From Amphiscolops sp. MND2022 (taxonomy: Eukaryota): DNA of 64,000 nt. Location of the stretch: positions 16,494,001-16,558,000 of the forward strand of contig OZ076409.1 of assembly GCA_964187785.1 (NCBI GenBank), given 5' to 3'. This document shows, piece after piece, positions 1 to 64,000 of the stretch (positions within the stretch are counted from its first letter, which is position 1; every line of letters begins with the position of its first letter). Under the pieces are notes generated by a model. It did not search any database and was not told where the DNA came from. It saw only the letters and a program-made list of their open reading frames with translations. A program made the position numbers and the translations under genes.

Positions 1-397
1 TTTTTACTATTTTCACAAAATGTGGTTTAACTTCGGTGACAGTTTTGCAAAAGGGGTCAAAATGAACAGATAGCAAAAAACGGACAACGGCATTGGAAAG
101 AGGGCCCAAAATTACCCCTAAAACGTGTTTTTCACACTCCTGAGTCGACTTTTGATAATACATGGAATTTCATTTTTAAGCTTACTAATTTATGCTTTTC
201 AGCATACATTTTCGTAATAGAGTCAAAATTTTGCTTTCTCACAATTTTTCTGGAATATTTTTGTTTCATCAGATGTCAATAACTTGAAACGTCGTCTTTT
301 CATGAGAATTTCTCCTCAAAACAAGTTGTTGGCTGGTAATGGTAAGTCCGTACCGCAGATAGGAGTCTCGCGCTCCAAAAATTGACTCTTTGCTTTT

Positions 398-505
398 AGC
401 CTAATTGTTGTGATAAACTTATTAAATAGGTAAGTATTCCAACCCTATTGATAAGTTTTATTTGAAAGCAGACTGCGAAAGTGGTCTGCTGCCCAATTTT
501 TGAAC
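398..505 (+). ncRNA. Putative spliced-leader (SL) RNA gene; reference copy, 3' end approximate
   Basis: Exon 398-429 ending in AG, donor GTAAGT 430-435. Stem I (~412-430 pairing with ~443-461) has the donor at its apex. Stem II AGCAGAC(467-473)/GTCTGCT(484-490) has a C-GAAA-G tetraloop. Sm-type site AATTTTTGA 495-503. Linkage to 5S matches known SL/5S arrays. Confidence 0.85.
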
Positions 506-597
506 AAGGAACAAGCTAGTCTGCACTAACTTAAAAGTTACGCGTATTTTGACCGAGAAAATTTTCGTATCATTGTACGTAATTTTGTTGTTAAGCA

Positions 598-603
598 TAT
601 AAA
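598..603 (+). promoter_or_regulatory. TATA-like element upstream of 5S (present in each unit; TATGAA variant in two)
   Basis: TATAAA at -27..-22 relative to 5S +1. Confidence 0.55.
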
Positions 604-624
604 GCTATTGATTTTACAATGATC

Positions 625-743
625 GGCTACGACCATACCATGTTGAATGCACCGGTTCTCGTCCGATCACCGAAGTTAAACAACATAGGGCCTGGTTAGT
701 ACTTGGATGGGAGACCGCTTGGGAACACCAGGTGTTGTAGCCT
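625..743 (+). rRNA. 5S rRNA (reference copy)
   Basis: 119 nt, GGCTACGACCATACC...CCGATCACCGAAGTTAA...TTAGTACTTGGATGGGAGACC...GTTGTAGCC. Terminal helix GGCTAC/GTAGCC, box A/C-like internal promoter, followed by T6. Confidence 0.98.
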
Positions 744-748
744 TTTTT
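743..748 (+). terminator. Pol III terminator (T6) of 5S; present in each unit
   Basis: TTTTTT directly after the 5S 3' end. Confidence 0.9.
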
Positions 749-753
749 GTCAG

Positions 754-1015
754 AAATGTGGTTTAACTTCGGTGACAGTTTTGCAAAAGGGGTCAAATTG
801 AAAAGATAGCACAAAACGGACAACGCCATCAGAAAGAGCGTCCAAAAAAACCCCCATGCTGAAATTTTCGCCGCCATCACTTGAATTTTCATTGAGTTAT
901 GTCATTTTTACTATTTTCACAAAATGTGGTTTAACTTCGGTGACAGTTTTGCAAAAGGGGTCAAAATGAACAGATAGCAAAAAACGGACAACGGCATTGG
1001 AAAGAGGGCCCAAAA
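754..1015 (+). repeat. Two imperfect ~94-bp direct sub-repeats in the spacer (754-847 and 922-1015); present in each unit
   Basis: AAATGTGGTTTAACTTCGGTGACAGTTTTGCAAAAGGGGTCAAA...ACGGACAACG...AAAGAG occurs twice, 168 bp apart. Confidence 0.95.
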
Positions 1016-1301
1016 TTACCCCTAAAACGTGTTTTTCACACTCCTGAGTCGACTTTTGATAATACATGGAATTTCATTTTTAAGCTTACTAATTTATGCT
1101 TTTCAGCATACATTTTCGTAATAGAGTCAAAATTTTGCTTTCTCACAATTTTTCTGGAATATTTTTGTTTCATCAGATGTCAATAACTTGAAACGTCGTC
1201 TTTTCATGAGAATTTCTCCTCAAAACAAGTTGTTGGCTGGTAATGGTAAGTCCGTACCGCAGATAGGAGTCTCGCGCTCCAAAAATTGACTCTTTGCTTT
1301 T

Positions 1302-1519
1302 AGCCTAATTGTTGTGATAAACTTATTAAATAGGTAAGTATTCCATTTTTGGAGTATATCTTGCCTGTTTGAGGTGTGAGTCGCAGCAATCATAGGTCCA
1401 AAACCAGTAACCAAAAACCAACCTGTACTTACTTGTTTGAAAGGTAAGTATTCCAACCCTATTGATAAGTTTTATTTGAAAGCAGACTGCGAAAGTGGTC
1501 TGCTGCCCAATTTTTGAAC
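1302..1519 (+). pseudogene. SL RNA gene interrupted by mini-element
   Basis: SL sequence split at the donor region by insertion 1346-1441. Confidence 0.75.
1346..1441 (+). mobile_element. Non-coding SL-targeted mini-element, copy 1 (divergent subtype), site 2
   Basis: 96 bp; TSD AGGTAAGTATTCCA 1332-1345/1442-1455; ends TGTTTGAA. Confidence 0.85.
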
Positions 1520-1638
1520 AAGGAACAAGCTAGTCTGCACTAACTTAAAAGTTACGCGTATTTTGACCGAGAAAATTTTCGTATCATTGTACGTAATTTT
1601 GTTGTTAAGCATATAAAGCTATTGATTTTACAATGATC

Positions 1639-1757
1639 GGCTACGACCATACCATGTTGAATGCACCGGTTCTCGTCCGATCACCGAAGTTAAACAACAT
1701 AGGGCCTGGTTAGTACTTGGATGGGAGACCGCTTGGGAACACCAGGTGTTGTAGCCT
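1639..1757 (+). rRNA. 5S rRNA
   Basis: Copy of 625-743. Confidence 0.98.
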
Positions 1758-2315
1758 TTTTTGTCAGAAATGTGGTTTAACTTCGGTGACAGTTTTGCAA
1801 AAGGGGTCAAATTGAAAAGATAGCACAAAACGGACAACGCCATCAGAAAGAGCGTCCAAAAAAACCCCCATGCTGAAATTTTCGCCGCCATCACTTGAAT
1901 TTTCATTGAGTTATGTCATTTTTACTATTTTCACAAAATGTGGTTTAACTTCGGTGACAGTTTTGCAAAAGGGGTCAAAATGAACAGATAGCAAAAAACG
2001 GACAACGGCATTGGAAAGAGGGCCCAAAATTACCCCTAAAACGTGTTTTTCACACTCCTGAGTCGACTTTTGATAATACATGGAATTTCATTTTTAAGCT
2101 TACTAATTTATGCTTTTCAGCATACATTTTCGTAATAGAGTCAAAATTTTGCTTTCTCACAATTTTTCTGGAATATTTTTGTTTCATCAGATGTCAATAA
2201 CTTGAAACGTCGTCTTTTCATGAGAATTTCTCCTCAAAACAAGTTGTTGGCTGGTAATGGTAAGTCCGTACCGCAGATAGGAGTCTCGCGCTCCAAAAAT
2301 TGACTCTTTGCTTTT

Positions 2316-2423
2316 AGCCTAATTGTTGTGATAAACTTATTAAATAGGTAAGTATTCCAACCCTATTGATAAGTTTTATTTGAAAGCAGACTGCGAAAGT
2401 GGTCTGCTGCCCAATTTTTGAAC
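2316..2423 (+). ncRNA. Putative SL RNA gene
   Basis: Copy of 398-505. Confidence 0.85.
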
Positions 2424-2457
2424 AAGGAACAAGCTAGTCTGCACTAACTTAAAAGTT

Positions 2458-2657
2458 NNNNNNNNNNNNNNNNNNNNNNNNNNNNNNNNNNNNNNNNNNN
2501 NNNNNNNNNNNNNNNNNNNNNNNNNNNNNNNNNNNNNNNNNNNNNNNNNNNNNNNNNNNNNNNNNNNNNNNNNNNNNNNNNNNNNNNNNNNNNNNNNNNN
2601 NNNNNNNNNNNNNNNNNNNNNNNNNNNNNNNNNNNNNNNNNNNNNNNNNNNNNNNNN
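2458..2657. other. Assembly gap (200 N)
   Basis: Run of N; the flanks are contiguous in the unit consensus (AAAAGTT|ACGCG). Confidence 1.
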
Positions 2658-2742
2658 ACGCGTATTTTGACCGAGAAAATTTTCGTATCATTGTACGTAA
2701 TTTTGTTGTTAAGCATATAAAGCTATTGATTTTACAATGATC

Positions 2743-2861
2743 GGCTACGACCATACCATGTTGAATGCACCGGTTCTCGTCCGATCACCGAAGTTAAACA
2801 ACATAGGGCCTGGTTAGTACTTGGATGGGAGACCGCTTGGGAACACCAGGTGTTGTAGCCT
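2743..2861 (+). rRNA. 5S rRNA
   Basis: Copy of 625-743. Confidence 0.98.
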
Positions 2862-3419
2862 TTTTTGTCAGAAATGTGGTTTAACTTCGGTGACAGTTTT
2901 GCAAAAGGGGTCAAATTGAAAAGATAGCACAAAACGGACAACGCCATCAGAAAGAGCGTCCAAAAAAACCCCCATGCTGAAATTTTCGCCGCCATCACTT
3001 GAATTTTCATTGAGTTATGTCATTTTTACTATTTTCACAAAATGTGGTTTAACTTCGGTGACAGTTTTGCAAAAGGGGTCAAAATGAACAGATAGCAAAA
3101 AACGGACAACGGCATTGGAAAGAGGGCCCAAAATTACCCCTAAAACGTGTTTTTCACACTCCTGAGTCGACTTTTGATAATACATGGAATTTCATTTTTA
3201 AGCTTACTAATTTATGCTTTTCAGCATACATTTTCGTAATAGAGTCAAAATTTTGCTTTCTCACAATTTTTCTGGAATATTTTTGTTTCATCAGATGTCA
3301 ATAACTTGAAACGTCGTCTTTTCATGAGAATTTCTCCTCAAAACAAGTTGTTGGCTGGTAATGGTAAGTCCGTACCGCAGATAGGAGTCTCGCGCTCCAA
3401 AAATTGACTCTTTGCTTTT

Positions 3420-3527
3420 AGCCTAATTGTTGTGATAAACTTATTAAATAGGTAAGTATTCCAACCCTATTGATAAGTTTTATTTGAAAGCAGACTGCGA
3501 AAGTGGTCTGCTGCCCAATTTTTGAAC
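3420..3527 (+). ncRNA. Putative SL RNA gene
   Basis: Copy of 398-505. Confidence 0.85.
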
Positions 3528-3646
3528 AAGGAACAATCTAGTCTGCACTAACTTAAAAGTTACGCGTATTTTGACCGAGAAAATTTTCGTATCATTGTAC
3601 GTAATTTTGTTGTTAAGCATATAAAGCTATTGATTTTACAATGATC

Positions 3647-3765
3647 GGCTACGACCATACCATGTTGAATGCACCGGTTCTCGTCCGATCACCGAAGTTA
3701 AACAACATAGGGCCTGGTTAGTACTTGGATGGGAGACCGCTTGGGAACACCAGGTGTTGTAGCCT
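3647..3765 (+). rRNA. 5S rRNA
   Basis: Copy of 625-743. Confidence 0.98.
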
Positions 3766-4323
3766 TTTTTGTCAGAAATGTGGTTTAACTTCGGTGACAG
3801 TTTTGCAAAAGGGGTCAAATTGAAAAGATAGCACAAAACGGACAACGCCATCAGAAAGAGCGTCCAAAAAAACCCCCATGCTGAAATTTTCGCCGCCATC
3901 ACTTGAATTTTCATTGAGTTATGTCATTTTTACTATTTTCACAAAATGTGGTTTAACTTCGGTGACAGTTTTGCAAAAGGGGTCAAAATGAACAGATAGC
4001 AAAAAACGGACAACGGCATTGGAAAGAGGGCCCAAAATTACCCCTAAAACGTGTTTTTCACACTCCTGAGTCGACTTTTGATAATACATGGAATTTCATT
4101 TTTAAGCTTACTAATTTATGCTTTTCAGCATACATTTTCGTAATAGAGTCAAAATTTTGCTTTCTCACAATTTTTCTGGAATATTTTTGTTTCATCAGAT
4201 GTCAATAACTTGAAACGTCGTCTTTTCATGAGAATTTCTCCTCAAAACAAGTTGTTGGCTGGTAATGGTAAGTCCGTACCGCAGATAGGAGTCTCGCGCT
4301 CCAAAAATTGACTCTTTGCTTTT

Positions 4324-4431
4324 AGCCTAATTGTTGTGATAAACTTATTAAATAGGTAAGTATTCCAACCCTATTGATAAGTTTTATTTGAAAGCAGACT
4401 GCGAAAGTGGTCTGCTGCCCAATTTTTGAAC
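4324..4431 (+). ncRNA. Putative SL RNA gene
   Basis: Copy of 398-505. Confidence 0.85.
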
Positions 4432-4550
4432 AAGGAACAAGCTAGTCTGCACTAACTTAAAAGTTACGCGTATTTTGACCGAGAAAATTTTCGTATCATT
4501 GTACGTAATTTTGTTGTTAAGCATATAAAGCTATTGATTTTACAATGATC

Positions 4551-4669
4551 GGCTACGACCATACCATGTTGAATGCACCGGTTCTCGTCCGATCACCGAA
4601 GTTAAACAACATAGGGCCTGGTTAGTACTTGGATGGGAGACCGCTTGGGAACACCAGGTGTTGTAGCCT
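4551..4669 (+). rRNA. 5S rRNA
   Basis: Copy of 625-743. Confidence 0.98.
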
Positions 4670-5227
4670 TTTTTGTCAGAAATGTGGTTTAACTTCGGTG
4701 ACAGTTTTGCAAAAGGGGTCAAATTGAAAAGATAGCACAAAACGGACAACGCCATCAGAAAGAGCGTCCAAAAAAACCCCCATGCTGAAATTTTCGCCGC
4801 CATCACTTGAATTTTCATTGAGTTATGTCATTTTTACTATTTTCACAAAATGTGGTTTAACTTCGGTGACAGTTTTGCAAAAGGGGTCAAAATGAACAGA
4901 TAGCAAAAAACGGACAACGGCATTGGAAAGAGGGCCCAAAATTACCCCTAAAACGTGTTTTTCACACTCCTGAGTCGACTTTTGATAATACATGGAATTT
5001 CATTTTTAAGCTTACTAATTTATGCTTTTCAGCATACATTTTCGTAATAGAGTCAAAATTTTGCTTTCTCACAATTTTTCTGGAATATTTTTGTTTCATC
5101 AGATGTCAATAACTTGAAACGTCGTCTTTTCATGAGAATTTCTCCTCAAAACAAGTTGTTGGCTGGTAATGGTAAGTCCGTACCGCAGATAGGAGTCTCG
5201 CGCTCCAAAAATTGACTCTTTGCTTTT

Positions 5228-5335
5228 AGCCTAATTGTTGTGATAAACTTATTAAATAGGTAAGTATTCCAACCCTATTGATAAGTTTTATTTGAAAGCA
5301 GACTGCGAAAGTGGTCTGCTGCCCAATTTTTGAAC
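5228..5335 (+). ncRNA. Putative SL RNA gene
   Basis: Copy of 398-505. Confidence 0.85.
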
Positions 5336-5454
5336 AAGGAACAAGCTAGTCTGCACTAACTTAAAAGTTACGCGTATTTTGACCGAGAAAATTTTCGTAT
5401 CATTGTACGTAATTTTGTTGTTAAGCATATAAAGCTATTGATTTTACAATGATC

Positions 5455-5573
5455 GGCTACGACCATACCATGTTGAATGCACCGGTTCTCGTCCGATCAC
5501 CGAAGTTAAACAACATAGGGCCTGGTTAGTACTTGGATGGGAGACCGCTTGGGAACACCAGGTGTTGTAGCCT
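5455..5573 (+). rRNA. 5S rRNA
   Basis: Copy of 625-743. Confidence 0.98.
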
Positions 5574-6131
5574 TTTTTGTCAGAAATGTGGTTTAACTTC
5601 GGTGACAGTTTTGCAAAAGGGGTCAAATTGAAAAGATAGCACAAAACGGACAACGCCATCAGAAAGAGCGTCCAAAAAAACCCCCATGCTGAAATTTTCG
5701 CCGCCATCACTTGAATTTTCATTGAGTTATGTCATTTTTACTATTTTCACAAAATGTGGTTTAACTTCGGTGACAGTTTTGCAAAAGGGGTCAAAATGAA
5801 CAGATAGCAAAAAACGGACAACGGCATTGGAAAGAGGGCCCAAAATTACCCCTAAAACGTGTTTTTCACACTCCTGAGTCGACTTTTGATAATACATGGA
5901 ATTTCATTTTTAAGCTTACTAATTTATGCTTTTCAGCATACATTTTCGTAATAGAGTCAAAATTTTGCTTTCTCACAATTTTTCTGGAATATTTTTGTTT
6001 CATCAGATGTCAATAACTTGAAACGTCGTCTTTTCATGAGAATTTCTCCTCAAAACAAGTTGTTGGCTGGTAATGGTAAGTCCGTACCGCAGATAGGAGT
6101 CTCGCGCTCCAAAAATTGACTCTTTGCTTTT

Positions 6132-6239
6132 AGCCTAATTGTTGTGATAAACTTATTAAATAGGTAAGTATTCCAACCCTATTGATAAGTTTTATTTGAA
6201 AGCAGACTGCGAAAGTGGTCTGCTGCCCAATTTTTGAAC
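6132..6239 (+). ncRNA. Putative SL RNA gene
   Basis: Copy of 398-505. Confidence 0.85.
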
Positions 6240-6358
6240 AAGGAACAAGCTAGTCTGCACTAACTTAAAAGTTACGCGTATTTTGACCGAGAAAATTTTC
6301 GTATCATTGTACGTAATTTTGTTGTTAAGCATATAAAGCTATTGATTTTACAATGATC

Positions 6359-6477
6359 GGCTACGACCATACCATGTTGAATGCACCGGTTCTCGTCCGA
6401 TCACCGAAGTTAAACAACATAGGGCCTGGTTAGTACTTGGATGGGAGACCGCTTGGGAACACCAGGTGTTGTAGCCT
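6359..6477 (+). rRNA. 5S rRNA
   Basis: Copy of 625-743. Confidence 0.98.
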
Positions 6478-7035
6478 TTTTTGTCAGAAATGTGGTTTAA
6501 CTTCGGTGACAGTTTTGCAAAAGGGGTCAAATTGAAAAGATAGCACAAAACGGACAACGCCATCAGAAAGAGCGTCCAAAAAAACCCCCATGCTGAAATT
6601 TTCGCCGCCATCACTTGAATTTTCATTGAGTTATGTCATTTTTACTATTTTCACAAAATGTGGTTTAACTTCGGTGACAGTTTTGCAAAAGGGGTCAAAA
6701 TGAACAGATAGCAAAAAACGGACAACGGCATTGGAAAGAGGGCCCAAAATTACCCCTAAAACGTGTTTTTCACACTCCTGAGTCGACTTTTGATAATACA
6801 TGGAATTTCATTTTTAAGCTTACTAATTTATGCTTTTCAGCATACATTTTCGTAATAGAGTCAAAATTTTGCTTTCTCACAATTTTTCTGGAATATTTTT
6901 GTTTCATCAGATGTCAATAACTTGAAACGTCGTCTTTTCATGAGAATTTCTCCTCAAAACAAGTTGTTGGCTGGTAATGGTAAGTCCGTACCGCAGATAG
7001 GAGTCTCGCGCTCCAAAAATTGACTCTTTGCTTTT

Positions 7036-7143
7036 AGCCTAATTGTTGTGATAAACTTATTAAATAGGTAAGTATTCCAACCCTATTGATAAGTTTTATT
7101 TGAAAGCAGACTGCGAAAGTGGTCTGCTGCCCAATTTTTGAAC
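7036..7143 (+). ncRNA. Putative SL RNA gene
   Basis: Copy of 398-505. Confidence 0.85.
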
Positions 7144-7262
7144 AAGGAACAATCTAGTCTGCACTAACTTAAAAGTTACGCGTATTTTGACCGAGAAAAT
7201 TTTCGTATCATTGTACGTAATTTTGTTGTTAAGCATATAAAGCTATTGATTTTACAATGATC

Positions 7263-7381
7263 GGCTACGACCATACCATGTTGAATGCACCGGTTCTCGT
7301 CCGATCACCGAAGTTAAACAACATAGGGCCTGGTTAGTACTTGGATGGGAGACCGCTTGGGAACACCAGGTGTTGTAGCCT
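7263..7381 (+). rRNA. 5S rRNA
   Basis: Copy of 625-743. Confidence 0.98.
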
Positions 7382-7939
7382 TTTTTGTCAGAAATGTGGT
7401 TTAACTTCGGTGACAGTTTTGCAAAAGGGGTCAAATTGAAAAGATAGCACAAAACGGACAACGCCATCAGAAAGAGCGTCCAAAAAAACCCCCATGCTGA
7501 AATTTTCGCCGCCATCACTTGAATTTTCATTGAGTTATGTCATTTTTACTATTTTCACAAAATGTGGTTTAACTTCGGTGACAGTTTTGCAAAAGGGGTC
7601 AAAATGAACAGATAGCAAAAAACGGACAACGGCATTGGAAAGAGGGCCCAAAATTACCCCTAAAACGTGTTTTTCACACTCCTGAGTCGACTTTTGATAA
7701 TACATGGAATTTCATTTTTAAGCTTACTAATTTATGCTTTTCAGCATACATTTTCGTAATAGAGTCAAAATTTTGCTTTCTCACAATTTTTCTGGAATAT
7801 TTTTGTTTCATCAGATGTCAATAACTTGAAACGTCGTCTTTTCATGAGAATTTCTCCTCAAAACAAGTTGTTGGCTGGTAATGGTAAGTCCGTACCGCAG
7901 ATAGGAGTCTCGCGCTCCAAAAATTGACTCTTTGCTTTT

Positions 7940-8047
7940 AGCCTAATTGTTGTGATAAACTTATTAAATAGGTAAGTATTCCAACCCTATTGATAAGTTT
8001 TATTTGAAAGCAGACTGCGAAAGTGGTCTGCTGCCCAATTTTTGAAC
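7940..8047 (+). ncRNA. Putative SL RNA gene
   Basis: Copy of 398-505. Confidence 0.85.
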
Positions 8048-8166
8048 AAGGAACAAGCTAGTCTGCACTAACTTAAAAGTTACGCGTATTTTGACCGAGA
8101 AAATTTTCGTATCATTGTACGTAATTTTGTTGTTAAGCATATAAAGCTATTGATTTTACAATGATC

Positions 8167-8285
8167 GGCTACGACCATACCATGTTGAATGCACCGGTTC
8201 TCGTCCGATCACCGAAGTTAAACAACATAGGGCCTGGTTAGTACTTGGATGGGAGACCGCTTGGGAACACCAGGTGTTGTAGCCT
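8167..8285 (+). rRNA. 5S rRNA
   Basis: Copy of 625-743. Confidence 0.98.
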
Positions 8286-8970
8286 TTTTTGTCAGAAATG
8301 TGGTTTAACTTCGGTGACAGTTTTGCAAAAGGGGTCAAATTGAAAAGATAGCACAAAACGGACAACGCCATCAGAAAGAGCGTCCAAAAAAACCCCCATG
8401 CTGAAATTTTCGCCGCCATCACTTGAATTTTCATTGAGTTATGTCATTTTTACTATTTTCACAAAATGTGGTTTAACTTCGGTGACAGTTTTGCAAAAGG
8501 GGTCAAAATGAACAGATAGCAAAAAACGGACAACGGCATTGGAAAGAGGGCCCAAAATTACCCCTAAAACGTGTTTTTCACACTCCTGAGTCGACTTTTG
8601 ATAATACATGGAATTTCATTTTTAAGCTTACTAATTTATGCTTTTCAGCATACATTTTCGTAATAGAGTCAAAATTTTGCTTTCTCACAATTTTTCTGGA
8701 ATATTTTTGTTTCATCAGATGTCAATAACTTGAAACGTCGTCTTTTCATGAGAATTTCTCCTCAAAACAAGTTGTTGGCTGGTAATGGTAAGTCCGTACC
8801 GCAGATAGGAGTCTCGCGCTCCAAAAATTGACTCTTTGCTTTTAGCCTAATTGTTGTGAACAGTTGACTTTTGACTTTTGCTTTCCCTGCAAATTTTTGC
8901 TGTTGAAAATTTTGAGAGTTTTTACGAGCTTTGCTCTATTCTAACAGATTATTGGAACGACTTATTGCCA

Positions 8971-10158
8971 ATGGAAAACGACGAGGTTTGTGAGGTTAGT
9001 GGCCCTTCGACTATGGATGACAATGTTTTGAACAACGAACCTTTAAATGATAATACCTCTGCACCTTCATCTAGTTATAGTAAAGTAGCTGGATCTGGTA
9101 TTCCTCCTCCACGTTTGAAAAACATTGTTAAGATGAAAATCTTCCCACCATTTCGGAAAAAACATTTTGAAGACAAGACTGCTTTTGACCTTGCTTCTAA
9201 AGAATGTATTAAAGCCATTCTCTTGGCATTCCCCACGAATCTGAGGCCAAATTTAACAATTGCCACATCATTTACAATGAAAGCAACACGTAAAATGCAT
9301 TCTGTTGACGTTGTTGCATCTGCAGATGCATCATATTACTTCAGTAAAATACAGACAAGTGGCATAGAAATGCTTGGTTGTACGGTCTTTCCGTCTGGAG
9401 AAGATTATTGGCAAGCTTTGCCTGGGTTATATCCTAAGCAGGTCGAAATCAAATTGTTGCATGTGCCTGTTGTGTGTAACGACGCGGAATTGCTTGAATT
9501 GCTACAATTGCCGCCAAACACAGAAACCATTCGTGTGAAACATTTCACTGATGATGTTGATGGAATCCATTTTTATAATGGTAAAGCTACCATTTCGGTC
9601 AAAGCGCAATCCGCAGAGCACGAAGATCAATTGAGACAATGGTCAATCAAAAGCCATGAAGAAAAAGGTTATATTTGGGAAGGAATTCCAATTTATGCGT
9701 TTATTCCTGCCCTACATTCTTGTCCTCATTGTAAGAAAATAAAGAAACCTTTTCATGGTCATGATATTTCATGGTGTCGTTATGCAAAAGAGGCAGCCAA
9801 AACAGAGGAAGCTGTAAAAGTGGCGGCTCTTAACGACGCAGCCGAAAAAAAGGCTGCTGATAAACAACGAAATCACTCAATGAAAAAGAAAGTTACAGAA
9901 GAAAAGCATTTCACGGAAAGTGATGACATCAGTGATTCTGATCAAGAATTGGGCGTCTGTACAGGAAAAAACAGGAAACAAAATGAATCTGATTTGCCAT
10001 GGCAAGAAGTTAAAAGTAAACGGTCTCGACAACAAGAGGCTCGTAAAGAAAGAGAAAGAGAGCGCGTTGCACCCAAAAGGAAGAAATACATATTTAAGTC
10101 TGACAATTTTTTGAAAAATCCTGAAAAAAATTCAAAATCATCTTCACTTAAATCATAA
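8971..10158 (+). CDS. Family A ORF1 (putative nucleic-acid-binding protein, CCHC motif)
   Basis: First in-frame ATG at 8971 (the track start 8878 is TTG); CPHC-x9-HDISWC; basic C-terminus; similar to ORF1 of B and D. Confidence 0.85.
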   Translation: MENDEVCEVSGPSTMDDNVLNNEPLNDNTSAPSSSYSKVAGSGIPPPRLKNIVKMKIFPPFRKKHFEDKTAFDLASKECIKAILLAFPTNLRPNLTIATSFTMKATRKMHSVDVVASADASYYFSKIQTSGIEMLGCTVFPSGEDYWQALPGLYPKQVEIKLLHVPVVCNDAELLELLQLPPNTETIRVKHFTDDVDGIHFYNGKATISVKAQSAEHEDQLRQWSIKSHEEKGYIWEGIPIYAFIPALHSCPHCKKIKKPFHGHDISWCRYAKEAAKTEEAVKVAALNDAAEKKAADKQRNHSMKKKVTEEKHFTESDDISDSDQELGVCTGKNRKQNESDLPWQEVKSKRSRQQEARKERERERVAPKRKKYIFKSDNFLKNPEKNSKSSSLKS

Positions 10159-10169
10159 GCATTAATTTT

Positions 10170-13100
10170 ATGAATTTGTGTTCATTCAATTGTAGGGGAC
10201 TTAAAGATCCAAATCGGCTTAGCAAGGTAATAAGTATATGCCAAAGTTCTGGTGTTCAGTTACAGAACATGGTATTGAATATTCAAGAAACGAAAATTGA
10301 AAGCCTGACAAAAGGTCATCTCAAAATCTTAGAATACTTTGATTTGAACTATGAAATAGTCCCAGCTGTGAATCAAGCAGGTGGACTTATTACTATTTTC
10401 CCAAAGTGTTGGAGTGTCAAAAAAGTCTATAAATCAGCAGGCTTGATGTTTTTGGATTTTCAAAACGTTTTAGGACTTTTTGTGAACGTATACATAAACC
10501 CATTAGATTACTCGCTGGAACATTTCAATGTTGGTTTTTCTAAACTTGATGCAGAAAAATGTGAGAAAATATATCTTTCTGGGGACCTCAATGCTCTTGC
10601 ATCAAGGGAATGCTCCACTAACCCCAACATTATGTCCAATGACATCCGTTTGATTCGTTTTCGCAAAATTGTGATGAAATTGTTTTCAATTCATTTAAAT
10701 CATATACAACCTGCTCCTGGATCTGACATTTTTACTCATTTTGATAAACGCACAGGCTCACTGAATCAAATTGATCATTTTTTCACTACCGATTGCTCGT
10801 ACTTTTTTGATACAAAAAACATTGCTTTCAGTGATCATAGATTGCTGATTTTGAGGAATGTAGACGATAGTTTCTTTTGCCCCAGCTATTGGAAATTCAA
10901 TGACAACGTACTTCAACATCATGTTGTGATTCAAGAGATCATCCGTGCGAGTTGTAACTCTGTTGATGAGCTTGATAGCTATGACACCTCAAAAAATTTA
11001 ATTAGAGACAAACTGAGATCACTCTGTATTCAGTGCGCCCGTGTAGAAAATCATGAAGAAAGTGCAATAATAAAAGAAATTAGACAAATTGAAAACGCAA
11101 TATGTCAGGCAGGTTCCAACGAAGTTTTATTAAGACAGTTGTCTCACTTCAATAGTCAACTTTTAATGATACAAAATTTGAAAGCCAGAAAAGATTTGAG
11201 ACAAATTAAAAATTTTTTCACAGATTTTCATCATGGAGATCCTCATACAGTTAAAAAACATGTGAAACGAAAACGAATGAAATCCCGAATTACTGCAATT
11301 AAAATAAACGAATCAGAAATATCTTATGATGAGGAGAAAATTCACCAGGAGTTTGTTCATCATTTCACAGAACGTTTTTCAAAGCCTCGTCTGACACATG
11401 AACAATTTGTTCAAAGTTCTCTTTTGAAAAATCAAGCTCTTAGTGACTTCTGCTCTAAAAACACTCAAAATATTCAAGATATTAGAAATTTATGTTCAAC
11501 AAGACAGGAAATTATGGAACAAGAAGTTAAACAGGCCATTAGAAAATTGAATTCAGAAAGCGCTCCAGGCTTGGATGGTCTGACTTCAAATTTTTATAAA
11601 GCCCATGCCGATTTTTTTGTCCCTTACCTAACTAAAGTGTTCAATCTTGTGCAGAATCAACAAAGGGTTCCTGAGTCCTTTAGGAATGCCGTAGTGAAAT
11701 TTATTCCAAAAAAAGAAACATCAGATTCAGTTGAAGATTATCGTCCAATTAGCTTGATAAATACAGATCAAAAAATTCTCTCTCATGTTCTGACTGCTCG
11801 TTTGATTGATCCGCTGTCAAAAATTATAGGTGTCCATCAAAGTGCTCATCTACCCAATCGTAACATTCATTCATCACTCATGAAAATAAATCTCAATCTG
11901 GAAACACTTGAAGATTCTGACTGCTTAGTTGCAGTAGACTTTAGCAAAGCGTTTGACAGGATTGATCGACGTTTTCTTTTTTTATTGCTCCAAGCAATAG
12001 GAATAGACGATATTACTTTGAAGTTAATCAAGGCTATGTATGAAAAAACAATAGCTTTTCTAGACATAAATGGATATCTTTCAACACCAGTGCAAATGGA
12101 AAACGGAGTCAGGCAAGGTTGTCCAATGTCAGCCCTTTTGTTTGATCTAGGTGTAGAACCTGTTTTACAATGTATTCGAGACTCTAATACTATTCTTTCA
12201 AACTCAATTTTCAAGGTAATTGCCTATGCGGATGATTTAACATGCTGCATTAAAAAGGAATCTTTTGATCAACTGATGGACACTTTGAATTGGTTTTCTC
12301 AAATAACTAATCTCGTTCTTAATCATGCTAAAACTGAGATTCTCTGTCCTTCACAGTTTGACAATGGGATCACAACTAAAGAGACTGCAAAAATTTTGGG
12401 TGTCACTTTCGAAGTGGGAAATCCTAAGATTGATATGTCTTCAATGACTTCCTATGCTGAAAAATCTCGCTTCTTCTGCAACAAATTCAATACGTTTGTT
12501 GCTCGTGCGAAAAATATTGACACTTTTGTAATGCAAAAACTTATTCATCAAGTTAGGCACAAAACTGCACTCAAACGACAGTTAGAAACTTTGGACAACA
12601 TCTTTGTTGATTCAATTTGGTTGGGACGAAAGCACAACCTGAAAAAATCGGTGCTTCAAAAATCTTGGTCAGCAATGGGAATAGCGCTGAAAAACTTCAC
12701 CAAAACTATTACATCGTCAAAAATAATTGACTTGAAAAATTTTTTAGGAGAAGATTTGACTGGGTCATTTTTTGAAATGTATCGTAAAACTTCGCATTAC
12801 AAAAATCTAATTAATCTAGTAAGGACTTTCAATTGCACGCTTCATATTAATCAAGGGAATCAGATCCACTTACTTAAAGGAGAAGAGATTAAAGATTTGA
12901 CTTTGTCAATGCGCACGAAAGAAATCTACAAGTTTCTTTCGGACTCAGATAATTCGGACGCTCTTCAGCGGATAACGAAAATTTCTTCGAAAATTTGCTA
13001 TCCCCCCGAACACATTTATACCTTCATTCGCCAACTTTGGAAACACCCAAGTTATGCTGCGTTTGAGAAGAACTATTTATATCAATTCCTAATGAATTGT

Positions 13101-13403
13101 TATCTAGATAAACCCAAAAAATGTGAACTTGGATGGGTTTTTGATTGTTTCTGTTGCTTTTGTGGATCAGCTGAGGAATCCCATAGTCATCTTTTGTTTG
13201 AATGTACAAATGTGCCTAACTTGAATTTTTTTCAAGTGACACAATCAATAAACTTGAGTTTTTTAGACCCAGGGGACATATATCCATTTAAAAGACTGAT
13301 TGCTCTGCTTTTGTCGTCTTGGAGTGGAGATAGCTCCAAGTTCCAGAAATATTTCCTTGATTGCATAAATCTCAGGAACCCTTCCCACTTCAATTCTCTG
13401 TAA
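10170..13403 (+). CDS. Family A ORF2: APE endonuclease + reverse transcriptase + C-terminal CCHC
   Basis: FNCRGL, IQETK, GDLN, SDH; APGLDG, RPISLINTDQKI, DFSKAFD, GVRQGCP, YADD; CCFC-x8-H-x4-C. Confidence 0.97.
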   Translation: MNLCSFNCRGLKDPNRLSKVISICQSSGVQLQNMVLNIQETKIESLTKGHLKILEYFDLNYEIVPAVNQAGGLITIFPKCWSVKKVYKSAGLMFLDFQNVLGLFVNVYINPLDYSLEHFNVGFSKLDAEKCEKIYLSGDLNALASRECSTNPNIMSNDIRLIRFRKIVMKLFSIHLNHIQPAPGSDIFTHFDKRTGSLNQIDHFFTTDCSYFFDTKNIAFSDHRLLILRNVDDSFFCPSYWKFNDNVLQHHVVIQEIIRASCNSVDELDSYDTSKNLIRDKLRSLCIQCARVENHEESAIIKEIRQIENAICQAGSNEVLLRQLSHFNSQLLMIQNLKARKDLRQIKNFFTDFHHGDPHTVKKHVKRKRMKSRITAIKINESEISYDEEKIHQEFVHHFTERFSKPRLTHEQFVQSSLLKNQALSDFCSKNTQNIQDIRNLCSTRQEIMEQEVKQAIRKLNSESAPGLDGLTSNFYKAHADFFVPYLTKVFNLVQNQQRVPESFRNAVVKFIPKKETSDSVEDYRPISLINTDQKILSHVLTARLIDPLSKIIGVHQSAHLPNRNIHSSLMKINLNLETLEDSDCLVAVDFSKAFDRIDRRFLFLLLQAIGIDDITLKLIKAMYEKTIAFLDINGYLSTPVQMENGVRQGCPMSALLFDLGVEPVLQCIRDSNTILSNSIFKVIAYADDLTCCIKKESFDQLMDTLNWFSQITNLVLNHAKTEILCPSQFDNGITTKETAKILGVTFEVGNPKIDMSSMTSYAEKSRFFCNKFNTFVARAKNIDTFVMQKLIHQVRHKTALKRQLETLDNIFVDSIWLGRKHNLKKSVLQKSWSAMGIALKNFTKTITSSKIIDLKNFLGEDLTGSFFEMYRKTSHYKNLINLVRTFNCTLHINQGNQIHLLKGEEIKDLTLSMRTKEIYKFLSDSDNSDALQRITKISSKICYPPEHIYTFIRQLWKHPSYAAFEKNYLYQFLMNCYLDKPKKCELGWVFDCFCCFCGSAEESHSHLLFECTNVPNLNFFQVTQSINLSFLDPGDIYPFKRLIALLLSSWSGDSSKFQKYFLDCINLRNPSHFNSL

Positions 13404-13563
13404 CGAAACGTCTTTGATGATATGTTGAATATCATGGTAATACCACTGAAATTCTGTACGATTTAACATTAAACATGAAACATTGTATTGGCTGATGGTT
13501 GTAATGATTGTTCTTATTGAAAGTTGATTGATGAAAAATTGACTCGTAAATATAGTCTTTGAA

Positions 13564-13672
13564 AGCCTAATTGTTGTGATAAACTTATTAAATAGGTAAG
13601 TATTCCAACCCTATTGATAAGTTTTATTTGAAAGCAGACTGCGAAAGTGGTCTGCTGCCCAATTTTTTGAAC
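13564..13672 (+). ncRNA. Complete SL RNA sequence regenerated by the TSD downstream of element A (native upstream region displaced)
   Basis: Full SL sequence begins directly after the element 3' end. Confidence 0.75.
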
Positions 13673-13791
13673 AAGGAACAAGCTAGTCTGCACTAACTTA
13701 AAAGTTACGCGTATTTTGACCGAGAAAATTTTCGTATCATTGTACGTAATTTTGTTGTTAAGCATATAAAGCTATTGATTTTACAATGATC

Positions 13792-13910
13792 GGCTACGAC
13801 CATACCATGTTGAATGCACCGGTTCTCGTCCGATCACCGAAGTTAAACAACATAGGGCCTGGTTAGTACTTGGATGGGAGACCGCTTGGGAACACCAGGT
13901 GTTGTAGCCT
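13792..13910 (+). rRNA. 5S rRNA
   Basis: Copy of 625-743. Confidence 0.98.
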
Positions 13911-14468
13911 TTTTTGTCAGAAATGTGGTTTAACTTCGGTGACAGTTTTGCAAAAGGGGTCAAATTGAAAAGATAGCAAAAAACGGACAACGCCATTAGA
14001 AAGAGCGTCCAAAAAAACCCCCATGCTGAAATTTTCGCCGCCATCACTTGAATTTTCATTGAGTTATGTCATTTTTACTATTTTCACAAAATGTGGTTTA
14101 ACTTCGGTGACAGTTTTGCAAAAGGGGTCAAAATGAACAGATAGCAAAAAACGGACAACGGCATTGGAAAGAGGGCCCAAAATTACCCCTAAAACGTGTT
14201 TTTCACACTCCTGAGTCGACTTTTGATAATACATGGAATTTCATTTTTAAGCTTACTAATTTATGCTTTTCAGCATACATTTTCGTAATAGAGTCAAAAT
14301 TTTGCTTTCTCACAATTTTTCTGGAATATTTTTGTTTCATCAGATGTCAATAACTTGAAACGTCGTCTTTTCATGAGAATTTCTCCTCAAAACAAGTTGT
14401 TGGCTGGTAATGGTAAGTCCGTACCGCAGATAGGAGTCTCGCGCTCCAAAAATTGACTCTTTGCTTTT

Positions 14469-14577
14469 AGCCTAATTGTTGTGATAAACTTATTAAATAG
14501 GTAAGTATTCCAACCCTATTGATAAGTTTTATTTGAAAGCAGACTGCGAAAGTGGTCTGCTGCCCAATTTTTCGAAC
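14469..14577 (+). ncRNA. Putative SL RNA gene (Sm variant AATTTTTCGA)
   Basis: Copy of 398-505. Confidence 0.8.
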
Positions 14578-14696
14578 AAGGAACAAGCTAGTCTGCACTA
14601 ACTTAAAAGTTACGCGTATTTTGACCGAGAAAATTTTCGTATCATTGTACGTAATTTTGTTGTTAAGCATATAAAGCTATTGATTTTACAATGATC

Positions 14697-14815
14697 GGCT
14701 ACGACCATACCATGTTGAATGCACCGGTTCTCGTCCGATCACCGAAGTTAAACAACATAGGGCCTGGTTAGTACTTGGATGGGAGACCGCTTGGGAACAC
14801 CAGGTGTTGTAGCCT
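14697..14815 (+). rRNA. 5S rRNA
   Basis: Copy of 625-743. Confidence 0.98.
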
Positions 14816-15373
14816 TTTTTGTCAGAAATGTGGTTTAACTTCGGTGACAGTTTTGCAAAAGGGGTCAAAATGAACAGATAGCAAAAAACGGTCAACGGCA
14901 TTGGAAAGAGCGTCCAAAAAAACCCCCATGCTGAAATTTTCGCCGCCATCACTTGAATTTTCATTGAGTTATGTCATTTTTACTATTTTCACAAAATGTG
15001 GTTTAACTTCGGTGACAGTTTTGCAAAAGGGGTCAAAATGAACAGATAGCAAAAAACGGACAACGGCATTGGAAAGAGGGCCCAAAATTACCCCTAAAAC
15101 GTGTTTTTCACACTCCTGAGTCGACTTTTGATAATACATGGAATTTCATTTTTAAGCTTACTAATTTATGCTTTTCAGCATACATTTTCGTAATAGAGTC
15201 AAAATTTTGCTTTCTCACAATTTTTCTGGAATATTTTTGTTTCATCAGATGTCAATAACTTGAAACGTCGTCTTTTCATGAGAATTTCTCCTCAAAACAA
15301 GTTGTTGGCTGGTAATGGTAAGTCCGTACCGCAGATAGGAGTCTCGCGCTCCAAAAATTGACTCTTTGCTTTT

Positions 15374-15482
15374 AGCCTAATTGTTGTGATAAACTTATTA
15401 AATAGGTAAGTATTCCAACCCTATTGATAAGTTTTATTTGAAAGCAGACTGCGAAAGTGGTCTGCTGCCCAATTTTTCGAAC
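15374..15482 (+). ncRNA. Putative SL RNA gene (Sm variant)
   Basis: Copy of 398-505. Confidence 0.8.
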
Positions 15483-15601
15483 AAGGAACAAGCTAGTCTG
15501 CACTAACTTAAAAGTTACGCGTATTTTGACCGAGAAAATTTTCGTATCATTGTACGTAATTTTGTTGTTAAGCATATAAAGCTATTGATTTTACAATGAT
15601 C

Positions 15602-15720
15602 GGCTACGACCATACCATGTTGAATGCACCGGTTCTCGTCCGATCACCGAAGTTAAACAACATAGGGCCTGGTTAGTACTTGGATGGGAGACCGCTTGGG
15701 AACACCAGGTGTTGTAGCCT
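15602..15720 (+). rRNA. 5S rRNA
   Basis: Copy of 625-743. Confidence 0.98.
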
Positions 15721-16278
15721 TTTTTGTCAGAAATGTGGTTTAACTTCGGTGACAGTTTTGCAAAAGGGGTCAAAATGAACAGATAGCAAAAAACGGTCAA
15801 CGGCATTGGAAAGAGCGTCCAAAAAAACCCCCATGCTGAAATTTTCGCCGCCATCACTTGAATTTTCATTGAGTTATGTCATTTTTACTATTTTCACAAA
15901 ATGTGGTTTAACTTCGGTGACAGTTTTGCAAAAGGGGTCAAAATGAACAGATAGCAAAAAACGGACAACGGCATTGGAAAGAGGGCCCAAAATTACCCCT
16001 AAAACGTGTTTTTCACACTCCTGAGTCGACTTTTGATAATACATGGAATTTCATTTTTAAGCTTACTAATTTATGCTTTTCAGCATACATTTTCGTAATA
16101 GAGTCAAAATTTTGCTTTCTCACAATTTTTCTGGAATATTTTTGTTTCATCAGATGTCAATAACTTGAAACGTCGTCTTTTCATGAGAATTTCTCCTCAA
16201 AACAAGTTGTTGGCTGGTAATGGTAAGTCCGTACCGCAGATAGGAGTCTCGCGCTCCAAAAATTGACTCTTTGCTTTT

Positions 16279-16387
16279 AGCCTAATTGTTGTGATAAACT
16301 TATTAAATAGGTAAGTATTCCAACCCTATTGATAAGTTTTATTTGAAAGCAGACTGCGAAAGTGGTCTGCTGCCCAATTTTTCGAAC
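16279..16387 (+). ncRNA. Putative SL RNA gene (Sm variant)
   Basis: Copy of 398-505. Confidence 0.8.
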
Positions 16388-16506
16388 AAGGAACAAGCTA
16401 GTCTGCACTAACTTAAAAGTTACGCGTATTTTGACCGAGAAAATTTTCGTATCATTGTACGTAATTTTGTTGTTAAGCATATAAAGCTATTGATTTTACA
16501 ATGATC

Positions 16507-16625
16507 GGCTACGACCATACCATGTTGAATGCACCGGTTCTCGTCCGATCACCGAAGTTAAACAACATAGGGCCTGGTTAGTACTTGGATGGGAGACCGC
16601 TTGGGAACACCAGGTGTTGTAGCCT
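16507..16625 (+). rRNA. 5S rRNA
   Basis: Copy of 625-743. Confidence 0.98.
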
Positions 16626-17183
16626 TTTTTGTCAGAAATGTGGTTTAACTTCGGTGACAGTTTTGCAAAAGGGGTCAAATTGAAAAGATAGCAAAAAACG
16701 GACAACGCCATTAGAAAGAGCGTCCAAAAAAACCCCCATGCTGAAATTTTCGCCGCCATCACTTGAATTTTCATTGAGTTATGTCATTTTTACTATTTTC
16801 ACAAAATGTGGTTTAACTTCGGTGACAGTTTTGCAAAAGGGGTCAAAATGAACAGATAGCAAAAAACGGACAACGGCATTGGAAAGAGGGCCCAAAATTA
16901 CCCCTAAAACGTGTTTTTCACACTCCTGAGTCGACTTTTGATAATACATGGAATTTCATTTTTAAGCTTACTAATTTATGCTTTTCAGCATACATTTTCG
17001 TAATAGAGTCAAAATTTTGCTTTCTCACAATTTTTCTGGAATATTTTTGTTTCATCAGATGTCAATAACTTGAAACGTCGTCTTTTCATGAGAATTTCTC
17101 CTCAAAACAAGTTGTTGGCTGGTAATGGTAAGTCCGTACCGCAGATAGGAGTCTCGCGCTCCAAAAATTGACTCTTTGCTTTT

Positions 17184-17292
17184 AGCCTAATTGTTGTGAT
17201 AAACTTATTAAATAGGTAAGTATTCCAACCCTATTGATAAGTTTTATTTGAAAGCAGACTGCGAAAGTGGTCTGCTGCCCAATTTTTTGAAC
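17184..17292 (+). ncRNA. Putative SL RNA gene
   Basis: Copy of 398-505. Confidence 0.85.
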
Positions 17293-17411
17293 AAGGAACA
17301 AGCTAGTCTGCACTAACTTAAAAGTTACGCGTATTTTGACCGAGAAAATTTTCGTATCATTGTACGTAATTTTGTTGTTAAGCATATAAAGCTATTGATT
17401 TTACAATGATC

Positions 17412-17530
17412 GGCTACGACCATACCATGTTGAATGCACCGGTTCTCGTCCGATCACCGAAGTTAAACAACATAGGGCCTGGTTAGTACTTGGATGGGAG
17501 ACCGCTTGGGAACACCGGGTGTTGTAGCCT
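17412..17530 (+). rRNA. 5S rRNA (A>G at 17517)
   Basis: Copy of 625-743. Confidence 0.97.
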
Positions 17531-18088
17531 TTTTTGTCAGAAATGTGGTTTAACTTCGGTGACAGTTTTGCAAAAGGGGTCAAATTGAAAAGATAGCAAA
17601 AAACGGACAACGCCATTAGAAAGAGCGTCCAAAAAAACCCCCATGCTGAAATTTTCGCCGCCATCACTTGAATTTTCATTGAGTTATGTCATTTTTACTA
17701 TTTTCACAAAATGTGGTTTAACTTCGGTGACAGTTTTGCAAAAGGAGTCAAAATGAACAGATAGCAAAAAACGGACAACGGCATTGGAAAGAGGGCCCAA
17801 AATTACCCCTAAAACGTGTTTTTCACACTCCTGAGTCGACTTTTGATAATACATGGAATTTCATTTTTAAGCTTACTAATTTATGCTTTTCAGCATACAT
17901 TTTCGTAATAGAGTCAAAATTTTGCTTTCTCACAATTTTTCTGGAATATTTTTGTTTCATCAGATGTCAATAACTTGAAACGTCGTCTTTTCATGAGAAT
18001 TTCTCCTCAAAACAAGTTGTTGGCTGGTAATGGTAAGTCCGTACCGCAGATAGGAGTCTCGCGCTCCAAAAATTGACTCTTTGCTTTT

Positions 18089-18197
18089 AGCCTAATTGTT
18101 GTGATAAACTTATTAAATAGGTAAGTATTCCAACCCTATTGATAAGTTTTATTTGAAAGCAGACTGCGAAAGTGGTCTGCTGCCCAATTTTTTGAAC
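18089..18197 (+). ncRNA. Putative SL RNA gene
   Basis: Copy of 398-505. Confidence 0.85.
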
Positions 18198-18316
18198 AAG
18201 GAACAAGCTAGTCTGCACTAACTTAAAAGTTACGCGTATTTTGACCGAGAAAATTTTCGTATCATTGTACGTAATTTTGTTGTTAAGCATATAAAGCTAT
18301 TGATTTTACAATGATC

Positions 18317-18435
18317 GGCTACGACCATACCATGTTGAATGCACCGGTTCTCGTCCGATCACCGAAGTTAAACAACATAGGGCCTGGTTAGTACTTGGAT
18401 GGGAGACCGCTTGGGAACACCAGGTGTTGTAGCCT
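18317..18435 (+). rRNA. 5S rRNA
   Basis: Copy of 625-743. Confidence 0.98.
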
Positions 18436-18993
18436 TTTTTGTCAGAAATGTGGTTTAACTTCGGTGACAGTTTTGCAAAAGGGGTCAAATTGAAAAGATA
18501 GCAAAAAACGGACAACGCCATTAGAAAGAGCGTCCAAAAAAACCCCCATGCTGAAATTTTCGCCGCCATCACTTGAATTTTCATTGAGTTATGTCATTTT
18601 TACTATTTTCACAAAATGTGGTTTAACTTCGGTGACAGTTTTGCAAAAGGAGTCAAAATGAACAGATAGCAAAAAACGGACAACGGCATTGGAAAGAGGG
18701 CCCAAAATTACCCCTAAAACGTGTTTTTCACACTCCTGAGTCGACTTTTGATAATACATGGAATTTCATTTTTAAGCTTACTAATTTATGCTTTTCAGCA
18801 TACATTTTCGTAATAGAGTCAAAATTTTGCTTTCTCACAATTTTTCTGGAATATTTTTGTTTCATCAGATGTCAATAACTTGAAACGTCGTCTTTTCATG
18901 AGAATTTCTCCTCAAAACAAGTTGTTGGCTGGTAATGGTAAGTCCGTACCGCAGATAGGAGTCTCGCGCTCCAAAAATTGACTCTTTGCTTTT

Positions 18994-19102
18994 AGCCTAA
19001 TTGTTGTGATAAACTTATTAAATAGGTAAGTATTCCAACCCTATTGATAAGTTTTATTTGAAAGCAGACTGCGAAAGTGGTCTGCTGCCCAATTTTTTGA
19101 AC
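18994..19102 (+). ncRNA. Putative SL RNA gene
   Basis: Copy of 398-505. Confidence 0.85.
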
Positions 19103-19221
19103 AAGGAACAAGCTAGTCTGCACTAACTTAAAAGTTACGCGTATTTCGACCGAGAAAATTTTCGTATCATTGTACGTAATTTTGTTGTTAAGCATATAAA
19201 GCTATTGATTTTACAATGATC

Positions 19222-19340
19222 GGCTACGACCATACCATGTTGAATGCACCGGTTCTCGTCCGATCACCGAAGTTAAACAACATAGGGCCTGGTTAGTACT
19301 TGGATGGGAGACCGCTTGGGAACACCAGGTGTTGTAGCCT
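19222..19340 (+). rRNA. 5S rRNA
   Basis: Copy of 625-743. Confidence 0.98.
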
Positions 19341-19898
19341 TTTTTGTCAGAAATGTGGTTTAACTTCGGTGACAGTTTTGCAAAAGGGGTCAAATTGAAA
19401 AGATAGCAAAAAACGGACAACGCCATTAGAAAGAGCGTCCAAAAAAACCCCCATGCTGAAATTTTCGCCGCCATCACTTGAATTTTCATTGAGTTATGTC
19501 ATTTTTACTATTTTCACAAAATGTGGTTTAACTTCGGTGACAGTTTTGCAAAAGGGGTCAAAATGAACAGATAGCAAAAAACGGACAACGGCATTGGAAA
19601 GAGGGCCCAAAATTACCCCTAAAACGTGTTTTTCACACTCCTGAGTCGACTTTTGATAATACATGGAATTTCATTTTTAAGCTTACTAATTTATGCTTTT
19701 CAGCATACATTTTCGTAATAGAGTCAAATCTTTGCTTTCTCACAATTTTTCTGGAATATTTTTGTTTCATCAGATGTCAATAACTTGAAACGTCGTCTTT
19801 TCATGAGAATTTCTCCTCAAAACAAGTTGTTGGCTGGTAATGGTAAGTCCGTACCGCAGATAGGAGTCTCGCGCTCCAAAAATTGACTCTTTGCTTTT

Positions 19899-20137
19899 AG
19901 CCTAATTGTTGTGATAAACTTATTAAATAGGTAAGTATTCCAACCTCGGAATATTTCTTGCCTGTTTGAGGTGTTAATCACACATACTTATCAATAGGGC
20001 CCAAAAGCCAGTAACCAAAAACCAGTAACCAATAACCAACCTGTACTTACTGTTTGAAAGGTAAGTATTCCAACCCTATTGATAAGTTTTATTTGAAAGC
20101 AGACTGCGAAAGTGGTCTGCTGCCCAATTTTTCGAAC
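19899..20137 (+). pseudogene. SL RNA gene interrupted by mini-element
   Basis: Split by 19946-20058. Confidence 0.75.
19946..20058 (+). mobile_element. Non-coding SL-targeted mini-element, copy 2, site 2
   Basis: 113 bp; 17-bp TSD AGGTAAGTATTCCAACC 19929-19945/20059-20075. Confidence 0.88.
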
Positions 20138-20256
20138 AAGGAACAAGCTAGTCTGCACTAACTTAAAAGTTACGCGTGTTTTGACCGAGAAAATTTTCGT
20201 ATCATTGTACGTAATTTTGTTGTTAAGCATATAAAGCTATTGATTTTACAATGATC

Positions 20257-20375
20257 GGCTACGACCATACCATGTTGAATGCACCGGTTCTCGTCCGATC
20301 ACCGAAGTTAAACAACATAGGGCCTGGTTAGTACTTGGATGGGAGACCGCTTGGGAACACCAGGTGTTGTAGCCT
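20257..20375 (+). rRNA. 5S rRNA
   Basis: Copy of 625-743. Confidence 0.98.
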
Positions 20376-20933
20376 TTTTTGTCAGAAATGTGGTTTAACT
20401 TCGGTGACAGTTTTGCAAAAGGGGTCAAATTGAAAAGATAGCAAAAAACGGACAACGCCATTAGAAAGAGCGTCCAAAAAAACCCCCATGCTGAAATTTT
20501 CGCCGCCATCACTTGAATTTTCATTGAGTTATGTCATTTTTACTATTTTCACAAAATGTGGTTTAACTTCGGTGACAGTTTTGCAAAAGGGGTCAAAATG
20601 AACAGATAGCAAAAAACGGACAACGGCATTGGAAAGAGGGCCCAAAATTACCCCTAAAACGTGTTTTTCACACTCCTGAGTCGACTTTTGATAATACATG
20701 GAATTTCATTTTTAAGCTTACTAATTTATGCTTTTCAGCATACATTTTCGTAATAGAGTCAAAATTTTGCTTTCTCACAATTTTTCTGGAATATTTTTGT
20801 TTCATCAGATGTCAATAACTTGAAACGTCGTCTTTTCATGAGAATTTCTCCTCAAAACAAGTTGTTGGCTGGTAATGGTAAGTCCGTACCGCAGATAGGA
20901 GTCTCGCGCTCCAAAAATTGACTCTTTGCTTTT

Positions 20934-21042
20934 AGCCTAATTGTTGTGATAAACTTATTAAATAGGTAAGTATTCCAACCCTATTGATAAGTTTTATTTG
21001 AAAGCAGACTGCGAAAGTGGTCTGCTGCCCAATTTTTTGAAC
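20934..21042 (+). ncRNA. Putative SL RNA gene
   Basis: Copy of 398-505. Confidence 0.85.
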
Positions 21043-21161
21043 AAGGAACAAGCTAGTCTGCACTAACTTAAAAGTTACGCGTATTTTGACCGAGAAAATT
21101 TTCGTATCATTGTACGTAATTTTGTTGTTAAGCATATAAAGCTATTGATTTTACAATGATC

Positions 21162-21280
21162 GGCTACGACCATACCATGTTGAATGCACCGGTTCTCGTC
21201 CGATCACCGAAGTTAAACAACATAGGGCCTGGTTAGTACTTGGATGGGAGACCGCTTGGGAACACCAGGTGTTGTAGCCT
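21162..21280 (+). rRNA. 5S rRNA
   Basis: Copy of 625-743. Confidence 0.98.
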
Positions 21281-21862
21281 TTTTTGTCAGAAATGTGGTT
21301 TAACTTCGGTGACAGTTTTGCAAAAGGGGTCAAATTGAAAAGATAGCAAAAAACGGACAACGCCATTAGAAAGAGCGTCCAAAAAAACCCCCATGCTGAA
21401 ATTTTCGCCGCCATCACTTGAATTTTCATTGAGTTATGTCATTTTTACTATTTTCACAAAATGTGGTTTAACTTCGGTGACAGTTTTGCAAAAGGGGTCA
21501 AAATGAACAGATAGCAAAAAACGGACAACGGCATTGGAAAGAGGGCCCAAAATTACCCCTAAAACGTGTTTTTCACACTCCTGAGTCGACTTTTGATAAT
21601 ACATGGAATTTCATTTTTAAGCTTACTAATTTATGCTTTTCAGCATACATTTTCGTAATAGAGTCAAAATTTTGCTTTCTCACAATTTTTCTGGAATATT
21701 TTTGTTTCATCAGATGTCAATAACTTGAAACGTCGTCTTTTCATGAGAATTTCTCCTCAAAACAAGTTGTTGGCTGGTAATGGTAAGTCCGTACCGCAGA
21801 TAGGAGTCTCGCGCTCCAAAAATTGACTCTTTGCTTTTAGCCTAATTGTTGTGAAAGCTTTG

Positions 21863-22056
21863 ATCCCTGAAGTCTGAGCCCTAGCCCCTTCAGTGGAACA
21901 GTTGACACCTCAAATAGTATAGAAGCCACTGCGCCAGCTGTGATTTCTCTAGATCCCTGAAGTCGAGCCCTAGCCCCTGAGGTGGATCGAGAAATCAAAG
22001 CTGAGGGAGAAACTGGCTGTATCCCTGAAGTCGAGCCCTAGCCCCTTCAGTGCGAT
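21863..22056 (+). repeat. Three ~35-bp direct repeats in the family B 5' UTR
   Basis: ATCCCTGAAGTC(T)GAGCCCTAGCCCCT at 21863, 21953 and 22021. Confidence 0.9.
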
Positions 22057-22118
22057 CGTTGGTGGAGACCCCCGCTTTTTGCAACTTTTTTCACCCGCTT
22101 TTTTCATAAAACCTCAAA

Positions 22119-23540
22119 ATGCCTCCTAAAAACTTCCTAGAAACAGCCTCTAGCAAAAAGAAATTTGAATCTTATAAACAAGGATCGAGAAGAAACTCAA
22201 CATCAAATCTAACATCAAACATACCCAACCCTGAAGGTAAATATATCGGACCAGCTGAACGAAATCGTCTTTTGAAAGAAAAGGAAGAAGAAGAACAGAG
22301 AAGACTGAAGATTGACAAGATGATTGAAGATACAAGGGAAGAATTTCCACCGATAGAAAGTTCCAGCAAACCACAATCACCACAGCCTAAAAGCCAACAA
22401 CAGGATGAAATACAAAACGAACAACGCCCAAAACAACAGCAGCCTCAACCTCAGCCCGACATTAGTAACAGTCAAAACAGCTACAGTAATGTGGTCTGTA
22501 ATCAAAAAAACGTAGTCGTAAACAAAATCTTCCGGTTGAAAATTGTACCTCCTTTTCGCAAAGAACATTTCGAAAACAAAAATACCCTCGAAACTGAGAT
22601 AGCAAAAGCTTATGCTGAAATCCTAAAACCATTCAAACCTCAAGTGCGAATGTACATTACAATTTCGAGAACTTTTGAAGAAAAATGGGGAAAAAGACTT
22701 CACATTTTACATGTAATTGCCCCTGAAGAAGCGGAAGAAGACATCGAAAACATTAAAACTAAAGGTTTACAAATAATGGGCAGAACAGTATTTCCAACTG
22801 GAGACGATTTTTACCAAGTTCGTAACAGTCAATTTCCCCGGAAAGTGTGGGTAAAGATTAACAATTTGCCGTTTCTTTGCAGCGATGAAGTTTTACTCAG
22901 TCTACTAGACCTCCCAGAAGGAGTTGAGATTAGTGAAAATGTAACAAGAGAAACGATACAAACTGAAAATGGCACCATCCACAACGGAAAGGCTAAACTG
23001 TCAGTTGTGGTACCAGACAGTGAAAAACTCAAAGAACTCAAACAGTGGTCTTTGGAGAAAAGTCACATTTGCGTCACAAAATGGTTCGAAATTCCGATTT
23101 ATATGTCGACCCCAAGCCTGCACAAATGTGACGCTTGTGAAAAAGAAAATCGGAAATCGTACATTGGCCACGACATAGCGTGGTGCAGGGTCTTAAGGAA
23201 ACCTGAAAAAACTGAGGAAGCTCCCGAAAGCTGCCAAGAAGAAACAGCGGACGAATCACAAGCTGAACAAGAAAACGAAGTATGGGCTGACGCACCAACA
23301 AAATCCTTCCCAATTACAAACAAAAAGAACAAGAAAAGAGCGAAGTCGAAATCTAAAGAGACCACCAGCCCTGGATTGATGCAGCAGAATAAATTTCAGC
23401 TTCTTTCTACATCCAGTGACCAACCTGAAGCAATTCTAAGCGCAACGTCAACAATACAAAACCAGCCACAAAATCCAAAGAACCCGCAGCACCCCGAAAC
23501 GCCCTGTGAAGCACCCCTGGAAAGAAGCGACAATGGATGA
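22119..23540 (+). CDS. Family B ORF1
   Basis: 473 aa; KIVPPF, GRTVFP and CDAC-x10-HDIAWC motifs shared with A and D ORF1. Confidence 0.88.
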   Translation: MPPKNFLETASSKKKFESYKQGSRRNSTSNLTSNIPNPEGKYIGPAERNRLLKEKEEEEQRRLKIDKMIEDTREEFPPIESSSKPQSPQPKSQQQDEIQNEQRPKQQQPQPQPDISNSQNSYSNVVCNQKNVVVNKIFRLKIVPPFRKEHFENKNTLETEIAKAYAEILKPFKPQVRMYITISRTFEEKWGKRLHILHVIAPEEAEEDIENIKTKGLQIMGRTVFPTGDDFYQVRNSQFPRKVWVKINNLPFLCSDEVLLSLLDLPEGVEISENVTRETIQTENGTIHNGKAKLSVVVPDSEKLKELKQWSLEKSHICVTKWFEIPIYMSTPSLHKCDACEKENRKSYIGHDIAWCRVLRKPEKTEEAPESCQEETADESQAEQENEVWADAPTKSFPITNKKNKKRAKSKSKETTSPGLMQQNKFQLLSTSSDQPEAILSATSTIQNQPQNPKNPQHPETPCEAPLERSDNG

Positions 23541-26500
23541 AGAAATAGAAATTTTTTCAATTAATGCTAGAGGGTTAGCCTCAAATAAATCAAAATTAAT
23601 TGAGATTTGCAACATTGTTAAGAAAAATAAAAAACATGAAACATTTTATGTACTGATACAAGAAACTAAGCTGGAAAAAATGAAACCGGAACTTCTTAAA
23701 ATAATTCAATATAACAATTTGTCTTTTCAAATAGTTCCCTCAGAAAATAAAAGTGGAGGTCTAATGATACTTTATGATAAAAACACCGAAATAGAATTAC
23801 TTGACAAGAACCAATGTTCCCTAACAATTCGAGACAAAAAATCGGATTCAATAATTATAAATACTTATATAAATCCAAAACAGTACAATTTTCAGCCTCT
23901 CAAAGATACTATTGAAACACTAGAACTAACATCGGATCAAACTATTTATATGGGAGGTGATTTCAATGCCATCGATCCTTCAGATATCAATGAAGAAAAC
24001 AAAACGTTCAATATGACTGTAAAACCAAATGATATTCGACTATTGCGATCCAAAAAACTAATACATTTGAACTCAAGTCTCCTTCTGATAGATCTTGCGC
24101 AACTCTTACAGAATCGCCAACCGACGCATTTTGAAACACGGTCTGGAAAACAAAGCCGCATCGATTATATTTTTAGTAATAACCAAAATCTCACCATCGA
24201 AAAAAACAGGATCGAAACATTGCCCTTTGCTTTTTCGGATCACAAATGCCTCCACCTTTTTAGAAATAGCAACTATCAGTATTCTCAAAAACTTTGGAAG
24301 CTCGATAACATTGTATTTAAATATCCGGAGAAAGTGAAAGAAATACTAGAAACATCTAAAGTCGCATCCGAAAAATTTGGGAACATTGTGTCTTGTCATG
24401 ATATCTTTAAAGCGAAAACAAGAGATCAACTAAAATACCTTAGTGCTACAAGCAAAAAGATGCTAGTGAAACAAAAAGAAAAAGTTCAGATGGATATTGA
24501 AAAACTTGAAGAAAATTGTTCTAAGGGAAATTGTTCTGACCAACAGATCAAACAGAACTTAGAGCACCTGACATGCCTCAAAAATAATCTTCAATTGATC
24601 AAAAATGAAGAATCTGAAAATTCAATTCAACAAATCAAAAACTTCTTTAGGGAAGCCAATGATGGAAACACAAAAAATATCAAATGCTTAGCGAAAGCCT
24701 CAAGCTTAGCTAAGGATATCAAAAAGATTGAAAAACAAGATGGATCATTCACAGAAGATCCTGACGAAATTTTAAATGAATTCAAATCTTTTTATGAGAA
24801 ATTTAGCCAACCAAAATGGAAACCAACAGAAACATCCTCGAAATCTCAGGATAAATTCATTGAAAAGTTTTTTAAACAAAAAAGGAAAAGCATTGAAAAC
24901 ATTGAACAATTGTTCAAAGAAACGTTGGAGGACCCCGACAACGAAATCACAGTATATGAAGTTGAAAAAGCTATCTCTAAACTGAACTCAAACAGTGCTC
25001 CTGGATCCGATGGACTTACAAGTCAATTATACCAAAACCACAAAAACTTTTTTGCCCCGTATCTTTCAAATCTATTTAATAAAATCAATGAAAATGGAGA
25101 AGTTCCGGACTCATTTAAACATGCAATCATCAAAGTAATTCCTAAGAAAAATAATTCACTGAAGGTATCCGAATTTCGGCCAATTAGTCTCATTAATACG
25201 GATCAAAAAATTCTTTCTCATGTTCTAGCAGAAAGACTCAAACCTATTTTATCAGTATTAATTGGTAATCATCAAAACGCTCATTTACCAAATAGAAATA
25301 TACATATTGCCATACAAAAAATTCAGCATTACGCCCATGAAACTACTCGTAGTCAATCACTTATCGCTATTGACTTCAGTAAAGCTTTCGACTGTGTAGA
25401 GCGTAGCTTTTTACAAAAACTGATTGAAAAATGTCCAATCGATAAGTTTACTCAAGAAATGATTTTACTTACGTACAAGGATACTTATGCTTTCATTGGA
25501 ATGAAAAATGGAATTTCCACAAAATTCAAAATAGATAGAGGGGTGAGACAAGGCTGTCCTCTCTCAGCATTGATTTTCAATATTTGTCTTGAACCTCTTC
25601 TATAAAGAATTCAAAAATCAAAATACATAAAATCAAAACAACAAACAAAATGTATTGCCTACGCAGATGATATAACGATCAGCCTCTACAACAAATCTCT
25701 TCGGAAGCTATTGATTATTCTGGATCATTTTCACGAAATAGCAGGCTTAGAAGTTAATTTAGCCAAAACTGAAATCCTTTCGAAAGCGGACAAATTATTT
25801 GTATCGGAAAAACTAACAAGAGTTACCACAACAAAAATTCTTGGAGTTTACATTTCGCTGAATAAAACTCTCAAAAAAGAAACCAAGAACGCAATAACGA
25901 ATGCTTTTAACTCAACAGAAAAGTTCATACTAAAAAATAGTTCGTTCCGTGCGAGAGCTAGAAATATTGAGACTTTTATCTACTCGAAATTAATTCATCA
26001 TCTGAGACACGAAAATTTGTATAAAAAATTTCTTCGAAAAGTTCAATCGAAAATAATAGATGTTTTCTGGCTGTACAAAAAACACAATGTTAAAAAAGAA
26101 ATTCTTGAGCTACCAATTGAAGAGGGCGGAGTAAACCTCAAGAACTTCTCCAAATACTACCTAACTGCCAAGATTATGAACTTGAAGTTCCTAGCGGTTA
26201 ACCCAAAGGAGAGAAAATACATACAAGAATTAAAGAAATCAAAATTTTTTTCAGAATTAGAAAAACACTTCGAAAAACAACACATTGAAATCCTAGAACT
26301 GAACCCAGAAGAACTTATAATCCAACATCATTTCACTACGCTTAATATAACAAAAGAGACAACTTCGAAAGAAATTTATACTTTTTTGAACAACTCCTCA
26401 ATAAACGTCCCACCGCCTCTAAAAACTGAAGTTACTGCAACAAAACAAAATATAGCACCCGAAATTTTGAACTCAGTTACAAAGAACATCTGGAAAAACA

Positions 26501-26859
26501 AAAAACTCACTTCGTTTGATAAAAACTATCTTTACTGCTTCCTAATGAATTCGTATCTAGATAAACAAGACAAGTGGCTTAAAAATCTTGTTCTCCAACC
26601 ACTATGTTTCGCATGTGAAGCAGAATTTGAAACATGGGACCATTTAATGTTTTCTTGTAAAAATTTGAAAACGTTAACATTGAAGTTGAACGTTTTTTCA
26701 TGGAAGGAAATATGGCTTGATCGAAGTTGTCTCTCTCAAAAACTCCTTGTAGCAATAATGCTCTCGTCGTGGACAGAATCAATTGGAGACTACTTAAAAT
26801 ATTTTCTGGAACGTATGAAAGTAATACTAATACCAGTTGCAAATCTATCTGATAATTGA
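23533..26859 (+). pseudogene. Family B ORF2 (APE-RT-CCHC) with premature TAA at 25603-25605
   Basis: ATG 23533 (MDEEIEIFSINARGL). The frame continues past the TAA as RIQKSK...CIAYADD and into the 25711-26859 ORF (same frame). Confidence 0.9.
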
Positions 26860-26951
26860 TGATATGATGCAATTCTGATCTAATGAATTCCAGGTTGATC
26901 TTTTGTAAAAAAAAAGGGTTGATATTATTCATGATTAATTGAAGTTTTGAA

Positions 26952-27060
26952 AGCCTAATTGTTGTGATAAACTTATTAAATAGGTAAGTATTCCAACCCT
27001 ATTGATAAGTTTTATTTGAAAGCAGACTGCGAAAGTGGTCTGCTGCCCAATTTTTTGAAC
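26952..27060 (+). ncRNA. Complete SL RNA sequence regenerated downstream of element B
   Basis: Full SL sequence after the element 3' end. Confidence 0.75.
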
Positions 27061-27179
27061 AAGGAACAAGCTAGTCTGCACTAACTTAAAAGTTACGCGT
27101 ATTTTGACCGAGAAAATTTTCGTATCATTGTACGTAATTTTGTTGTTAAGCATATAAAGCTATTGATTTTACAATGATC

Positions 27180-27298
27180 GGCTACGACCATACCATGTTG
27201 AATGCACCGGTTCTCGTCCGATCACCGAAGTTAAACAACATAGGGCCTGGTTAGTACTTGGATGGGAGACCGCTTGGGAACACCAGGTGTTGTAGCCT
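27180..27298 (+). rRNA. 5S rRNA
   Basis: Copy of 625-743. Confidence 0.98.
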
Positions 27299-27856
27299 TT
27301 TTTGTCAGAAATGTGGTTTAACTTCGGTGACAGTTTTGCAAAAGGGGTCAAATTGAAAAGATAGCAAAAAACGGACAACTCCATTAGAAAGAGCGTCCAA
27401 AAAAACCCCCATGCTGAAATTTTCGCCGCCATCACTTGAATTTTCATTGAGTTATGTCATTTTTACTATTTTCACAAAATGTGGTTTAACTTCGGTGACA
27501 GTTTTGCAAAAGGGGTCAAAATGAACAGATAGCAAAAAACGGACAACGGCATTGGAAAGAGGGCCCAAAATTACCCCTAAAACGTGTTTTTCACACTCCT
27601 GAGTCGACTTTTGATAATACATGGAATTTCATTTTTAAGCTTACTAATTTATGCTTTTCAGCATACATTTTCGTAATAGAGTCAAAATTTTGCTTTCTCA
27701 CAATTTTTCTGGAATATTTTTGTTTCATCAGATGTCAATAACTTGAAACGTCGTCTTTTCATGAGAATTTCTCCTCAAAACAAGTTGTTGGCTGGTAATG
27801 GTAAGTCCGTACCGCAGATAGGAGTCTCGCGCTCCAAAAATTGACTCTTTGCTTTT

Positions 27857-27965
27857 AGCCTAATTGTTGTGATAAACTTATTAAATAGGTAAGTATTCCA
27901 ACCCTATTGATAAGTTTTATTTGAAAGCAGACTGCGAAAGTGGTCTGCTGCCCAATTTTTTGAAC
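27857..27965 (+). ncRNA. Putative SL RNA gene
   Basis: Copy of 398-505. Confidence 0.85.
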
Positions 27966-28084
27966 AAGGAACAAGCTAGTCTGCACTAACTTAAAAGTTA
28001 CGCGTATTTTGACCGAGAAAATTTTCGTATCATTGTACGTAATTTTGTTGTTAAGCATATGAAGCTATTGATTTTACAATGATC

Positions 28085-28203
28085 GGCTACGACCATACCA
28101 TGTTGAATGCACCGGTTCTCGTCCGATCACCGAAGTTAAACAACATAGGGCCTGGTTAGTACTTGGATGGGAGACCGCTTGGGAACACCAGGTGTTGTAG
28201 CCT
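28085..28203 (+). rRNA. 5S rRNA
   Basis: Copy of 625-743. Confidence 0.98.
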
Positions 28204-28761
28204 TTTTTGTCAGAAATGTGGTTTAACTTCGGTGACAGTTTTGCAAAAGGGGTCAAATTGAAAAGATAGCAAAAAACGGACAACGCCATTAGAAAGAGCG
28301 TCCAAAAAAACCCCCATGCTGAAATTTTCGCCGCCATCACTTGAATTTTCATTGAGTTATGTCATTTTTACTATTTTCACAAAATGTGGTTTAACTTCGG
28401 TGACAGTTTTGCAAAAGGGGTCAAAATGAACAGATAGCAAAAAACGGACAACGGCATTGGAAAGAGGGCCCAAAATTACCCCTAAAACGTGTTTTTCACA
28501 CTCCTGAGTCGACTTTTGATAATACATGGAATTTCATTTTTAAGCTTACTAATTTATGCTTTTCAGCATACATTTTCGTAATAGAGTCAAAATTTTGCTT
28601 TCTCACAATTTTTCTGGAATATTTTTGTTTCATCAGATGTCAATAACTTGAAACGTCGTCTTTTCATGAGAATTTCTCCTCAAAACAAGTTGTTGGCTGG
28701 TAATGGTAAGTCCGTACCGCAGATAGGAGTCCCGCGCTCCAAAAATTGACTCTTTGCTTTT

Positions 28762-28870
28762 AGCCTAATTGTTGTGATAAACTTATTAAATAGGTAAGTA
28801 TTCCAACCCTATTGATAAGTTTTATTTGAAAGCAGACTGCGAAAGTGGTCTGCTGCCCAATTTTTTGAAC
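28762..28870 (+). ncRNA. Putative SL RNA gene
   Basis: Copy of 398-505. Confidence 0.85.
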
Positions 28871-28989
28871 AAGGAACAAGCTAGTCTGCACTAACTTAAA
28901 AGTTACGCGTATTTTGACCGAGAAAATTTTCGTATCATTGTACGTAATTTTGTTGTTAAGCATATGAAGCTATTGATTTTACAATGATC

Positions 28990-29108
28990 GGCTACGACCA
29001 TACCATGTTGAATGCACCGGTTCTCGTCCGATCACCGAAGTTAAACAACATAGGGCCTGGTTAGTACTTGGATGGGAGACCGCTTGGGAACACCAGGTGT
29101 TGTAGCCT
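28990..29108 (+). rRNA. 5S rRNA
   Basis: Copy of 625-743. Confidence 0.98.
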
Positions 29109-29666
29109 TTTTTGTCAGAAATGTGGTTTAACTTCGGTGACAGTTTTGCAAAAGGGGTCAAATTGAAAAGATAGCAAAAAACGGACAACGCCATTAGAAA
29201 GAGCGTCCAAAAAAACCCCCATGCTGAAATTTTCGCCGCCATCACTTGAATTTTCATTGAGTTATGTCATTTTTACTATTTTCACAAAATGTGGTTTAAC
29301 TTCGGTGACAGTTTTGCAAAAGGGGTCAAAATGAACAGATAGCAAAAAACGGACAACGGCATTGGAAAGAGGGCCCAAAATTACCCCTAAAACGTGTTTT
29401 TCACACTCCTGAGTCGACTTTTGATAATACATGGAATTTCATTTTTAAGCTTACTAATTTATGCTTTTCAGCATACATTTTCGTAATAGAGTCAAAATTT
29501 TGCTTTCTCACAATTTTTCTGGAATATTTTTGTTTCATCAGATGTCAATAACTTGAAACGTCGTCTTTTCATGAGAATTTCTCCTCAAAACAAGTTGTTG
29601 GCTGGTAATGGTAAGTCCGTACCGCAGATAGGAGTCTCGCGCTCCAAAAATTGACTCTTTGCTTTT

Positions 29667-29775
29667 AGCCTAATTGTTGTGATAAACTTATTAAATAGGT
29701 AAGTATTCCAACCCTATTGATAAGTTTTATTTGAAAACAGACTGCGAAAGTGGTCTGCTGCCCAATTTTTTGAAC
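29667..29775 (+). ncRNA. Putative SL RNA gene
   Basis: Copy of 398-505 (one stem II substitution). Confidence 0.82.
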
Positions 29776-29894
29776 AAGGAACAAGCTAGTCTGCACTAAC
29801 TTAAAAGTTACGCGTATTTTGACCGAGAAAATTTTCGTATCATTGTACGTAATTTTGTTGTTAAGCATATAAAGCTATTGATTTTACAATGATC

Positions 29895-30013
29895 GGCTAC
29901 GACCATACCTTGTTGAATGCACCGGTTCTCGTCCGATCACCGAAGTTAAACAACATAGGGCCTGGTTAGTACTTGGATGGGAGACCGCTTGGGAACACCA
30001 GGTGTTGTAGCCT
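29895..30013 (+). rRNA. 5S rRNA (A>T at 29910)
   Basis: Copy of 625-743. Confidence 0.97.
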
Positions 30014-30571
30014 TTTTTGTCAGAAATGTGGTTTAACTTCGGTGACAGTTTTGCAAAAGGGGTCAAATTGAAAAGATAGCAAAAAACGGACAACGCCATT
30101 AGAAAGAGCGTCCAAAAAAACCCCCATGCTGAAATTTTCGCCGCCATCACTTGAATTTTCATTGAGTTATGTCATTTTTACTATTTTCACAAAATGTGGT
30201 TTAACTTCGGTGACAGTTTTGCAAAAGGGGTCAAAATGAACAGATAGCAAAAAACGGACAACGGCATTGGAAAGAGGGCCCAAAATTACCCCTAAAACGT
30301 GTTTTTCACACTCCTGAGTCGACTTTTGATAATACATGGAATTTCATTTTTAAGCTTACTAATTTATGCTTTTCAGCATACATTTTCGTAATAGAGTCAA
30401 AATTTTGCTTTCTCACAATTTTTCTGGAATATTTTTGTTTCATCAGATGTCAATAACTTGAAACGTCGTCTTTTCATGAGAATTTCTCCTCAAAACAAGT
30501 TGTTGGCTGGTAATGGTAAGTCCGTACCGCAGATAGGAGTCTCGCGCTCCAAAAATTGACTCTTTGCTTTT

Positions 30572-30810
30572 AGCCTAATTGTTGTGATAAACTTATTAAA
30601 TAGGTAAGTATTCCAACCTTGGAATATTTCTTGCCTGTTTGAGGTGTGAATCACACTCACTTATCAATAGGGCCCAAAAGCCAGTAACCAATAACCAGTA
30701 ACCAATAACCAACCTGTACTTACTGTTTGAAAGGTAAGTATTCCAACCCTATTGATAAGTTTTATTTGAAAGCAGACTGCGAAAGTGGTCTGCTGCCCAA
30801 TTTTTTGAAC
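30572..30810 (+). pseudogene. SL RNA gene interrupted by mini-element
   Basis: Split by 30619-30731. Confidence 0.75.
30619..30731 (+). mobile_element. Non-coding SL-targeted mini-element, copy 3, site 2
   Basis: 113 bp; 17-bp TSD 30602-30618/30732-30748; several substitutions versus copy 2. Confidence 0.88.
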
Positions 30811-30929
30811 AAGGAACAAGCTAGTCTGCACTAACTTAAAAGTTACGCGTATTTTGACCGAGAAAATTTTCGTATCATTGTACGTAATTTTGTTGTTAAG
30901 CATATAAAGCTATTGATTTTACAATGATC

Positions 30930-31048
30930 GGCTACGACCATACCATGTTGAATGCACCGGTTCTCGTCCGATCACCGAAGTTAAACAACATAGGGCCTGG
31001 TTAGTACTTGGATGGGAGACCGCTTGGGAACACCAGGTGTTGTAGCCT
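30930..31048 (+). rRNA. 5S rRNA
   Basis: Copy of 625-743. Confidence 0.98.
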
Positions 31049-31606
31049 TTTTTGTCAGAAATGTGGTTTAACTTCGGTGACAGTTTTGCAAAAGGGGTCA
31101 AATTGAAAAGATAGCAAAAAACGGACAACGCCATTAGAAAGAGCGTCCAAAAAAACCCCCATGCTGAAATTTTCGCCGCCATCACTTGAATTTTCATTGA
31201 GTTATGTCATTTTTACTATTTTCACAAAATGTGGTTTAACTTCGGTGACAGTTTTGCAAAAGGGGTCAAAATGAACAGATAGCAAAAAACGGACAACGGC
31301 ATTGGAAAGAGGGCCCAAAATTACCCCTAAAACGTGTTTTTCACACTCCTGAGTCGACTTTTGATAATACATGGAATTTCATTTTTAAGCTTACTAATTT
31401 ATGCTTTTCAGCATACATTTTCGTAATAGAGTCAAAATTTTGCTTTCTCACAATTTTTCTGGAATATTTTTGTTTCATCAGATGTCAATAACTTGAAACG
31501 TCGTCTTTTCATGAGAATTTCTCCTCAAAACAAGTTGTTGGCTGGTAATGGTAAGTCCGTACCGCAGATAGGAGTCTCGCGCTCCAAAAATTGACTCTTT
31601 GCTTTT

Positions 31607-31715
31607 AGCCTAATTGTTGTGATAAACTTATTAAATAGGTAAGTATTCCAACCCTATTGATAAGTTTTATTTGAAAGCAGACTGCGAAAGTGGTCTGCTG
31701 CCCAATTTTTTGAAC
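31607..31715 (+). ncRNA. Putative SL RNA gene
   Basis: Copy of 398-505. Confidence 0.85.
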
Positions 31716-31834
31716 AAGGAACAAGCTAGTCTGCACTAACTTAAAAGTTACGCGTATTTTGACCGAGAAAATTTTCGTATCATTGTACGTAATTTTGTTG
31801 TTAAGCATATAAAGCTATTGATTTTACAATGATC

Positions 31835-31953
31835 GGCTACGACCATACCATGTTGAATGCACCGGTTCTCGTCCGATCACCGAAGTTAAACAACATAGGG
31901 CCTGGTTAGTACTTGGATGGGAGACCGCTTGGGAACACCAGGTGTTGTAGCCT
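31835..31953 (+). rRNA. 5S rRNA
   Basis: Copy of 625-743. Confidence 0.98.
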
Positions 31954-32511
31954 TTTTTGTCAGAAATGTGGTTTAACTTCGGTGACAGTTTTGCAAAAGG
32001 GGTCAAATTGAAAAGATAGCAAAAAACGGACAACGCCATTAGAAAAAGCGTCCAAAAAAACCCCCATGCTGAAATTTTCGCCGCCATCACTTGAATTTTC
32101 ATTGAGTTATGTCATTTTTACTATTTTCACAAAATGTGGTTTAACTTCGGTGACAGTTTTGCAAAAGGGGTCAAAATGAACAGATAGCAAAAAACGGACA
32201 ACGGCATTGGAAAGAGGGCCCAAAATTACCCCTAAAACGTGTTTTTCACACTCCTGAGTCGACTTTTGATAATACATGGAATTTCATTTTTAAGCTTACT
32301 AATTTATGCTTTTCAGCATACATTTTCGTAATAGAGTCAAAATTTTGCTTTCTCACAATTTTTCTGGAATATTTTTGTTTCATCAGATGTCAATAACTTG
32401 AAACGTCGTCTTTTCATGAGAATTTCTCCTCAAAACAAGTTGTTGGCTGGTAATGATAAGTCCGTACCGCAGATAGGAGTCTCGCGCTCCAAAAATTGAC
32501 TCTTTGCTTTT

Positions 32512-32620
32512 AGCCTAATTGTTGTGATAAACTTATTAAATAGGTAAGTATTCCAACCCTATTGATAAGTTTTATTTGAAAGCAGACTGCGAAAGTGGTC
32601 TGCTGCCCAATTTTTTGAAC
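32512..32620 (+). ncRNA. Putative SL RNA gene
   Basis: Copy of 398-505. Confidence 0.85.
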
Positions 32621-32739
32621 AAGGAACAAGCTAGTCTGCACTAACTTAAAAGTTACGCGTATTTTGACCGAGAAAATTTTCGTATCATTGTACGTAATTT
32701 TGTTGTTAAGCATATAAAGCTATTGATTTTACAATGATC

Positions 32740-32858
32740 GGCTACGACCATACCATGTTGAATGCACCGGTTCTCGTCCGATCACCGAAGTTAAACAACA
32801 TAGGGCCTGGTTAGTACTTGGATGGGAGACCGCTTGGGAACACCAGGTGTTGTAGCCT
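32740..32858 (+). rRNA. 5S rRNA
   Basis: Copy of 625-743. Confidence 0.98.
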
Positions 32859-33416
32859 TTTTTGTCAGAAATGTGGTTTAACTTCGGTGACAGTTTTGCA
32901 AAAGGGGTCAAATTGAAAAGATAGCAAAAAACGGACAACGCCATTAGAAAGAGCGTCCAAAAAAACCCCCATGCTGAAATTTTCGCCGCCATCACTTGAA
33001 TTTTCATTGAGTTATGTCATTTTTACTATTTTCACAAAATGTGGTTTAACTTCGGTGACAGTTTTGCAAAAGGGGTCAAAATGAACAGATAGCAAAAAAC
33101 GGACAACGGCATTGGAAAGAGGGCCCAAAATTACCCCTAAAACGTGTTTTTCACACTCCTGAGTCGACTTTTGATAATACATGGAATTTCATTTTTAAGC
33201 TTACTAATTTATGCTTTTCAGCATACATTTTCGTAATAGAGTCAAAATTTTGCTTTCTCACAATTTTTCTGGAATATTTTTGTTTCATCAGATGTCAATA
33301 ACTTGAAACGTCGTCTTTTCATGAGAATTTCTCCTCAAAACAAGTTGTTGGCTGGTAATGGTAAGTCCGTACCGCAGATAGGAGTCTCGCGCTCCAAAAA
33401 TTGACTCTTTGCTTTT

Positions 33417-33525
33417 AGCCTAATTGTTGTGATAAACTTATTAAATAGGTAAGTATTCCAACCCTATTGATAAGTTTTATTTGAAAGCAGACTGCGAAAG
33501 TGGTCTGCTGCCCAATTTTTTGAAC
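33417..33525 (+). ncRNA. Putative SL RNA gene
   Basis: Copy of 398-505. Confidence 0.85.
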
Positions 33526-33644
33526 AAGGAACAAGCTAGTCTGCACTAACTTAAAAGTTACGCGTATTTTGACCGAGAAAATTTTCGTATCATTGTACGT
33601 AATTTTGTTGTTAAGCATATAAAGCTATTGATTTTACAATGATC

Positions 33645-33763
33645 GGCTACGACCATACCATGTTGAATGCACCGGTTCTCGTCCGATCACCGAAGTTAAA
33701 CAACATAGGGCCTGGTTAGTACTTGGATGGGAGACCGCTTGGGAACACCAGGTGTTGTAGCCT
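33645..33763 (+). rRNA. 5S rRNA
   Basis: Copy of 625-743. Confidence 0.98.
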
Positions 33764-34323
33764 TTTTTGTCAGAAATGTGGTTTAACTTCGGTGACAGTT
33801 TTGCAAAAGGGGTCAAATTGAAAAGATAGCAAAAAACGGACAACGCCATTAGAAAGAGCGTCCAAAAAAACCCCCCCATGCTGAAATTTTTGCCGCCATC
33901 ACTTGAATTTTCATTGAGTTATGTCATTTTTACTATTTTCACAAAATGTGGTTTAACTTCGGTGACAGTTTTGCAAAAGGGGTCAAAATGAACAGATAGC
34001 AAAAAACGGACAACGGCATTGGAAAGAGGGCCCAAAATTACCCCTAAAACGTGTTTTTCACACTCCTGAGTCGACTTTTGATAATACATGGAATTTCATT
34101 TTTAAGCTTACTAAATCATGCTTTTCAGCATACATTTTCGTAATAGAGTCAAAATTTTGCTTTCTCACAATTTTTCTGGAATATTTTTGTTTCATCAGAT
34201 GTCAATAACTTGAAACGTCGTCTTTTCATGAGAATTTCTCCTCAAAACAAGTTGTTGGCTGGTAATGGTAAGTCCGTACCGCAGATAGGAGTCTCGCGCT
34301 CCAAAAATTGACTCTTTGCTTTT

Positions 34324-34432
34324 AGCCTAATTGTTGTGATAAACTTATTAAATAGGTAAGTATTCCAACCCTATTGATAAGTTTTATTTGAAAGCAGACT
34401 GCGAAAGTGGTCTGCTGCCCAATTTTTTGAAC
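34324..34432 (+). ncRNA. Putative SL RNA gene
   Basis: Copy of 398-505. Confidence 0.85.
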
Positions 34433-34551
34433 AAGGAACAAGCTAGTCTGCACTAACTTAAAAGTTACGCGTATTTTGACCGAGAAAATTTTCGTATCAT
34501 TGTACGTAATTTTGTTGTTAAGCATATAAAGCTATTGATTTTACAATGATC

Positions 34552-34670
34552 GGCTACGACCATACCATGTTGAATGCACCGGTTCTCGTCCGATCACCGA
34601 AGTTAAACAACATAGGGCCTGGTTAGTACTTGGATGGGAGACCGCTTGGGAACACCAGGTGTTGTAGCCT
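34552..34670 (+). rRNA. 5S rRNA
   Basis: Copy of 625-743. Confidence 0.98.
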
Positions 34671-35228
34671 TTTTTGTCAGAAATGTGGTTTAACTTCGGT
34701 GACAGTTTTGCAAAAGGGGTCAAATTGAAAAGATAGCAAAAAACGGACAACGCCATTAGAAAGAGCGTCCAAAAAAACCCCCATGCTGAAATTTTCGCCG
34801 CCATCACTTGAATTTTCATTGAGTTATGTCATTTTTACTATTTTCACAAAATGTGGTTTAACTTCGGTGACAGTTTTGCAAAAGGGGTCAAAATGAACAG
34901 ATAGCAAAAAACGGACAACGGCATTGGAAAGAGGGCCCAAAATTACCCCTAAAACGTGTTTTTCACACTCCTGAGTCGACTTTTGATAATACATGGAATT
35001 TCATTTTTAAGCTTACTAATTTATGCTTTTCAGCATACATTTTCGTAATAGAGTCAAAATTTTGCTTTCTCACAATTTTTCTGGAATATTTTTGTTTCAT
35101 CAGATGTCAATAACTTGAAACGTCGTCTTTTCATGAGAATTTCTCCTCAAAACAAGTTGTTGGCTGGTAATGGTAAGTCCGTACCGCAGATAGGAGTCTC
35201 GCGCTCCAAAAATTGACTCTTTGCTTTT

Positions 35229-35266
35229 AGCCTAATTGTTGTGATAAACTTATTAAATAGGTAAGT
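35229..35266 (+). pseudogene. SL exon + donor of an SL gene interrupted by element C1 (remainder resumes at 40123)
   Basis: AGCCTAA...AATAG|GTAAGT followed by element sequence. Confidence 0.75.
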
Positions 35267-35670
35267 TTTCCAACCCAAGTCCTTTTAATAAGTTTGCTTG
35301 TACATCATTCGGTTAAGCAACCCATAGCTCTGTGCTATCATTCAAACTACCATTTTACAAACCCGTCGTGAAGCACCTAAGAAGCCATTCTTTCCTACGG
35401 GGGTCGCTGGCTAAGGTTTGATCTGCGTGGATATTTTTCCAACCGGCTCGTGTGTGGTCGCGTTAGTAGATCAAGCTGAGAAACCGAGACTGGTGCTTCC
35501 CAGCGTATTCGTGAGGTTGCGCTGAAGCTTTCTTGGCGGTCGGCTGGCAGGAGCCCTCAATAAACTGCCAGTTGTCCCAGCAGAGCTCTTCACAGCTGGC
35601 AGTGATAGATGCTCTGTTTCCCCCTAAAAACAAAACAACTCTTTCCCTTTTATTTCAACTGAACTGAAGA

Positions 35671-36867
35671 ATGGATTACGCAGCAGCAGCAGCAAAATCA
35701 AGCGAAACAACAGAAGACTACCTCCCCCCACTTCTGTTTGTACTTCCAATCACTAAAGAAGACTTCAACACTCCGAACGGAATTATTGACATCTTCGTTA
35801 AACTCTGTACGACACTCTTAGCAAAACTACCATGTGAGGCAAGAACGAAAACGGTCATCCAACGAGTAACATACGGGTTCAAGAAATTGAAGGCAGTCAA
35901 AGTAAACTTGCCAACTTCTTGTCAGAACGTTCAAAACGAAATGCTCGGCATGGGGCTAGAATGTGGGAACAAAACGGTATGGCCGGTGCGAGACGACCGA
36001 ACCTACAGATTCTACCCGTGCAATGTCAGCATCAAGATTCAAAATGCCCTGCCCAATCTGACCAACGAAGAAATCAAGAACGAACTGAAACTACCCGAAG
36101 GCATTACTGCGAACGACGACTTGAACTTCAAAACAGTCAGCATTGGGCCGTACATGAAAGTCTTTGATGGAACAGCGACAATCTCTGCCACTGTTCAATC
36201 TGCCGAGCAAATGGAAGAAATGAAAAACTGGTCGCGCAAATCTTTCTTTGAAGAAAAACAAGTTAGAAATCAAGTGACTCAGATGTATGCTCCTAACATC
36301 ATGACATGTACTTTCTGTGAAAAGAAAGGCTCCTTCTACAGAGGTCATGATGACACTTGGTGCACAAAGAAAACGAAAGAAGAACGCGAACTGGAAAAAA
36401 AAGCGAAGGCGATCGAAGACGAAGGCGACGTCTTCACAGCCGACGAACAAAGTGTACACAACGAACAAATCGCAAAAATTAGAAACGACAGCTGTGCATC
36501 AACATCAAGCAGAAATAATAAAAGACGACGCAGCACACCAAAGCGCGCCAACTCGGAAAAAAACCCACGACTCAGTGCGAGACAGCGAACCAGCCAAATA
36601 CCAAAGATGAAAGCAAAAGCTCAAAATGAGAACAAACCCGAACAGAAAGAAAGTACAAGTCAAACTGCAAACAACAACAGTGATAACAATGACGAGAATG
36701 AAGAACAAGATACCACAAGCACGAAGAACGCAGATACCGAAAACAGATTGCCGAAACCGCTGAACATGAGAGATTTTGTGGATGCAATGAATCCAATCCA
36801 TCACATAGAAACAAATGAAACAACAAACAACAACGTCAACGAAACAAACAATACGAAGACGAAATGA
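35671..36867 (+). CDS. Family C ORF1
   Basis: 398 aa; GNKTVWP and CTFC-x9-HDDTWC; stop overlaps the ORF2 start (ATGA). Confidence 0.88.
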   Translation: MDYAAAAAKSSETTEDYLPPLLFVLPITKEDFNTPNGIIDIFVKLCTTLLAKLPCEARTKTVIQRVTYGFKKLKAVKVNLPTSCQNVQNEMLGMGLECGNKTVWPVRDDRTYRFYPCNVSIKIQNALPNLTNEEIKNELKLPEGITANDDLNFKTVSIGPYMKVFDGTATISATVQSAEQMEEMKNWSRKSFFEEKQVRNQVTQMYAPNIMTCTFCEKKGSFYRGHDDTWCTKKTKEERELEKKAKAIEDEGDVFTADEQSVHNEQIAKIRNDSCASTSSRNNKRRRSTPKRANSEKNPRLSARQRTSQIPKMKAKAQNENKPEQKESTSQTANNNSDNNDENEEQDTTSTKNADTENRLPKPLNMRDFVDAMNPIHHIETNETTNNNVNETNNTKTK

Positions 36868-39800
36868 CGACGCCCAACATTGTTAGTTTCAATTGTAGGG
36901 GTCTTGGCAATCCCTTGAAACTCACAAGCCTAATTGCAAACACTGACATCAACAATGACGTCATTGCAATTCAAGAAACTAAAATGAAAAAACTAAAGAA
37001 AAAACATTTGAAAATACTCGAGTCCTACGACCTGAATTACGTAATCAGCCCATGCGACAAATCAAAAGCGGGCGGCCTGCTGCTTTTGTTCAAAGCAAAA
37101 CATAACGTAGAGTTGGTTACCCAAAACAAGTCTTTTCAAATTATAAAGATGTCAAACCAAGCCATTGAAACAAAGATGGCCAATGTTTACATATGCCCCA
37201 GCTGGAGTATAAGCAAAATCAATGAAGAACTTGAAGACCTGAAACTCAACTTGGAATCAAAGCATCTCAGGCATATTGAACCATGTGTAATAGTTGGTGA
37301 CTTGAATTGTTTCGATGACGTCACAAGAAACAAACATCCTCAATATGCAAAACACAAAGTTATACTGAAAGCGTTTGAAAAAATGGGCTTGATGGACATG
37401 GCAGTGAAGCTTGAGAATATCGAGAACACACACTTCGCGCCAGCCCAAAAACCATCGCGCCTGGATTATATCTTCTCAAATGTTGTGAGTCAGAAACAAG
37501 AAATCAGAACGATCAAGACATGCTTCTCAGATCACCGAATTTTGCGCCTGTCAAGCAAGCATAAGGCCGAGCAAGGTCAAAAGATCTTTAGAATGGATGA
37601 CACAACTGTTGATGAAAACGTCAAAACCCTGAAAACGCTGATTTCACAAACAAATGGCTTGACCGGTGAACAGCTAGCGAATGATGCGTATCTCACAATG
37701 AAAAATGAAATTTCCAACTTTCTAAGACAGGCTAGCATATGGAGAGCAAGAAATAACAAAGACAGACTGCTCAAAGGGCCCGACGCAGAAGCTGAGCAGA
37801 ATCTTGCAAAAAGAATGCTAGCAGCAGTGAAGGTCAAATGCACTGACCTGAATGAAGGAAACTTGAAGATTGTTAAAAAGTACTGCTCTGACAATGCAAA
37901 CAACCAAAGCAACGCGATCAAGAAGCTGAAAACACAGAAAGATCGAATTATCTCAAGTGAGAATGAGATCATAGATGAAGTTACAAAGTACTACAGTAAG
38001 CTCTACGCCAACGAAACAATTGATGAGAAGAAACAAGAGTGCCTCATCACAAACTTCAAAAAACAGATCTCTGAAGATGAAAGAGAACGTCTAACTCAGC
38101 AAATCACCCTAGACGAAATCAAAAATGCGATTGACAATCTGAACAAAGAAAGCGCGCCAGGCCCAGATGGACTCACCCCAAAACTGTTTCAAACGTTCAA
38201 GGAAGAATTCAGTCTTATGTTTCAAAAGATGTTTGAACATGCTGCAGACGGTAACAACTTACCAATGGCATTCAACCAAGCCTTCATTAGACTACTTCCG
38301 AAAAGTGGTGATCTGACAACATTGAAGAACTGGAGACCAATAAGCCTGATCAACACTGACAGCAAGATTTTTTCAGCAGTAATTGCAAACCGAATGAAAA
38401 GTAGCCTCCGCGAAATCATCCACCCAGATCAATGCGCATATTTGAAAGGCAGACAAATGTCAAACGCCACACTGCTACTAAAATCTCTGTGCACAAACAA
38501 AAGAATGAAAAAAACTTTGACACTAGCTGGACTCGACTTCAGCAAAGCCTTCGACAGGGTAGATCGTTCGTACTTGCTGAAACTTATAAAACATGTGGGA
38601 TTCCCTCCCAACATATACAACATGATAGAGCAACTGTACAAAGATACACGATCTAACGTTCTAGTCAACTCCTTCATCACAAGACGAATACAGCAAGAAA
38701 GAGGAGTGAAACAAGGCTGCCCAGTCTCAGCTCTTTTGTTCATCCTAGCTATTGAGCCATTGCTTGAACTACTGAGATCGTCATCGAGCCTGACTGGAAT
38801 CGCAAAAGGAAAATTGAAGAAAAAAATCATTGCATATGCTGATGACGTCACAATGTTAGTTGAGAATGAAGAACAACTGAAGCAAGCAATTCAAACGGTT
38901 GAAGACTTTGGCAAAAGCACCCAATTCGCCTTGAACGCTGACAAAACGGAACAGTTTGACCTGAACCGAAGAAATGTAGATCAAAAGATCAAACTCCTCG
39001 GTTTGTATTTGTTCAGCAACCAAAAATGTGAAAAGCAGCACTACCAGCAACAACTGATCCAAGAAAGCGAAAGAGCAAAGAAAGTGTGTAGACCATCAAT
39101 GTCGATGAAAACTAAAAGTTGCGTCATGAAAGCCTTCGTAATGCCAAAAATAGTGTTTCATGCGAAAGCCTCAAACTGTGATCGAGCAACTTGGAAAAAA
39201 GTTCAACGAAACCTAAAACAAGGACTTCACAACAATAGGAGCAATCAGATTTCAGAACGCCTTCTTTTCCAAAGCACCAATGAAGGCGGTGTTGGCTTCC
39301 CATGCGTGAAGACCTATGCAAGCACTTCTTTTCTGATGGATGTGTGGAGAGCAGTGTTCCACAATGACGATCACTTTATTGCACTCGAAATCAAAGAAGC
39401 AGTAGAAGACGAGAAAAGTTACGTTCACAGCAAACTGAAACAAATGAAAACGATAACGAAAGCGCGAGCGATAACTTTCAAGCGAGAACACATAGAGTTT
39501 GTGACAAGTGAAGGACCAACAAAAATGCCTGCTACTTCAAAAGCAATATACGCCTTTGCAATCCGCCGACAGCATGCAGACTTCGTAGATGAAAGAATCA
39601 TGAAAGCGGGATCAAAACTTCAAACAGCACCCCAACAACTTCTGTACACACTCAAAGCAATTTGGAGAAGCAACAAACTGAACCCTGTTCAACGAGACGT
39701 CTTCTATAATTTCAGTTTCAATCTTTACCGAGACAAAGTATTCCTCCATGCAGCTGGCTACAAGTCTGATGATGACTGTTTCCTTTGCGGAGCAAGTAAA

Positions 39801-40031
39801 CAAACACATGAGCATCTGATCCTAGATTGTCAAAAAACAAAGCAGATTGCTGAAACCCTTGGAATTCGCAGCATGAAAGATCTGTACCAGCAGGCAGAAC
39901 AAGACACATGGAAAAAAGTGAGATTCGTAACAACTCTGCTCATATGTTCATGGACCGACAACAAGAAAGAAGTGGAACAAATGATTCACAACTTTCCCAT
40001 CACTACCAAGCAAGTTGGCACAGTGGCTTAG
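36864..40031 (+). CDS. Family C ORF2: APE endonuclease + RT + CCHC
   Basis: FNCRGL, IQETK, GDLN, SRLDY, SDH; APGPDG, WRPISLINTDSKI, DFSKAFDRV, GVKQGCP, YADD; CFLC-x8-H-x4-C. Confidence 0.97.
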   Translation: MTTPNIVSFNCRGLGNPLKLTSLIANTDINNDVIAIQETKMKKLKKKHLKILESYDLNYVISPCDKSKAGGLLLLFKAKHNVELVTQNKSFQIIKMSNQAIETKMANVYICPSWSISKINEELEDLKLNLESKHLRHIEPCVIVGDLNCFDDVTRNKHPQYAKHKVILKAFEKMGLMDMAVKLENIENTHFAPAQKPSRLDYIFSNVVSQKQEIRTIKTCFSDHRILRLSSKHKAEQGQKIFRMDDTTVDENVKTLKTLISQTNGLTGEQLANDAYLTMKNEISNFLRQASIWRARNNKDRLLKGPDAEAEQNLAKRMLAAVKVKCTDLNEGNLKIVKKYCSDNANNQSNAIKKLKTQKDRIISSENEIIDEVTKYYSKLYANETIDEKKQECLITNFKKQISEDERERLTQQITLDEIKNAIDNLNKESAPGPDGLTPKLFQTFKEEFSLMFQKMFEHAADGNNLPMAFNQAFIRLLPKSGDLTTLKNWRPISLINTDSKIFSAVIANRMKSSLREIIHPDQCAYLKGRQMSNATLLLKSLCTNKRMKKTLTLAGLDFSKAFDRVDRSYLLKLIKHVGFPPNIYNMIEQLYKDTRSNVLVNSFITRRIQQERGVKQGCPVSALLFILAIEPLLELLRSSSSLTGIAKGKLKKKIIAYADDVTMLVENEEQLKQAIQTVEDFGKSTQFALNADKTEQFDLNRRNVDQKIKLLGLYLFSNQKCEKQHYQQQLIQESERAKKVCRPSMSMKTKSCVMKAFVMPKIVFHAKASNCDRATWKKVQRNLKQGLHNNRSNQISERLLFQSTNEGGVGFPCVKTYASTSFLMDVWRAVFHNDDHFIALEIKEAVEDEKSYVHSKLKQMKTITKARAITFKREHIEFVTSEGPTKMPATSKAIYAFAIRRQHADFVDERIMKAGSKLQTAPQQLLYTLKAIWRSNKLNPVQRDVFYNFSFNLYRDKVFLHAAGYKSDDDCFLCGASKQTHEHLILDCQKTKQIAETLGIRSMKDLYQQAEQDTWKKVRFVTTLLICSWTDNKKEVEQMIHNFPITTKQVGTVA

Positions 40032-40320
40032 CCAAAGACCATGAGTCAAACAAACGAGGTTCGAACCTCTGACGGAACCAAGACACAAACATGAAAAAAA
40101 CTCTTTTACCTTATTGTTTGAAAGGTAAGTATTCCAACCCTATTGATAAGTTTTATTTGAAAGCAGACTGCGAAAGTGGTCTGCTGCCCAATTTTTTGAA
40201 CAAGGAACAAGCTAGTCTGCACTAACTTAAAAGTTACGCGTATTTTGACCGAGAAAATTTTCGTATCATTGTACGTAATTTTGTTGTTAAGCATATAAAG
40301 CTATTGATTTTACAATGATC

Positions 40321-40439
40321 GGCTACGACCATACCATGTTGAATGCACCGGTTCTCGTCCGATCACCGAAGTTAAACAACATAGGGCCTGGTTAGTACTT
40401 GGATGGGAGACCGCTTGGGAACACCAGGTGTTGTAGCCT
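40321..40439 (+). rRNA. 5S rRNA
   Basis: Copy of 625-743. Confidence 0.98.
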
Positions 40440-40997
40440 TTTTTGTCAGAAATGTGGTTTAACTTCGGTGACAGTTTTGCAAAAGGGGTCAAATTGAAAA
40501 GATAGCAAAAAACGGACAACGCCATTAGAAAGAGCGTCCAAAAAAACCCCCATGCTGAAATTTTCGCCGCCATCACTTGAATTTTCATTGAGTTATGTCA
40601 TTTTTACTATTTTCACAAAATGTGGTTTAACTTCGGTGACAGTTTTGCAAAAGGGGTCAAAATGAACAGATAGCAAAAAACGGACAACGGCATTGGAAAG
40701 AGGGCCCAAAATTACCCCTAAAACGTGTTTTTCACACTCCTGAGTCGACTTTTGATAATACATGGAATTTCATTTTTAAGCTTACTAATTTATGCTTTTC
40801 AGCATACATTTTCGTAATAGAGTCAAAATTTTGCTTTCTCACAATTTTTCTGGAATATTTTTGTTTCATCAGATGTCAATAACTTGAAACGTCGTCTTTT
40901 CATGAGAATTTCTCCTCAAAACAAGTTGTTGGCTGGTAATGGTAAGTCCGTACCGCAGATAGGAGTCTCGCGCTCCAAAAATTGACTCTTTGCTTTT

Positions 40998-41106
40998 AGC
41001 CTAATTGTTGTGATAAACTTATTAAATAGGTAAGTATTCCAACCCTATTGATAAGTTTTATTTGAAAGCAGACTGCGAAAGTGGTCTGCTGCCCAATTTT
41101 TCGAAC
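40998..41106 (+). ncRNA. Putative SL RNA gene (Sm variant)
   Basis: Copy of 398-505. Confidence 0.8.
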
Positions 41107-41225
41107 AAGGAACAAGCTAGTCTGCACTAACTTAAAAGTTACGCGTATTTTGACCGAGAAAATTTTCGTATCATTGTACGTAATTTTGTTGTTAAGCATA
41201 TAAAGCTATTGATTTTACAATGATC

Positions 41226-41344
41226 GGCTACGACCATACCATGTTGAATGCACCGGTTCTCGTCCGATCACCGAAGTTAAACAACATAGGGCCTGGTTAG
41301 TACTTGGATGGGAGACCGCTTGGGAACACCAGGTGTTGTAGCCT
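41226..41344 (+). rRNA. 5S rRNA
   Basis: Copy of 625-743. Confidence 0.98.
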
Positions 41345-41902
41345 TTTTTGTCAGAAATGTGGTTTAACTTCGGTGACAGTTTTGCAAAAGGGGTCAAATT
41401 GAAAAGATAGCAAAAAACGGACAACGCCATTAGAAAGAGCGTCCAAAAAAACCCCCATGCTGAAATTTTCGCCGCCATCACTTGAATTTTCATTGAGTTA
41501 TGTCATTTTTACTATTTTCACAAAATGTGGTTTAACTTCGGTGACAGTTTTGCAAAAGGGGTCAAAATGAACAGATAGCAAAAAACGGACAACGGCATTG
41601 GAAAGAGGGCCCAAAATTACCCCTAAAACGTGTTTTTCACACTCCTGAGTCGACTTTTGATAATACATGGAATTTCATTTTTAAGCTTACTAATTTATGC
41701 TTTTCAGCATACATTTTCGTAATAGAGTCAAAATTTTGCTTTCTCACAATTTTTCTGGAATATTTTTGTTTCATCAGATGTCAATAACTTGAAACGTCGT
41801 CTTTTCATGAGAATTTCTCCTCAAAACAAGTTGTTGGCTGGTAATGGTAAGTCCGTACCGCAGATAGGAGTCTCGCGCTCCAAAAATTGACTCTTTGCTT
41901 TT

Positions 41903-42011
41903 AGCCTAATTGTTGTGATAAACTTATTAAATAGGTAAGTATTCCAACCCTATTGATAAGTTTTATTTGAAAGCAGACTGCGAAAGTGGTCTGCTGCCCA
42001 ATTTTTTGAAC
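41903..42011 (+). ncRNA. Putative SL RNA gene
   Basis: Copy of 398-505. Confidence 0.85.
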
Positions 42012-42130
42012 AAGGAACAAGCTAGTCTGCACTAACTTAAAAGTTACGCGTATTTTGACCGAGAAAATTTTCGTATCATTGTACGTATTTTTGTTGTTAA
42101 GCATATAAAGCTATTGATTTTACAATGATC

Positions 42131-42249
42131 GGCTACGACCATACCATGTTGAATGCACCGGTTCTCGTCCGATCACCGAAGTTAAACAACATAGGGCCTG
42201 GTTAGTACTTGGATGGGAGACCGCTTGGGAACACCAGGTGTTGTAGCCT
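42131..42249 (+). rRNA. 5S rRNA
   Basis: Copy of 625-743. Confidence 0.98.
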
Positions 42250-42807
42250 TTTTTGTCAGAAATGTGGTTTAACTTCGGTGACAGTTTTGCAAAAGGGGTC
42301 AAATTGAAAAGATAGCAAAAAACGGACAACGCCATTAGAAAGAGCGTCCAAAAAAACCCCCATGCTGAAATTTTCGCCGCCATCACTTGAATTTTCATTG
42401 AGTTATGTCATTTTTACTATTTTCACAAAATGTGGTTTAACTTCGGTGACAGTTTTGCAAAAGGGGTCAAAATGAACAGATAGCAAAAAACGGACAACGG
42501 CATTGGAAAGAGGGCCCAAAATTACCCCTAAAACGTGTTTTTCACACTCCTGAGTCGACTTTTGATAATACATGGAATTTCATTTTTAAGCTTACTAATT
42601 TATGCTTTTCAGCATACATTTTCGTAATAGAGTCAAAATTTTGCTTTCTCACAATTTTTCTGGAATATTTTTGTTTCATCAGATGTCAATAACTTGAAAC
42701 GTCGTCTTTTCATGAGAATTTCTCCTCAAAACAAGTTGTTGGCTGGTAATGGTAAGTCCGTACCGCAGATAGGAGTCTCGCGCTCCAAAAATTGACTCTT
42801 TGCTTTT

Positions 42808-42916
42808 AGCCTAATTGTTGTGATAAACTTATTAAATAGGTAAGTATTCCAACCCTATTGATAAGTTTTATTTGAAAGCAGACTGCGAAAGTGGTCTGCT
42901 GCCCAATTTTTCGAAC
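42808..42916 (+). ncRNA. Putative SL RNA gene (Sm variant)
   Basis: Copy of 398-505. Confidence 0.8.
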
Positions 42917-43035
42917 AAGGAACAAGCTAGTCTGCACTAACTTAAAAGTTACGCGTATTTTGACCGAGAAAATTTTCGTATCATTGTACGTAATTTTGTT
43001 GTTAAGCATATAAAGCTATTGATTTTACAATGATC

Positions 43036-43154
43036 GGCTACGACCATACCATGTTGAATGCACCGGTTCTCGTCCGATCACCGAAGTTAAACAACATAGG
43101 GCCTGGTTAGTACTTGGATGGGAGACCGCTTGGGAACACCAGGTGTTGTAGCCT
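43036..43154 (+). rRNA. 5S rRNA
   Basis: Copy of 625-743. Confidence 0.98.
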
Positions 43155-43712
43155 TTTTTGTCAGAAATGTGGTTTAACTTCGGTGACAGTTTTGCAAAAG
43201 GAGTCAAATTGAAAAGATAGCAAAAAACGGACAACGCCATTAGAAAGAGCGTCCAAAAAAACCCCCATGCTGAAATTTTCGCCGCCATCACTTGAATTTT
43301 CATTGAGTTATGTCATTTTTACTATTTTCACAAAATGTGGTTTAACTTCGGTGACAGTTTTGCAAAAGGTGTCAAAATGAACAGATAGCAAAAAACGGAC
43401 AACGGCATTGGAAAGAGGGCCCAAAATTACCCCTAAAACGTGTTTTTCACACTCCTGAGTCGACTTTTGATAATACATGGAATTTCATTTTTAAGCTTAC
43501 TAATTTATGCTTTTCAGCATACATTTTCGTAATAGAGTCAAAATTTTGCTTTCTCACAATTTTTCTGGAATATTTTTGTTTCATCAGATGTCAATAACTT
43601 GAAACGTCGTCTTTTCATGAGAATTTCTCCTCAAAACAAGTTGTTGGCTGGTAATGGTAAGTCCGTACCGCAGATAGGAGTCTCGCGCTCCAAAAATTGA
43701 CTCTTTGCTTTT

Positions 43713-43754
43713 AGCCTAATTGTTGTGATAAACTTATTAAATAGGTAAGTATTC
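43713..43754 (+). pseudogene. SL exon + donor of an SL gene interrupted by element C2 (resumes at 48567)
   Basis: SL 5' part followed by element sequence. Confidence 0.75.
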
Positions 43755-44118
43755 ATTCGGTTATGCAACCCATAGCTCTGTGCTATCATTCAAACTACCA
43801 TTTTACAAACCCGTCGTGAAGCACCTAAGAAGCCATTCTTTCCTACGGGGGTCGCTGGCTAAGGTTTGATCTGCGTGGATATTTTTCCAACCGGCTCGTG
43901 TGTGGTCGCGTTAGTAGATCAAGCTGAGAAACCGAGACTGGTGCTTCCCAGCGTATTCGTGAGGTTGCGCTGAAGCTTTCTTGGCGGTCGGCTGGCAGGA
44001 GCCCTCAATAAACTGCCAGTTGTCCCAGCAGAGCTCTTCACAGCTGGCAGTGATAGATGCTCTGTTTCCCCCTAAAAACAAAACAACTCTTTCCCTTTTA
44101 TTTCAACTGAACTGAAGA

Positions 44119-45312
44119 ATGGATTACGCAGCAGCAGCAAAATCAAGCGAAACAACTAAAGACTACCTCCCCCCACTTCTGTTTGTACTTCCAATCACTA
44201 AAGAAGATTTCAACACGCCGAACGGAATTACTGACATCTTCGTTAAACTCTGTACGACACTCTTAGCAAAACTACCATGTGAGGCTAGAACGAAAACGGT
44301 CATCCAACGAGTATTATACGGATTCAAGAAATTGAAGGCAGTCAAAGTAAACTTGCCAACTTCATGTCAAAACGTACAAAACGAAATGCTCGGCATGGGG
44401 CTAGAATGTGGGAACAAAACGGTATGGCCGGTGCGAGACGACCGAACCTACAGATTCTACCCGTGCAATGTCAGCATCAAGATTCAAAATGCCCTGCCCA
44501 ATCTGACTAACGAAGAAATCAAGAACGAACTGAAACTACCCGAAGGCATTACTGCGAACGACGACTTGAACTTCAAAACAGTCAGCATTGGGCCGTACAT
44601 GAAAGTCTTTGATGGAACAGCGACAATCTCTGCCACTGTTCAATCTGCCGAGCAAATGGAAGAAATGAAAAACTGGTCGCGCAAATCTTTCTTTGAAGAA
44701 AAACAAGTTAGAAATCAAGTGACTCAGATGTATGCTCCTAACATCATGACATGTACTTTCTGTGAAAAGAAAGGCTCCTTCTACAGAGGTCATGATGACA
44801 CTTGGTGCACAAAGAAAACGAAAGAAGAACGCGAACTGGAAAAAAAAGCGAAGGCGATCGAAGACGAAGGCGACGTCTTCACAGCCGACGAACAAAGTGT
44901 ACACAACGAACAAATCGCAAAAATCAGAAACGACAGCTGTGCATCAACATCAAGCAGAAATAATAAAAGACGACGCAGCACACCAAAGCGCGCCAACTCG
45001 GAAAAAAACCCACGACTCAGTGCGAGACAGCGAACCAGCCAAATACCAAAGATGAAAGCAAAAGCTCAAAATGAGAACAAACCCGAACAGAAAGAAAGTA
45101 CAAGTCAAACTGCAAACAACAACAGTGATAACAATGACGAGAATGAAGAACAAGATACCACAAGCACGAAGAACGCAGATACCGAAAACAGATTGCCGAA
45201 ACCGCTGAACATGAGAGATTTTGTGGATGCAATGAATCCAATCCATCACATAGAAACAAATGAAACAACAAACAACAACGTCAACGAAACAAACAATACG
45301 AAGACGAAATGA
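44119..45312 (+). CDS. Family C ORF1 (copy 2)
   Basis: 397 aa, nearly identical to 35671-36867. Confidence 0.88.
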   Translation: MDYAAAAKSSETTKDYLPPLLFVLPITKEDFNTPNGITDIFVKLCTTLLAKLPCEARTKTVIQRVLYGFKKLKAVKVNLPTSCQNVQNEMLGMGLECGNKTVWPVRDDRTYRFYPCNVSIKIQNALPNLTNEEIKNELKLPEGITANDDLNFKTVSIGPYMKVFDGTATISATVQSAEQMEEMKNWSRKSFFEEKQVRNQVTQMYAPNIMTCTFCEKKGSFYRGHDDTWCTKKTKEERELEKKAKAIEDEGDVFTADEQSVHNEQIAKIRNDSCASTSSRNNKRRRSTPKRANSEKNPRLSARQRTSQIPKMKAKAQNENKPEQKESTSQTANNNSDNNDENEEQDTTSTKNADTENRLPKPLNMRDFVDAMNPIHHIETNETTNNNVNETNNTKTK

Positions 45313-48300
45313 CGACGCCCAACATTGTTAGTTTCAACTGTAGGGGTCTTGGCAATCCCTTGAAACTCACAAGCCTAATTGCAAATACTGACATCAACAA
45401 CGACGTCATTGCAATTCAAGAAACTAAAATGAAAAAACTAAAGAAAAAACATTTGAAAATACTCGAGTCCTACGACCTGAATTACGTAATCAGCCCATGC
45501 GACAAATCAAAAGCGGGCGGCCTGCTGCTTTTGTTCAAAGCAAAACATAACGTAGAGTTGGTTACCCAAAACAAGTCTTTTCAAATTATAAAGATGTCAA
45601 ACCAAGCCACTGAAACAAAGATGGCCAATGTTTACATATGCCCCAGTTGGAGTATAAGCAAAATCAATGAAGAACTTGAAGACCTGAAACTCAACTTGGA
45701 ATCAAAGCATCTCAGGCATATTGAACCATGTGTAATAGTTGGTGACTTGAATTGTTTCGATGACGTCACAAGAAACAAACATCCTCAATATGCAAAACAC
45801 AAAGTCATACTGAAAGCGTTTGAAAAAATGGGCTTGATGGACATGGCAGTGAAGCTTGAGAATATCGAGAACACACACTTCGCGCCAGCCCAAAAACCAT
45901 CGCGCCTGGATTATATCTTCTCAAATATTGTGAGTCAGAAACAAGAAATCAGAACGATCAAGACATGCTTCTCAGATCACCGAATTTTGCGCCTGTCAAG
46001 CAAGCATAAGGCCGAGCAAGGTCAAAAGATCTTTAGAATGGATGACACAACTGTTGATGAAAACGTCAAAACCCTGAAAACGCTGATTTCACAAACAAAT
46101 GGCTTGACCGGTGAACAGCTAGCGAATGATGCGTATCTCACAATGAAAAATGAAATTTCCAACTTTCTAAGACAGGCTAGCATATGGAGAGCAAGAAATA
46201 ACAAAGACAGACTGCTCAAGGGGCCCGACGCAGAAGCTGAGCAGAATCTTGCAAAAAGAATGCTAGCAGCAGTGAAGGTCAAATGCACTGACCTGAATGA
46301 AGGAAACTTGAAGATTGTTAAAAAGTACTGCTCTGACAATGCAAACAACCAAAGCAACGCGATCAAGAAGCTGAAAACACAGAAAGATCGAATTGTCTCA
46401 AGTGAGAATGAGATCATAGATGAAGTTACAAAGTACTACAGTAAGCTCTACGCCAACGAACCAATTGATGAGAAGAAACAGGAGTGCCTCATCACAAACT
46501 TCAAAAAACAGATCTCTGAAGATGAAAGAGAACGTCTAACTCAGCAAATCACCCTAGACGAAATCAAAAATGCGATTGACAATCTGAACAAAGAAAGCGC
46601 GCCAGGCCCAGATGGACTCACCCCAAAACTGTTTCAAACGTTCAAGGAAGAATTCAGTCTTATGTTTCAAAAGATGTTTGAACATGCTGCAGACGGTAAC
46701 AACTTACCATTGGCATTCAACCAAGCCTTCATTAGACTACTTCCGAAAAGTGGTGATCTGACAACATTGAAGAACTGGAGACCAATAAGCCTGATCAACA
46801 CTGACAGCAAGATTTTTTCAGCAGTAATTGCAAACAGAATGAAAAGTAGCCTCCGCGAAATCATCCACCCAGATCAATGCGCATATTTGAAAGGCAGACA
46901 AATGTCAAACGCCACACTGCTACTAAAATCTCTGTGCACAAACAAAAGAATGAAAAAAACTTTGACACTAGCTGGACTCGACTTCAGCAAAGCCTTCGAC
47001 AGGGTAGATCGTTCGTACTTGCTGAAACTTATAAAACATGTGGGATTCCCTCCCAACATATACAACATGATAGAGCAACTGTACAAAGATACACGATCTA
47101 ACGTTCTAGTCAACTCCTTCATCACAAGACGAATACAGCAAGAAAGAGGAGTGAAACAAGGCTGCCCAGTCTCAGCTCTTTTGTTCATCCTAGCTATTGA
47201 GCCATTGCTTGAACTACTGAGATCGTCATCGAGCCTGACTGGAATCGCAAAAGGAAAATTGAAGAAAAAAATCATTGCATATGCTGATGACGTCACAATG
47301 TTAGTTGAGAATGAAGAACAACTGAAGCAAGCAATTCAAACGGTTGAAGACTTTGGCAAAAGCACCCAATTCGCCTTGAACGCTGACAAAACGGAACAGT
47401 TTGACCTGAATCGAAAAATGAAGATCAAAAGATCAAACTCCTCGGTTTGTATTTGTTCAGCAACCAAAAAAGTGAAAAGCAGCACTACCAGCAACAACTG
47501 ATCCAAGAAAGCGAAAGAGCAAAGAAAGTGTGTAGACCATCAATGTCGATGAAAACGAAAAGTTGCGTCATGAAAGCCTTCGTAATGCCAAAAATAGTGT
47601 TCCATGCGAAAGCCTCAAACTGTGATCGAGCAACTTGGAAAAAAGTTCAACGAAACCTAAAACAAGGACTTCACAACAATAGGAGCAATCAGATTTCAGA
47701 ACGCCTTCTTTTTCAAAGCACCAATGAAGGCGGTGTTGGCTTCCCATGCGTGAAGACCTATGCAAGCACTTCTTTTCTGATGGATGTGTGGAGAGCAGTT
47801 TTCCACAATGACGATCACTTTATTGCACTCGAAATCAAAGAAGCAGTAGAGGACGAGAAAAGTTACGTTCACAGCAAACTGAAACAAATGAAAACGATAA
47901 CGAAAGCGCGAGCGATAACTTTCAAGCGAGAACACATAGAGTTTGTGACAAGTGAAGGACTAACAAAAATCCCTGCTACTTCAAAAGCAATATACGCCTT
48001 TGCAATCCGCCGACAGCATGCAGACTTCGTAGATGAAAGAATCATGAAAGCGGGCTCAAAACTTCAAACATCACCCCAACAACTTCTGTACACACTCAAA
48101 GCAATTTGGAGAAGCAACAAACTGAACCCTGTTCAACGAGACGTCTTCTATAATTTCAGTTTCAATCTTTACCGAGACAAAGTATTCCTCCATGCAGCTG
48201 GCTACAAGTCTGATGATGACTGTTTCCTTTGCGGAGCAAGTAAACAAACACATGAGCATCTGATCCTAGATTGTCAAAAAACAAAGCAGATTGCTGAAAC

Positions 48301-48475
48301 CCTTGGAATTCGCAGCATGAAAGATCTGTACCAGCAGGCAGAACAAGACACATGGAAAAAAGTGAGATACGTAACAACTCTGCTCATATGTTCATGGACC
48401 GACAACAAGCAAGAAGTGGAACAAATGATTCACAACTTTCCCATCACTACCAAGCAAGTTGGCACAGTGGCTTAG
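45309..48475 (+). pseudogene. Family C ORF2 (copy 2) with a 1-nt deletion frameshift near 47414-47418
   Basis: C1 CGAAGAAATGTAGAT versus C2 CGAAAAATGAAGAT; the remainder continues in ORF 47447-48475; could be a homopolymer error. Confidence 0.85.
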
Positions 48476-48764
48476 CCAAAGACCATGAGTCAAACAAACG
48501 AGGTTCGAACCTCTGACGGAACCAAGACACAAACATGAAAAAAACTCTTTTACCTTATTGTTTGAAAGGTAAGTATTCCAACCCTATTGATAAGTTTTAT
48601 TTGAAAGCAGACTGCGAAAGTGGTCTGCTGCCCAATTTTTTGAACAAGGAACAAGCTAGTCTGCACTAACTTAAAAGTTACGCGTATTTTGACCGAGAAA
48701 ATTTTCGTATCATTGTACGTAATTTTGTTGTTAAGCATATAAAGCTATTGATTTTACAATGATC

Positions 48765-48883
48765 GGCTACGACCATACCATGTTGAATGCACCGGTTCTC
48801 GTCCGATCACCGAAGTTAAACAACATAGGGCCTGGTTAGTACTTGGATGGGAGACCGCTTGGGAACACCAGGTGTTGTAGCCT
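48765..48883 (+). rRNA. 5S rRNA
   Basis: Copy of 625-743. Confidence 0.98.
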
Positions 48884-49441
48884 TTTTTGTCAGAAATGTG
48901 GTTTAACTTCGGTGACAGTTTTGCAAAAGGGGTCAAATTGAAAAGATAGCAAAAAACGGACAACGCCATTAGAAAGAGCGTCCAAAAAAACCCCCATGCT
49001 GAAATTTTCGCCGCCATCACTTGAATTTTCATTGAGTTATGTCATTTTTACTATTTTCACAAAATGTGGTTTAACTTCGGTGACAGTTTTGCAAAAGGGG
49101 TCAAAATGAACAGATAGCAAAAAACGGACAACGGCATTGGAAAGAAGGCCCAAAATTACCCCTAAAACGTGTTTTTCACACTCCTGAGTCGACTTTTGAT
49201 AATACATGGAATTTCATTTTTAAGCTTACTAATTTATGCTTTTCAGCATACATTTTCGTAATAGAGTCAAAATTTTGCTTTCTCACAATTTTTCTGGAAT
49301 ATTTTTGTTTCATCAGATGTCAATAACTTGAAACGTCGTCTTTTCATGAGAATTTCTCCTCAAAACAAGTTGTTGGCTGGTAATGGTAAGTCCGTACCGC
49401 AGATAGGACTCTCGCGCTCCAAAAATTGACTCTTTGCTTTT

Positions 49442-49550
49442 AGCCTAATTGTTGTGATAAACCTATTAAATAGGTAAGTATTCCAACCCTATTGATAAGT
49501 TTTATTTGAAAGCAGACTGCGAAAGTGGTCTGCTGCCCAATTTTTTGAAC
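49442..49550 (+). ncRNA. Putative SL RNA gene (exon T>C at 49463)
   Basis: Copy of 398-505. Confidence 0.82.
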
Positions 49551-49669
49551 AAGGAACAAGCTAGTCTGCACTAACTTAAAAGTTACGCGTATTTTGACCG
49601 AGAAAATTTTCGTATCATTGTACGTAATTTTGTTGTTAAGCATATAAAGCTATTGATTTTACAATGATC

Positions 49670-49788
49670 GGCTACGACCATACCATGTTGAATGCACCGG
49701 TTCTCGTCCGATCACCGAAGTTAAACAACATAGGGCCTGGTTAGTACTTGGATGGGAGACCGCTTGGGAACACCAGGTGTTGTAGCCT
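49670..49788 (+). rRNA. 5S rRNA
   Basis: Copy of 625-743. Confidence 0.98.
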
Positions 49789-50346
49789 TTTTTGTCAGAA
49801 ATGTGGTTTAACTTCGGTGACAGTTTTGCAAAAGGGGTCAAATTGAAAAGATAGCAAAAAACGGACAACGCCATTAGAAAGAGCGTCCAAAAAAACCCCC
49901 ATGCTGAAATTTTCGCCGCCATCACTTGAATTTTCATTGAGTTATGTCATTTTTACTATTTTCACAAAATGTGGTTTAACTTCGGTGACAGTTTTGCAAA
50001 AGGGGTCAAAATGAACAGATAGCAAAAAACGGACAACGGCATTGGAAAGAGGGCCCAAAATTACCCCTAAAACGTGTTTTTCACACTCCTGAGTCGACTT
50101 TTGATAATACATGGAATTTCATTTTTAAGCTTACTAATTTATGCTTTTCAGCATACATTTTCGTAATAGAGTCAAAATTTTGCTTTCTCACAATTTTTCT
50201 GGAATATTTTTGTTTCATCAGATGTCAATAACTTGAAACGTCGTCTTTTCATGAGAATTTCTCCTCAAAACAAGTTGTTGGCTGGTAATGGTAAGTCCGT
50301 ACCGCAGATAGGAGTCTCGCGCTCCAAAAATTGACTCTTTGCTTTT

Positions 50347-50569
50347 AGCCTAATTGTTGTGATAAACTTATTAAATAGGTAAGTATTTCTTGCCTGTTTG
50401 AGGTGTTAATCACACATACTTATCAATAGGGCCCAAAAGCCAGTAACCAAAAACCAGTAACCAATAACCAACCTGTACTTACTGTTTGAAAGGTAAGTAT
50501 TCCAACCCTATTGATAAGTTTTATTTGAAAGCAGACTGCGAAAGTGGTCTGCTGCCCAATTTTTTGAAC
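50347..50569 (+). pseudogene. SL RNA gene interrupted by mini-element
   Basis: Split by 50388-50490. Confidence 0.75.
50388..50490 (+). mobile_element. Non-coding SL-targeted mini-element, copy 4 (5'-shortened), site 2
   Basis: 103 bp; TSD AGGTAAGTATT 50377-50387/50491-50501 with TATT microhomology at the 5' junction; body matches copy 2. Confidence 0.88.
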
Positions 50570-50688
50570 AAGGAACAAGCTAGTCTGCACTAACTTAAAA
50601 GTTACGCGTATTTTGACCGAGAAAATTTTCGTATCATTGTACGTAATTTTGTTGTTAAGCATATAAAGCTATTGATTTTACAATGATC

Positions 50689-50807
50689 GGCTACGACCAT
50701 ACCATGTTGAATGCACCGGTTCTCGTCCGATCACCGAAGTTAAACAACATAGGGCCTGGTTAGTACTTGGATGGGAGACCGCTTGGGAACACCAGGTGTT
50801 GTAGCCT
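50689..50807 (+). rRNA. 5S rRNA
   Basis: Copy of 625-743. Confidence 0.98.
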
Positions 50808-51365
50808 TTTTTGTCAGAAATGTGGTTTAACTTCGGTGACAGTTTTGCAAAAGGGGTCAAATTGAAAAGATAGCAAAAAACGGACAACGCCATTAGAAAG
50901 AGCGTCCAAAAAAACCCCCATGCTGAAATTTTCGCCGCCATCACTTGAATTTTCATTGAGTTATGTCATTTTTACTATTTTCACAAAATGTGGTTTAACT
51001 TCGGTGACAGTTTTGCAAAAGGGGTCAAAATGAACAGATAGCAAAAAACGGACAACGGCATTGGAAAGAGGGCCCAAAATTACCCCTAAAACGTGTTTTT
51101 CACACTCCTGAGTCGACTTTTGATAATACATGGAATTTCATTTTTAAGCTTACTAATTTATGCTTTTCAGCATACATTTTCGTAATAGAGTCAAAATTTT
51201 GCTTTCTCACAATTTTTCTGGAATATTTTTGTTTCATCAGATGTCAATAACTTGAAACGTCGTCTTTTCATGAGAATTTCTCCTCAAAACAAGTTGTTGG
51301 CTGGTAATGGTAAGTCCGTACCGCAGATAGGAGTCTCGCGCTCCAAAAATTGACTCTTTGCTTTT

Positions 51366-51474
51366 AGCCTAATTGTTGTGATAAACTTATTAAATAGGTA
51401 AGTATTCCAACCCTATTGATAAGTTTTATTTGAAAGCAGACTGCGAAAGTGGTCTGCTGCCCAATTTTTTGAAC
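51366..51474 (+). ncRNA. Putative SL RNA gene
   Basis: Copy of 398-505. Confidence 0.85.
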
Positions 51475-51593
51475 AAGGAACAAGCTAGTCTGCACTAACT
51501 TAAAAGTTACGCGTATTTTGACCGAGAAAATTTTCGTATCATTGTACGTAATTTTGTTGTTAAGCATATAAAGCTATTGATTTTACAATGATC

Positions 51594-51712
51594 GGCTACG
51601 ACCATACCATGTTGAATGCACCGGTTCTCGTCCGATCACCGAAGTTAAACAACATAGGGCCTGGTTAGTACTTGGATGGGAGACCGCTTGGGAACACCAG
51701 GTGTTGTAGCCT
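51594..51712 (+). rRNA. 5S rRNA
   Basis: Copy of 625-743. Confidence 0.98.
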
Positions 51713-52270
51713 TTTTTGTCAGAAATGTGGTTTAACTTCGGTGACAGTTTTGCAAAAGGGGTCAAATTGAAAAGATAGCAAAAAACGGACAACGCCATTA
51801 GAAAGAGCGTCCAAAAAAACCCCCATGCTGAAATTTTCGCCGCCATCACTTGAATTTTCATTGAGTTATGTCATTTTTACTATTTTCACAAAATGTGGTT
51901 TAACTTCGGTGACAGTTTTGCAAAAGGGGTCAAAATGAACAGATAGCAAAAAACGGACAACGGCATTGGAAAGAGGGCCCAAAATTACCCCTAAAACGTG
52001 TTTTTCACACTCCTGAGTCGACTTTTGATAATACATGGAATTTCATTTTTAAGCTTACTAATTTATGCTTTTCAGCATACATTTTCGTAATAGAGTCAAA
52101 ATTTTGCTTTCTCACAATTTTTCTGGAATATTTTTGTTTCATCAGATGTCAATAACTTGAAACGTCGTCTTTTCATGAGAATTTCTCCTCAAAACAAGTT
52201 GTTGGCTGGTAATGGTAAGTCCGTACCGCAGATAGGAGTCTCGCGCTCCAAAAATTGACTCTTTGCTTTT

Positions 52271-52379
52271 AGCCTAATTGTTGTGATAAACTTATTAAAT
52301 AGGTAAGTATTCCAACCCTATTGATAAGTTTTATTTGAAAGCAGACTGCGAAAGTGGTCTGCTGCCCAATTTTTTGAAC
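52271..52379 (+). ncRNA. Putative SL RNA gene
   Basis: Copy of 398-505. Confidence 0.85.
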
Positions 52380-52498
52380 AAGGAACAAGCTAGTCTGCAC
52401 TAACTTAAAAGTTACGCGTATTTTGACCGAGAAAATTTTCGTATCATTGTACGTAATTTTGTTGTTAAGCATATAAAGCTATTGATTTTACAATGATC

Positions 52499-52617
52499 GG
52501 CTACGACCATACCATGTTGAATGCACCGGTTCTCGTCCGATCACCGAAGTTAAACAACATAGGGCCTGGTTAGTACTTGGATGGGAGACCGCTTGGGAAC
52601 ACCAGGTGTTGTAGCCT
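52499..52617 (+). rRNA. 5S rRNA
   Basis: Copy of 625-743. Confidence 0.98.
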
Positions 52618-53175
52618 TTTTTGTCAGAAATGTGGTTTAACTTCGGTGACAGTTTTGCAAAAGGGGTCAAATTGAAAAGATAGCAGAAAACGGACAACGC
52701 CATTAGAAAGAGCGTCCAAAAAAACCCCCATGCTGAAATTTTCGCCGCCATCACTTGAATTTTCATTGAGTTATGTCATTTTTACTATTTTCACAAAATG
52801 TGGTTTAACTTCGGTGACAGTTTTGCAAAAGGGGTCAAAATGAACAGATAGCAAAAAACGGACAACGGCATTGGAAAGAGGGCCCAAAATTACCCCTAAA
52901 ACGTGTTTTTCACACTCCTGAGTCGACTTTTGATAATACATGGAATTTCATTTTTAAGCTTACTAATTTATGCTTTTCAGCATACATTTTCGTAATAGAG
53001 TCAAAATTTTGCTTTCTCACAATTTTTCTGGAATATTTTTGTTTCATCAGATGTCAATAACTTGAAACGTCGTCTTTTCATGAGAATTTCTCCTCAAAAC
53101 AAGTTGTTGGCTGGTAATGGTAAGTCCGTACCGCAGATAGGAGTCTCGCGCTCCAAAAATTGACTCTTTGCTTTT

Positions 53176-53284
53176 AGCCTAATTGTTGTGATAAACTTAT
53201 TAAATAGGTAAGTATTCCAACCCTATTGATAAGTTTTATTTGAAAGCAGACTGCGAAAGTGGTCTGCTGCCCAATTTTTTGAAC
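53176..53284 (+). ncRNA. Putative SL RNA gene
   Basis: Copy of 398-505. Confidence 0.85.
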
Positions 53285-53403
53285 AAGGAACAAGCTAGTC
53301 TGCACTAACTTAAAAGTTACGCGTATTTTGACCGAGAAAATTTTCGTATCATTGTACGTAATTTTGTTGTTAAGCATATAAAGCTATTGATTTTACAATG
53401 ATC

Positions 53404-53522
53404 GGCTTCGACCATACCATGTTGAATGCACCGGTTCTCGTCCGATCACCGAAGTTAAACAACATAGGGCCTGGTTAGTACTTGGATGGGAGACCGCTTG
53501 GGAACACCAGGTGTTGTAGCCT
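53404..53522 (+). rRNA. 5S rRNA (A>T at 53408)
   Basis: Copy of 625-743. Confidence 0.97.
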
Positions 53523-54080
53523 TTTTTGTCAGAAATGTAGTTTAACTTCGGTGACAGTTTTGCAAAAGGGGTCAAATTGAAAAGATAGCAAAAAACGGAC
53601 AACGCCATTAGAAAGAGCGTCCAAAAAAACCCCCATGCTGAAATTTTCGCCGCCATCACTTGAATTTTCATTGAGTTATGTCATTTTTACTATTTTCACA
53701 AAATGTGGTTTAACTTCGGTGACAGTTTTGCAAAAGGGGTCAAAATGAACAGATAGCAAAAAACGGACAACGGCATTGGAAAGAGGGCCCAAAATTACCC
53801 CTAAAACGTGTTTTTCACACTCCTGAGTCGACTTTTGATAATACATGGAATTTCATTTTTAAGCTTACTAATTTATGCTTTTCAGCATACATTTTCGTAA
53901 TAGAGTCAAAATTTTGCTTTCTCACAATTTTTCTGGAATATTTTTGTTTCATCAGATGTCAATAACTTGAAACGTCGTCTTTTCATGAGAATTTCTCCTC
54001 AAAACAAGTTGTTGGCTGGTAATGGTAAGTCCGTACCGCAGATAGGAGTCTCGCGCTCCAAAAATTGACTCTTTGCTTTT

Positions 54081-54189
54081 AGCCTAATTGTTGTGATAAA
54101 CTTATTAAATAGGTAAGTATTCCAACCCTATTGATAAGTTTTATTTGAAAGGAGACTGCGAAAGTGGTCTGCTGCCCAATTTTTTGAAC
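54081..54189 (+). ncRNA. Putative SL RNA gene
   Basis: Copy of 398-505 (one stem II substitution). Confidence 0.82.
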
Positions 54190-54308
54190 AAGGAACAAGC
54201 TAGTCTGCACTAACTTAAAAGTTACGCGTATTTTGACCGAGAAAATTTTCGTATCATTGTACGTAATTTTGTTGTTAAGCATATAAAGCTATTGATTTTA
54301 CAATGATC

Positions 54309-54427
54309 GGCTTCGACCATACCATGTTGAATGCACCGGTTCTCGTCCGATCACCGAAGTTAAACAACATAGGGCCTGGTTAGTACTTGGATGGGAGACC
54401 GCTTGGGAACACCAGGTGTTGTAGCCT
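54309..54427 (+). rRNA. 5S rRNA (A>T at 54313)
   Basis: Copy of 625-743. Confidence 0.97.
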
Positions 54428-55216
54428 TTTTTGTCAGAAATGTGGTTTAACTTCGGTGACAGTTTTGCAAAAGGGGTCAAATTGAAAAGATAGCAAAAAA
54501 CGGACAACGCCATTAGAAAGAGCGTCCAAAAAAACCCCCATGCTGAAATTTTCGCCGCCATCACTTGAATTTTCATTGAGTTATGTCATTTTTACTATTT
54601 TCACAAAATGTGGTTTAACTTCGGTGACAGTTTTGCAAAAGGGGTCAAAATGAACAGATAGCAAAAAACGGACAACGGCATTGGAAAGAGGGCCCAAAAT
54701 TACCCCTAAAACGTGTTTTTCACACTCCTGAGTCGACTTTTGATAATACATGGAATTTCATTTTTAAGCTTACTAATTTATGCTTTTCAGCATACATTTT
54801 CGTAATAGAGTCAAAATTTTGCTTTCTCACAATTTTTCTGGAATATTTTTGTTTCATCAGATGTCAATAACTTGAAACGTCGTCTTTTCATGAGAATTTC
54901 TCCTCAAAACAAGTTGTTGGCTGGTAATGGTAAGTCCGTACCGCAGATAGGAGTCTCGCGCTCCAAAAATTGACTCTTTGCTTTTAGCCTAATTGTTGTT
55001 CACGCGTCGGTTGGTTAGTTATCTTTGACTTTTGACTTCTGATTGTGAAAAACTTTTTTGACGAGTTTTTAACACATAGTACCGCTAAAACTATAGAAGT
55101 TTAACGAAAAAATTGTTTATTTGGGTTTATACCCCTTTGCACTTTACCCCCTCTGGGTTTATACCCCCCCCTTGGGTTTATACTCCCTTTTGGATAGAGG
55201 ATAGGAAAACGACTTC

Positions 55217-56548
55217 ATGATTCTTGACGACGATGTTGCTTCTGGTAATGTGGACGTAACAAAAATGCCGATGGATGGTCACGACAATACTGAATATATT
55301 CCACCTATTGAAAGCCTCAGCCTTGTTCAATTGTCGGAGCAATCGCAATCTGGGTCTCCGTCACTTACACCACCACCAACATCTTCTCTACAGAACATAC
55401 AATCGGCAATAAACACGCAATTATACAGCGCTGTTGCAGGTGCCAACACTCCACCATCTCGCACGACAGCAATAATTAAAATGAAAATCATTCCACCATT
55501 ACAAAAACAACACTTCACAACCAAGGACAACTTCACTACTGCAACCAATCAATGTTTTTCAGCAATTTTACGTTGCTTTCCACCTACATACAGACAACAG
55601 CTTACTATTTCAAAATCATTTACAATTGTTGGGACCAGACATTTGCATTCAATTAATGTAGTGGCGCCTGTCACAGCCCAGGACATTGTATCAAAATTGC
55701 AAACAACAGGAATATCAATGCTTGGCAAAACTGTATTTCCATCGACAGACAACTTTCTCACTAATTTACCTGGACTCTATCCACGATACACTCAAGTGAG
55801 ACTTCTACATGCACCAGCACAATGCGATGACGAGACCTTAACAGAACTATTACATCTTCCGGCAGATACGACAATCATAGGATTCAAACGTCAGACAGAC
55901 ACGATTGATGGTATGTCCTTTTTCAATGGCAAAATAGCATGCACGATAAAAATCAACAATACAACTCATGAAGAAGAACTACGACAATGGTCGTTGGATC
56001 AACATGAAAATTCCACAATGATTTGGGAGGAGATTCCTATCTTTGCTTTTATTCCCTCACTTCACAATTGCACTTTCTGTAAACAACATAACAAACCTCA
56101 CTTTGGACATGACATTGCCTGGTGCAAACATGCAAAAGCACATCCAACGACTCCACCATCACCTCCTCTACCACAACAGACATCAACTACAACTTCGCAG
56201 ATGCCTCTGCCTCCTCCTTCTTCTTCTGCTACTCCATCTGTTATCGCGCCAACTCCTCCTACTTTGGTTAACAACAACTTGGGTTTAGCTGACGTACCTG
56301 TTACAACGACTGATGATTGGCAACCTGTAACTAAGAAGACTTTCCCTAAACACAGTTTGGTTAGAACGAGGTCTGTTATCAAGGCGAAAAGACCAAAACA
56401 CCCGAGCCCTGTAACTGAAGTTAACCCCAATTTGACAGAACCTACGATGACGGCACCGTTCCTTCCGACTACACCCATTTACAATTCATTTGACAGCAAG
56501 CGGTATTCTAAATCTTCCAGGTCTAAACATGATAGTGTTCAGCCTTAA
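55217..56548 (+). CDS. Family D ORF1
   Basis: 443 aa; KMKIIPP, LGKTVFP, LPGLYP and CTFC-x9-HDIAWC; P/T/S-rich tail. Confidence 0.88.
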   Translation: MILDDDVASGNVDVTKMPMDGHDNTEYIPPIESLSLVQLSEQSQSGSPSLTPPPTSSLQNIQSAINTQLYSAVAGANTPPSRTTAIIKMKIIPPLQKQHFTTKDNFTTATNQCFSAILRCFPPTYRQQLTISKSFTIVGTRHLHSINVVAPVTAQDIVSKLQTTGISMLGKTVFPSTDNFLTNLPGLYPRYTQVRLLHAPAQCDDETLTELLHLPADTTIIGFKRQTDTIDGMSFFNGKIACTIKINNTTHEEELRQWSLDQHENSTMIWEEIPIFAFIPSLHNCTFCKQHNKPHFGHDIAWCKHAKAHPTTPPSPPLPQQTSTTTSQMPLPPPSSSATPSVIAPTPPTLVNNNLGLADVPVTTTDDWQPVTKKTFPKHSLVRTRSVIKAKRPKHPSPVTEVNPNLTEPTMTAPFLPTTPIYNSFDSKRYSKSSRSKHDSVQP

Positions 56549-59500
56549 TTGTAGAGGACTGAAGGATCCTCTTCGCCTTGCCATGACTCTGACTGCTTGT
56601 CAGCGTCATGGTGTGAAAAATTTTGTTCTTTTCCTACAAGAAACTAAGATTTCTGAATTTTCTATCAATCATAGAAAACTACTTACACAACACCATCTCT
56701 CGTACTGCATGGTTCCTGCCTCTGATACTGCAGGTGGATTGGTGACAATTTTTCCGTCTTCTTTCCACATAACTTACCGTTTTAACAATGAATCCATGCT
56801 CCTATTGCGTTTTCAAGAATATAATATCACTTTTAGCAACTGTTATGTCAATCCGCTTGATTTTCATCTGGAAAAGCTTAATCATGGTTTCCAACAGCTT
56901 TCTCTTCTATCTTCTAGTTCTCACATACTTGGTGGAGATTTTAACTGTTTATCAACCCGTGCTGACACATCTAATGTTAATATTCGAAGTAATGATTTCC
57001 GCTTACTTCGTTTTCGAAAACTTATGAATCTTATGCACCTGCTGGATGTCACACCATGTGCTCCAGCCTCGGTTGCACATCTGTTCACACACTATGATAA
57101 AAGGTATAATACATTTAGTCGTTTAGACTACTTTTTTACATCGAGTGTTGACTTCTCTCTCGAAACTGAAGTCATTCCTTTTTCGGATCACAAGTTAATT
57201 AAGCTTTGTGAAGCGGCATCTTTTACTCCAGCAAACAGTCATTGGAAATTAAATGACAACATTCTGCAGTATCACCATGCAGTGCGGGAGGTTTTGGTGA
57301 GTTCTATTGCATCCCGGTCTACGGATTCAGAGTGTATCCTATCGAACTATGATGTCATTAAAAATCTTGTTAGGGATAAACTCCGTATCTTTTGTATCCA
57401 GAATCATAGACGTAATCTTTTTGAAGAAAATCACCTGAAAGAACTAATACTTGATGCAGAGAAATATCTACAAATTTTTGGCGTAGATTCCAAAACTATT
57501 TCTCGTCTTTCAGATTTAAATAAAAAATTGATGGCACTCCAGCACCAGAATGCTCGTAAATGCCTTAAACAGGTGAAAATGTTTTATGTTGATGCCAATC
57601 ATGGTGATCCTCAAGTTATTAAAAAACACCTTTCAAATATGAGAAAATCCGTACATATTTCTCAAATACAAGACGACAATGGTGAGGTCTTGACTACTGA
57701 TGAGCAGATTTTTGAAGCTTTTCATATGCATTACTCAGATCGTTTTTCCATTCCGCAGGTCAATATCAATAATGATTCCCATGTCAAGCAGCTGCAAGAT
57801 GACATTATTGGTACTTTTTGTAGTGTTAAGAGATCTGATATTGAAAATATTCGCACTCTAACCAGAGACCGGGATATGATTAGTGAACAAGAAGTTATTA
57901 ATGCCATTAACAAATTGAATTCTGAAAGTGCTCCTGGTCCTGATGGCCTCACTTCCAACTTTTATAAAGCTCATCAGGAGGTTCTGAGTCCTCTACTCTG
58001 CAGGCTGTTTAACCAGATGGTTACTGATGGTTGGATGCCGCTATCTTTCTCCAGAGCCATTATAAAACTGATTCCTAAAAAACCCAACGCCAATCGTGTT
58101 GAAGATTTTCGTCCCATCAGTCTTATTAATACAGACCAAAAAATACTCTCTCATATTTTGTCGGAACGAGTTCGCATTCCTGTTGATAAGCTTATTGGTC
58201 CCCACCAATCTGCTTATCTTCCTGGGCGTCACATACACTCTTCTTTATTGAAAGTCTCCTTAAACTTGGAAACCATGCCGTCAAATAATTCTCTCATCGC
58301 TATTGATTTTAGCAAAGCCTTTGATAAACTAAGTCGAACATTTATCTTTGCGTTATTAGAAAAAATTGGCTTGCACGAAAACACAGTCAAATTGATTCGC
58401 ATCATGTATATGCATAATATTGCCTATCTTGACATCAATGGTCAACTCTCTCAACCTGTTCTTATGGAAAATGGAGTTAGGCAAGGCTGCCCTTTATCCG
58501 CGCTCATTTTTATTCTAGGCATTGAACCCCTTCTTCATGCAATTCAGCACTCCTTCAACATTAGATCGGATATGCCGTTTAAAATTATCTCGTATGCGGA
58601 TGATCTTACTTGTGGTATTCACACTGATAATATTCAAGATCTTTTTGATATCATTGATACATTTTCTGGCGTTACGAATTTATCTGTTAATCAATCTAAA
58701 ACTGAAATTCTTACATTGAGTAGTCTTCGTCCTCCTCTCCAATCTTGTGACGTTGTTAAAATACTGGGTGTTCACTTTAGTTTGGGCAACTCTGCTAGAC
58801 CTTTCTCTGACTTCATGAACTATGCGCAACGAAGTGGTCAGTATTGTAACAAATACAATACTCTAATAGCTCGTGCGCGAAATATTCATACCTTTGTTAT
58901 GCAAAAATTAGTTCATGAAATTCGCCATCTTTATGTCCTAAGGCCTCAATTAGACAAAATTGATAGTATTTTCATTGATGCTATTTGGCTTGGCCGCAAA
59001 CACAATCTAAGTAAATTTATTCTCCAGAGACCATGGTCGGCGATGGGTATTGGTCTTCGGAATTTCCGTCAAACTATTGTTTCTTCCAAAATTATCGACT
59101 GCTTCAACTTTCTCTACGAAAACAGTTTGCCCGATAATCTTAAACTGTTACTCCAATCTAGGTTTTTTAGAAATCTTAAATCCTTGTGTCGCACATTTAA
59201 ATGCTCCATTTCCTTTCCAAACTCCACCACCTGTACTCTTTCTATTGATGACCGTCAACTTGTGATTTCCACCCCTCTTCCCACTAAAAAAATTTATCAT
59301 TTTCTTACAGACCGGTCAACTTCGGCAGCTTTTTGCCGAATCTCTAGTATGGCAGAGAAATTATCTGTTCCTGCTTTTTCTATCTTTTCCTTCATCCGTC
59401 ACTTGTGGAAGCATCCCTCGTATGCTGCTTTTGAGAAAAATTATTTATATCTGTTTTTCCTTAATTGCTACTTAGAGAAAACCAAAAAACAAGATTTGGG

Positions 59501-59780
59501 CTTAGTGTTTTCAGCTCATTGCTGTTTTTGTGGTGTTGAAGACGAAACCTTCTCACATCTTATTACTGAATGTCAGCATATTCCATCTCTCAATTTCTTT
59601 AAAACTCCTAGTGATTGCTGTCTAGATTTTCAAAACATGAATGCAATTTACCCTTTCAAACGTCTGATAGCTCTCCTAATTTCCTCATGGAGCGAAGATC
59701 CGCTCAGATTCTCTAAGTATTTTTTGAATTGTGTCTCCTTAAGGCATCCAACCATTCTTAACCATCAGGCTGTAACGTAA
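56529..59780 (+). CDS. Family D ORF2: APE endonuclease + RT + CCHC
   Basis: ATG 56529 (MIVFSLNCRGL; the track start is TTG); LQETK, GDFN, SRLDY, SDH; APGPDG, DFSKAFD, GVRQGCP, YADD; CCFC-x8-H-x4-C. Confidence 0.96.
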   Translation: MIVFSLNCRGLKDPLRLAMTLTACQRHGVKNFVLFLQETKISEFSINHRKLLTQHHLSYCMVPASDTAGGLVTIFPSSFHITYRFNNESMLLLRFQEYNITFSNCYVNPLDFHLEKLNHGFQQLSLLSSSSHILGGDFNCLSTRADTSNVNIRSNDFRLLRFRKLMNLMHLLDVTPCAPASVAHLFTHYDKRYNTFSRLDYFFTSSVDFSLETEVIPFSDHKLIKLCEAASFTPANSHWKLNDNILQYHHAVREVLVSSIASRSTDSECILSNYDVIKNLVRDKLRIFCIQNHRRNLFEENHLKELILDAEKYLQIFGVDSKTISRLSDLNKKLMALQHQNARKCLKQVKMFYVDANHGDPQVIKKHLSNMRKSVHISQIQDDNGEVLTTDEQIFEAFHMHYSDRFSIPQVNINNDSHVKQLQDDIIGTFCSVKRSDIENIRTLTRDRDMISEQEVINAINKLNSESAPGPDGLTSNFYKAHQEVLSPLLCRLFNQMVTDGWMPLSFSRAIIKLIPKKPNANRVEDFRPISLINTDQKILSHILSERVRIPVDKLIGPHQSAYLPGRHIHSSLLKVSLNLETMPSNNSLIAIDFSKAFDKLSRTFIFALLEKIGLHENTVKLIRIMYMHNIAYLDINGQLSQPVLMENGVRQGCPLSALIFILGIEPLLHAIQHSFNIRSDMPFKIISYADDLTCGIHTDNIQDLFDIIDTFSGVTNLSVNQSKTEILTLSSLRPPLQSCDVVKILGVHFSLGNSARPFSDFMNYAQRSGQYCNKYNTLIARARNIHTFVMQKLVHEIRHLYVLRPQLDKIDSIFIDAIWLGRKHNLSKFILQRPWSAMGIGLRNFRQTIVSSKIIDCFNFLYENSLPDNLKLLLQSRFFRNLKSLCRTFKCSISFPNSTTCTLSIDDRQLVISTPLPTKKIYHFLTDRSTSAAFCRISSMAEKLSVPAFSIFSFIRHLWKHPSYAAFEKNYLYLFFLNCYLEKTKKQDLGLVFSAHCCFCGVEDETFSHLITECQHIPSLNFFKTPSDCCLDFQNMNAIYPFKRLIALLISSWSEDPLRFSKYFLNCVSLRHPTILNHQAVT

Positions 59781-59932
59781 CTAAGTTCAATTTTATTTAT
59801 ATCTTGCAACCAATGAACCATTCACTTACTTTGATTAGCTACTGAATTGTCTGAATTATGAACTTGGTCATGACCTACGCTATTTGATTGATTCATTTGT
59901 TCCTACTGATTTACTGTAATTAATTCTTTAAA

Positions 59933-60041
59933 AGCCTAATTGTTGTGATAAACTTATTAAATAGGTAAGTATTCCAACCCTATTGATAAGTTTTATTTGA
60001 AAGCAGACTGCGAAAGTGGTCTGCTGCCCAATTTTTTGAAC
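59933..60041 (+). ncRNA. Complete SL RNA sequence regenerated downstream of element D
   Basis: Full SL sequence after the element 3' end. Confidence 0.75.
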
Positions 60042-60160
60042 AAGGAACAAGCTAGTCTGCACTAACTTAAAAGTTACGCGTATTTTGACCGAGAAAATTT
60101 TCGTATCATTGTACGTAATTTTGTTGTTAAGCATATAAAGCTATTGATTTTACAATGATC

Positions 60161-60279
60161 GGCTACGACCATACCATGTTGAATGCACCGGTTCTCGTCC
60201 GATCACCGAAGTTAAACAACATAGGGCCTGGTTAGTACTTGGATGGGAGACCGCTTGGGAACACCAGGTGTTGTAGCCT
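60161..60279 (+). rRNA. 5S rRNA
   Basis: Copy of 625-743. Confidence 0.98.
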
Positions 60280-60837
60280 TTTTTGTCAGAAATGTGGTTT
60301 AACTTCGGTGACAGTTTTGCAAAAGGGGTCAAATTGAAAAGATAGCAAAAAACGGACAACGCCATTAGAAAGAGCGTCCAAAAAAACCCCCATGCTGAAA
60401 TTTTCGCCGCCATCACTTGAATTTTCATTGAGTTATGTCATTTTTACTATTTTCACAAAATGTGGTTTAACTTCGGTGACAGTTTTGCAAAAGGGGTCAA
60501 AATGAACAGATAGCAAAAAACGGACAACGGCATTGGAAAGAGGGCCCAAAATTACCCCTAAAACGTGTTTTTCACACTCCTGAGTCGACTTTTGATAATA
60601 CATGGAATTTCATTTTTAAGCTTACTAATTTATGCTTTTCAGCATACATTTTCGTAATAGAGTCAAAATTTTGCTTTCTCACAATTTTTCTGGAATATTT
60701 TTGTTTCATCAGATGTCAATAACTTGAAACGTCGTCTTTTCATGAGAATTTCTCCTCAAAACAAGTTGTTGGCTGGTAATGGTAAGTCCGTACCGCAGAT
60801 AGGAGTCTCGCGCTCCAAAAATTGACTCTTTGCTTTT

Positions 60838-60946
60838 AGCCTAATTGTTGTGATAAACTTATTAAATAGGTAAGTATTCCAACCCTATTGATAAGTTTTA
60901 TTTGAAAGCAGACTGCGAAAGTGGTCTGCTGCCCAATTTTTTGAAC
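60838..60946 (+). ncRNA. Putative SL RNA gene
   Basis: Copy of 398-505. Confidence 0.85.
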
Positions 60947-61065
60947 AAGGAACAAGCTAGTCTGCACTAACTTAAAAGTTACGCGTATTTTGACCGAGAA
61001 AATTTTCGTATCATTGTACGTAATTTTGTTGTTAAGCATATAAAGCTATTGATTTTACAATGATC

Positions 61066-61184
61066 GGCTACGACCATACCATGTTGAATGCACCGGTTCT
61101 CGTCCGATCACCGAAGTTAAACAACATAGGGCCTGGTTAGTACTTGGATGGGAGACCGCTTGGGAACACCAGGTGTTGTAGCCT
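61066..61184 (+). rRNA. 5S rRNA
   Basis: Copy of 625-743. Confidence 0.98.
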
Positions 61185-61742
61185 TTTTTGTCAGAAATGT
61201 GGTTTAACTTCGGTGACAGTTTTGCAAAAGGGGTCAAATTGAAAAGATAGCAAAAAACGGACAACGCCATTAGAAAGAGCGTCCAAAAAAACCCCCATGC
61301 TGAAATTTTCGCCGCCATCACTTGAATTTTCATTGAGTTATGTCATTTTTACTATTTTCACAAAATGTGGTTTAACTTCGGTGACAGTTTTGCAAAAGGG
61401 GTCAAAATGAACAGATAGCAAAAAACGGACAACGGCATTGGAAAGAGGGCCCAAAATTACCCCTAAAACGTGTTTTTCACACTCCTGAGTCGACTTTTGA
61501 TAATACATGGAATTTCATTTTTAAGCTTACTAATTTATGCTTTTCAGCATACATTTTCGTAATAGAGTCAAAATTTTGCTTTCTCACAATTTTTCTGGAA
61601 TATTTTTGTTTCATCAGATGTCAATAACTTGAAACGTCGTCTTTTCATGAGAATTTCTCCTCAAAACAAGTTGTTGGCTGGTAATGGTAAGTCCGTACCG
61701 CAGATAGGAGTCTCGCGCTCCAAAAATTGACTCTTTGCTTTT

Positions 61743-61851
61743 AGCCTAATTGTTGTGATAAACTTATTAAATAGGTAAGTATTCCAACCCTATTGATAAG
61801 TTTTATTTGAAAGCAGACTGCGAAAGTGGTCTGCTGCCCAATTTTTTGAAC
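61743..61851 (+). ncRNA. Putative SL RNA gene
   Basis: Copy of 398-505. Confidence 0.85.
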
Positions 61852-61970
61852 AAGGAACAAGCTAGTCTGCACTAACTTAAAAGTTACGCGTATTTTGACC
61901 GAGAAAATTTTCGTATCATTGTACGTAATTTTGTTGTTAAGCATATAAAGCTATTGATTTTACAATGATC

Positions 61971-62089
61971 GGCTACGACCATACCATGTTGAATGCACCG
62001 GTTCTCGTCCGATCACCGAAGTTAAACAACATAGGGCCTGGTTAGTACTTGGATGGGAGACCGCTTGGGAACACCAGGTGTTGTAGCCT
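61971..62089 (+). rRNA. 5S rRNA
   Basis: Copy of 625-743. Confidence 0.98.
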
Positions 62090-62647
62090 TTTTTGTCAGA
62101 AATGTGGTTTAACTTCGGTGACAGTTTTGCAAAAGGGGTCAAATTGAAAAGATAGCAAAAAACGGACAACGCCATTAGAAAGAGCGTCCAAAAAAACCCC
62201 CATGCTGAAATTTTCGCCGCCATCACTTGAATTTTCATTGAGTTATGTCATTTTTACTATTTTCACAAAATGTGGTTTAACTTCGGTGACAGTTTTGCAA
62301 AAGGGGTCAAAATGAACAGATAGCAAAAAACGGACAACGGCATTGGAAAGAGGGCCCAAAATTACCCCTAAAACGTGTTTTTCACACTCCTGAGTCGACT
62401 TTTGATAATACATGGAATTTCATTTTTAAGCTTACTAATTTATGCTTTTCAGCATACATTTTCGTAATAGAGTCAAAATTTTGCTTTCTCACAATTTTTC
62501 TGGAATATTTTTGTTTCATCAGATGTCAATAACTTGAAACGTCGTCTTTTCATGAGAATTTCTCCTCAAAACAAGTTGTTGGCTGGTAATGGTAAGTCCG
62601 TACCGCAGATAGGAGTCTCGCGCTCCAAAAATTGACTCTTTGCTTTT

Positions 62648-62756
62648 AGCCTAATTGTTGTGATAAACTTATTAAATAGGTAAGTATTCCAACCCTATTG
62701 ATAAGTTTTATTTGAAAGCAGACTGCGAAAGTGGTCTGCTGCCCAATTTTTTGAAC
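62648..62756 (+). ncRNA. Putative SL RNA gene
   Basis: Copy of 398-505. Confidence 0.85.
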
Positions 62757-62875
62757 AAGGAACAAGCTAGTCTGCACTAACTTAAAAGTTACGCGTATTT
62801 TGACCGAGAAAATTTTCGTATCATTGTACGTAATTTTGTTGTTAAGCATATAAAGCTATTGATTTTACAATGATC

Positions 62876-62994
62876 GGCTACGACCATACCATGTTGAATG
62901 CACCGGTTCTCGTCCGATCACCGAAGTTAAACAACATAGGGCCTGGTTAGTACTTGGATGGGAGACCGCTTGGGAACACCAGGTGTTGTAGCCT
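62876..62994 (+). rRNA. 5S rRNA
   Basis: Copy of 625-743. Confidence 0.98.
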
Positions 62995-63550
62995 TTTTTG
63001 TCAGAAATGTGGTTTAACTTCGGTGACAGTTTTGCAAAAGGGGTCAAATTGAAAAGATAGCAAAAAACGGACAACGCCATTAGAAAGAGCGTCCAAAAAA
63101 ACCCCCATGCTGAAATTTTCGCCGCCATCACTTGAATTTTCATTGAGTTATGTCATTTTTACTATTTTCACAAAATGTGGTTTAACTTCGGTGACAGTTT
63201 TGCAAAAGGGGTCAAAATGAACAGATAGCAAAAAACGGACAACGGCATTGGAAAGAGGGCCCAAAATTACCCCTAAAACGTGTTTTTCACACTCCTGAGT
63301 CGACTTTTGATAATACATGGAATTTCATTTTTAAGCTTACTAATTTATGCTTTTCAGCATACATTTTCGTAAGAGTCAAAATTTTGCTTTCTCACAATTT
63401 TTCTGGAATATTTTTGTTTCATCAGATGTCAATAACTTGAAACGTCGTCTTTTCATGAGAATTTCTCCTCAAAACAAGTTGTTGGCTGGTAATGGTAAGT
63501 CCGTACCGCAGATAGGAGTCTCGCGCTCCAAAAATTGACTCTTTGCTTTT

Positions 63551-63594
63551 AGCCTAATTGTTGTGATAAACTTATTAAATAGGTAAGTATTCCA
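63551..63594 (+). pseudogene. SL exon + donor of an SL gene interrupted by element C3
   Basis: SL sequence to ...GTAAGTATTCCA, then family C ORF1 sequence. Confidence 0.75.
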
Positions 63595-64000
63595 GGTATG
63601 GCCGGTGCGAGACGACCGAACCTACAGATTCTACCCGTGCAATGTCAGCATCAAGATTCAAAATGCCCTGCCCAATCTGACTAACGAAGAAATCAAGAAC
63701 GAACTGAAACTACCCGAAGGCATTACTGCGAACGACGACTTGAACTTCAAAACAGTCAGCATTGGGCCGTACATGAAAGTCTTTGATGGAACAGCGACAA
63801 TCTCTGCCACTGTTCAATCTGCCGAGCAAATGGAAGAAATGAAAAACTGGTCGCGCAAATCTTTCTTTGAAGAAAAACAAGTTAGAAATCAAGTGACTCA
63901 GATGTATGCTCCTAACATCATGACATGTACTTTCTGTGAAAAGAAAGGCTCCTTCTACAGAGGTCATGATGACACTTGGTGCACAAAGAAAACGAAAGAA
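63595..64000 (+). mobile_element. Family C copy 3, 5'-truncated within ORF1, SL site 2; runs off the window
   Basis: Starts GGTATGGCCGGTGCG (= C1 ~35976); carries the C2-type CTGACTAAC variant. Confidence 0.93.

Follow-up and report, generated by a model that had tools for sequence, protein, structure and literature searches.

We describe a 96-nt insertion at the splice donor of a spliced leader (SL) RNA gene, which we assign with high confidence to a non-autonomous retroposon-type element (the mini-element). Its 5' part is a G.U-wobbled antisense copy of the SL exon and donor, and this arm very probably makes a functional RNA hairpin; donor masking is the purpose of the hairpin that we favour, with less assurance. 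On balance, we consider it likely that the mini-element is a retroposon of the SL donor, likely copied by an L1-group element, likely from a co-transcript started at the SL promoter, whose arms are predicted to close both donors and to avoid trans-splicing in this way.

The SL gene and the 96-nt insert

The window, i.e., the whole 64-kb stretch of DNA that was analysed, is a tandem array with a 904-bp unit, each unit having one 5S rRNA gene and one SL RNA gene (42 Rfam matches to 5S rRNA), and the array is interrupted by ten insertions. The features at the insert are:

1303..1333, + strand: SL exon, 31 nt, ending at the donor AG, equal to the published leader
1332..1345, + strand: 5' copy of the 14-bp target duplication, with the upstream donor AG/GTAAGT
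1346..1441, + strand: mini-element of subfamily A, 96 nt, without ORF, poly(A) or pol III A/B box (from the sequence)
1350..1397, + strand: G.U-wobbled antisense arm against the exon and the upstream donor (fold and alignment)
1398..1424, + strand: A/C-rich linker of CCAGTAA/CCAAAAA units, mostly unpaired in predicted folds
1425..1434, + strand: second, short antisense arm, pairing with the downstream donor 1442-1451 (predicted fold)
1434..1441, + strand: 3' terminus TGTTTGAA, common to the full-length donor-site L1-group element
1442..1455, + strand: 3' copy of the target duplication, with the second donor
1456..1516, + strand: remaining SL RNA intron with a stem-loop (1482-1503) and the Sm-site-like AATTTTTG (1509-1516) (sequence and fold)
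1639..1757, + strand: 5S rRNA gene of the 904-bp 5S/SL unit (Rfam RF00001, 117.5 bits)

The exon is the same sequence as the trans-spliced leader of the acoel Symsagittifera roscoffensis (PMC9911081; bioRxiv 10.1101/2022.08.27.505549). In that species 30.2% of genes are trans-spliced and the leader was reconstructed from mRNA 5' ends, according to the accessible part of PMC9911081; leader identity here means a match to that sequence. As expected of an SL RNA gene, the donor lies inside a stem-loop, a second stem-loop and an Sm-like site follow (labelled by the resemblance of AATTTTTG to motifs in the part of PMC7986045 available), and the gene is multicopy, with 1148 exact genome-wide matches to the intact donor region. 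The Rfam scan of the window gave no SL family above its threshold. The bases upstream of the leader vary by array (GACTCT, GGCTCC, GTCTCC; C1, C12, C13) and the exon is constant, which is consistent with a putative cap site at (A)GCCTA. A 200-N assembly gap lies at 2458-2657, within one repeat unit.

The insert is flanked by AGGTAAGTATTCCA on both sides (1332-1345 and 1442-1455), and a four-T loop precedes the long arm. The TGTTTGAA terminus followed by the donor occurs at 82 exact junctions in the genome. The tRNA, 7SL or 5S head and the internal pol III promoter of a classical SINE were not found: consensus patterns gave no A/B box on either strand, and the Rfam search of 1250-1620 gave nothing near threshold and no SINE-head family. 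Ribozyme families searched with E up to 10 gave none in the mini-element or the L1 5' end, so that the 5' self-cleaving ribozyme of a SIDE was not detected. The mini-element is also not an internal deletion product with both ends from the partner, as a SIDE would be; its BLASTN match to the L1 is limited to the 3' terminus and the duplication (last 8-16 nt).

The antisense arm and its A>G bias

The initial annotation described four antiparallel pairing blocks between the insert and the upstream SL sequence, and all four are present: GGAGTA (1351-1356) with TATTCC (1339-1344), CTTGCCTGTTTGA (1360-1372) with 1326-1338, GTCGCAGCAAT (1380-1390) with 1308-1318, and TAGGT (1393-1397) with GCCTA (1303-1307). 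Its description of a copy of nearly the whole exon and donor is also accurate, the arm reaching back across the donor to the exon's first base. As claimed, nearly all departures from the exact complement within the blocks are A>G (seven of eight, the other being C>T), and all eight are G.U-compatible. All 43 columns together have eight A>G, one C>T, no T>C, no G>A and four transversions, the transversions all within one internal loop (columns 21-27); the arm has two bulges, of 3 nt and 2 nt.

The suggested comparison with shuffled controls supported the hairpin: the predicted energy of 1288-1520 is -72.8 kcal/mol (z -7.09), a value that none of 200 shuffles reached, and the uninserted SL gene has a z of -2.14. 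With only the insert shuffled, the arm against the exon gave z -8.2 (0/200 as good). The transcript was taken from 14 nt upstream of the leader start for this insert-only shuffle and for the donor-opening and cap-site 5'-end folds; the picture of closed donors was unchanged when the co-transcript was folded from the true leader start. Among 150 random mutants of a perfect repeat, matched for number of changes, transition share and bulges, none folded as well in RNA (mean -24.7 versus -43.0 kcal/mol for the actual arm) and none equalled its strand asymmetry.

In the native SL RNA, the donor UAAGU is predicted to lie in a loop (unpaired probability 0.79), and both donors of the co-transcript are predicted to be paired (unpaired probability 0.01-0.04). 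The proposal that the hairpin hides the donor is in line with the model, in which the upstream UAAGU has an unpaired probability of 0.01 and the predicted opening energy of the upstream donor is 15.4 versus 6.4 kcal/mol in the native RNA. The downstream donor AG/GUAAGU is predicted to be weakly closed (4.8-5.8 versus 6.4 kcal/mol native), its UAAGU alone being harder to open (2.6-3.1 versus 0.6). In every subfamily, the uninterrupted helix with the greatest predicted stability in the long arm is the one on the donor.

Relative to the exact complement, the arm 1350-1397 has A->G at 8/16 and T->C at 0/15 positions (Fisher p 0.0016). A>G and T>C are one DNA mutation on opposite strands, thus a bias towards transitions does not explain the excess. 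The expectation that other copies keep the bias held in the comparison of copy A, one B copy and five older copies, whose columns are not independent events: 15 of 23 A/C columns changed to G/T versus 5 of 20 T/G columns to C/A (p 0.009). The pair-keeping direction comprises 10/16 A and 5/7 C columns, and the pair-breaking direction 4/15 T and 1/5 G columns.

Single changes in the RNA helix cost 0.12 (A>G), 2.1 (C>T), 4.0 (T>C) and 6.1 kcal/mol (G>A), and A>G costs 3.8 kcal/mol in the cDNA hairpin. Resetting the eight columns to A leaves the RNA energy the same (-42.7 versus -43.0 kcal/mol) and takes the cDNA hairpin from the actual -5.7 to -25.9 kcal/mol (a difference of about 20). Since A>G is the sole transition free in the RNA helix and the others are costly, purifying selection on the RNA structure is sufficient to account for the bias. 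Only one-sided changes are countable, with no compensatory double change, because the exon arm is the invariant target. The bias had been tentatively attributed to selection on RNA structure or to ADAR editing captured by reverse transcription; the first cause suffices (0.12 versus 2.1-6.1 kcal/mol), but the two are not equal and ADAR is unnecessary. The nearly unfolded cDNA would, in the model, help annealing to the next target, and positive selection for A>G through cDNA unfolding may also have acted (the one-way hairpin considered below).

A mutational origin of the A>G excess is the main alternative to selection: a perfect fold-back arose once, ADAR edited it, and the inosines were repeatedly fixed as G by reverse transcription, with masking still possible. 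An array does contain a perfect 28-bp SL fold-back, and ADAR-like deaminase exons are located in three places on C6, one of them downstream of a dsRNA-binding motif, with ADARs as the best solved matches. ADARs prefer the 5' neighbours U, A, C and G in this order, and the changed/unchanged A counts (U 5/2, A 4/1, C 1/2, G 0/1) fit loosely; subfamily A and four of the five older copies, however, have kept A at the single UAG site. Two young A>G polymorphisms lie at paired positions, and three columns are A in subfamily B and G in subfamily A and the older copies, but A>G is free in RNA and its excess needs no editing. Moreover, ADAR cannot make C>T, and pair-keeping C>T is found at 5/7 C columns, two of them common to all five older copies. 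The exon arms before 36 mini-elements, most of them probably target-derived, had no A>G, and neither had the exons captured at L074 and C12:56431247. The shared C>T wobbles and the lack of A>G in exon arms disfavour ADAR as the sole cause, and we regard this editing origin as unlikely, although ADAR could supply the A>G mutations.

Copies, probable partner elements and captured leaders

The survey of 864 kb of arrays, a part of the genome's total with 477 intact SL units, gave 38 parsed copies and one with an altered 3' flank. They belong to two young subfamilies, A with 12 copies (95-96 nt) and B with 22 full-length copies (113 nt), four truncated ones and the one with the altered flank. The 12 genome copies of subfamily A are 97-100% identical. 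Exact search for the arm core detected 43 array copies, of which 36 were read, and three chance matches. Five older dispersed relatives (L071, L073, L074, L087, L088) were found, a count that leaves out four more off-array matches; nine other off-array pattern matches and L092 were rejected as chance. In addition to copy A, the window contains:

19946..20058, + strand: mini-element of subfamily B, 113 nt, with a 17-bp duplication
30619..30731, + strand: mini-element of subfamily B
50388..50490, + strand: 5'-truncated subfamily B copy with an 11-bp duplication

In the B copy at 19946-20058, ACTTATCAATAGGG complements the downstream intron arm perfectly over 14 nt; at the second donor it is predicted to take the place of the exon strand in SL stem-loop I. 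Subfamily A and the older copies have a two-base bulge that resembles this ACTTATCAATAGGG segment of B. The fewer wobbles of subfamily B and its perfect intron-arm complement suggest that B may be partly refreshed from the target.

All array copies have a single common 3' junction and duplications of 11-17 bp, and 4 of 38 are 5'-truncated. They are found behind three array-specific upstream alleles (17, 11 and 7 copies), some nested behind other insertions. The constant junction, duplications, truncations and different alleles are marks of target-primed reverse transcription. With its lack of coding capacity and with a target and a (short) tail common with its partner, the mini-element has the properties of a non-autonomous retroposon. 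An assembly artefact was ruled out by the 12 A and 27 B polymorphic copies on several contigs, always in the SL orientation. A metagenome scan for cross-species covariation (79 loci) yielded two contigs, both with the identical leader behind cap-site elements and neither with a mini-element.

Five identical A copies lie within 9 kb on C1, and such neighbouring copies were probably multiplied by array recombination rather than by separate insertions. They would also be expected if the insert were a functionless inverted duplication from repair at a nick, spread by unequal crossing-over only, and perfect fold-backs do arise in arrays. We find this very improbable, because the strand asymmetry (8/16 versus 0/15) is unexpected from DNA-level drift, and 5' truncations with differing duplications, three chromosomes, different alleles, and nested and dispersed copies speak against it. 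Still less credible is an antisense regulator kept by the host to titrate the normal SL RNA in trans. Pairing of the arm with any SL RNA is conceivable, and subfamily B complements the intron arm too, but in the predicted folds the arm is already engaged in cis, about 43 arm-bearing copies face 1148 intact donors, and the mini-element has the insertion marks of a selfish element.

The arm starts right where the duplication ends. Synthesis by fold-back from the nicked end of the target would produce this arrangement, and we infer it as the origin of the arm. The array flips orientation at C13:13287827, where a donor-site L1 5' end and an SL gene are joined head to head by 28 bp of perfectly inverted SL exon. 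The dispersed L073 and L087 (C13, at ~51.0 and ~49.1 Mb) have similar flanks with donor-like sequence on both sides, and a degenerate SL exon lies ~0.9 kb upstream of L073; these loci are possibly decayed SL genes or off-target sites.

Two insertion sites of the SL gene are in use, the cap site and the donor. The window has three L1-group copies at the donor:

35277..40122, + strand: full-length two-ORF L1-group element (ORFs 35668-36867 and 36819-40031) with endonuclease and RT
43755..48566, + strand: second donor-site L1, slightly 5'-truncated, ORF2 in two frames, 99% identical to 35277-40122
63595..64000, + strand: 5'-truncated donor-site L1 copy, continuing past the window end

The donor-site L1 is 4.85 kb long. 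It has ORF1 and an ORF2 with an N-terminal apurinic-type endonuclease (Exo_endo_phos), RT and a C-terminal zinc region (weak match), as in the L1 group, and not the restriction-like endonuclease after the RT of NeSL/CRE/SLACS. ORF2 matches human L1 ORF2p with E 1e-59 and R2 proteins with E 2e-30 or weaker; among the best 120 of 883 RT matches there is no named Tx1 reference. Judging from the common cut site and the TGTTTGAA end, the donor-site L1 is the likely mobilising partner of the mini-element.

Nine of 12 full-length donor-site L1 5' ends are without an upstream donor and three keep one; the donor-less L1 rebuilds the exon hairpin (z -3.1). Three arm-less truncated mini-elements sit behind a donor. 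The 3' ends of the donor-site L1 and of all mini-elements are predicted to pair with the downstream donor (L1 3' arm, 5/96 control windows as good; mini-element 3' arms, -7.9 to -8.7 kcal/mol, 3-4 control windows). The cap-site elements have no donor next to their ends: 11 of 14 distinct 5' ends are without antisense (z above -1), three, those of the 1.4-1.6 kb elements with ORF1 only, begin with a short antisense of the G.U type (z -1.7 to -2.7) without having a donor to mask, and 13 of 14 3' ends pair no better than control windows. These counts do not support RNA-guided priming through 3' pairing as a feature of every family, nor a 5' fold-back common to all of them. The L1 donor loss, the cap-site ends mostly without arms and the donor-site 3' ends pairing the donor point to a role of the donor.

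The same ends bear on whether the arms serve integration or RNA stability instead of splicing, the 3' arm swapping partners during priming and the 5' arm protecting or exporting the capped RNA or blocking SL snRNP assembly. The 3' arm complements exactly the duplicated bases, but 13/14 cap-site 3' ends are not complementary to the sites they target, despite related enzymes. G.U-type antisense in three cap-site 5' ends without a donor, and the exon hairpin of the donor-less L1, would fit such a role, yet L1 deletes the donor itself and the best helix of the long arm is on the donor in every subfamily. We consider a role outside splicing rather improbable, and prefer donor masking.

The cap site is occupied by several divergent two-ORF L1-group families (8860-13563, 21855-26951 and 55000-59932 in the window), found also in arrays of C1, C12 and C13 and inserted directly before the SL exon's first base. 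Their duplications are 12-19 bp long, they have no poly(A), and their 3' ends have in common a loose motif like TCTT(T/C)AAA; metagenome contigs L139 and L143 show this arrangement too. Abundant cap-site elements whose only frames are ORF1-like and which lack an RT (C1:16294327, 1982 nt; C1:16312690, 1434 nt; C12:56234687, 1621 nt) are, by their sequence, putative non-autonomous elements with a retained ORF1. The 2-kb type has ~20 copies in the surveyed part of the arrays, and the short G.U-type antisense at the start of the 1.4-1.6 kb types is directed against the exon and shows A>G at columns that are changed in the A mini-element as well. Metagenome contigs L158 and L204 contain L1-like ORF2 relatives beside 5S rRNA sequence and are possibly 5S-targeting elements.

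Four junctions have an SL exon starting with (A)GCCTA away from its promoter: C12:56431247, C12:56148189, C12:56226518 and L074. Two of the carriers are copies of the donor-site L1 and one is a cap-site element; the fourth, the dispersed L074, is an older mini-element copy whose 3 kb contains no match to the SL promoter, the SL intron or 5S, and it could instead be a dispersed gene fragment. L088 carries part of the SL exon too. All four starts equal the published leader start, suggesting that the template RNA likely begins at the SL cap. In R2, uniform junctions and upstream-target duplications are described as a sign of target RNA on the template (PMC3774820). The captured leaders indicate that SL-element co-transcripts probably served as templates. 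The initial annotation had proposed a read-through co-transcript; the captured exons support the co-transcript indirectly, but it is likely the normal replication template and not accidental read-through. The locus L007 (C917) was rejected as a captured exon, the same junction being present without a mini-element at C12:56259083 and C12:56127669; at all three loci a 5'-clipped SL exon is joined to sequence with CCAAT-/TATA-like motifs, at array edges.

Proposed replication cycle and known systems

We suggest the following cycle. Transcription would start at the SL cap site and run through the insert into the SL intron, so that the mini-element needs no promoter, ribozyme or poly(A). The long arm would close the upstream donor; otherwise the capped exon would be lost to an mRNA through trans-splicing and the element thrown away. 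The L1 protein would nick at the donor and copy the RNA as far as the SL exon, and the cDNA end, left free by a nearly melted hairpin (-5.7 versus -25.9 kcal/mol), would anneal to the target upstream, which would make the 5' junctions uniform, as they are in R2. A>G would accumulate as the sole changes that the RNA helix tolerates at no cost.

A more far-reaching possibility is that the mini-element is a promoter-less retroposon using the SL RNA as cap, promoter and 3' end, with a one-way hairpin whose G.U pairs would lock the donor in RNA and whose same columns would be C.A mismatches in the cDNA, A>G being positively selected, within a community of array L1-group elements each evading trans-splicing (by masking the donor, deleting it or inserting ahead of it). 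We put this forward tentatively.

SLACS, CRE and CZAR of kinetoplastids insert site-specifically in SL genes and encode a restriction-like endonuclease. The nematode NeSL, grouped with Utopia, likewise inserts site-specifically in SL genes and has a restriction-like endonuclease, according to the accessible part of PMC4640811. Unlike all of these, the partner described here has two ORFs, with endonuclease/exonuclease/phosphatase and RT domains, and no donor-masking antisense arm or ~100-nt satellite was found for NeSL, SLACS, CRE or CZAR in the literature searched.

The mini-element is closer to the R2 SIDEs and R2/R1 hybrid SIDEs of Drosophila, short non-autonomous elements at the partner's site in a tandem RNA-gene array, which share uniform 5' junctions and captured upstream target and are made from a host co-transcript (accessible parts of PMC3414825, PMC3774820); the junctions, one of the mini-element family (L074) and three of larger elements, suggest that the mini-element may be made in this way too. 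SIDEs join an R2 ribozyme to the element 3' end (PMC3414825), whereas no ribozyme was found in the mini-element and its 5' part is antisense to the target; its partner is an L1-group element with apurinic-type endonuclease, and the target is the SL gene. Tx1, Keno, Kibi, Koshi and Tx1-Mar also combine L1-group enzymes with sequence-specific targets in multicopy RNA genes, and SINEU is a short element with its partner's target and tail, for which transcription from flanking sequence was proposed; the Tx1-clade targets described are a transposon, U2, U5, 5S, satellites and microsatellites, in contrast to SL genes here, and the SINEU heads are sense U1/U2 copies, in contrast to a head antisense to its own target (PMC4494074, as far as accessible). 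By analogy, the mini-element appears to work like an R2 SIDE, yet it matches the definition of neither SIDE nor SINE. We found no published description of such an element in a search that left most subscription papers and Repbase outside.

If true, the proposed cycle would explain the persistence of a mobile element in a gene whose transcript trans-splicing uses up, a difficulty that elements targeting rDNA or snRNA genes do not meet. It adds L1-group enzymes, with two exact cut sites (cap site and donor) in one 110-nt gene, to the SL-targeting elements, and the captured exons map the SL transcription start from DNA alone. The hairpin, predicted to be stable in RNA and not in its cDNA, would provide a natural, testable case of such an asymmetry.

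Follow-up and report, generated by a model that had tools for sequence, protein, structure and literature searches.

In the acoel Amphiscolops sp. MND2022, a guild of site-specific L1-group retrotransposons appears to have its niche in the tandem arrays of 5S rRNA and spliced leader (SL) RNA genes, a reading to which, together with the insertion mechanism proposed below, we give a probability of about 85%. It is carried by the observed structure of the elements, their protein domains and junctions, their specificity throughout the genome and their phylogeny within it. The stretch of DNA analysed (the window) comprises 64,000 nt of the assembly GCA_964187785.1, contig OZ076409.1, positions 16,494,001-16,558,000 of the forward strand. 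To our knowledge, the SL gene was previously known as a target only for retrotransposons with another type of endonuclease. The sequence-only reading that preceded this analysis knew of no prior description of such elements, and the literature search likewise found no APE-type SL-specific LINE.

According to Rfam and exact-string scans, 5S rRNA and SL RNA genes are repeated in tandem throughout the entire window (1..64000, + strand), in units of about 905 bp. The + strand carries all 42 5S rRNA genes detected by Rfam, and 43 SL genes were located by an exact-string scan for their upstream anchors. The 905-bp unit was not detected by Tandem Repeats Finder with its 500-bp period limit. The exact 62-nt SL reference is present without interruption at 32 of the 43 anchors, 10 SL genes are interrupted, and the remaining gene at 49428 is uninterrupted with one substitution in its exon. 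The SL exon consists of nt 1-32 and has the 3' end AAATAG, after which the GT donor follows. A strong hairpin and then a U-rich Sm-like site are found downstream in the SL RNA gene. An intact example of the gene lies at 7940..8050 (+ strand). A 22-nt stretch of the SL exon recurs in the SL published for the acoel Symsagittifera roscoffensis. The fold of the SL gene region is much stronger than that of shuffled sequences (z = -4.0; -3.99 for the example).

Each of the 10 insertions in the window lies in an SL gene and has the orientation of that gene, which amounts to about 23% of the SL genes (10/43). Only two 3' junctions are used by these insertions. Site 1 (TTTT^AGCC) is SL nt 1, the exon start, and site 2 (AAAT^AGGT) lies 30 bp 3' of it. 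The window scan bears out what the sequence-only reading had said of the 10 occupied loci among 43, their single orientation and their two 3' junctions; its distance of 31 bp between the sites is corrected to 30 bp, and site 2, which it had placed at the splice donor, is located 2 nt upstream of the exon/intron boundary. The insertions comprise 6 LINEs of 4 families (A, B, C, and D) and 4 short non-autonomous elements. Families A, B, and D occupy site 1; the three copies of family C (C1, C2, and C3) and all four short elements occupy site 2.

A crude estimate of the chance probability for 10 insertions at two positions and in one orientation of a 905-bp unit is about 3e-30. Random insertion followed by survival under selection only in the redundant SL array would agree with the tolerance of multicopy genes to insertions and with the occupied fraction of about 23%. 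However, the remaining 800 bp or so of spacer in each unit received none of the 10 window insertions, and the junctions are exact to the nucleotide. Moreover, the poly(A)-tailed relatives L, M, N, O, and P are found at five different sites outside the arrays; therefore, dispersed insertion is tolerated in this genome, and an origin of the pattern through selection alone is very improbable.

All LINE copies in the window are on the + strand. Family A (8860..13563, 4704 bp, TSD 16 bp, at SL nt 1) has intact ORF1 (8971-10158) and ORF2 (10170-13403), and no second copy was present among the scored stretches of the assembly. Family B (21855..26951, 5097 bp, TSD 16 bp, at SL nt 1) has ORF1 at 22119-23540, and its broken ORF2 occupies 23533-25605 and 26176-26859; elsewhere in the genome, the ORF2 frame is open in some copies. 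Family D (55000..59932, 4933 bp, TSD 14 bp, at SL nt 1) is intact in both ORF1 (55217-56548) and ORF2 (56529-59780). Family C is represented at AAAT^AGGT by three copies. The first, C1 (35267..40122), has intact ORF1 (35671-36867) and ORF2 (36864-40031). Its TSD can be read as 8 bp exactly or as 18 bp with one mismatch, and the latter is preferred because other C copies start at AAGTCC, which places the start of the element proper at 35277. The second, C2 (43755..48566, TSD 12 bp), is truncated by about 45 nt at its 5' end and has an ORF2 split into 45309-47501 and 47543-48475. The third, C3 (63595..64000), continues past the window end, and its ORF2, located directly beyond, is open; its 5' junction lies at SL nt 44, with a 5' truncation of about 700 nt and a TSD of 14 bp. 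The claims that A, C1, and D retain intact ORFs and that copies differ in their 5' junctions were confirmed in this way, and the description of six LINEs from four strongly divergent families agrees with an ORF2 identity of 24-46%.

The four families have a common organization, with ORF1 followed by an ORF2 that contains APE, RT, and a putative Cys-rich tail. Pfam detected Exo_endo_phos in the ORF2 of B, C, and D, and RVT_1 with E = 1e-23 to 1e-38. The zf-RVT matches of B, C, and D (E = 2e-4 to 4e-4, 21-22.5 bits) lie under the curated 27.5-bit cut-off, and zf-RVT is absent from the Pfam results for family A. The APE of family A likewise escaped both Pfam and the single-sequence PDB search and was recognized through alignment only; the catalytic residues (N, E, Y, D, N, T/H, D, plus the SDH motif) show no variation across 14/14 aligned domains, that of A included. 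A single-sequence PDB search with the family C APE gave one weak match to a plant APE (E = 0.016), and the APE profile search matched human L1-EN with E = 1.5e-13. Among PDB entries, the ORF2 of family C matched human L1 ORF2p at 1e-59 and R2 proteins at 1e-30 or weaker, and no solved structure was closer than human L1 ORF2p and L1-EN. ORF1 is 395-473 aa in length, is homologous across A-D and bears a conserved CxxC...H...C motif resembling a CCHC knuckle, but matched no Pfam family even at E <= 5. Among named database relatives, the nearest come from fish, frogs, lizards, and the lancelet, with 24-28% identity among matches covering most of the query. Only generic names, and no Tx1-clade labels, were attached to the matches in homology searches, cluster look-up, and the protein atlas. 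The Pfam results, the invariant catalytic residues, and the matches to L1-EN and L1 ORF2p uphold the earlier assignment to the APE type instead of the restriction-like endonuclease (RLE) type. Judged by their sequences, the elements are APE-type non-LTR retrotransposons of the L1 group.

SL genes are the textbook niche of retrotransposons with a restriction-like endonuclease. The SL-specific elements CRE1/CRE2, SLACS, and CZAR of trypanosomatids and NeSL-1 of nematodes have this endonuclease at the C-terminus and belong to early-branching clades. The acoel elements resemble them as non-LTR retrotransposons confined to the SL exon of tandem SL genes, and the common class of target gene is what would favor assigning them to the CRE/SLACS/CZAR or NeSL lineages. 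However, they differ in having an N-terminal APE with all catalytic residues, two ORFs, and a position with L1, to whose ORF2p they are matched far better than to R2. No RLE domain was detected, and Pfam finds nothing beyond the RT except the zf-RVT region. The domain analysis already refutes such an assignment, and its probability is practically nil. The occupation of the same SL niche with a different nuclease would be convergence. In the available text of PMC4640811, NeSL is likewise described as spliced-leader-specific and RLE-encoding.

The genome-wide counts are lower bounds, with 42-46 scored of about 5,700-6,500 first-look candidates per search. The 3' junction is kept in 30/30 fetched loci of family C and in 4/5 of family D; the other D copy (L032) has a different 3' region, and its fetched span contains no SL junction. 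Site 1 is also the target of another five families, E, F, G, H, and J, and the junction with AGCC is present in 10/10 fetched array-region loci of E, F(I), G, H, and J. Thus, with the flanks of these loci checked, the proposed SL specificity holds genome-wide. Family C is represented by at least 39 stretches with 95-100% identity and family D by at least 22 with 98-100%, mostly open in both cases, which suggests that C and D were recently active. More than 2 kb separates the 5' junction of family J from ORF2 downstream. Family R (C11) has no recognizable target in 700 bp of 3' flank.

The community exceeds what the sequence-only reading saw, with at least 9 LINE families and a dedicated short element.

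Two copies are off-target, a J copy on C8 that adjoins AGCCAATATG and a G copy on C4 that adjoins AGCCTCCTAC. Both adjoin AGCC, with 4-5 nt in common with SL. These copies bear on the question of how the site is chosen. The endonuclease may be only loosely specific (^AGCC or ^AGG), and the single-nucleotide precision may come mainly from pairing of the target with SL sequence (read-through or leader) contained in the element RNA or cDNA, or from binding of DNA by ORF1p or by a part of ORF2p other than the APE. The short match between off-target copies and SL is in agreement with this, as are the tails without poly(A) and the 5' junctions of full-length C copies, which look homology-guided; co-transcription is also said, in the available text of PMC4494074, to strengthen targeted integration of R1-/R2-type elements. 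Nevertheless, the off-target copies still start at AGCC, without SL homology there, and sequence choice at the nick itself is therefore indicated. In addition, nine families with unrelated 3' UTRs are found on one or two nucleotide positions. A loosely specific endonuclease is accordingly regarded as unlikely, though as the most serious of the alternatives, and we infer that the part of the protein setting the specificity would be the APE.

The junctions at the 5' end bear on whether the copies arose independently. In 8/12 C copies, SL nt 1-29 is fused directly to AAGTCC without a TSD, and in 2/12 (L057 and L060) the junction lies outside the 5' span. Family D has two 5' junction types. Unequal crossing-over or segmental duplication of a few occupied units could have produced most copies: the 5' junction is identical in eight C copies, copies with 98-100% identity are clustered in three array regions, and homogenization is known for tandem arrays. 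However, nine families with a mutual identity of 24-67% lie on one or two nucleotide positions, and the window alone contains three distinct 5' ends of family C together with at least 3 junction types of the short element. The two D junction types and many independent 5' truncations are also contrary to duplication, and copies are present on three large contigs on which the array units differ in length and sequence. Duplication as the main source of the copies is therefore improbable, and repeated targeted insertion is preferred; whole-unit copying within arrays could still partly account for the identical SL 1-29 junction in the eight C copies.

The sequence-only reading had proposed a single lineage that diversified and then split its target into two sites, which in this form is not supported by the phylogeny. 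Family C has only 24-29% ORF2 identity to every other family and lies outside a core clade with all site-1 families. The site-1 families themselves form two groups, and poly(A)-tailed families without target specificity branch between them (support of 99/98 in the careful tree); the AU test rejects their monophyly (p=0.006) for a group that was named after tree inspection. SL targeting is thus not the property of one site-splitting lineage, because C branches outside and the site-1 families are paraphyletic. This clade, which is specific to the genome, also includes families specific for U2 and U1. The U2-specific relative is family K, with U2 resuming at nt 19 (Rfam U2 match of L049), and the U1-specific relative is inserted at nt 8 of the U1 snRNA. 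Both lie near the 5' end of the gene in the sense orientation. From these sister families and the poly(A)-tailed non-specific branch, it therefore appears from sequence that target choice switched several times within one clade.

The short elements in the window all lie on the + strand at AAAT^AGGT. Subfamily 1 is present at 19946..20058 and 30619..30731 (both 113 bp, TSD 17 bp) and at 50388..50490 (103 bp, TSD 11 bp), the last missing about 6-10 nt at its 5' end; subfamily 2 is present at 1346..1441 (96 bp, TSD 14 bp). Among 46 candidate matches in the assembly, 40 were scored, of which 39 are located in three array regions or small contigs and 1 on contig C2. The flanks are those of an SL gene in 6/6 copies read, including the one on contig C2. 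The 5' end is well defined, and 31/40 scored matches begin at element nt 1-7. An origin as random 5'-truncated LINE ends was considered and rejected, as most copies have one 5' end and no LINE carrying the short-element tail was found. With Rfam gathering thresholds, no internal Pol III promoter head (tRNA, 7SL, or 5S) was detected in the short element, the only hits in the window being the 5S genes, and the 3' tails of C and the short elements fold no better than shuffled sequences. Because the short element and family C have a common insertion site and are identical in 12 of the last 13 nt, the 96-113 bp element is probably mobilized by the family C machinery. According to the available text of PMC4494074, SINEU of crocodilians is a partner of Tx1-Mar, which it resembles in target preference; it is likewise without an evident internal promoter and is probably transcribed from the flanking target. 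The acoel short element differs from SINEU in the lack of a snRNA-derived head, its length of 96-113 bp, and its use of one SL nucleotide position.

A mechanism can be proposed for these insertions. The APE of families A, B, D, E, F, G, H, and J would nick the SL bottom strand opposite T^AGCC, and that of family C opposite T^AGGT. The freed 3' OH would then prime reverse transcription at a short non-poly(A) tail (...TTTRAA), and a second nick in the top strand, 11-18 bp downstream, would give rise to the TSDs. Because all copies are sense-oriented and within the first 31 nt of a snRNA-type gene, the elements may have no promoter of their own and may be transcribed from the SL promoter. The element RNA would accordingly have a 5' leader of SL nt 1-11/16 at site 1 or nt 1-29 at site 2, and this leader would guide the precise 5' joining of full-length C copies. 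One C copy, L059, has the structure SL 1-47 + SL 5-29 + AAGTCC, from which it follows that its template RNA bore an SL leader. The leader is seen directly in this clean copy and in one complex copy (L058), and we infer from such junctions that SL-promoter transcription and an SL leader on the element RNA are general among the elements.

An extension of this mechanism is more doubtful and somewhat less likely than not. An acoel-specific L1-like clade may form a guild that parasitizes snRNA-type promoters, with sense insertion within the first 31 nt of SL, U1, or U2 and repeated switching among them. The insertion site of family C is 2 nt short of the splice donor; the family C RNA would therefore be born with 29-30 of the 32 leader nt, presumably with the leader cap, and could mimic a trans-spliced mRNA in export and translation. 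If true, a set of related APE domains, each with one of four single-nucleotide targets, would provide a key to how APE reads DNA.

Comparison with known systems sets these elements in context. R1 and R2 are unrelated LINE families at fixed sites in 28S rDNA, in which a sizeable fraction of units is occupied; they depend on transcription of the host gene, and non-autonomous derivatives exist. The acoel arrays are similar in that several LINE families occupy fixed sites of one multicopy gene. They differ in that SL is a Pol II snRNA-type gene and not Pol I rDNA, and in that at least 9 families of one L1-like clade are present on one or two nucleotide positions. Co-transcription of R2 with its host gene is also cited in the available text of PMC4494074.

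The Tx1 clade is a close parallel in target choice. In the accessible parts of PMC4494074 and PMC4640811, the targets of this clade are U2 snRNA for Keno, 5S for Mutsu, tRNA for Dewa, and microsatellites for Kibi and Koshi, and Tx1 and Tx1-Mar target DNA transposons. As described there, Tx1-clade elements are LINEs of the L1 group with APE and RT, inserted precisely and in a fixed orientation into multicopy small-RNA genes; some mobilize short partners of equal target preference, and some have snRNA-derived 5' heads. Specificity for small-RNA genes was found here for SL, U2, and U1, but the SL RNA gene is absent from the target lists in those parts of the two papers. The U2 flank of Utopia lies at nt 39, and the 3' flank of Keno is stated to be identical (PMC4640811, available text); family K differs from Keno in its position at U2 nt 19.

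An APE/L1-type clade in the niche of RLE elements would be a clear case of convergence. The dense community of at least 9 LINE families and a dependent short element in one multicopy gene may provide, besides R1/R2 in rDNA, a new system for the coexistence and competition of genomic parasites. SL nt 1, SL nt 31, U2 nt 19, U1 nt 8, and the non-specific relatives form a comparison series for target choice in APE-LINEs, which is relevant to targeted DNA insertion by means of site-specific retrotransposons. For the animal itself, in which trans-splicing is reported for about 30% of genes (PMC9911081), about a quarter of the SL genes in this stretch are disrupted, which bears on its supply of SL RNA.

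The window (G000:C1:16494001-16558000 of a 1.07-Gb assembly) contains 42 5S rRNA genes recognised by Rfam, all on the + strand and about 905 bp apart. Between the 5S genes lies a further gene; its first 32 nt end in ...AAATAG, and GTAAGT comes next. In both versions of the genome paper of the acoel Symsagittifera roscoffensis, 22 contiguous nt of this exon are given as part of the trans-spliced leader, and 30.2% of genes are reported to be trans-spliced (PMC9911081). Additionally, the 111-nt SL gene region folds far better than its shuffles (z = -3.99). Therefore, the window is an acoel 5S-SL tandem array. By exact-string scans, 43 SL upstream anchors were found; in 32 cases the exact 62-nt reference follows without interruption, and in 10 cases the gene is interrupted. 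The remaining SL gene (49428-49489) is uninterrupted with one substitution, T-to-C at exon nt 22, and is possibly a sequence variant or a decaying copy. Within each array spacer, for example 7385-7680, a stretch of about 130-170 bp is directly duplicated, starting just 3' of the 5S gene; a longer unit variant on contig C12, with 5S genes 1074 bp apart, has a third copy of this duplication.

All 10 insertions of the window lie inside SL genes in the orientation of the gene and with only two 3' junctions, a pattern claimed by the sequence-only reading and seen again in the exact-string scans; a crude estimate of its chance probability is about 3e-30. Three LINEs on the + strand adjoin AGCC, the first exon nucleotides (site 1): family A at 8860-13563 (TSD 16 bp), family B at 21855-26951 (TSD 16 bp), and family D at 55000-59932 (TSD 14 bp). 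The three window copies of family C, also on the + strand, adjoin AGGT (site 2): C1 at 35267-40122, the 5'-truncated C2 at 43755-48566 (TSD 12 bp), and the 5'-truncated C3 from 63595 (TSD 14 bp). Four short + strand elements of 96-113 bp adjoin AGGT as well. For this second site, the AGGT junction first described was retained, with two corrections: it lies 30 bp, not 31 bp, downstream of site 1, and it precedes the splice donor by 2 nt instead of coinciding with it. The intact ORFs previously assigned to A, C1, and D were borne out, two in each; ORF2 is broken in B and C2.

The insertion pattern in SL genes is real and genome-wide. As each search scored 42-46 of roughly 5,700-6,500 first-look candidates, the genome counts are minimum figures. 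Family C is represented by at least 39 stretches at 95-100% identity, with at least 2 pairs being pieces of one copy, located on contigs C1 (16.47-16.62 Mb), C12 (56.14-56.61 Mb), and C13 (13.11-13.29 Mb) and on small contigs. Its tail is joined to AGGTAAGTATTCC in 30 of 30 loci cut out. Family D was found in the same regions (at least 22 stretches at 98-100%); of five 3' ends sampled, four join AGCC, and the fifth (L032) has a different 3' region. Family A is a single copy among 43 scored stretches of the assembly; its nearest relative is a database protein, P0009, absent from the match lists of the Amphiscolops genome. Within the array regions, the searches with A and D brought up additional families, namely E, F with its decayed form I, G, H, and J; all 10 of the 3' ends sampled from these join AGCCTAATTG. 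The site specificity proposed from the window alone is thus reproduced in genomic flanks. Two LINE copies of SL-specific families lie outside SL genes: a 5'-truncated J (G000:C8:15822547-15823147, L046), with a 3' flank that begins AGCCAATATG, and a G 99% identical to an array copy (G000:C4:57924330-57924609, L089), with a 3' flank that begins AGCCTCCTAC. Therefore, the first four target nucleotides, AGCC, are kept even off target.

For the short element, at least 40 scored matches were obtained from 46 candidates, 39 in array regions or small contigs and 1 on contig C2, and two subfamilies are present. SL genes flank all six copies whose flanks were inspected, including the full-length C2 copy at the usual site (G000:C2:4986640-4986900, L073). 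The SL gene of L073 is far from the three arrays holding other insertions, and its sequence downstream of the insertion has diverged. Judged from sequence, family C is the likely driver of the short element, since both use the same site and have 12 of C's last 13 nt in common, and no other LINE with this tail was found in the short-element genome search.

ORF2 of B, C, and D matches Exo_endo_phos, RVT_1, and, weakly, zf-RVT in Pfam; in family A, RVT_1 alone reaches Pfam thresholds. Fourteen families of the Amphiscolops genome were aligned over their N-terminal 265 residues, and the classical APE catalytic positions were invariant in 14/14, A included. With the profile of this alignment, human L1 endonuclease structures came out on top (E = 1.5e-13), before cellular AP endonucleases, which upholds the claim of an APE-type endonuclease. 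In a search with full-length C ORF2, human L1 ORF2p matched at 1e-59, and R2 proteins no better than 1e-30. The APE domain and the L1 ORF2p match rule out the restriction-like type that is familiar from SL genes. Across A-D, the ORF1 proteins show homology, with 20-36% identity to that of A and a common CxxC...H...C motif, and matched no Pfam family. Among named database entries, the closest are unnamed RT proteins from fish, frogs, lizards, and lancelet, which are about 24-28% identical. By comparison with solved structures, the elements belong to the L1 group, as APE-type LINEs with two ORFs.

Related families occupy other targets. In family K, U2 snRNA sequence resumes at nt 19 on the 3' side of the element (G000:C5:28058495-28059095, L049, with an Rfam U2 score of 135 bits; G000:C4:81109583-81110183, L047; C4:81100378-81100978, L048). 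The available text of the Utopia paper gives U2 flanks starting at nt 39 for Utopia and an identical flank for Keno (PMC4640811), in contrast to nt 19 in K; therefore, K does not use the Keno site. The two C4 copies of K are 9.2 kb apart, with short U2 fragments only between them. In family S, with two copies 4.8 kb apart on contig C3, U1 snRNA resumes at nt 8 on the 3' side (G000:C3:17106427-17107027, L055; Rfam U1 score 86 bits). Families L, M, N, O, and P have poly(A) ends of 8-18 nt and five different flanks. The sequence 3' of P (G000:C12:6624229-6624829, L054) and M (G000:C1685:13042-13642, L051) resembles a tRNA T-arm, raising only a suspicion of a tRNA or tRNA-SINE target; these flanks gave no Rfam match at E <= 0.01. 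The divergent relative R (G000:C11:39248300-39252240, L087 and L090) has an open 1048-aa frame and is 27-31% identical to the other families; no 3' end or target was recognised in 700 bp of its flank.

ORF2 identity is 46% between A and D, 40-67% among B, E, F, G, H, and J, 34-38% between K and the SL families, and 24-29% between C and everything else. In both a quick tree of 37 rows and a careful tree of 22 rows, all Amphiscolops families form one clade with 100% support, and vertebrate sequences fall outside. K and all site-1 families belong to a core clade, and family C, together with a 44%-identical database relative, branches off outside it. With 99/98 support, the poly(A) families fall into a group with B, E, F, G, H, and J from which A, D, and K are excluded. 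A tree constrained to site-1 monophyly is worse by 24 log-likelihood units (AU p = 0.006, for a group defined after the tree was seen). The original proposal of one lineage that split its target into two sites is thus not supported, since C is outside the core clade and the poly(A) families divide the site-1 families. Family C forms an old lineage of its own, and SL targeting either was ancestral to the core clade and then lost or switched, or arose more than once. The database relatives P0122, P0009, and P0252, absent from the genome's match lists, suggest that both lineages also exist in other database records.

The 3' junctions imply bottom-strand nicks that would fall opposite T^AGCC and T^AGGT, and target-primed reverse transcription would then proceed from tails ending ...TTTRAA without poly(A). 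TSDs of 11-18 bp imply that the top strand would be cut that far downstream. At the 5' end of family C, SL nt 1-29 are joined directly to AAGTCC, the element start, without duplication in 8 of 12 spans. Copy L059 reads SL 1-47, then SL 5-29, then AAGTCC, as would be expected of a template RNA that started in the SL exon upstream; copy L058 is complex, and the spans of L057 and L060 missed the junction. The families in SL, U1, and U2 are all in sense orientation and at most 31 nt from the start of an snRNA-type gene. Together with the C junctions, this suggests that the elements may be transcribed from the promoter of the host gene. A co-transcribed leader would guide precise 5' joining, as proposed for other site-specific LINEs in the available text of PMC4494074. 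Promoter hijack and leader mimicry would be an attractive explanation.

According to the available text of three papers (PMC4640811, PMC4494074, PMC8869645), spliced-leader exons are listed among non-LTR targets, the SL-specific NeSL encodes a restriction-like endonuclease, and the named Tx1-clade targets are U2, U5, 5S, satellites, microsatellites, and transposons. Neither an APE-type SL-specific LINE nor a description of LINEs inserted in the SL genes of acoels was found in the literature covered, with most subscription journals and Repbase Reports outside the search. Target-specific L1/Tx1-type LINEs, among them the tRNA-targeting Dewa of the Tx1 clade, are of a known kind, and the SL target is what is new here. 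NeSL and the Amphiscolops LINEs share the SL niche, but the endonuclease is restriction-like in the former and APE in the latter. The SL target represents convergence with RLE-type elements on one niche, and the guild of LINEs living there is unusually rich.

Follow-up and report, generated by a model that had tools for sequence, protein, structure and literature searches.

Apparent spliced-leader-gene-specific APE-type non-LTR retrotransposons in an SL/5S gene array of Amphiscolops sp.

Introduction

In trypanosomatids, retrotransposons of the CRE clade (SLACS, CZAR, CRE1 and CRE2) occupy arrays of spliced leader (SL) RNA genes and, like the elements described here, insert close to the 5' end of the gene. 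Transcription of SLACS reportedly starts at +1 of the SL gene into which the element has inserted. Passages of PMC5814959 place the insertion of SLACS and CZAR between nucleotides 11 and 12 of the mini-exon, and passages of PMC12278014 describe the clade as making target duplications and ascribe to it an RLE endonuclease, a poly(A) tail and, in most cases, a single ORF. Unlike CRE elements, those of the locus described below carry an APE endonuclease and two ORFs, are tail-less, have a duplication that starts at +1 and reside in an animal host. NeSL of nematodes, as presented in passages of PMC4640811, is also specific for spliced leader genes and also found in an animal, but is of the RLE type with a Ulp1-like protease and has a separate origin.

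The Tx1 clade is also APE-type and also takes multicopy small-RNA targets; Keno (U2), families specific for U5 and 5S, Kibi, Koshi and Tx1-Mar are covered in passages of PMC4494074, which name no SL-specific member. The families described here differ from the named Tx1 elements in using two sites 30 nt apart and in lacking poly(A) tails, and they form a clade of their own in a tree without named references. R1Bm, SART1 and R2 rely on pairing between template and target for exact priming (passages of PMC7265360) and on transcription from the host gene (passages of PMC4494074), both of them probable here too, but they belong to other clades and have other targets (28S rDNA, telomeres).

In passages of the acoel genome preprint and paper and of PMC4494074, PMC4640811, PMC5814959, PMC12278014, PMC8869645, PMC4721609, PMC7265360, PMC3649969, PMC3273796 and PMC9326685, SL-specific elements were reported only as RLE types (CRE, NeSL), and no APE-type SL-specific element was found in the literature, the search being one outside subscription journals and Repbase. 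The new part of the present analysis is the targeting of SL genes by an APE-type lineage. In a basal animal, an APE-type radiation on SL genes would amount to SL targeting arrived at independently.

The array and the SL RNA gene

The window (the whole stretch of DNA analysed, 64,000 nt) is a head-to-tail array of 904–905-bp units, each with an SL RNA gene and a 5S gene. It holds 42 5S rRNA genes and 46 SL RNA gene starts, the latter counted in a 10-mer search (48 matches, 2 of them within elements). An assembly gap of 200 N lies within the array at 2458–2657.

The SL exon was identical at 31 of 32 nt to the published leader of the acoel Symsagittifera roscoffensis, as given in passages of the acoel genome preprint and the G3 paper, a match that points to an acoel host; the published form is without the first A and starts with GCC, which corresponds to position 8845, one base past the inferred +1. 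Since that leader was, according to the same passages, reconstructed from transcript 5' ends, SL +1 was taken as 8844 or 8845. The 109-nt SL RNA has two predicted stem-loops (z −4.07), an AG|GU donor at +32/+33, in stem-loop I, and an Sm-like site at +98 to +106. The Sm-like site was present in 36 of the 42 SL copies examined, and a one-base variant in the other 6; by sequence type, 27 copies have six U, 9 have five U and 6 have a U>C change. The sequence TTTGAAAG forms SL +58 to +68 in every unit, and the same letters span 8 of the 9 element 3' junctions.

The elements

The features of the interrupted unit that holds element A were as follows.

8724..8843, + strand: native upstream flank of the SL gene; matches the array unit and probably holds an snRNA-type promoter
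8844..8859, + strand: 5' target duplication of A, equal to SL nt 1–16, without the donor
8860..13563, + strand: element A, a tail-less non-LTR retrotransposon of the APE type (no poly(A)), with TTTGAA as its last letters
8939..8947, + strand: weak acceptor-like site (pyrimidine-rich, CAG), 23 nt upstream of ORF1 of A
8971..10158, + strand: ORF1 of A, 395 aa, with a CX2CX9HX4C-type motif and no Pfam match
10170..13403, + strand: ORF2 of A, 1077 aa, intact, with APE motifs (QET, GDLN, SDH), RT (YADD) and a C-terminal zinc motif
13534..13545, + strand: 12-nt match in the 3' UTR of A to the native SL flank at −21 to −10 (0/1000 shuffles, spotted post hoc)
13564..13672, + strand: SL RNA sequence after A, complete, promoterless; exon 13564–13595, donor GT 13596–13597
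within 13564..13672, + strand: 3' parts of this SL RNA, with two stem-loops and an Sm-like site at 13661–13669
13792..13910, + strand: 5S rRNA gene of the unit holding the SL sequence downstream of A

The other long insertions were the following.

21855..26951, + strand: element B, site 1, duplication of 16 nt, ORF2 interrupted by an in-frame stop at codon 691
55000..59932, + strand: element D, site 1, duplication of 14 nt, ORFs intact
35277..40122 (start perhaps 35267), + strand: element C1, site 2, 5' end like SL +39 to +61
43755..48566, + strand: element C2, site 2, frameshift in ORF2
63595..64000, + strand: C3, 5'-truncated copy of C, continuing past the window end

By their sequences, A, B and D belong to the APE-type non-LTR retrotransposons (L1 group, Tx1-like), and they are apparently specific for SL genes. 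An ORF1 and an ORF2 with N-terminal APE, RT and a C-terminal zinc motif gave the layout of the L1 group; Pfam matched the APE domain in B, C and D, and in A it was recognized by motifs alone. A C-terminal RLE without APE, the hallmark of CRE and NeSL, was absent, and N-terminal APE motifs were found instead. A profile made from 36 family proteins matched human L1 ORF2p with an E value of 2.6e-139 and R2 with one of 2.4e-56. Sequence-specific insertion into a multicopy target, a Tx1 trait, was present within the window.

ORF2 identity was 46% between A and D, 34% between A and B, 33% between B and D, and 25% for C against A and D. With identities of 25–46% and two sites 30 nt apart, the four families are a natural set for mapping endonuclease specificity; A, B and D share a similar endonuclease loop and C has a shorter one, a split that fits the two insertion sites. 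A search with the RT region of A returned 923 matches, 120 of them listed. A FastTree phylogeny was made of 105 RT sequences, namely the listed matches with at least 800 aa, 11 loci and families A, B, C and D of the window. It placed these four families inside one clade of 46 with a support of 0.993; the tree is without any named reference, so that "Tx1" denotes likeness only.

The 12-nt flank match of A sits 9 nt further from +1 than in the native flank and is absent in B, C and D; it could be a partial repair of the downstream SL gene, or chance. Resemblances of the 5' UTR of A and the 3' UTR of D to the SL locus (4/300 and 2/300 shuffles, in 20 tests) were rejected as AT-rich noise. A sigma-70 scan was set aside as irrelevant for this host.

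Insertion at two sites

The array is broken by 10 insertions (A, B, D, C1, C2, C3 and S1–S4). At A, the native flank and SL 1–16 precede the insert and SL restarts at +1 (13564); at B, SL 1–16 (21839–21854) is followed by the insert and by a restart at +1 (26952), and at D, SL 1–14 (54986–54999) by the insert and a restart at +1 (59933). This agrees with the earlier note, which had described, for these three elements, a target duplication starting at SL +1 (the inferred +1 being within 1 nt of that of the published leader), a native flank with 14–16 nt of leader and no donor on the upstream side, and a full SL sequence downstream. The downstream copies differed from an uninterrupted copy at 0 of 131 positions and all three include the Sm-like site at +98 to +106, and their own upstream flank is gone. 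The site-1 families have one copy each in the window.

SL restarts at +31 (site 2) after C1, C2 and S1–S4, and C3 leaves the window. All 9 of the 3' junctions in the window thus lie at two positions of the 905-bp unit (+1 three times, +31 six times), which excludes chance placement. The same junctions are exact and tail-less (9/9), eight ending in TTTGAA and one in TTTAAA, and none bears the poly(A) or simple-repeat tail usual for the L1 group (0/9). Target duplications measured 14–16 nt at site 1 and 11–18 nt at site 2, so that all 10 insertions fall within 11–18 nt (C3 from its 5' side alone); microhomology leaves the end of each duplication uncertain by one or two bases. The bottom strand reads CT/A at both sites, and L1-type endonucleases cut at a T/A step. 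All six long insertions have the same orientation as the SL gene.

The first 14–16 nt of the leader had been regarded in the earlier note as captured by the elements. Duplications at site 2 are alike in size, and the leader piece is simply the target duplication expected from ordinary target-primed geometry.

Transcription and priming

The reading that we favour as probable is one of APE-type, SL-specific elements that nick at +1 or +31, use the SL promoter and are primed by read-through RNA. The endonuclease would nick the bottom strand at CT/A, right at SL +1, and for C and the short inserts at the equivalent CT/A step, at +31. A second-strand cut 11–18 nt downstream would then give the target duplication and would automatically leave a near-complete target 3' of the element. 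Pol II would transcribe from the upstream SL promoter, giving an element RNA that starts with SL nt 1–16, and this tail-less RNA would continue into the downstream SL sequence. As has been proposed for R1Bm, the first read-through nucleotides may pair with the nicked bottom strand and so let reverse transcription start precisely at the junction; the Sm site would be carried along without being needed. Passages of PMC7265360 state that accurate reverse transcription by R1Bm needs downstream target sequence, and transcription from flanking target genes is discussed in passages of PMC4494074.

That A, B and D are transcribed from the captured SL promoter is plausible and, in our view, somewhat likely. 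It is favoured by the common sense of the long insertions, by the short and AT-rich 5' UTR of A and by the lack of a ribozyme match, and weakened by the 5' UTR repeats of B and D and by the failure of site-1 5' ends to pair with the leader. The use of read-through SL sequence as a priming tail may be held about equally likely, by analogy with R1Bm; RNA of this kind, pairing with the nicked strand, would most simply explain tail-less and exact junctions. Transcription of elements that target snRNA genes or are headed by snRNA sequence is named an open question in passages of PMC4494074. A read across the junction of SL 1–16 and the element could not stem from normal trans-splicing, which makes transcription testable in existing RNA data.

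No ribozyme was found in A, B and D by Rfam, and no HDV-like ribozyme by a descriptor of our own, run without a positive control; R2, for comparison, has a ribozyme. Pairing of the 5' ends of A, B and D with the leader was not beyond chance (52/500 shuffles at best), and neither, despite the look by eye, was that of their 3' ends with the downstream target (p 0.42–0.75). The corresponding values for 3'-end pairing with the downstream leader were about 0.2 for C and about 0.01 for the short inserts.

Elements with internal promoters and 3' ends of their own would also give this layout, which would then be a mere side effect of an endonuclease that recognises a conserved multicopy sequence. Three 26-nt tandem repeats and 50% GC in the 5' UTR of B, and three 18-nt tandem repeats in that of D, could be internal promoters; an ATTAAA lies 95 nt upstream of the end of A, and the lack of pairing between the target and either end of A, B and D is as this explanation would have it. 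However, the 5' UTR of A is just 111 nt long, with 34% GC, AWTAAA is absent from the last 500 nt of B and D, and both the tail-less junctions and the common sense of the six long insertions speak against it. We regard it as unlikely.

Relatives in other small-RNA genes

One locus search gave 80 loci from 224 matches; a second, taking the best 80 among 201 matches, gave 77. The relatives in these loci were distant (at most 34% identity), and the SL of this window occurred in none of the loci found. An Rfam scan of 17 of the 157 loci placed distant relatives in U1/U2/5S, U5 and tRNA arrays.

Upstream of the U1-targeting copies, the flank is followed by U1 nt 1–12 to 1–19, and their 3' junctions restart at U1 +3 in 5 of 5 cases, all from one assembly, so that the hosts are not independent. 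These APE-type elements at U1 snRNA +3 (L111, 2184–7724; L115, 3094–8633; L110, L100 and L125) sit in a U1/U2/5S array whose contig is animal DNA filed in a bacterial MAG. The 3' UTRs of 3 of 4 U1 elements contain CATTGCACT. This is the U1 loop II sequence (U1A site). Passages of PMC4640811 (2015) give Dada alone as a U1-specific element. Related elements were also seen in U5 (L104, L106, L109), U2 (L087) and tRNA (L094) arrays, on bacterial MAG contigs that look like animal host DNA. The U2 copy restarts at U2 +38/39, the Keno/Utopia site according to passages of the literature; in the tree without named references, this Keno-like copy lay outside the RT clade of the window families.

Layouts in which the promoter and a short stretch of the gene precede the element, and almost the whole small RNA follows it, are thus a recurrent outcome when an snRNA-type gene is nicked close to its 5' end, and not an SL-specific device.

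The earlier note had further read the retained Sm site as a possible means of snRNP-style nuclear import, and the element RNA as having no donor. The former claim is not supported, as the Sm site lies downstream of both insertion sites, its presence being therefore no sign of selection for site 1, and as the U1, U2 and U5 relatives also insert into the 5' part of the gene. The latter is correct for the 5' end and fails for the read-through RNA, where the SL at site 1 is predicted to fold natively, with a donor pairing profile equal to that of free SL RNA. The downstream donor is predicted to be left unmasked by A, B and D and partly masked by C1.

These observations bear on a stronger form of the same idea, in which the element RNA would be a giant SL snRNP, made from the SL promoter, ending in the SL 3' end, Sm-loaded, TMG-capped and imported as an snRNP, with site 1 kept by selection. 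The unchanged downstream SL, with its native predicted fold in the read-through context, and the retention of site 1 by three families only 33–46% identical are compatible with it, and long Sm-bound RNAs exist, such as yeast telomerase RNA. TMG capping and import, however, follow Sm assembly and not the promoter. The 3' part of the small RNA is found downstream at both sites and also in the U1, U2 and U5 relatives, relatives that target U2 and U5 terminate in poly(A), and the predicted pairing of the Sm site is higher in the read-through context than in SL RNA on its own. The read-through RNA would have an exposed 3' donor, moreover, and trans-splicing there would strip the Sm site. Such a giant snRNP appears very improbable.

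Short inserts at site 2

Four short insertions were found at site 2.

1346..1441, + strand: S1, whose 5' arm copies SL +3 to +45 in inverted, A>G-rich form
19946..20058, + strand: S2
30619..30731, + strand: S3
50388..50490, + strand: S4

All are non-coding, with duplications of 11–17 nt, and are probably a non-autonomous family mobilised by C. S2–S4 are 96–100% identical, hence of one origin and not independent of each other. The first 35–50 nt of each insert are an inverted SL exon with donor, which pairs with the upstream SL copy; folding back on the upstream SL exon, at 40 nt, was matched in 0 of 500 shuffles for each of the four. The arms also pair with the downstream donor, and those of S2–S4 with downstream SL +46 to +59 as well, so that both donors are predicted to be masked (pairing of at least 0.94 at 47 of 48 donor positions).

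Transitions that give G-U pairs on the SL-sense strand outnumbered those that do so on the opposite strand by 8 to 0 in S1 (A>G, p 0.004), 5 to 1 in S2, 4 to 0 in S3 and 5 to 0 in S4, with 4–6 transversions in each insert; singly, the wobble bias was not significant in S2 and S3 (p 0.11 and 0.06). Either selection acting on the fold or A-to-I editing would account for the bias, and both need an RNA that includes the SL exon (in S1, back to +3). Of all the observations, the fold of the short inserts therefore points most clearly to co-transcription with the SL exon, indicated here for site 2 from the DNA letters. The inversion may reach, weakly, a few bases upstream of +1, which allows for an origin at the DNA level.

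The masking of both donors suggests that donors are a liability, and trans-splicing a hazard that such parasites have to manage. Trans-splicing might also act on the long elements, in a way compatible with the promoter and read-through model: the 5' piece would be an outron swapped for a full SL at an acceptor ahead of ORF1, to give the translated form, or the read-through SL would donate the whole element as a giant leader, or both, and the element would be limited thereby. Acceptor-like sites are found close to ORF1 in A (the CAG listed above) and in D (a TAG 19 nt before it), and the exposed downstream donor as well as the donor masking of the short inserts agree with this view. Yet each kb of element body holds 1–6 acceptor-like sites (about 2 in A), B is without one within 60 nt of ORF1, and the donor-masking arm is absent in A, B and D. 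Processing of this kind seems rather unlikely.

It is improbable, too, that the lineage as a whole mimics the SL snRNP, with site-1 elements made as 5-kb SL RNAs, from the SL promoter and with the 5' end and the Sm-bearing 3' end of SL RNA, gaining Sm and TMG and re-entering the nucleus, and with short inserts hiding their donors from trans-splicing. If it did so, the snRNP route would perhaps also lead back to the SL gene array.

At its 5' end, C1 has a 12-nt stretch that is perfectly complementary to the exon upstream. The start of this element (35267–35295) is a diverged copy of SL +39 to +61 that re-forms stem I together with that exon; the mismatch at +39 is unique to C1 among the SL copies, and the true duplication of C1 may be 8 nt.

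Follow-up and report, generated by a model that had tools for sequence, protein, structure and literature searches.

Site-specific insertion in SL or snRNA genes is the habit of the CRE, SLACS and CZAR elements, and the CRE group uses a restriction-like endonuclease. The same kind of insertion is described for NeSL and Utopia (PMC4640811) and for Keno (PMC4494074), elements for which the parts of these papers on which we draw mention no non-autonomous partner; NeSL and Utopia too use a restriction-like endonuclease, unlike the autonomous family C treated below, which has an APE domain and L1-group features. The R2 SIDE, according to a part of PMC3414825, is short, non-autonomous and site-specific in a tandem RNA gene array; it lacks a promoter of its own, is co-transcribed with its host gene and uses the site, 3' end and duplication of its partner, and it consists of a 5' HDV-like ribozyme plus the partner's 3' UTR in Pol I-transcribed rDNA. 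SINEU elements, as portrayed in a section of PMC4494074, are non-autonomous, derived from snRNAs and free of an internal promoter, and their target preference is that of an APE-type Tx1 partner, Tx1-Mar; their heads are sense U1/U2 and their target is Mariner. Short non-coding retroposons are also found in trypanosomatids, likewise trans-splicing organisms, where NARTc, RIME and SIDER, in the partial accounts used here, are dispersed and carry the 77-79-nt promoter/ribozyme hallmark of their LINE, being neither targeted to SL genes nor antisense to them.

The short element that we describe here sits in SL RNA genes of a 64-kb window (the whole stretch of DNA that was analysed) and has the general properties listed above for the R2 SIDE, co-transcription with the host gene being presumed; it differs in that its clear partner homology amounts to about 14 nt, its body is antisense to the host, and its host serves as a substrate in trans-splicing, with donors that are predicted to be masked. 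Like SINEU it is non-autonomous, related to an snRNA, free of an internal promoter and similar in target preference to an APE-type partner, but it is antisense to the SL RNA and targets the SL gene itself. With classical SINEs it has in common a length of 97-114 bp, the absence of coding capacity, a 3' tail shared with a partner LINE (family C, one difference), and a 16-bp duplication with 5'-shortened copies (4 of 46), typical of TPRT; it lacks, however, the tRNA, 7SL or 5S head with an internal Pol III promoter, its 5' module being antisense SL instead. An earlier note on this DNA had called the element SINE/SIDE-like, and only the second half of that label survives, in part: the target site and junction type are those of the autonomous family C, while ribozyme families gave no match over 19700-20240, be it at the gathering threshold or at E<=5, and homology with C beyond 14-15 nt is marginal and confined to old copies. 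The short element works like an R2 SIDE without the ribozyme, is not a classical SINE, and is of unusual design. Probably it is a non-autonomous retroposon that has neither promoter nor ribozyme, resides within the SL RNA transcription unit and is copied by the proteins of family C; with a partner tail of some 14 nt and mirror copies of its target, it comes near the smallest conceivable retroposon. In the open literature (outside Repbase, subscription journals and supplements) we found no report of a short antisense-SL element or of APE-type SL-specific elements.

The window is a tandem array with a 904-905-bp unit, 42 5S rRNA genes and one SL RNA gene in every array unit; tandem arrays are often collapsed in assemblies, and a run of 200 N at 2458-2657 marks an assembly gap within this one. 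In the unit on which we concentrate (forward strand, as are all features given here), the host SL exon occupies 19893-19930, 38 nt as far as the RNA contigs reach. The SL exon is present on many transcripts and ends at the GT donor, judging by RNA or unknown-type contigs of four public runs that cover 19893-19930, end at this donor and have diverse, unrelated sequence behind it, a comparison that takes in 4 of 19 listed runs, as contigs holding at most 0.24 of the words, and source species that may differ from the host. The leader within this exon is identical to the acoel leader printed in a passage of PMC9911081, which makes an acoel the probable host. The fold of the plain SL RNA (z -3.95) predicts stems over exon and donor plus a second stem, and the intron arm of native stem I (20074-20087) pairs with the exon, as the earlier note had maintained; stem II (20099-20120) forms with or without an insert (paired probability 0.90). 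The U-rich stretch at 20126-20136, which in this unit has a C within the run, we take to be an Sm-like site from its position and the general consensus for such sites. The 5S rRNA gene of the same repeat unit lies at 20257-20375, and an Rfam search returned no SL model match at the SL RNA gene. Three SL/5S unit types exist across arrays on different chromosomes (window 19800-19892 compared with the C12 and C13 arrays); their exon and donor are invariant, and the differences lie just ahead of the exon, 75-90 nt past the donor and in the neighbourhood of the Sm-like site. Contigs of one run (X19) over window 19840-20240 have the same exon and differing introns, which suggests related SL RNAs of other species.

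The reference copy of the short element, a member of subtype S1 (34 copies in the genome), spans 114 bp at 19946-20059 and is flanked by the two copies of a 16-bp target duplication, the upstream one with donor 1 at 19930-19945 and the downstream one with donor 2 at 20060-20075. It contains no ORF, the window contains no tRNA, and no Rfam family was found at the element, in agreement with the absence of an ORF and of a tRNA or 5S head noted from the sequence before. Its 5' module (19948-19982) is a degenerate, G·U-compatible antisense of SL exon and donor 1, in which 19957-19969 pairs with the exon end and donor over 13 nt, three G·U pairs included. At 19986-19999 follows a 14-nt perfect antisense of the downstream intron arm at 20074-20087, derived and present in S1 only; the exact complementarity had been pointed out earlier, and a 14-nt Watson-Crick match to the SL RNA is reached by 0 of 300 dinucleotide shuffles of the body. 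An A/C-rich, unpaired linker (20000-20042) holds most of the variation among S1 copies, and the 3' tail (20043-20059) pairs with donor 2 through 20043-20051, its last 14 nt being common to family C with one difference. The S1 copies that the earlier note had placed at 19946, 30619 and 50388 are all present: besides the reference copy, the window holds a variant S1 haplotype at 30619-30732 and an S1 copy at 50386-50491 (start 50386 or 50388) that is 5'-shortened at a microhomology with the target. To these comes one 98-bp S2 copy at 1345-1442, antisense to nearly the whole exon and without the 14-nt arm. The 14-nt pairing with the downstream half, to which the earlier note gave prominence, is therefore confined to S1; S2 and the old copies lack this arm.

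DNA searches of the genome with S1 and S2, in which 40 of 46 and 40 of 48 candidates were scored, were complemented by an exact 21-nt junction pattern that found 81 sites in the whole genome and none in the control. All 81 junctions could be classified, 44 belonging to the short element, 36 to family C and one to a 15-nt tail stub on an unrelated repeat. Two further S1 copies with altered downstream targets bring the array-type copies to 46 (30 full S1, 4 shortened S1 and 12 S2; 20 distinct sequences), located on C1, C12, C13, C2 and unplaced contigs. Every one of the 46 has the donor target on its 5' side, sits at the donor and ends in the family C tail, mostly with the 16-bp duplication. The clustered 5' ends and the two subtypes reported before recur in this larger set, where 42 of 46 copies are full length; S1 measures 114 bp and S2 97-98 bp, the subtypes are 73-77% alike, and copies within a subtype are 96-100% identical. 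A stretch of 263 kb of the C1 array comprises 214 units, 182 of them plain, 14 with a short element, 16 with a long element and 2 artefacts of a gap or of the search pattern. When a diverged copy served as query, 18 matches were obtained, five of which are old off-array loci. The element does not, then, always lie inside an intact SL gene.

The likely mobiliser is family C, an autonomous APE-RT non-LTR element with two intact ORFs at 35277-40123, whose ORF1 is accompanied by an ORF2 with APE, RT and zf-RVT domains. A second copy (43755-48567) has a broken ORF2 and a slightly shortened 5' end; the last insert of the window (63595-64000), considered as a separate family, turned out to be a 5'-truncated C that extends beyond the window and is 99% identical to C over 4184 bases. 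Homologue searches with the ORF2 of C returned L1-like proteins at 20-34% identity and no close named relative. The insertion point of C is the SL donor (several other APE-RT families insert within the exon), and the 16-bp duplication is its mode, seen in 12 of 16 non-plain C junction rows, one plain-unit variant row left out; site, duplication and terminal nucleotides are common to both elements, so that the family C target site and end ascribed to the short element hold good. Full-length C copies (L105-L136) begin with 12 nt that are perfectly complementary to the end of the exon, and 22 of 24 5'-complete copies join the exon directly, without donor 1. Three copies (L112, L130, L133) have the duplication and then the SL exon in front of C, thereby implying that the C template also begins in the exon. 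Avoiding donor 1 and carrying the exon is hence not peculiar to the short element, as C deletes the donor and pairs with the exon. Folding at the 3' end of C is weak (z -0.56) and limited to a 6-8-bp hairpin over donor 2.

The claim that the short element is built from antisense SL is borne out by both of its ends: the 5' module can be aligned, with no gap, to a 31-nt core of the reverse-complemented exon and donor, and the exon/donor region recurs in the 3' tail as another degenerate antisense copy. Since the tail is antisense to the target, its likeness to the C tail (about 14 nt) could be convergent. Nearly all of the exon is covered by the pairing in S2 and the old copies; in S1 the end of the 5' module has been remodelled into the perfect intron-arm complement, in which one S1 copy carries a G·U change. 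Its restriction to S1 indicates that the 14-nt arm is a late addition not needed for mobility, S1 being nonetheless the more numerous subtype. A different origin would be that of a true SIDE: an ancestral C-like element would have lost its interior, its first ~50 and last ~50 bases being joined, and would later have been polished towards antisense. The old copies do resemble the 5' end of C, weakly (11, 23, 24 and 76 of 1000 shuffles reach the score), one of them (L089) resembles the C 3' UTR (82 of 2000 shuffles), and the C 5' end is itself antisense to the exon; however, S1 and S2 have no such similarity (346 and 712 of 1000, and 745 and 908 of 2000 shuffles reach the score), many tests were run on A/C-rich sequence, the 31-nt ungapped match to antisense SL lies in a register that differs from that of C, and L200, the only old relative of C to come to light, offers no better match. 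We deem this origin unlikely, if with an appreciable chance of being right; it concerns the origin only and is compatible with the proposed mechanism.

Computed folds bear on what this make-up would do to the RNA. The mean unpaired value of the donor, 0.66 in the plain SL RNA, is 0.01-0.03 for both donors in the S1 and S2 chimeras, stem II remaining unchanged, and 0 of 100 shuffled bodies, for S1 and S2 each, closes both donors; the masking of both donors with stem II kept, proposed before from the sequence, is thus reproduced in the folds. The chimeric RNAs reach z values of -7.2 (S1) and -7.6 (S2), and the plus strand of S2 folds at -72.0 versus -41.3 kcal/mol for the minus strand. Of the 56 paired positions 2 vary among S1 copies, compared with 10 of the 62 that are unpaired (p=0.032); all three variable positions of S2 are paired, and two of them break a pair. 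In contigs of public runs, whose source species may differ from the host, the 5' module is uncovered and the linker has low-depth, repeat-like matches at 80% likeness.

The substitutions within the antisense core follow the same strand. A-to-G and C-to-T changes, which keep G·U pairing on the plus-strand RNA, occur at 13 of 18 A/C sites, against 3 of 13 T/G sites with a mirror change (p=0.011 by Fisher's test, eight sequences), and S2 alone gives 7 of 12 versus 0 of 12 (p=0.005); these p values are indicative, as the statistics pool related copies over a core chosen by the analyst, and the old copies are decayed and supply 3 T-to-C sites. As part of the mechanism as a whole, it seems probable that the body originated from SL sequence in inverted orientation and that its later drift was constrained by selection for RNA pairing through G·U; rarely do genomic copies by themselves reveal selection of this strand-specific kind. 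Mismatch hairpin transgenes reportedly employ a G·U design. Engineered constructs of this type, as described in part of PMC9263138, likewise keep the RNA hairpin while substitutions break the DNA inverted repeat, although they are artificial plant constructs and serve as an analogy only. A possible alternative source of the A-to-G excess is A-to-I editing of the RNA hairpin, made permanent when that RNA was reverse-transcribed: among the copies, 9 of 12 A sites have changed to G, and the S2 core has 7 A-to-G and no C-to-T changes. Yet 4 of 6 C sites have become T in the old copies, which editing of A cannot produce, and we find this reading improbable. Editing and pairing selection alike imply a double-stranded plus-strand RNA template.

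How the copies spread can be read from their surroundings. Each of the three unit backgrounds contains the commonest S1 sequence (7 copies), four further sequences occur in two of them, and for these sequences the diagnostic bases just outside the SL RNA match the local unit type. The four 5'-shortened copies have new microhomology junctions, in three cases located at the foot of the predicted 5' hairpin. One off-array locus (L090) consists of SL exon, donor, element, tail and donor-like target at a single-copy site that resembles a cis splice donor; the duplication is short, SL promoter and intron are both missing, and a later repeat has split the element. The upstream frame of this locus, which had no match in a Pfam search, looks like a real coding exon from its sequence appearance alone. 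A search for the empty site of another old locus (L089) recovered none, the flank being another repeat. L090 resembles the expected retrocopy of an SL co-transcript and shows that the exon was in the template of at least one copy. Identical copies in three backgrounds, shortened copies, and an exon devoid of promoter and intron at L090 together point to RNA-mediated spread of an SL co-transcript, and they speak against descent of all copies from one insertion through array recombination, which the earlier note had left as an alternative. Local duplication does contribute: five S2 copies lie within 9 kb, four of them (L033-L036) with a common 2-nt deletion in stem II that is absent from neighbouring plain units, and some S1 copies form adjacent pairs, indicating that array duplication also multiplies some copies. 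The element appears to be mobile, on good indirect evidence.

The main rival to this mechanism is a spread at the DNA level alone with host-side selection for masking, whereby one or two old insertions, immobile in themselves, would have been distributed by unequal exchange or short-tract gene conversion, their hairpins keeping the interrupted SL gene harmless. It would account for the clusters with common flanking mutations and for the 96-100% identity within subtypes, and masking would help the host as well by preventing donation of a 170-nt leader. It is at odds, nevertheless, with tracts confined to ~40 nt upstream and 75-90 nt downstream, that is, to the SL transcript, with four shortened copies whose junctions are C-like, with the 15-nt tail stub joined to an unrelated repeat and with the off-array retrocopy L090. 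We rate this reading as quite improbable for the element as a whole, and for any single copy short-tract gene conversion between arrays is possible. A role of the element as a regulatory SL variant kept by the host, as a decoy for Sm/SL proteins or a source of antisense small RNA, would suit its long persistence (diverged subtypes, decayed older copies) and its presence in 14 of the 214 units surveyed over 263 kb; being scattered, polymorphic, truncated and nested, the copies nonetheless behave like a mobile element, there is no sign of a fixed position or dosage, and this explanation is very hard to sustain. Scarcely credible is, finally, the view that the copies are 5'-truncated 3' UTRs of another autonomous LINE, to which the A/C-rich linker and a possibly incomplete assembly might lend colour, seeing that no long element ends in this body at any of the 81 junctions in this assembly, that protein matches of C comprise 37 copies at 98-100% followed by fragments or full-length matches below 30%, bar one decayed copy, and that both subtypes and the old copies start at one place with a 5' half of antisense SL.

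Under the reading that we favour, an element copied by family C, the SL promoter would make a chimera of ~230-250 nt that runs through exon, donor 1, element, donor 2, intron, stem II and Sm-like site. The 5' module would fold on exon and donor 1 and the tail on donor 2, presumably sparing this RNA from trans-splicing with its 3' domain intact. The ORF2 protein of family C would recognise the common tail and start target-primed reverse transcription at another SL donor, and the cDNA, continuing into donor 1 and exon, may anneal to the identical upstream target. Such annealing would hand down an inherited 5' junction with clustered ends, with occasional early stops giving the shortened copies, and unequal exchange in the array would then multiply some copies locally. 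Should this hold, it would constitute a third route to a full-length template for a non-autonomous element, beside the Pol III promoters of SINEs and the ribozymes of SIDEs, and it makes testable how inserts in SL genes get transcribed and escape trans-splicing. More tentatively, and with a chance that we put below even, the short element may be a retroposon whose whole information is antisense to its host RNA. As an insert in a capped, Sm-bound SL snRNP it would use G·U-rich self-pairing to stop that particle from donating in trans-splicing, and the partner's reverse transcriptase would thereby be offered a stable template that returns to the nucleus, with no need of promoter, ribozyme or ORF.

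A few observations on neighbouring elements can be added. At the 5' junction of several family C copies (L105-L136) there is an additional SL exon together with target bases that are repeated or untemplated. The decayed relative of C (L200, G000:C5:70421000-70427000) is 70-75% identical in parts and lies off the array, followed by a donor-like target. Two short elements sit directly behind the 3' end of another element, one behind a C copy (L015) and one behind an exon-site element (L011). A presumed new family with a closer tail (L134) was discarded, its upstream part being a spacer-like repeat of which other copies stop before the last 15 nt. The single 45-nt region of SL exon and donor is the target, at two sites, of no fewer than five divergent APE-RT families whose ORF2 sequences are 25-46% identical; these families are represented in the window at 8860-13563, 21855-26951, 55000-59932 and 35277-40123 and elsewhere at G000:C1:16639350. 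Lastly, two loci (L074 and L075, at G000:C1:16633536 and 16636441) have at the exon site an insert of 2.0 kb whose one open frame, 542 codons long, had no RT or Pfam match; the short 3' tail of this insert is that of a nearby 5.6-kb autonomous element, and the insert possibly represents a second, ORF-bearing non-autonomous family.
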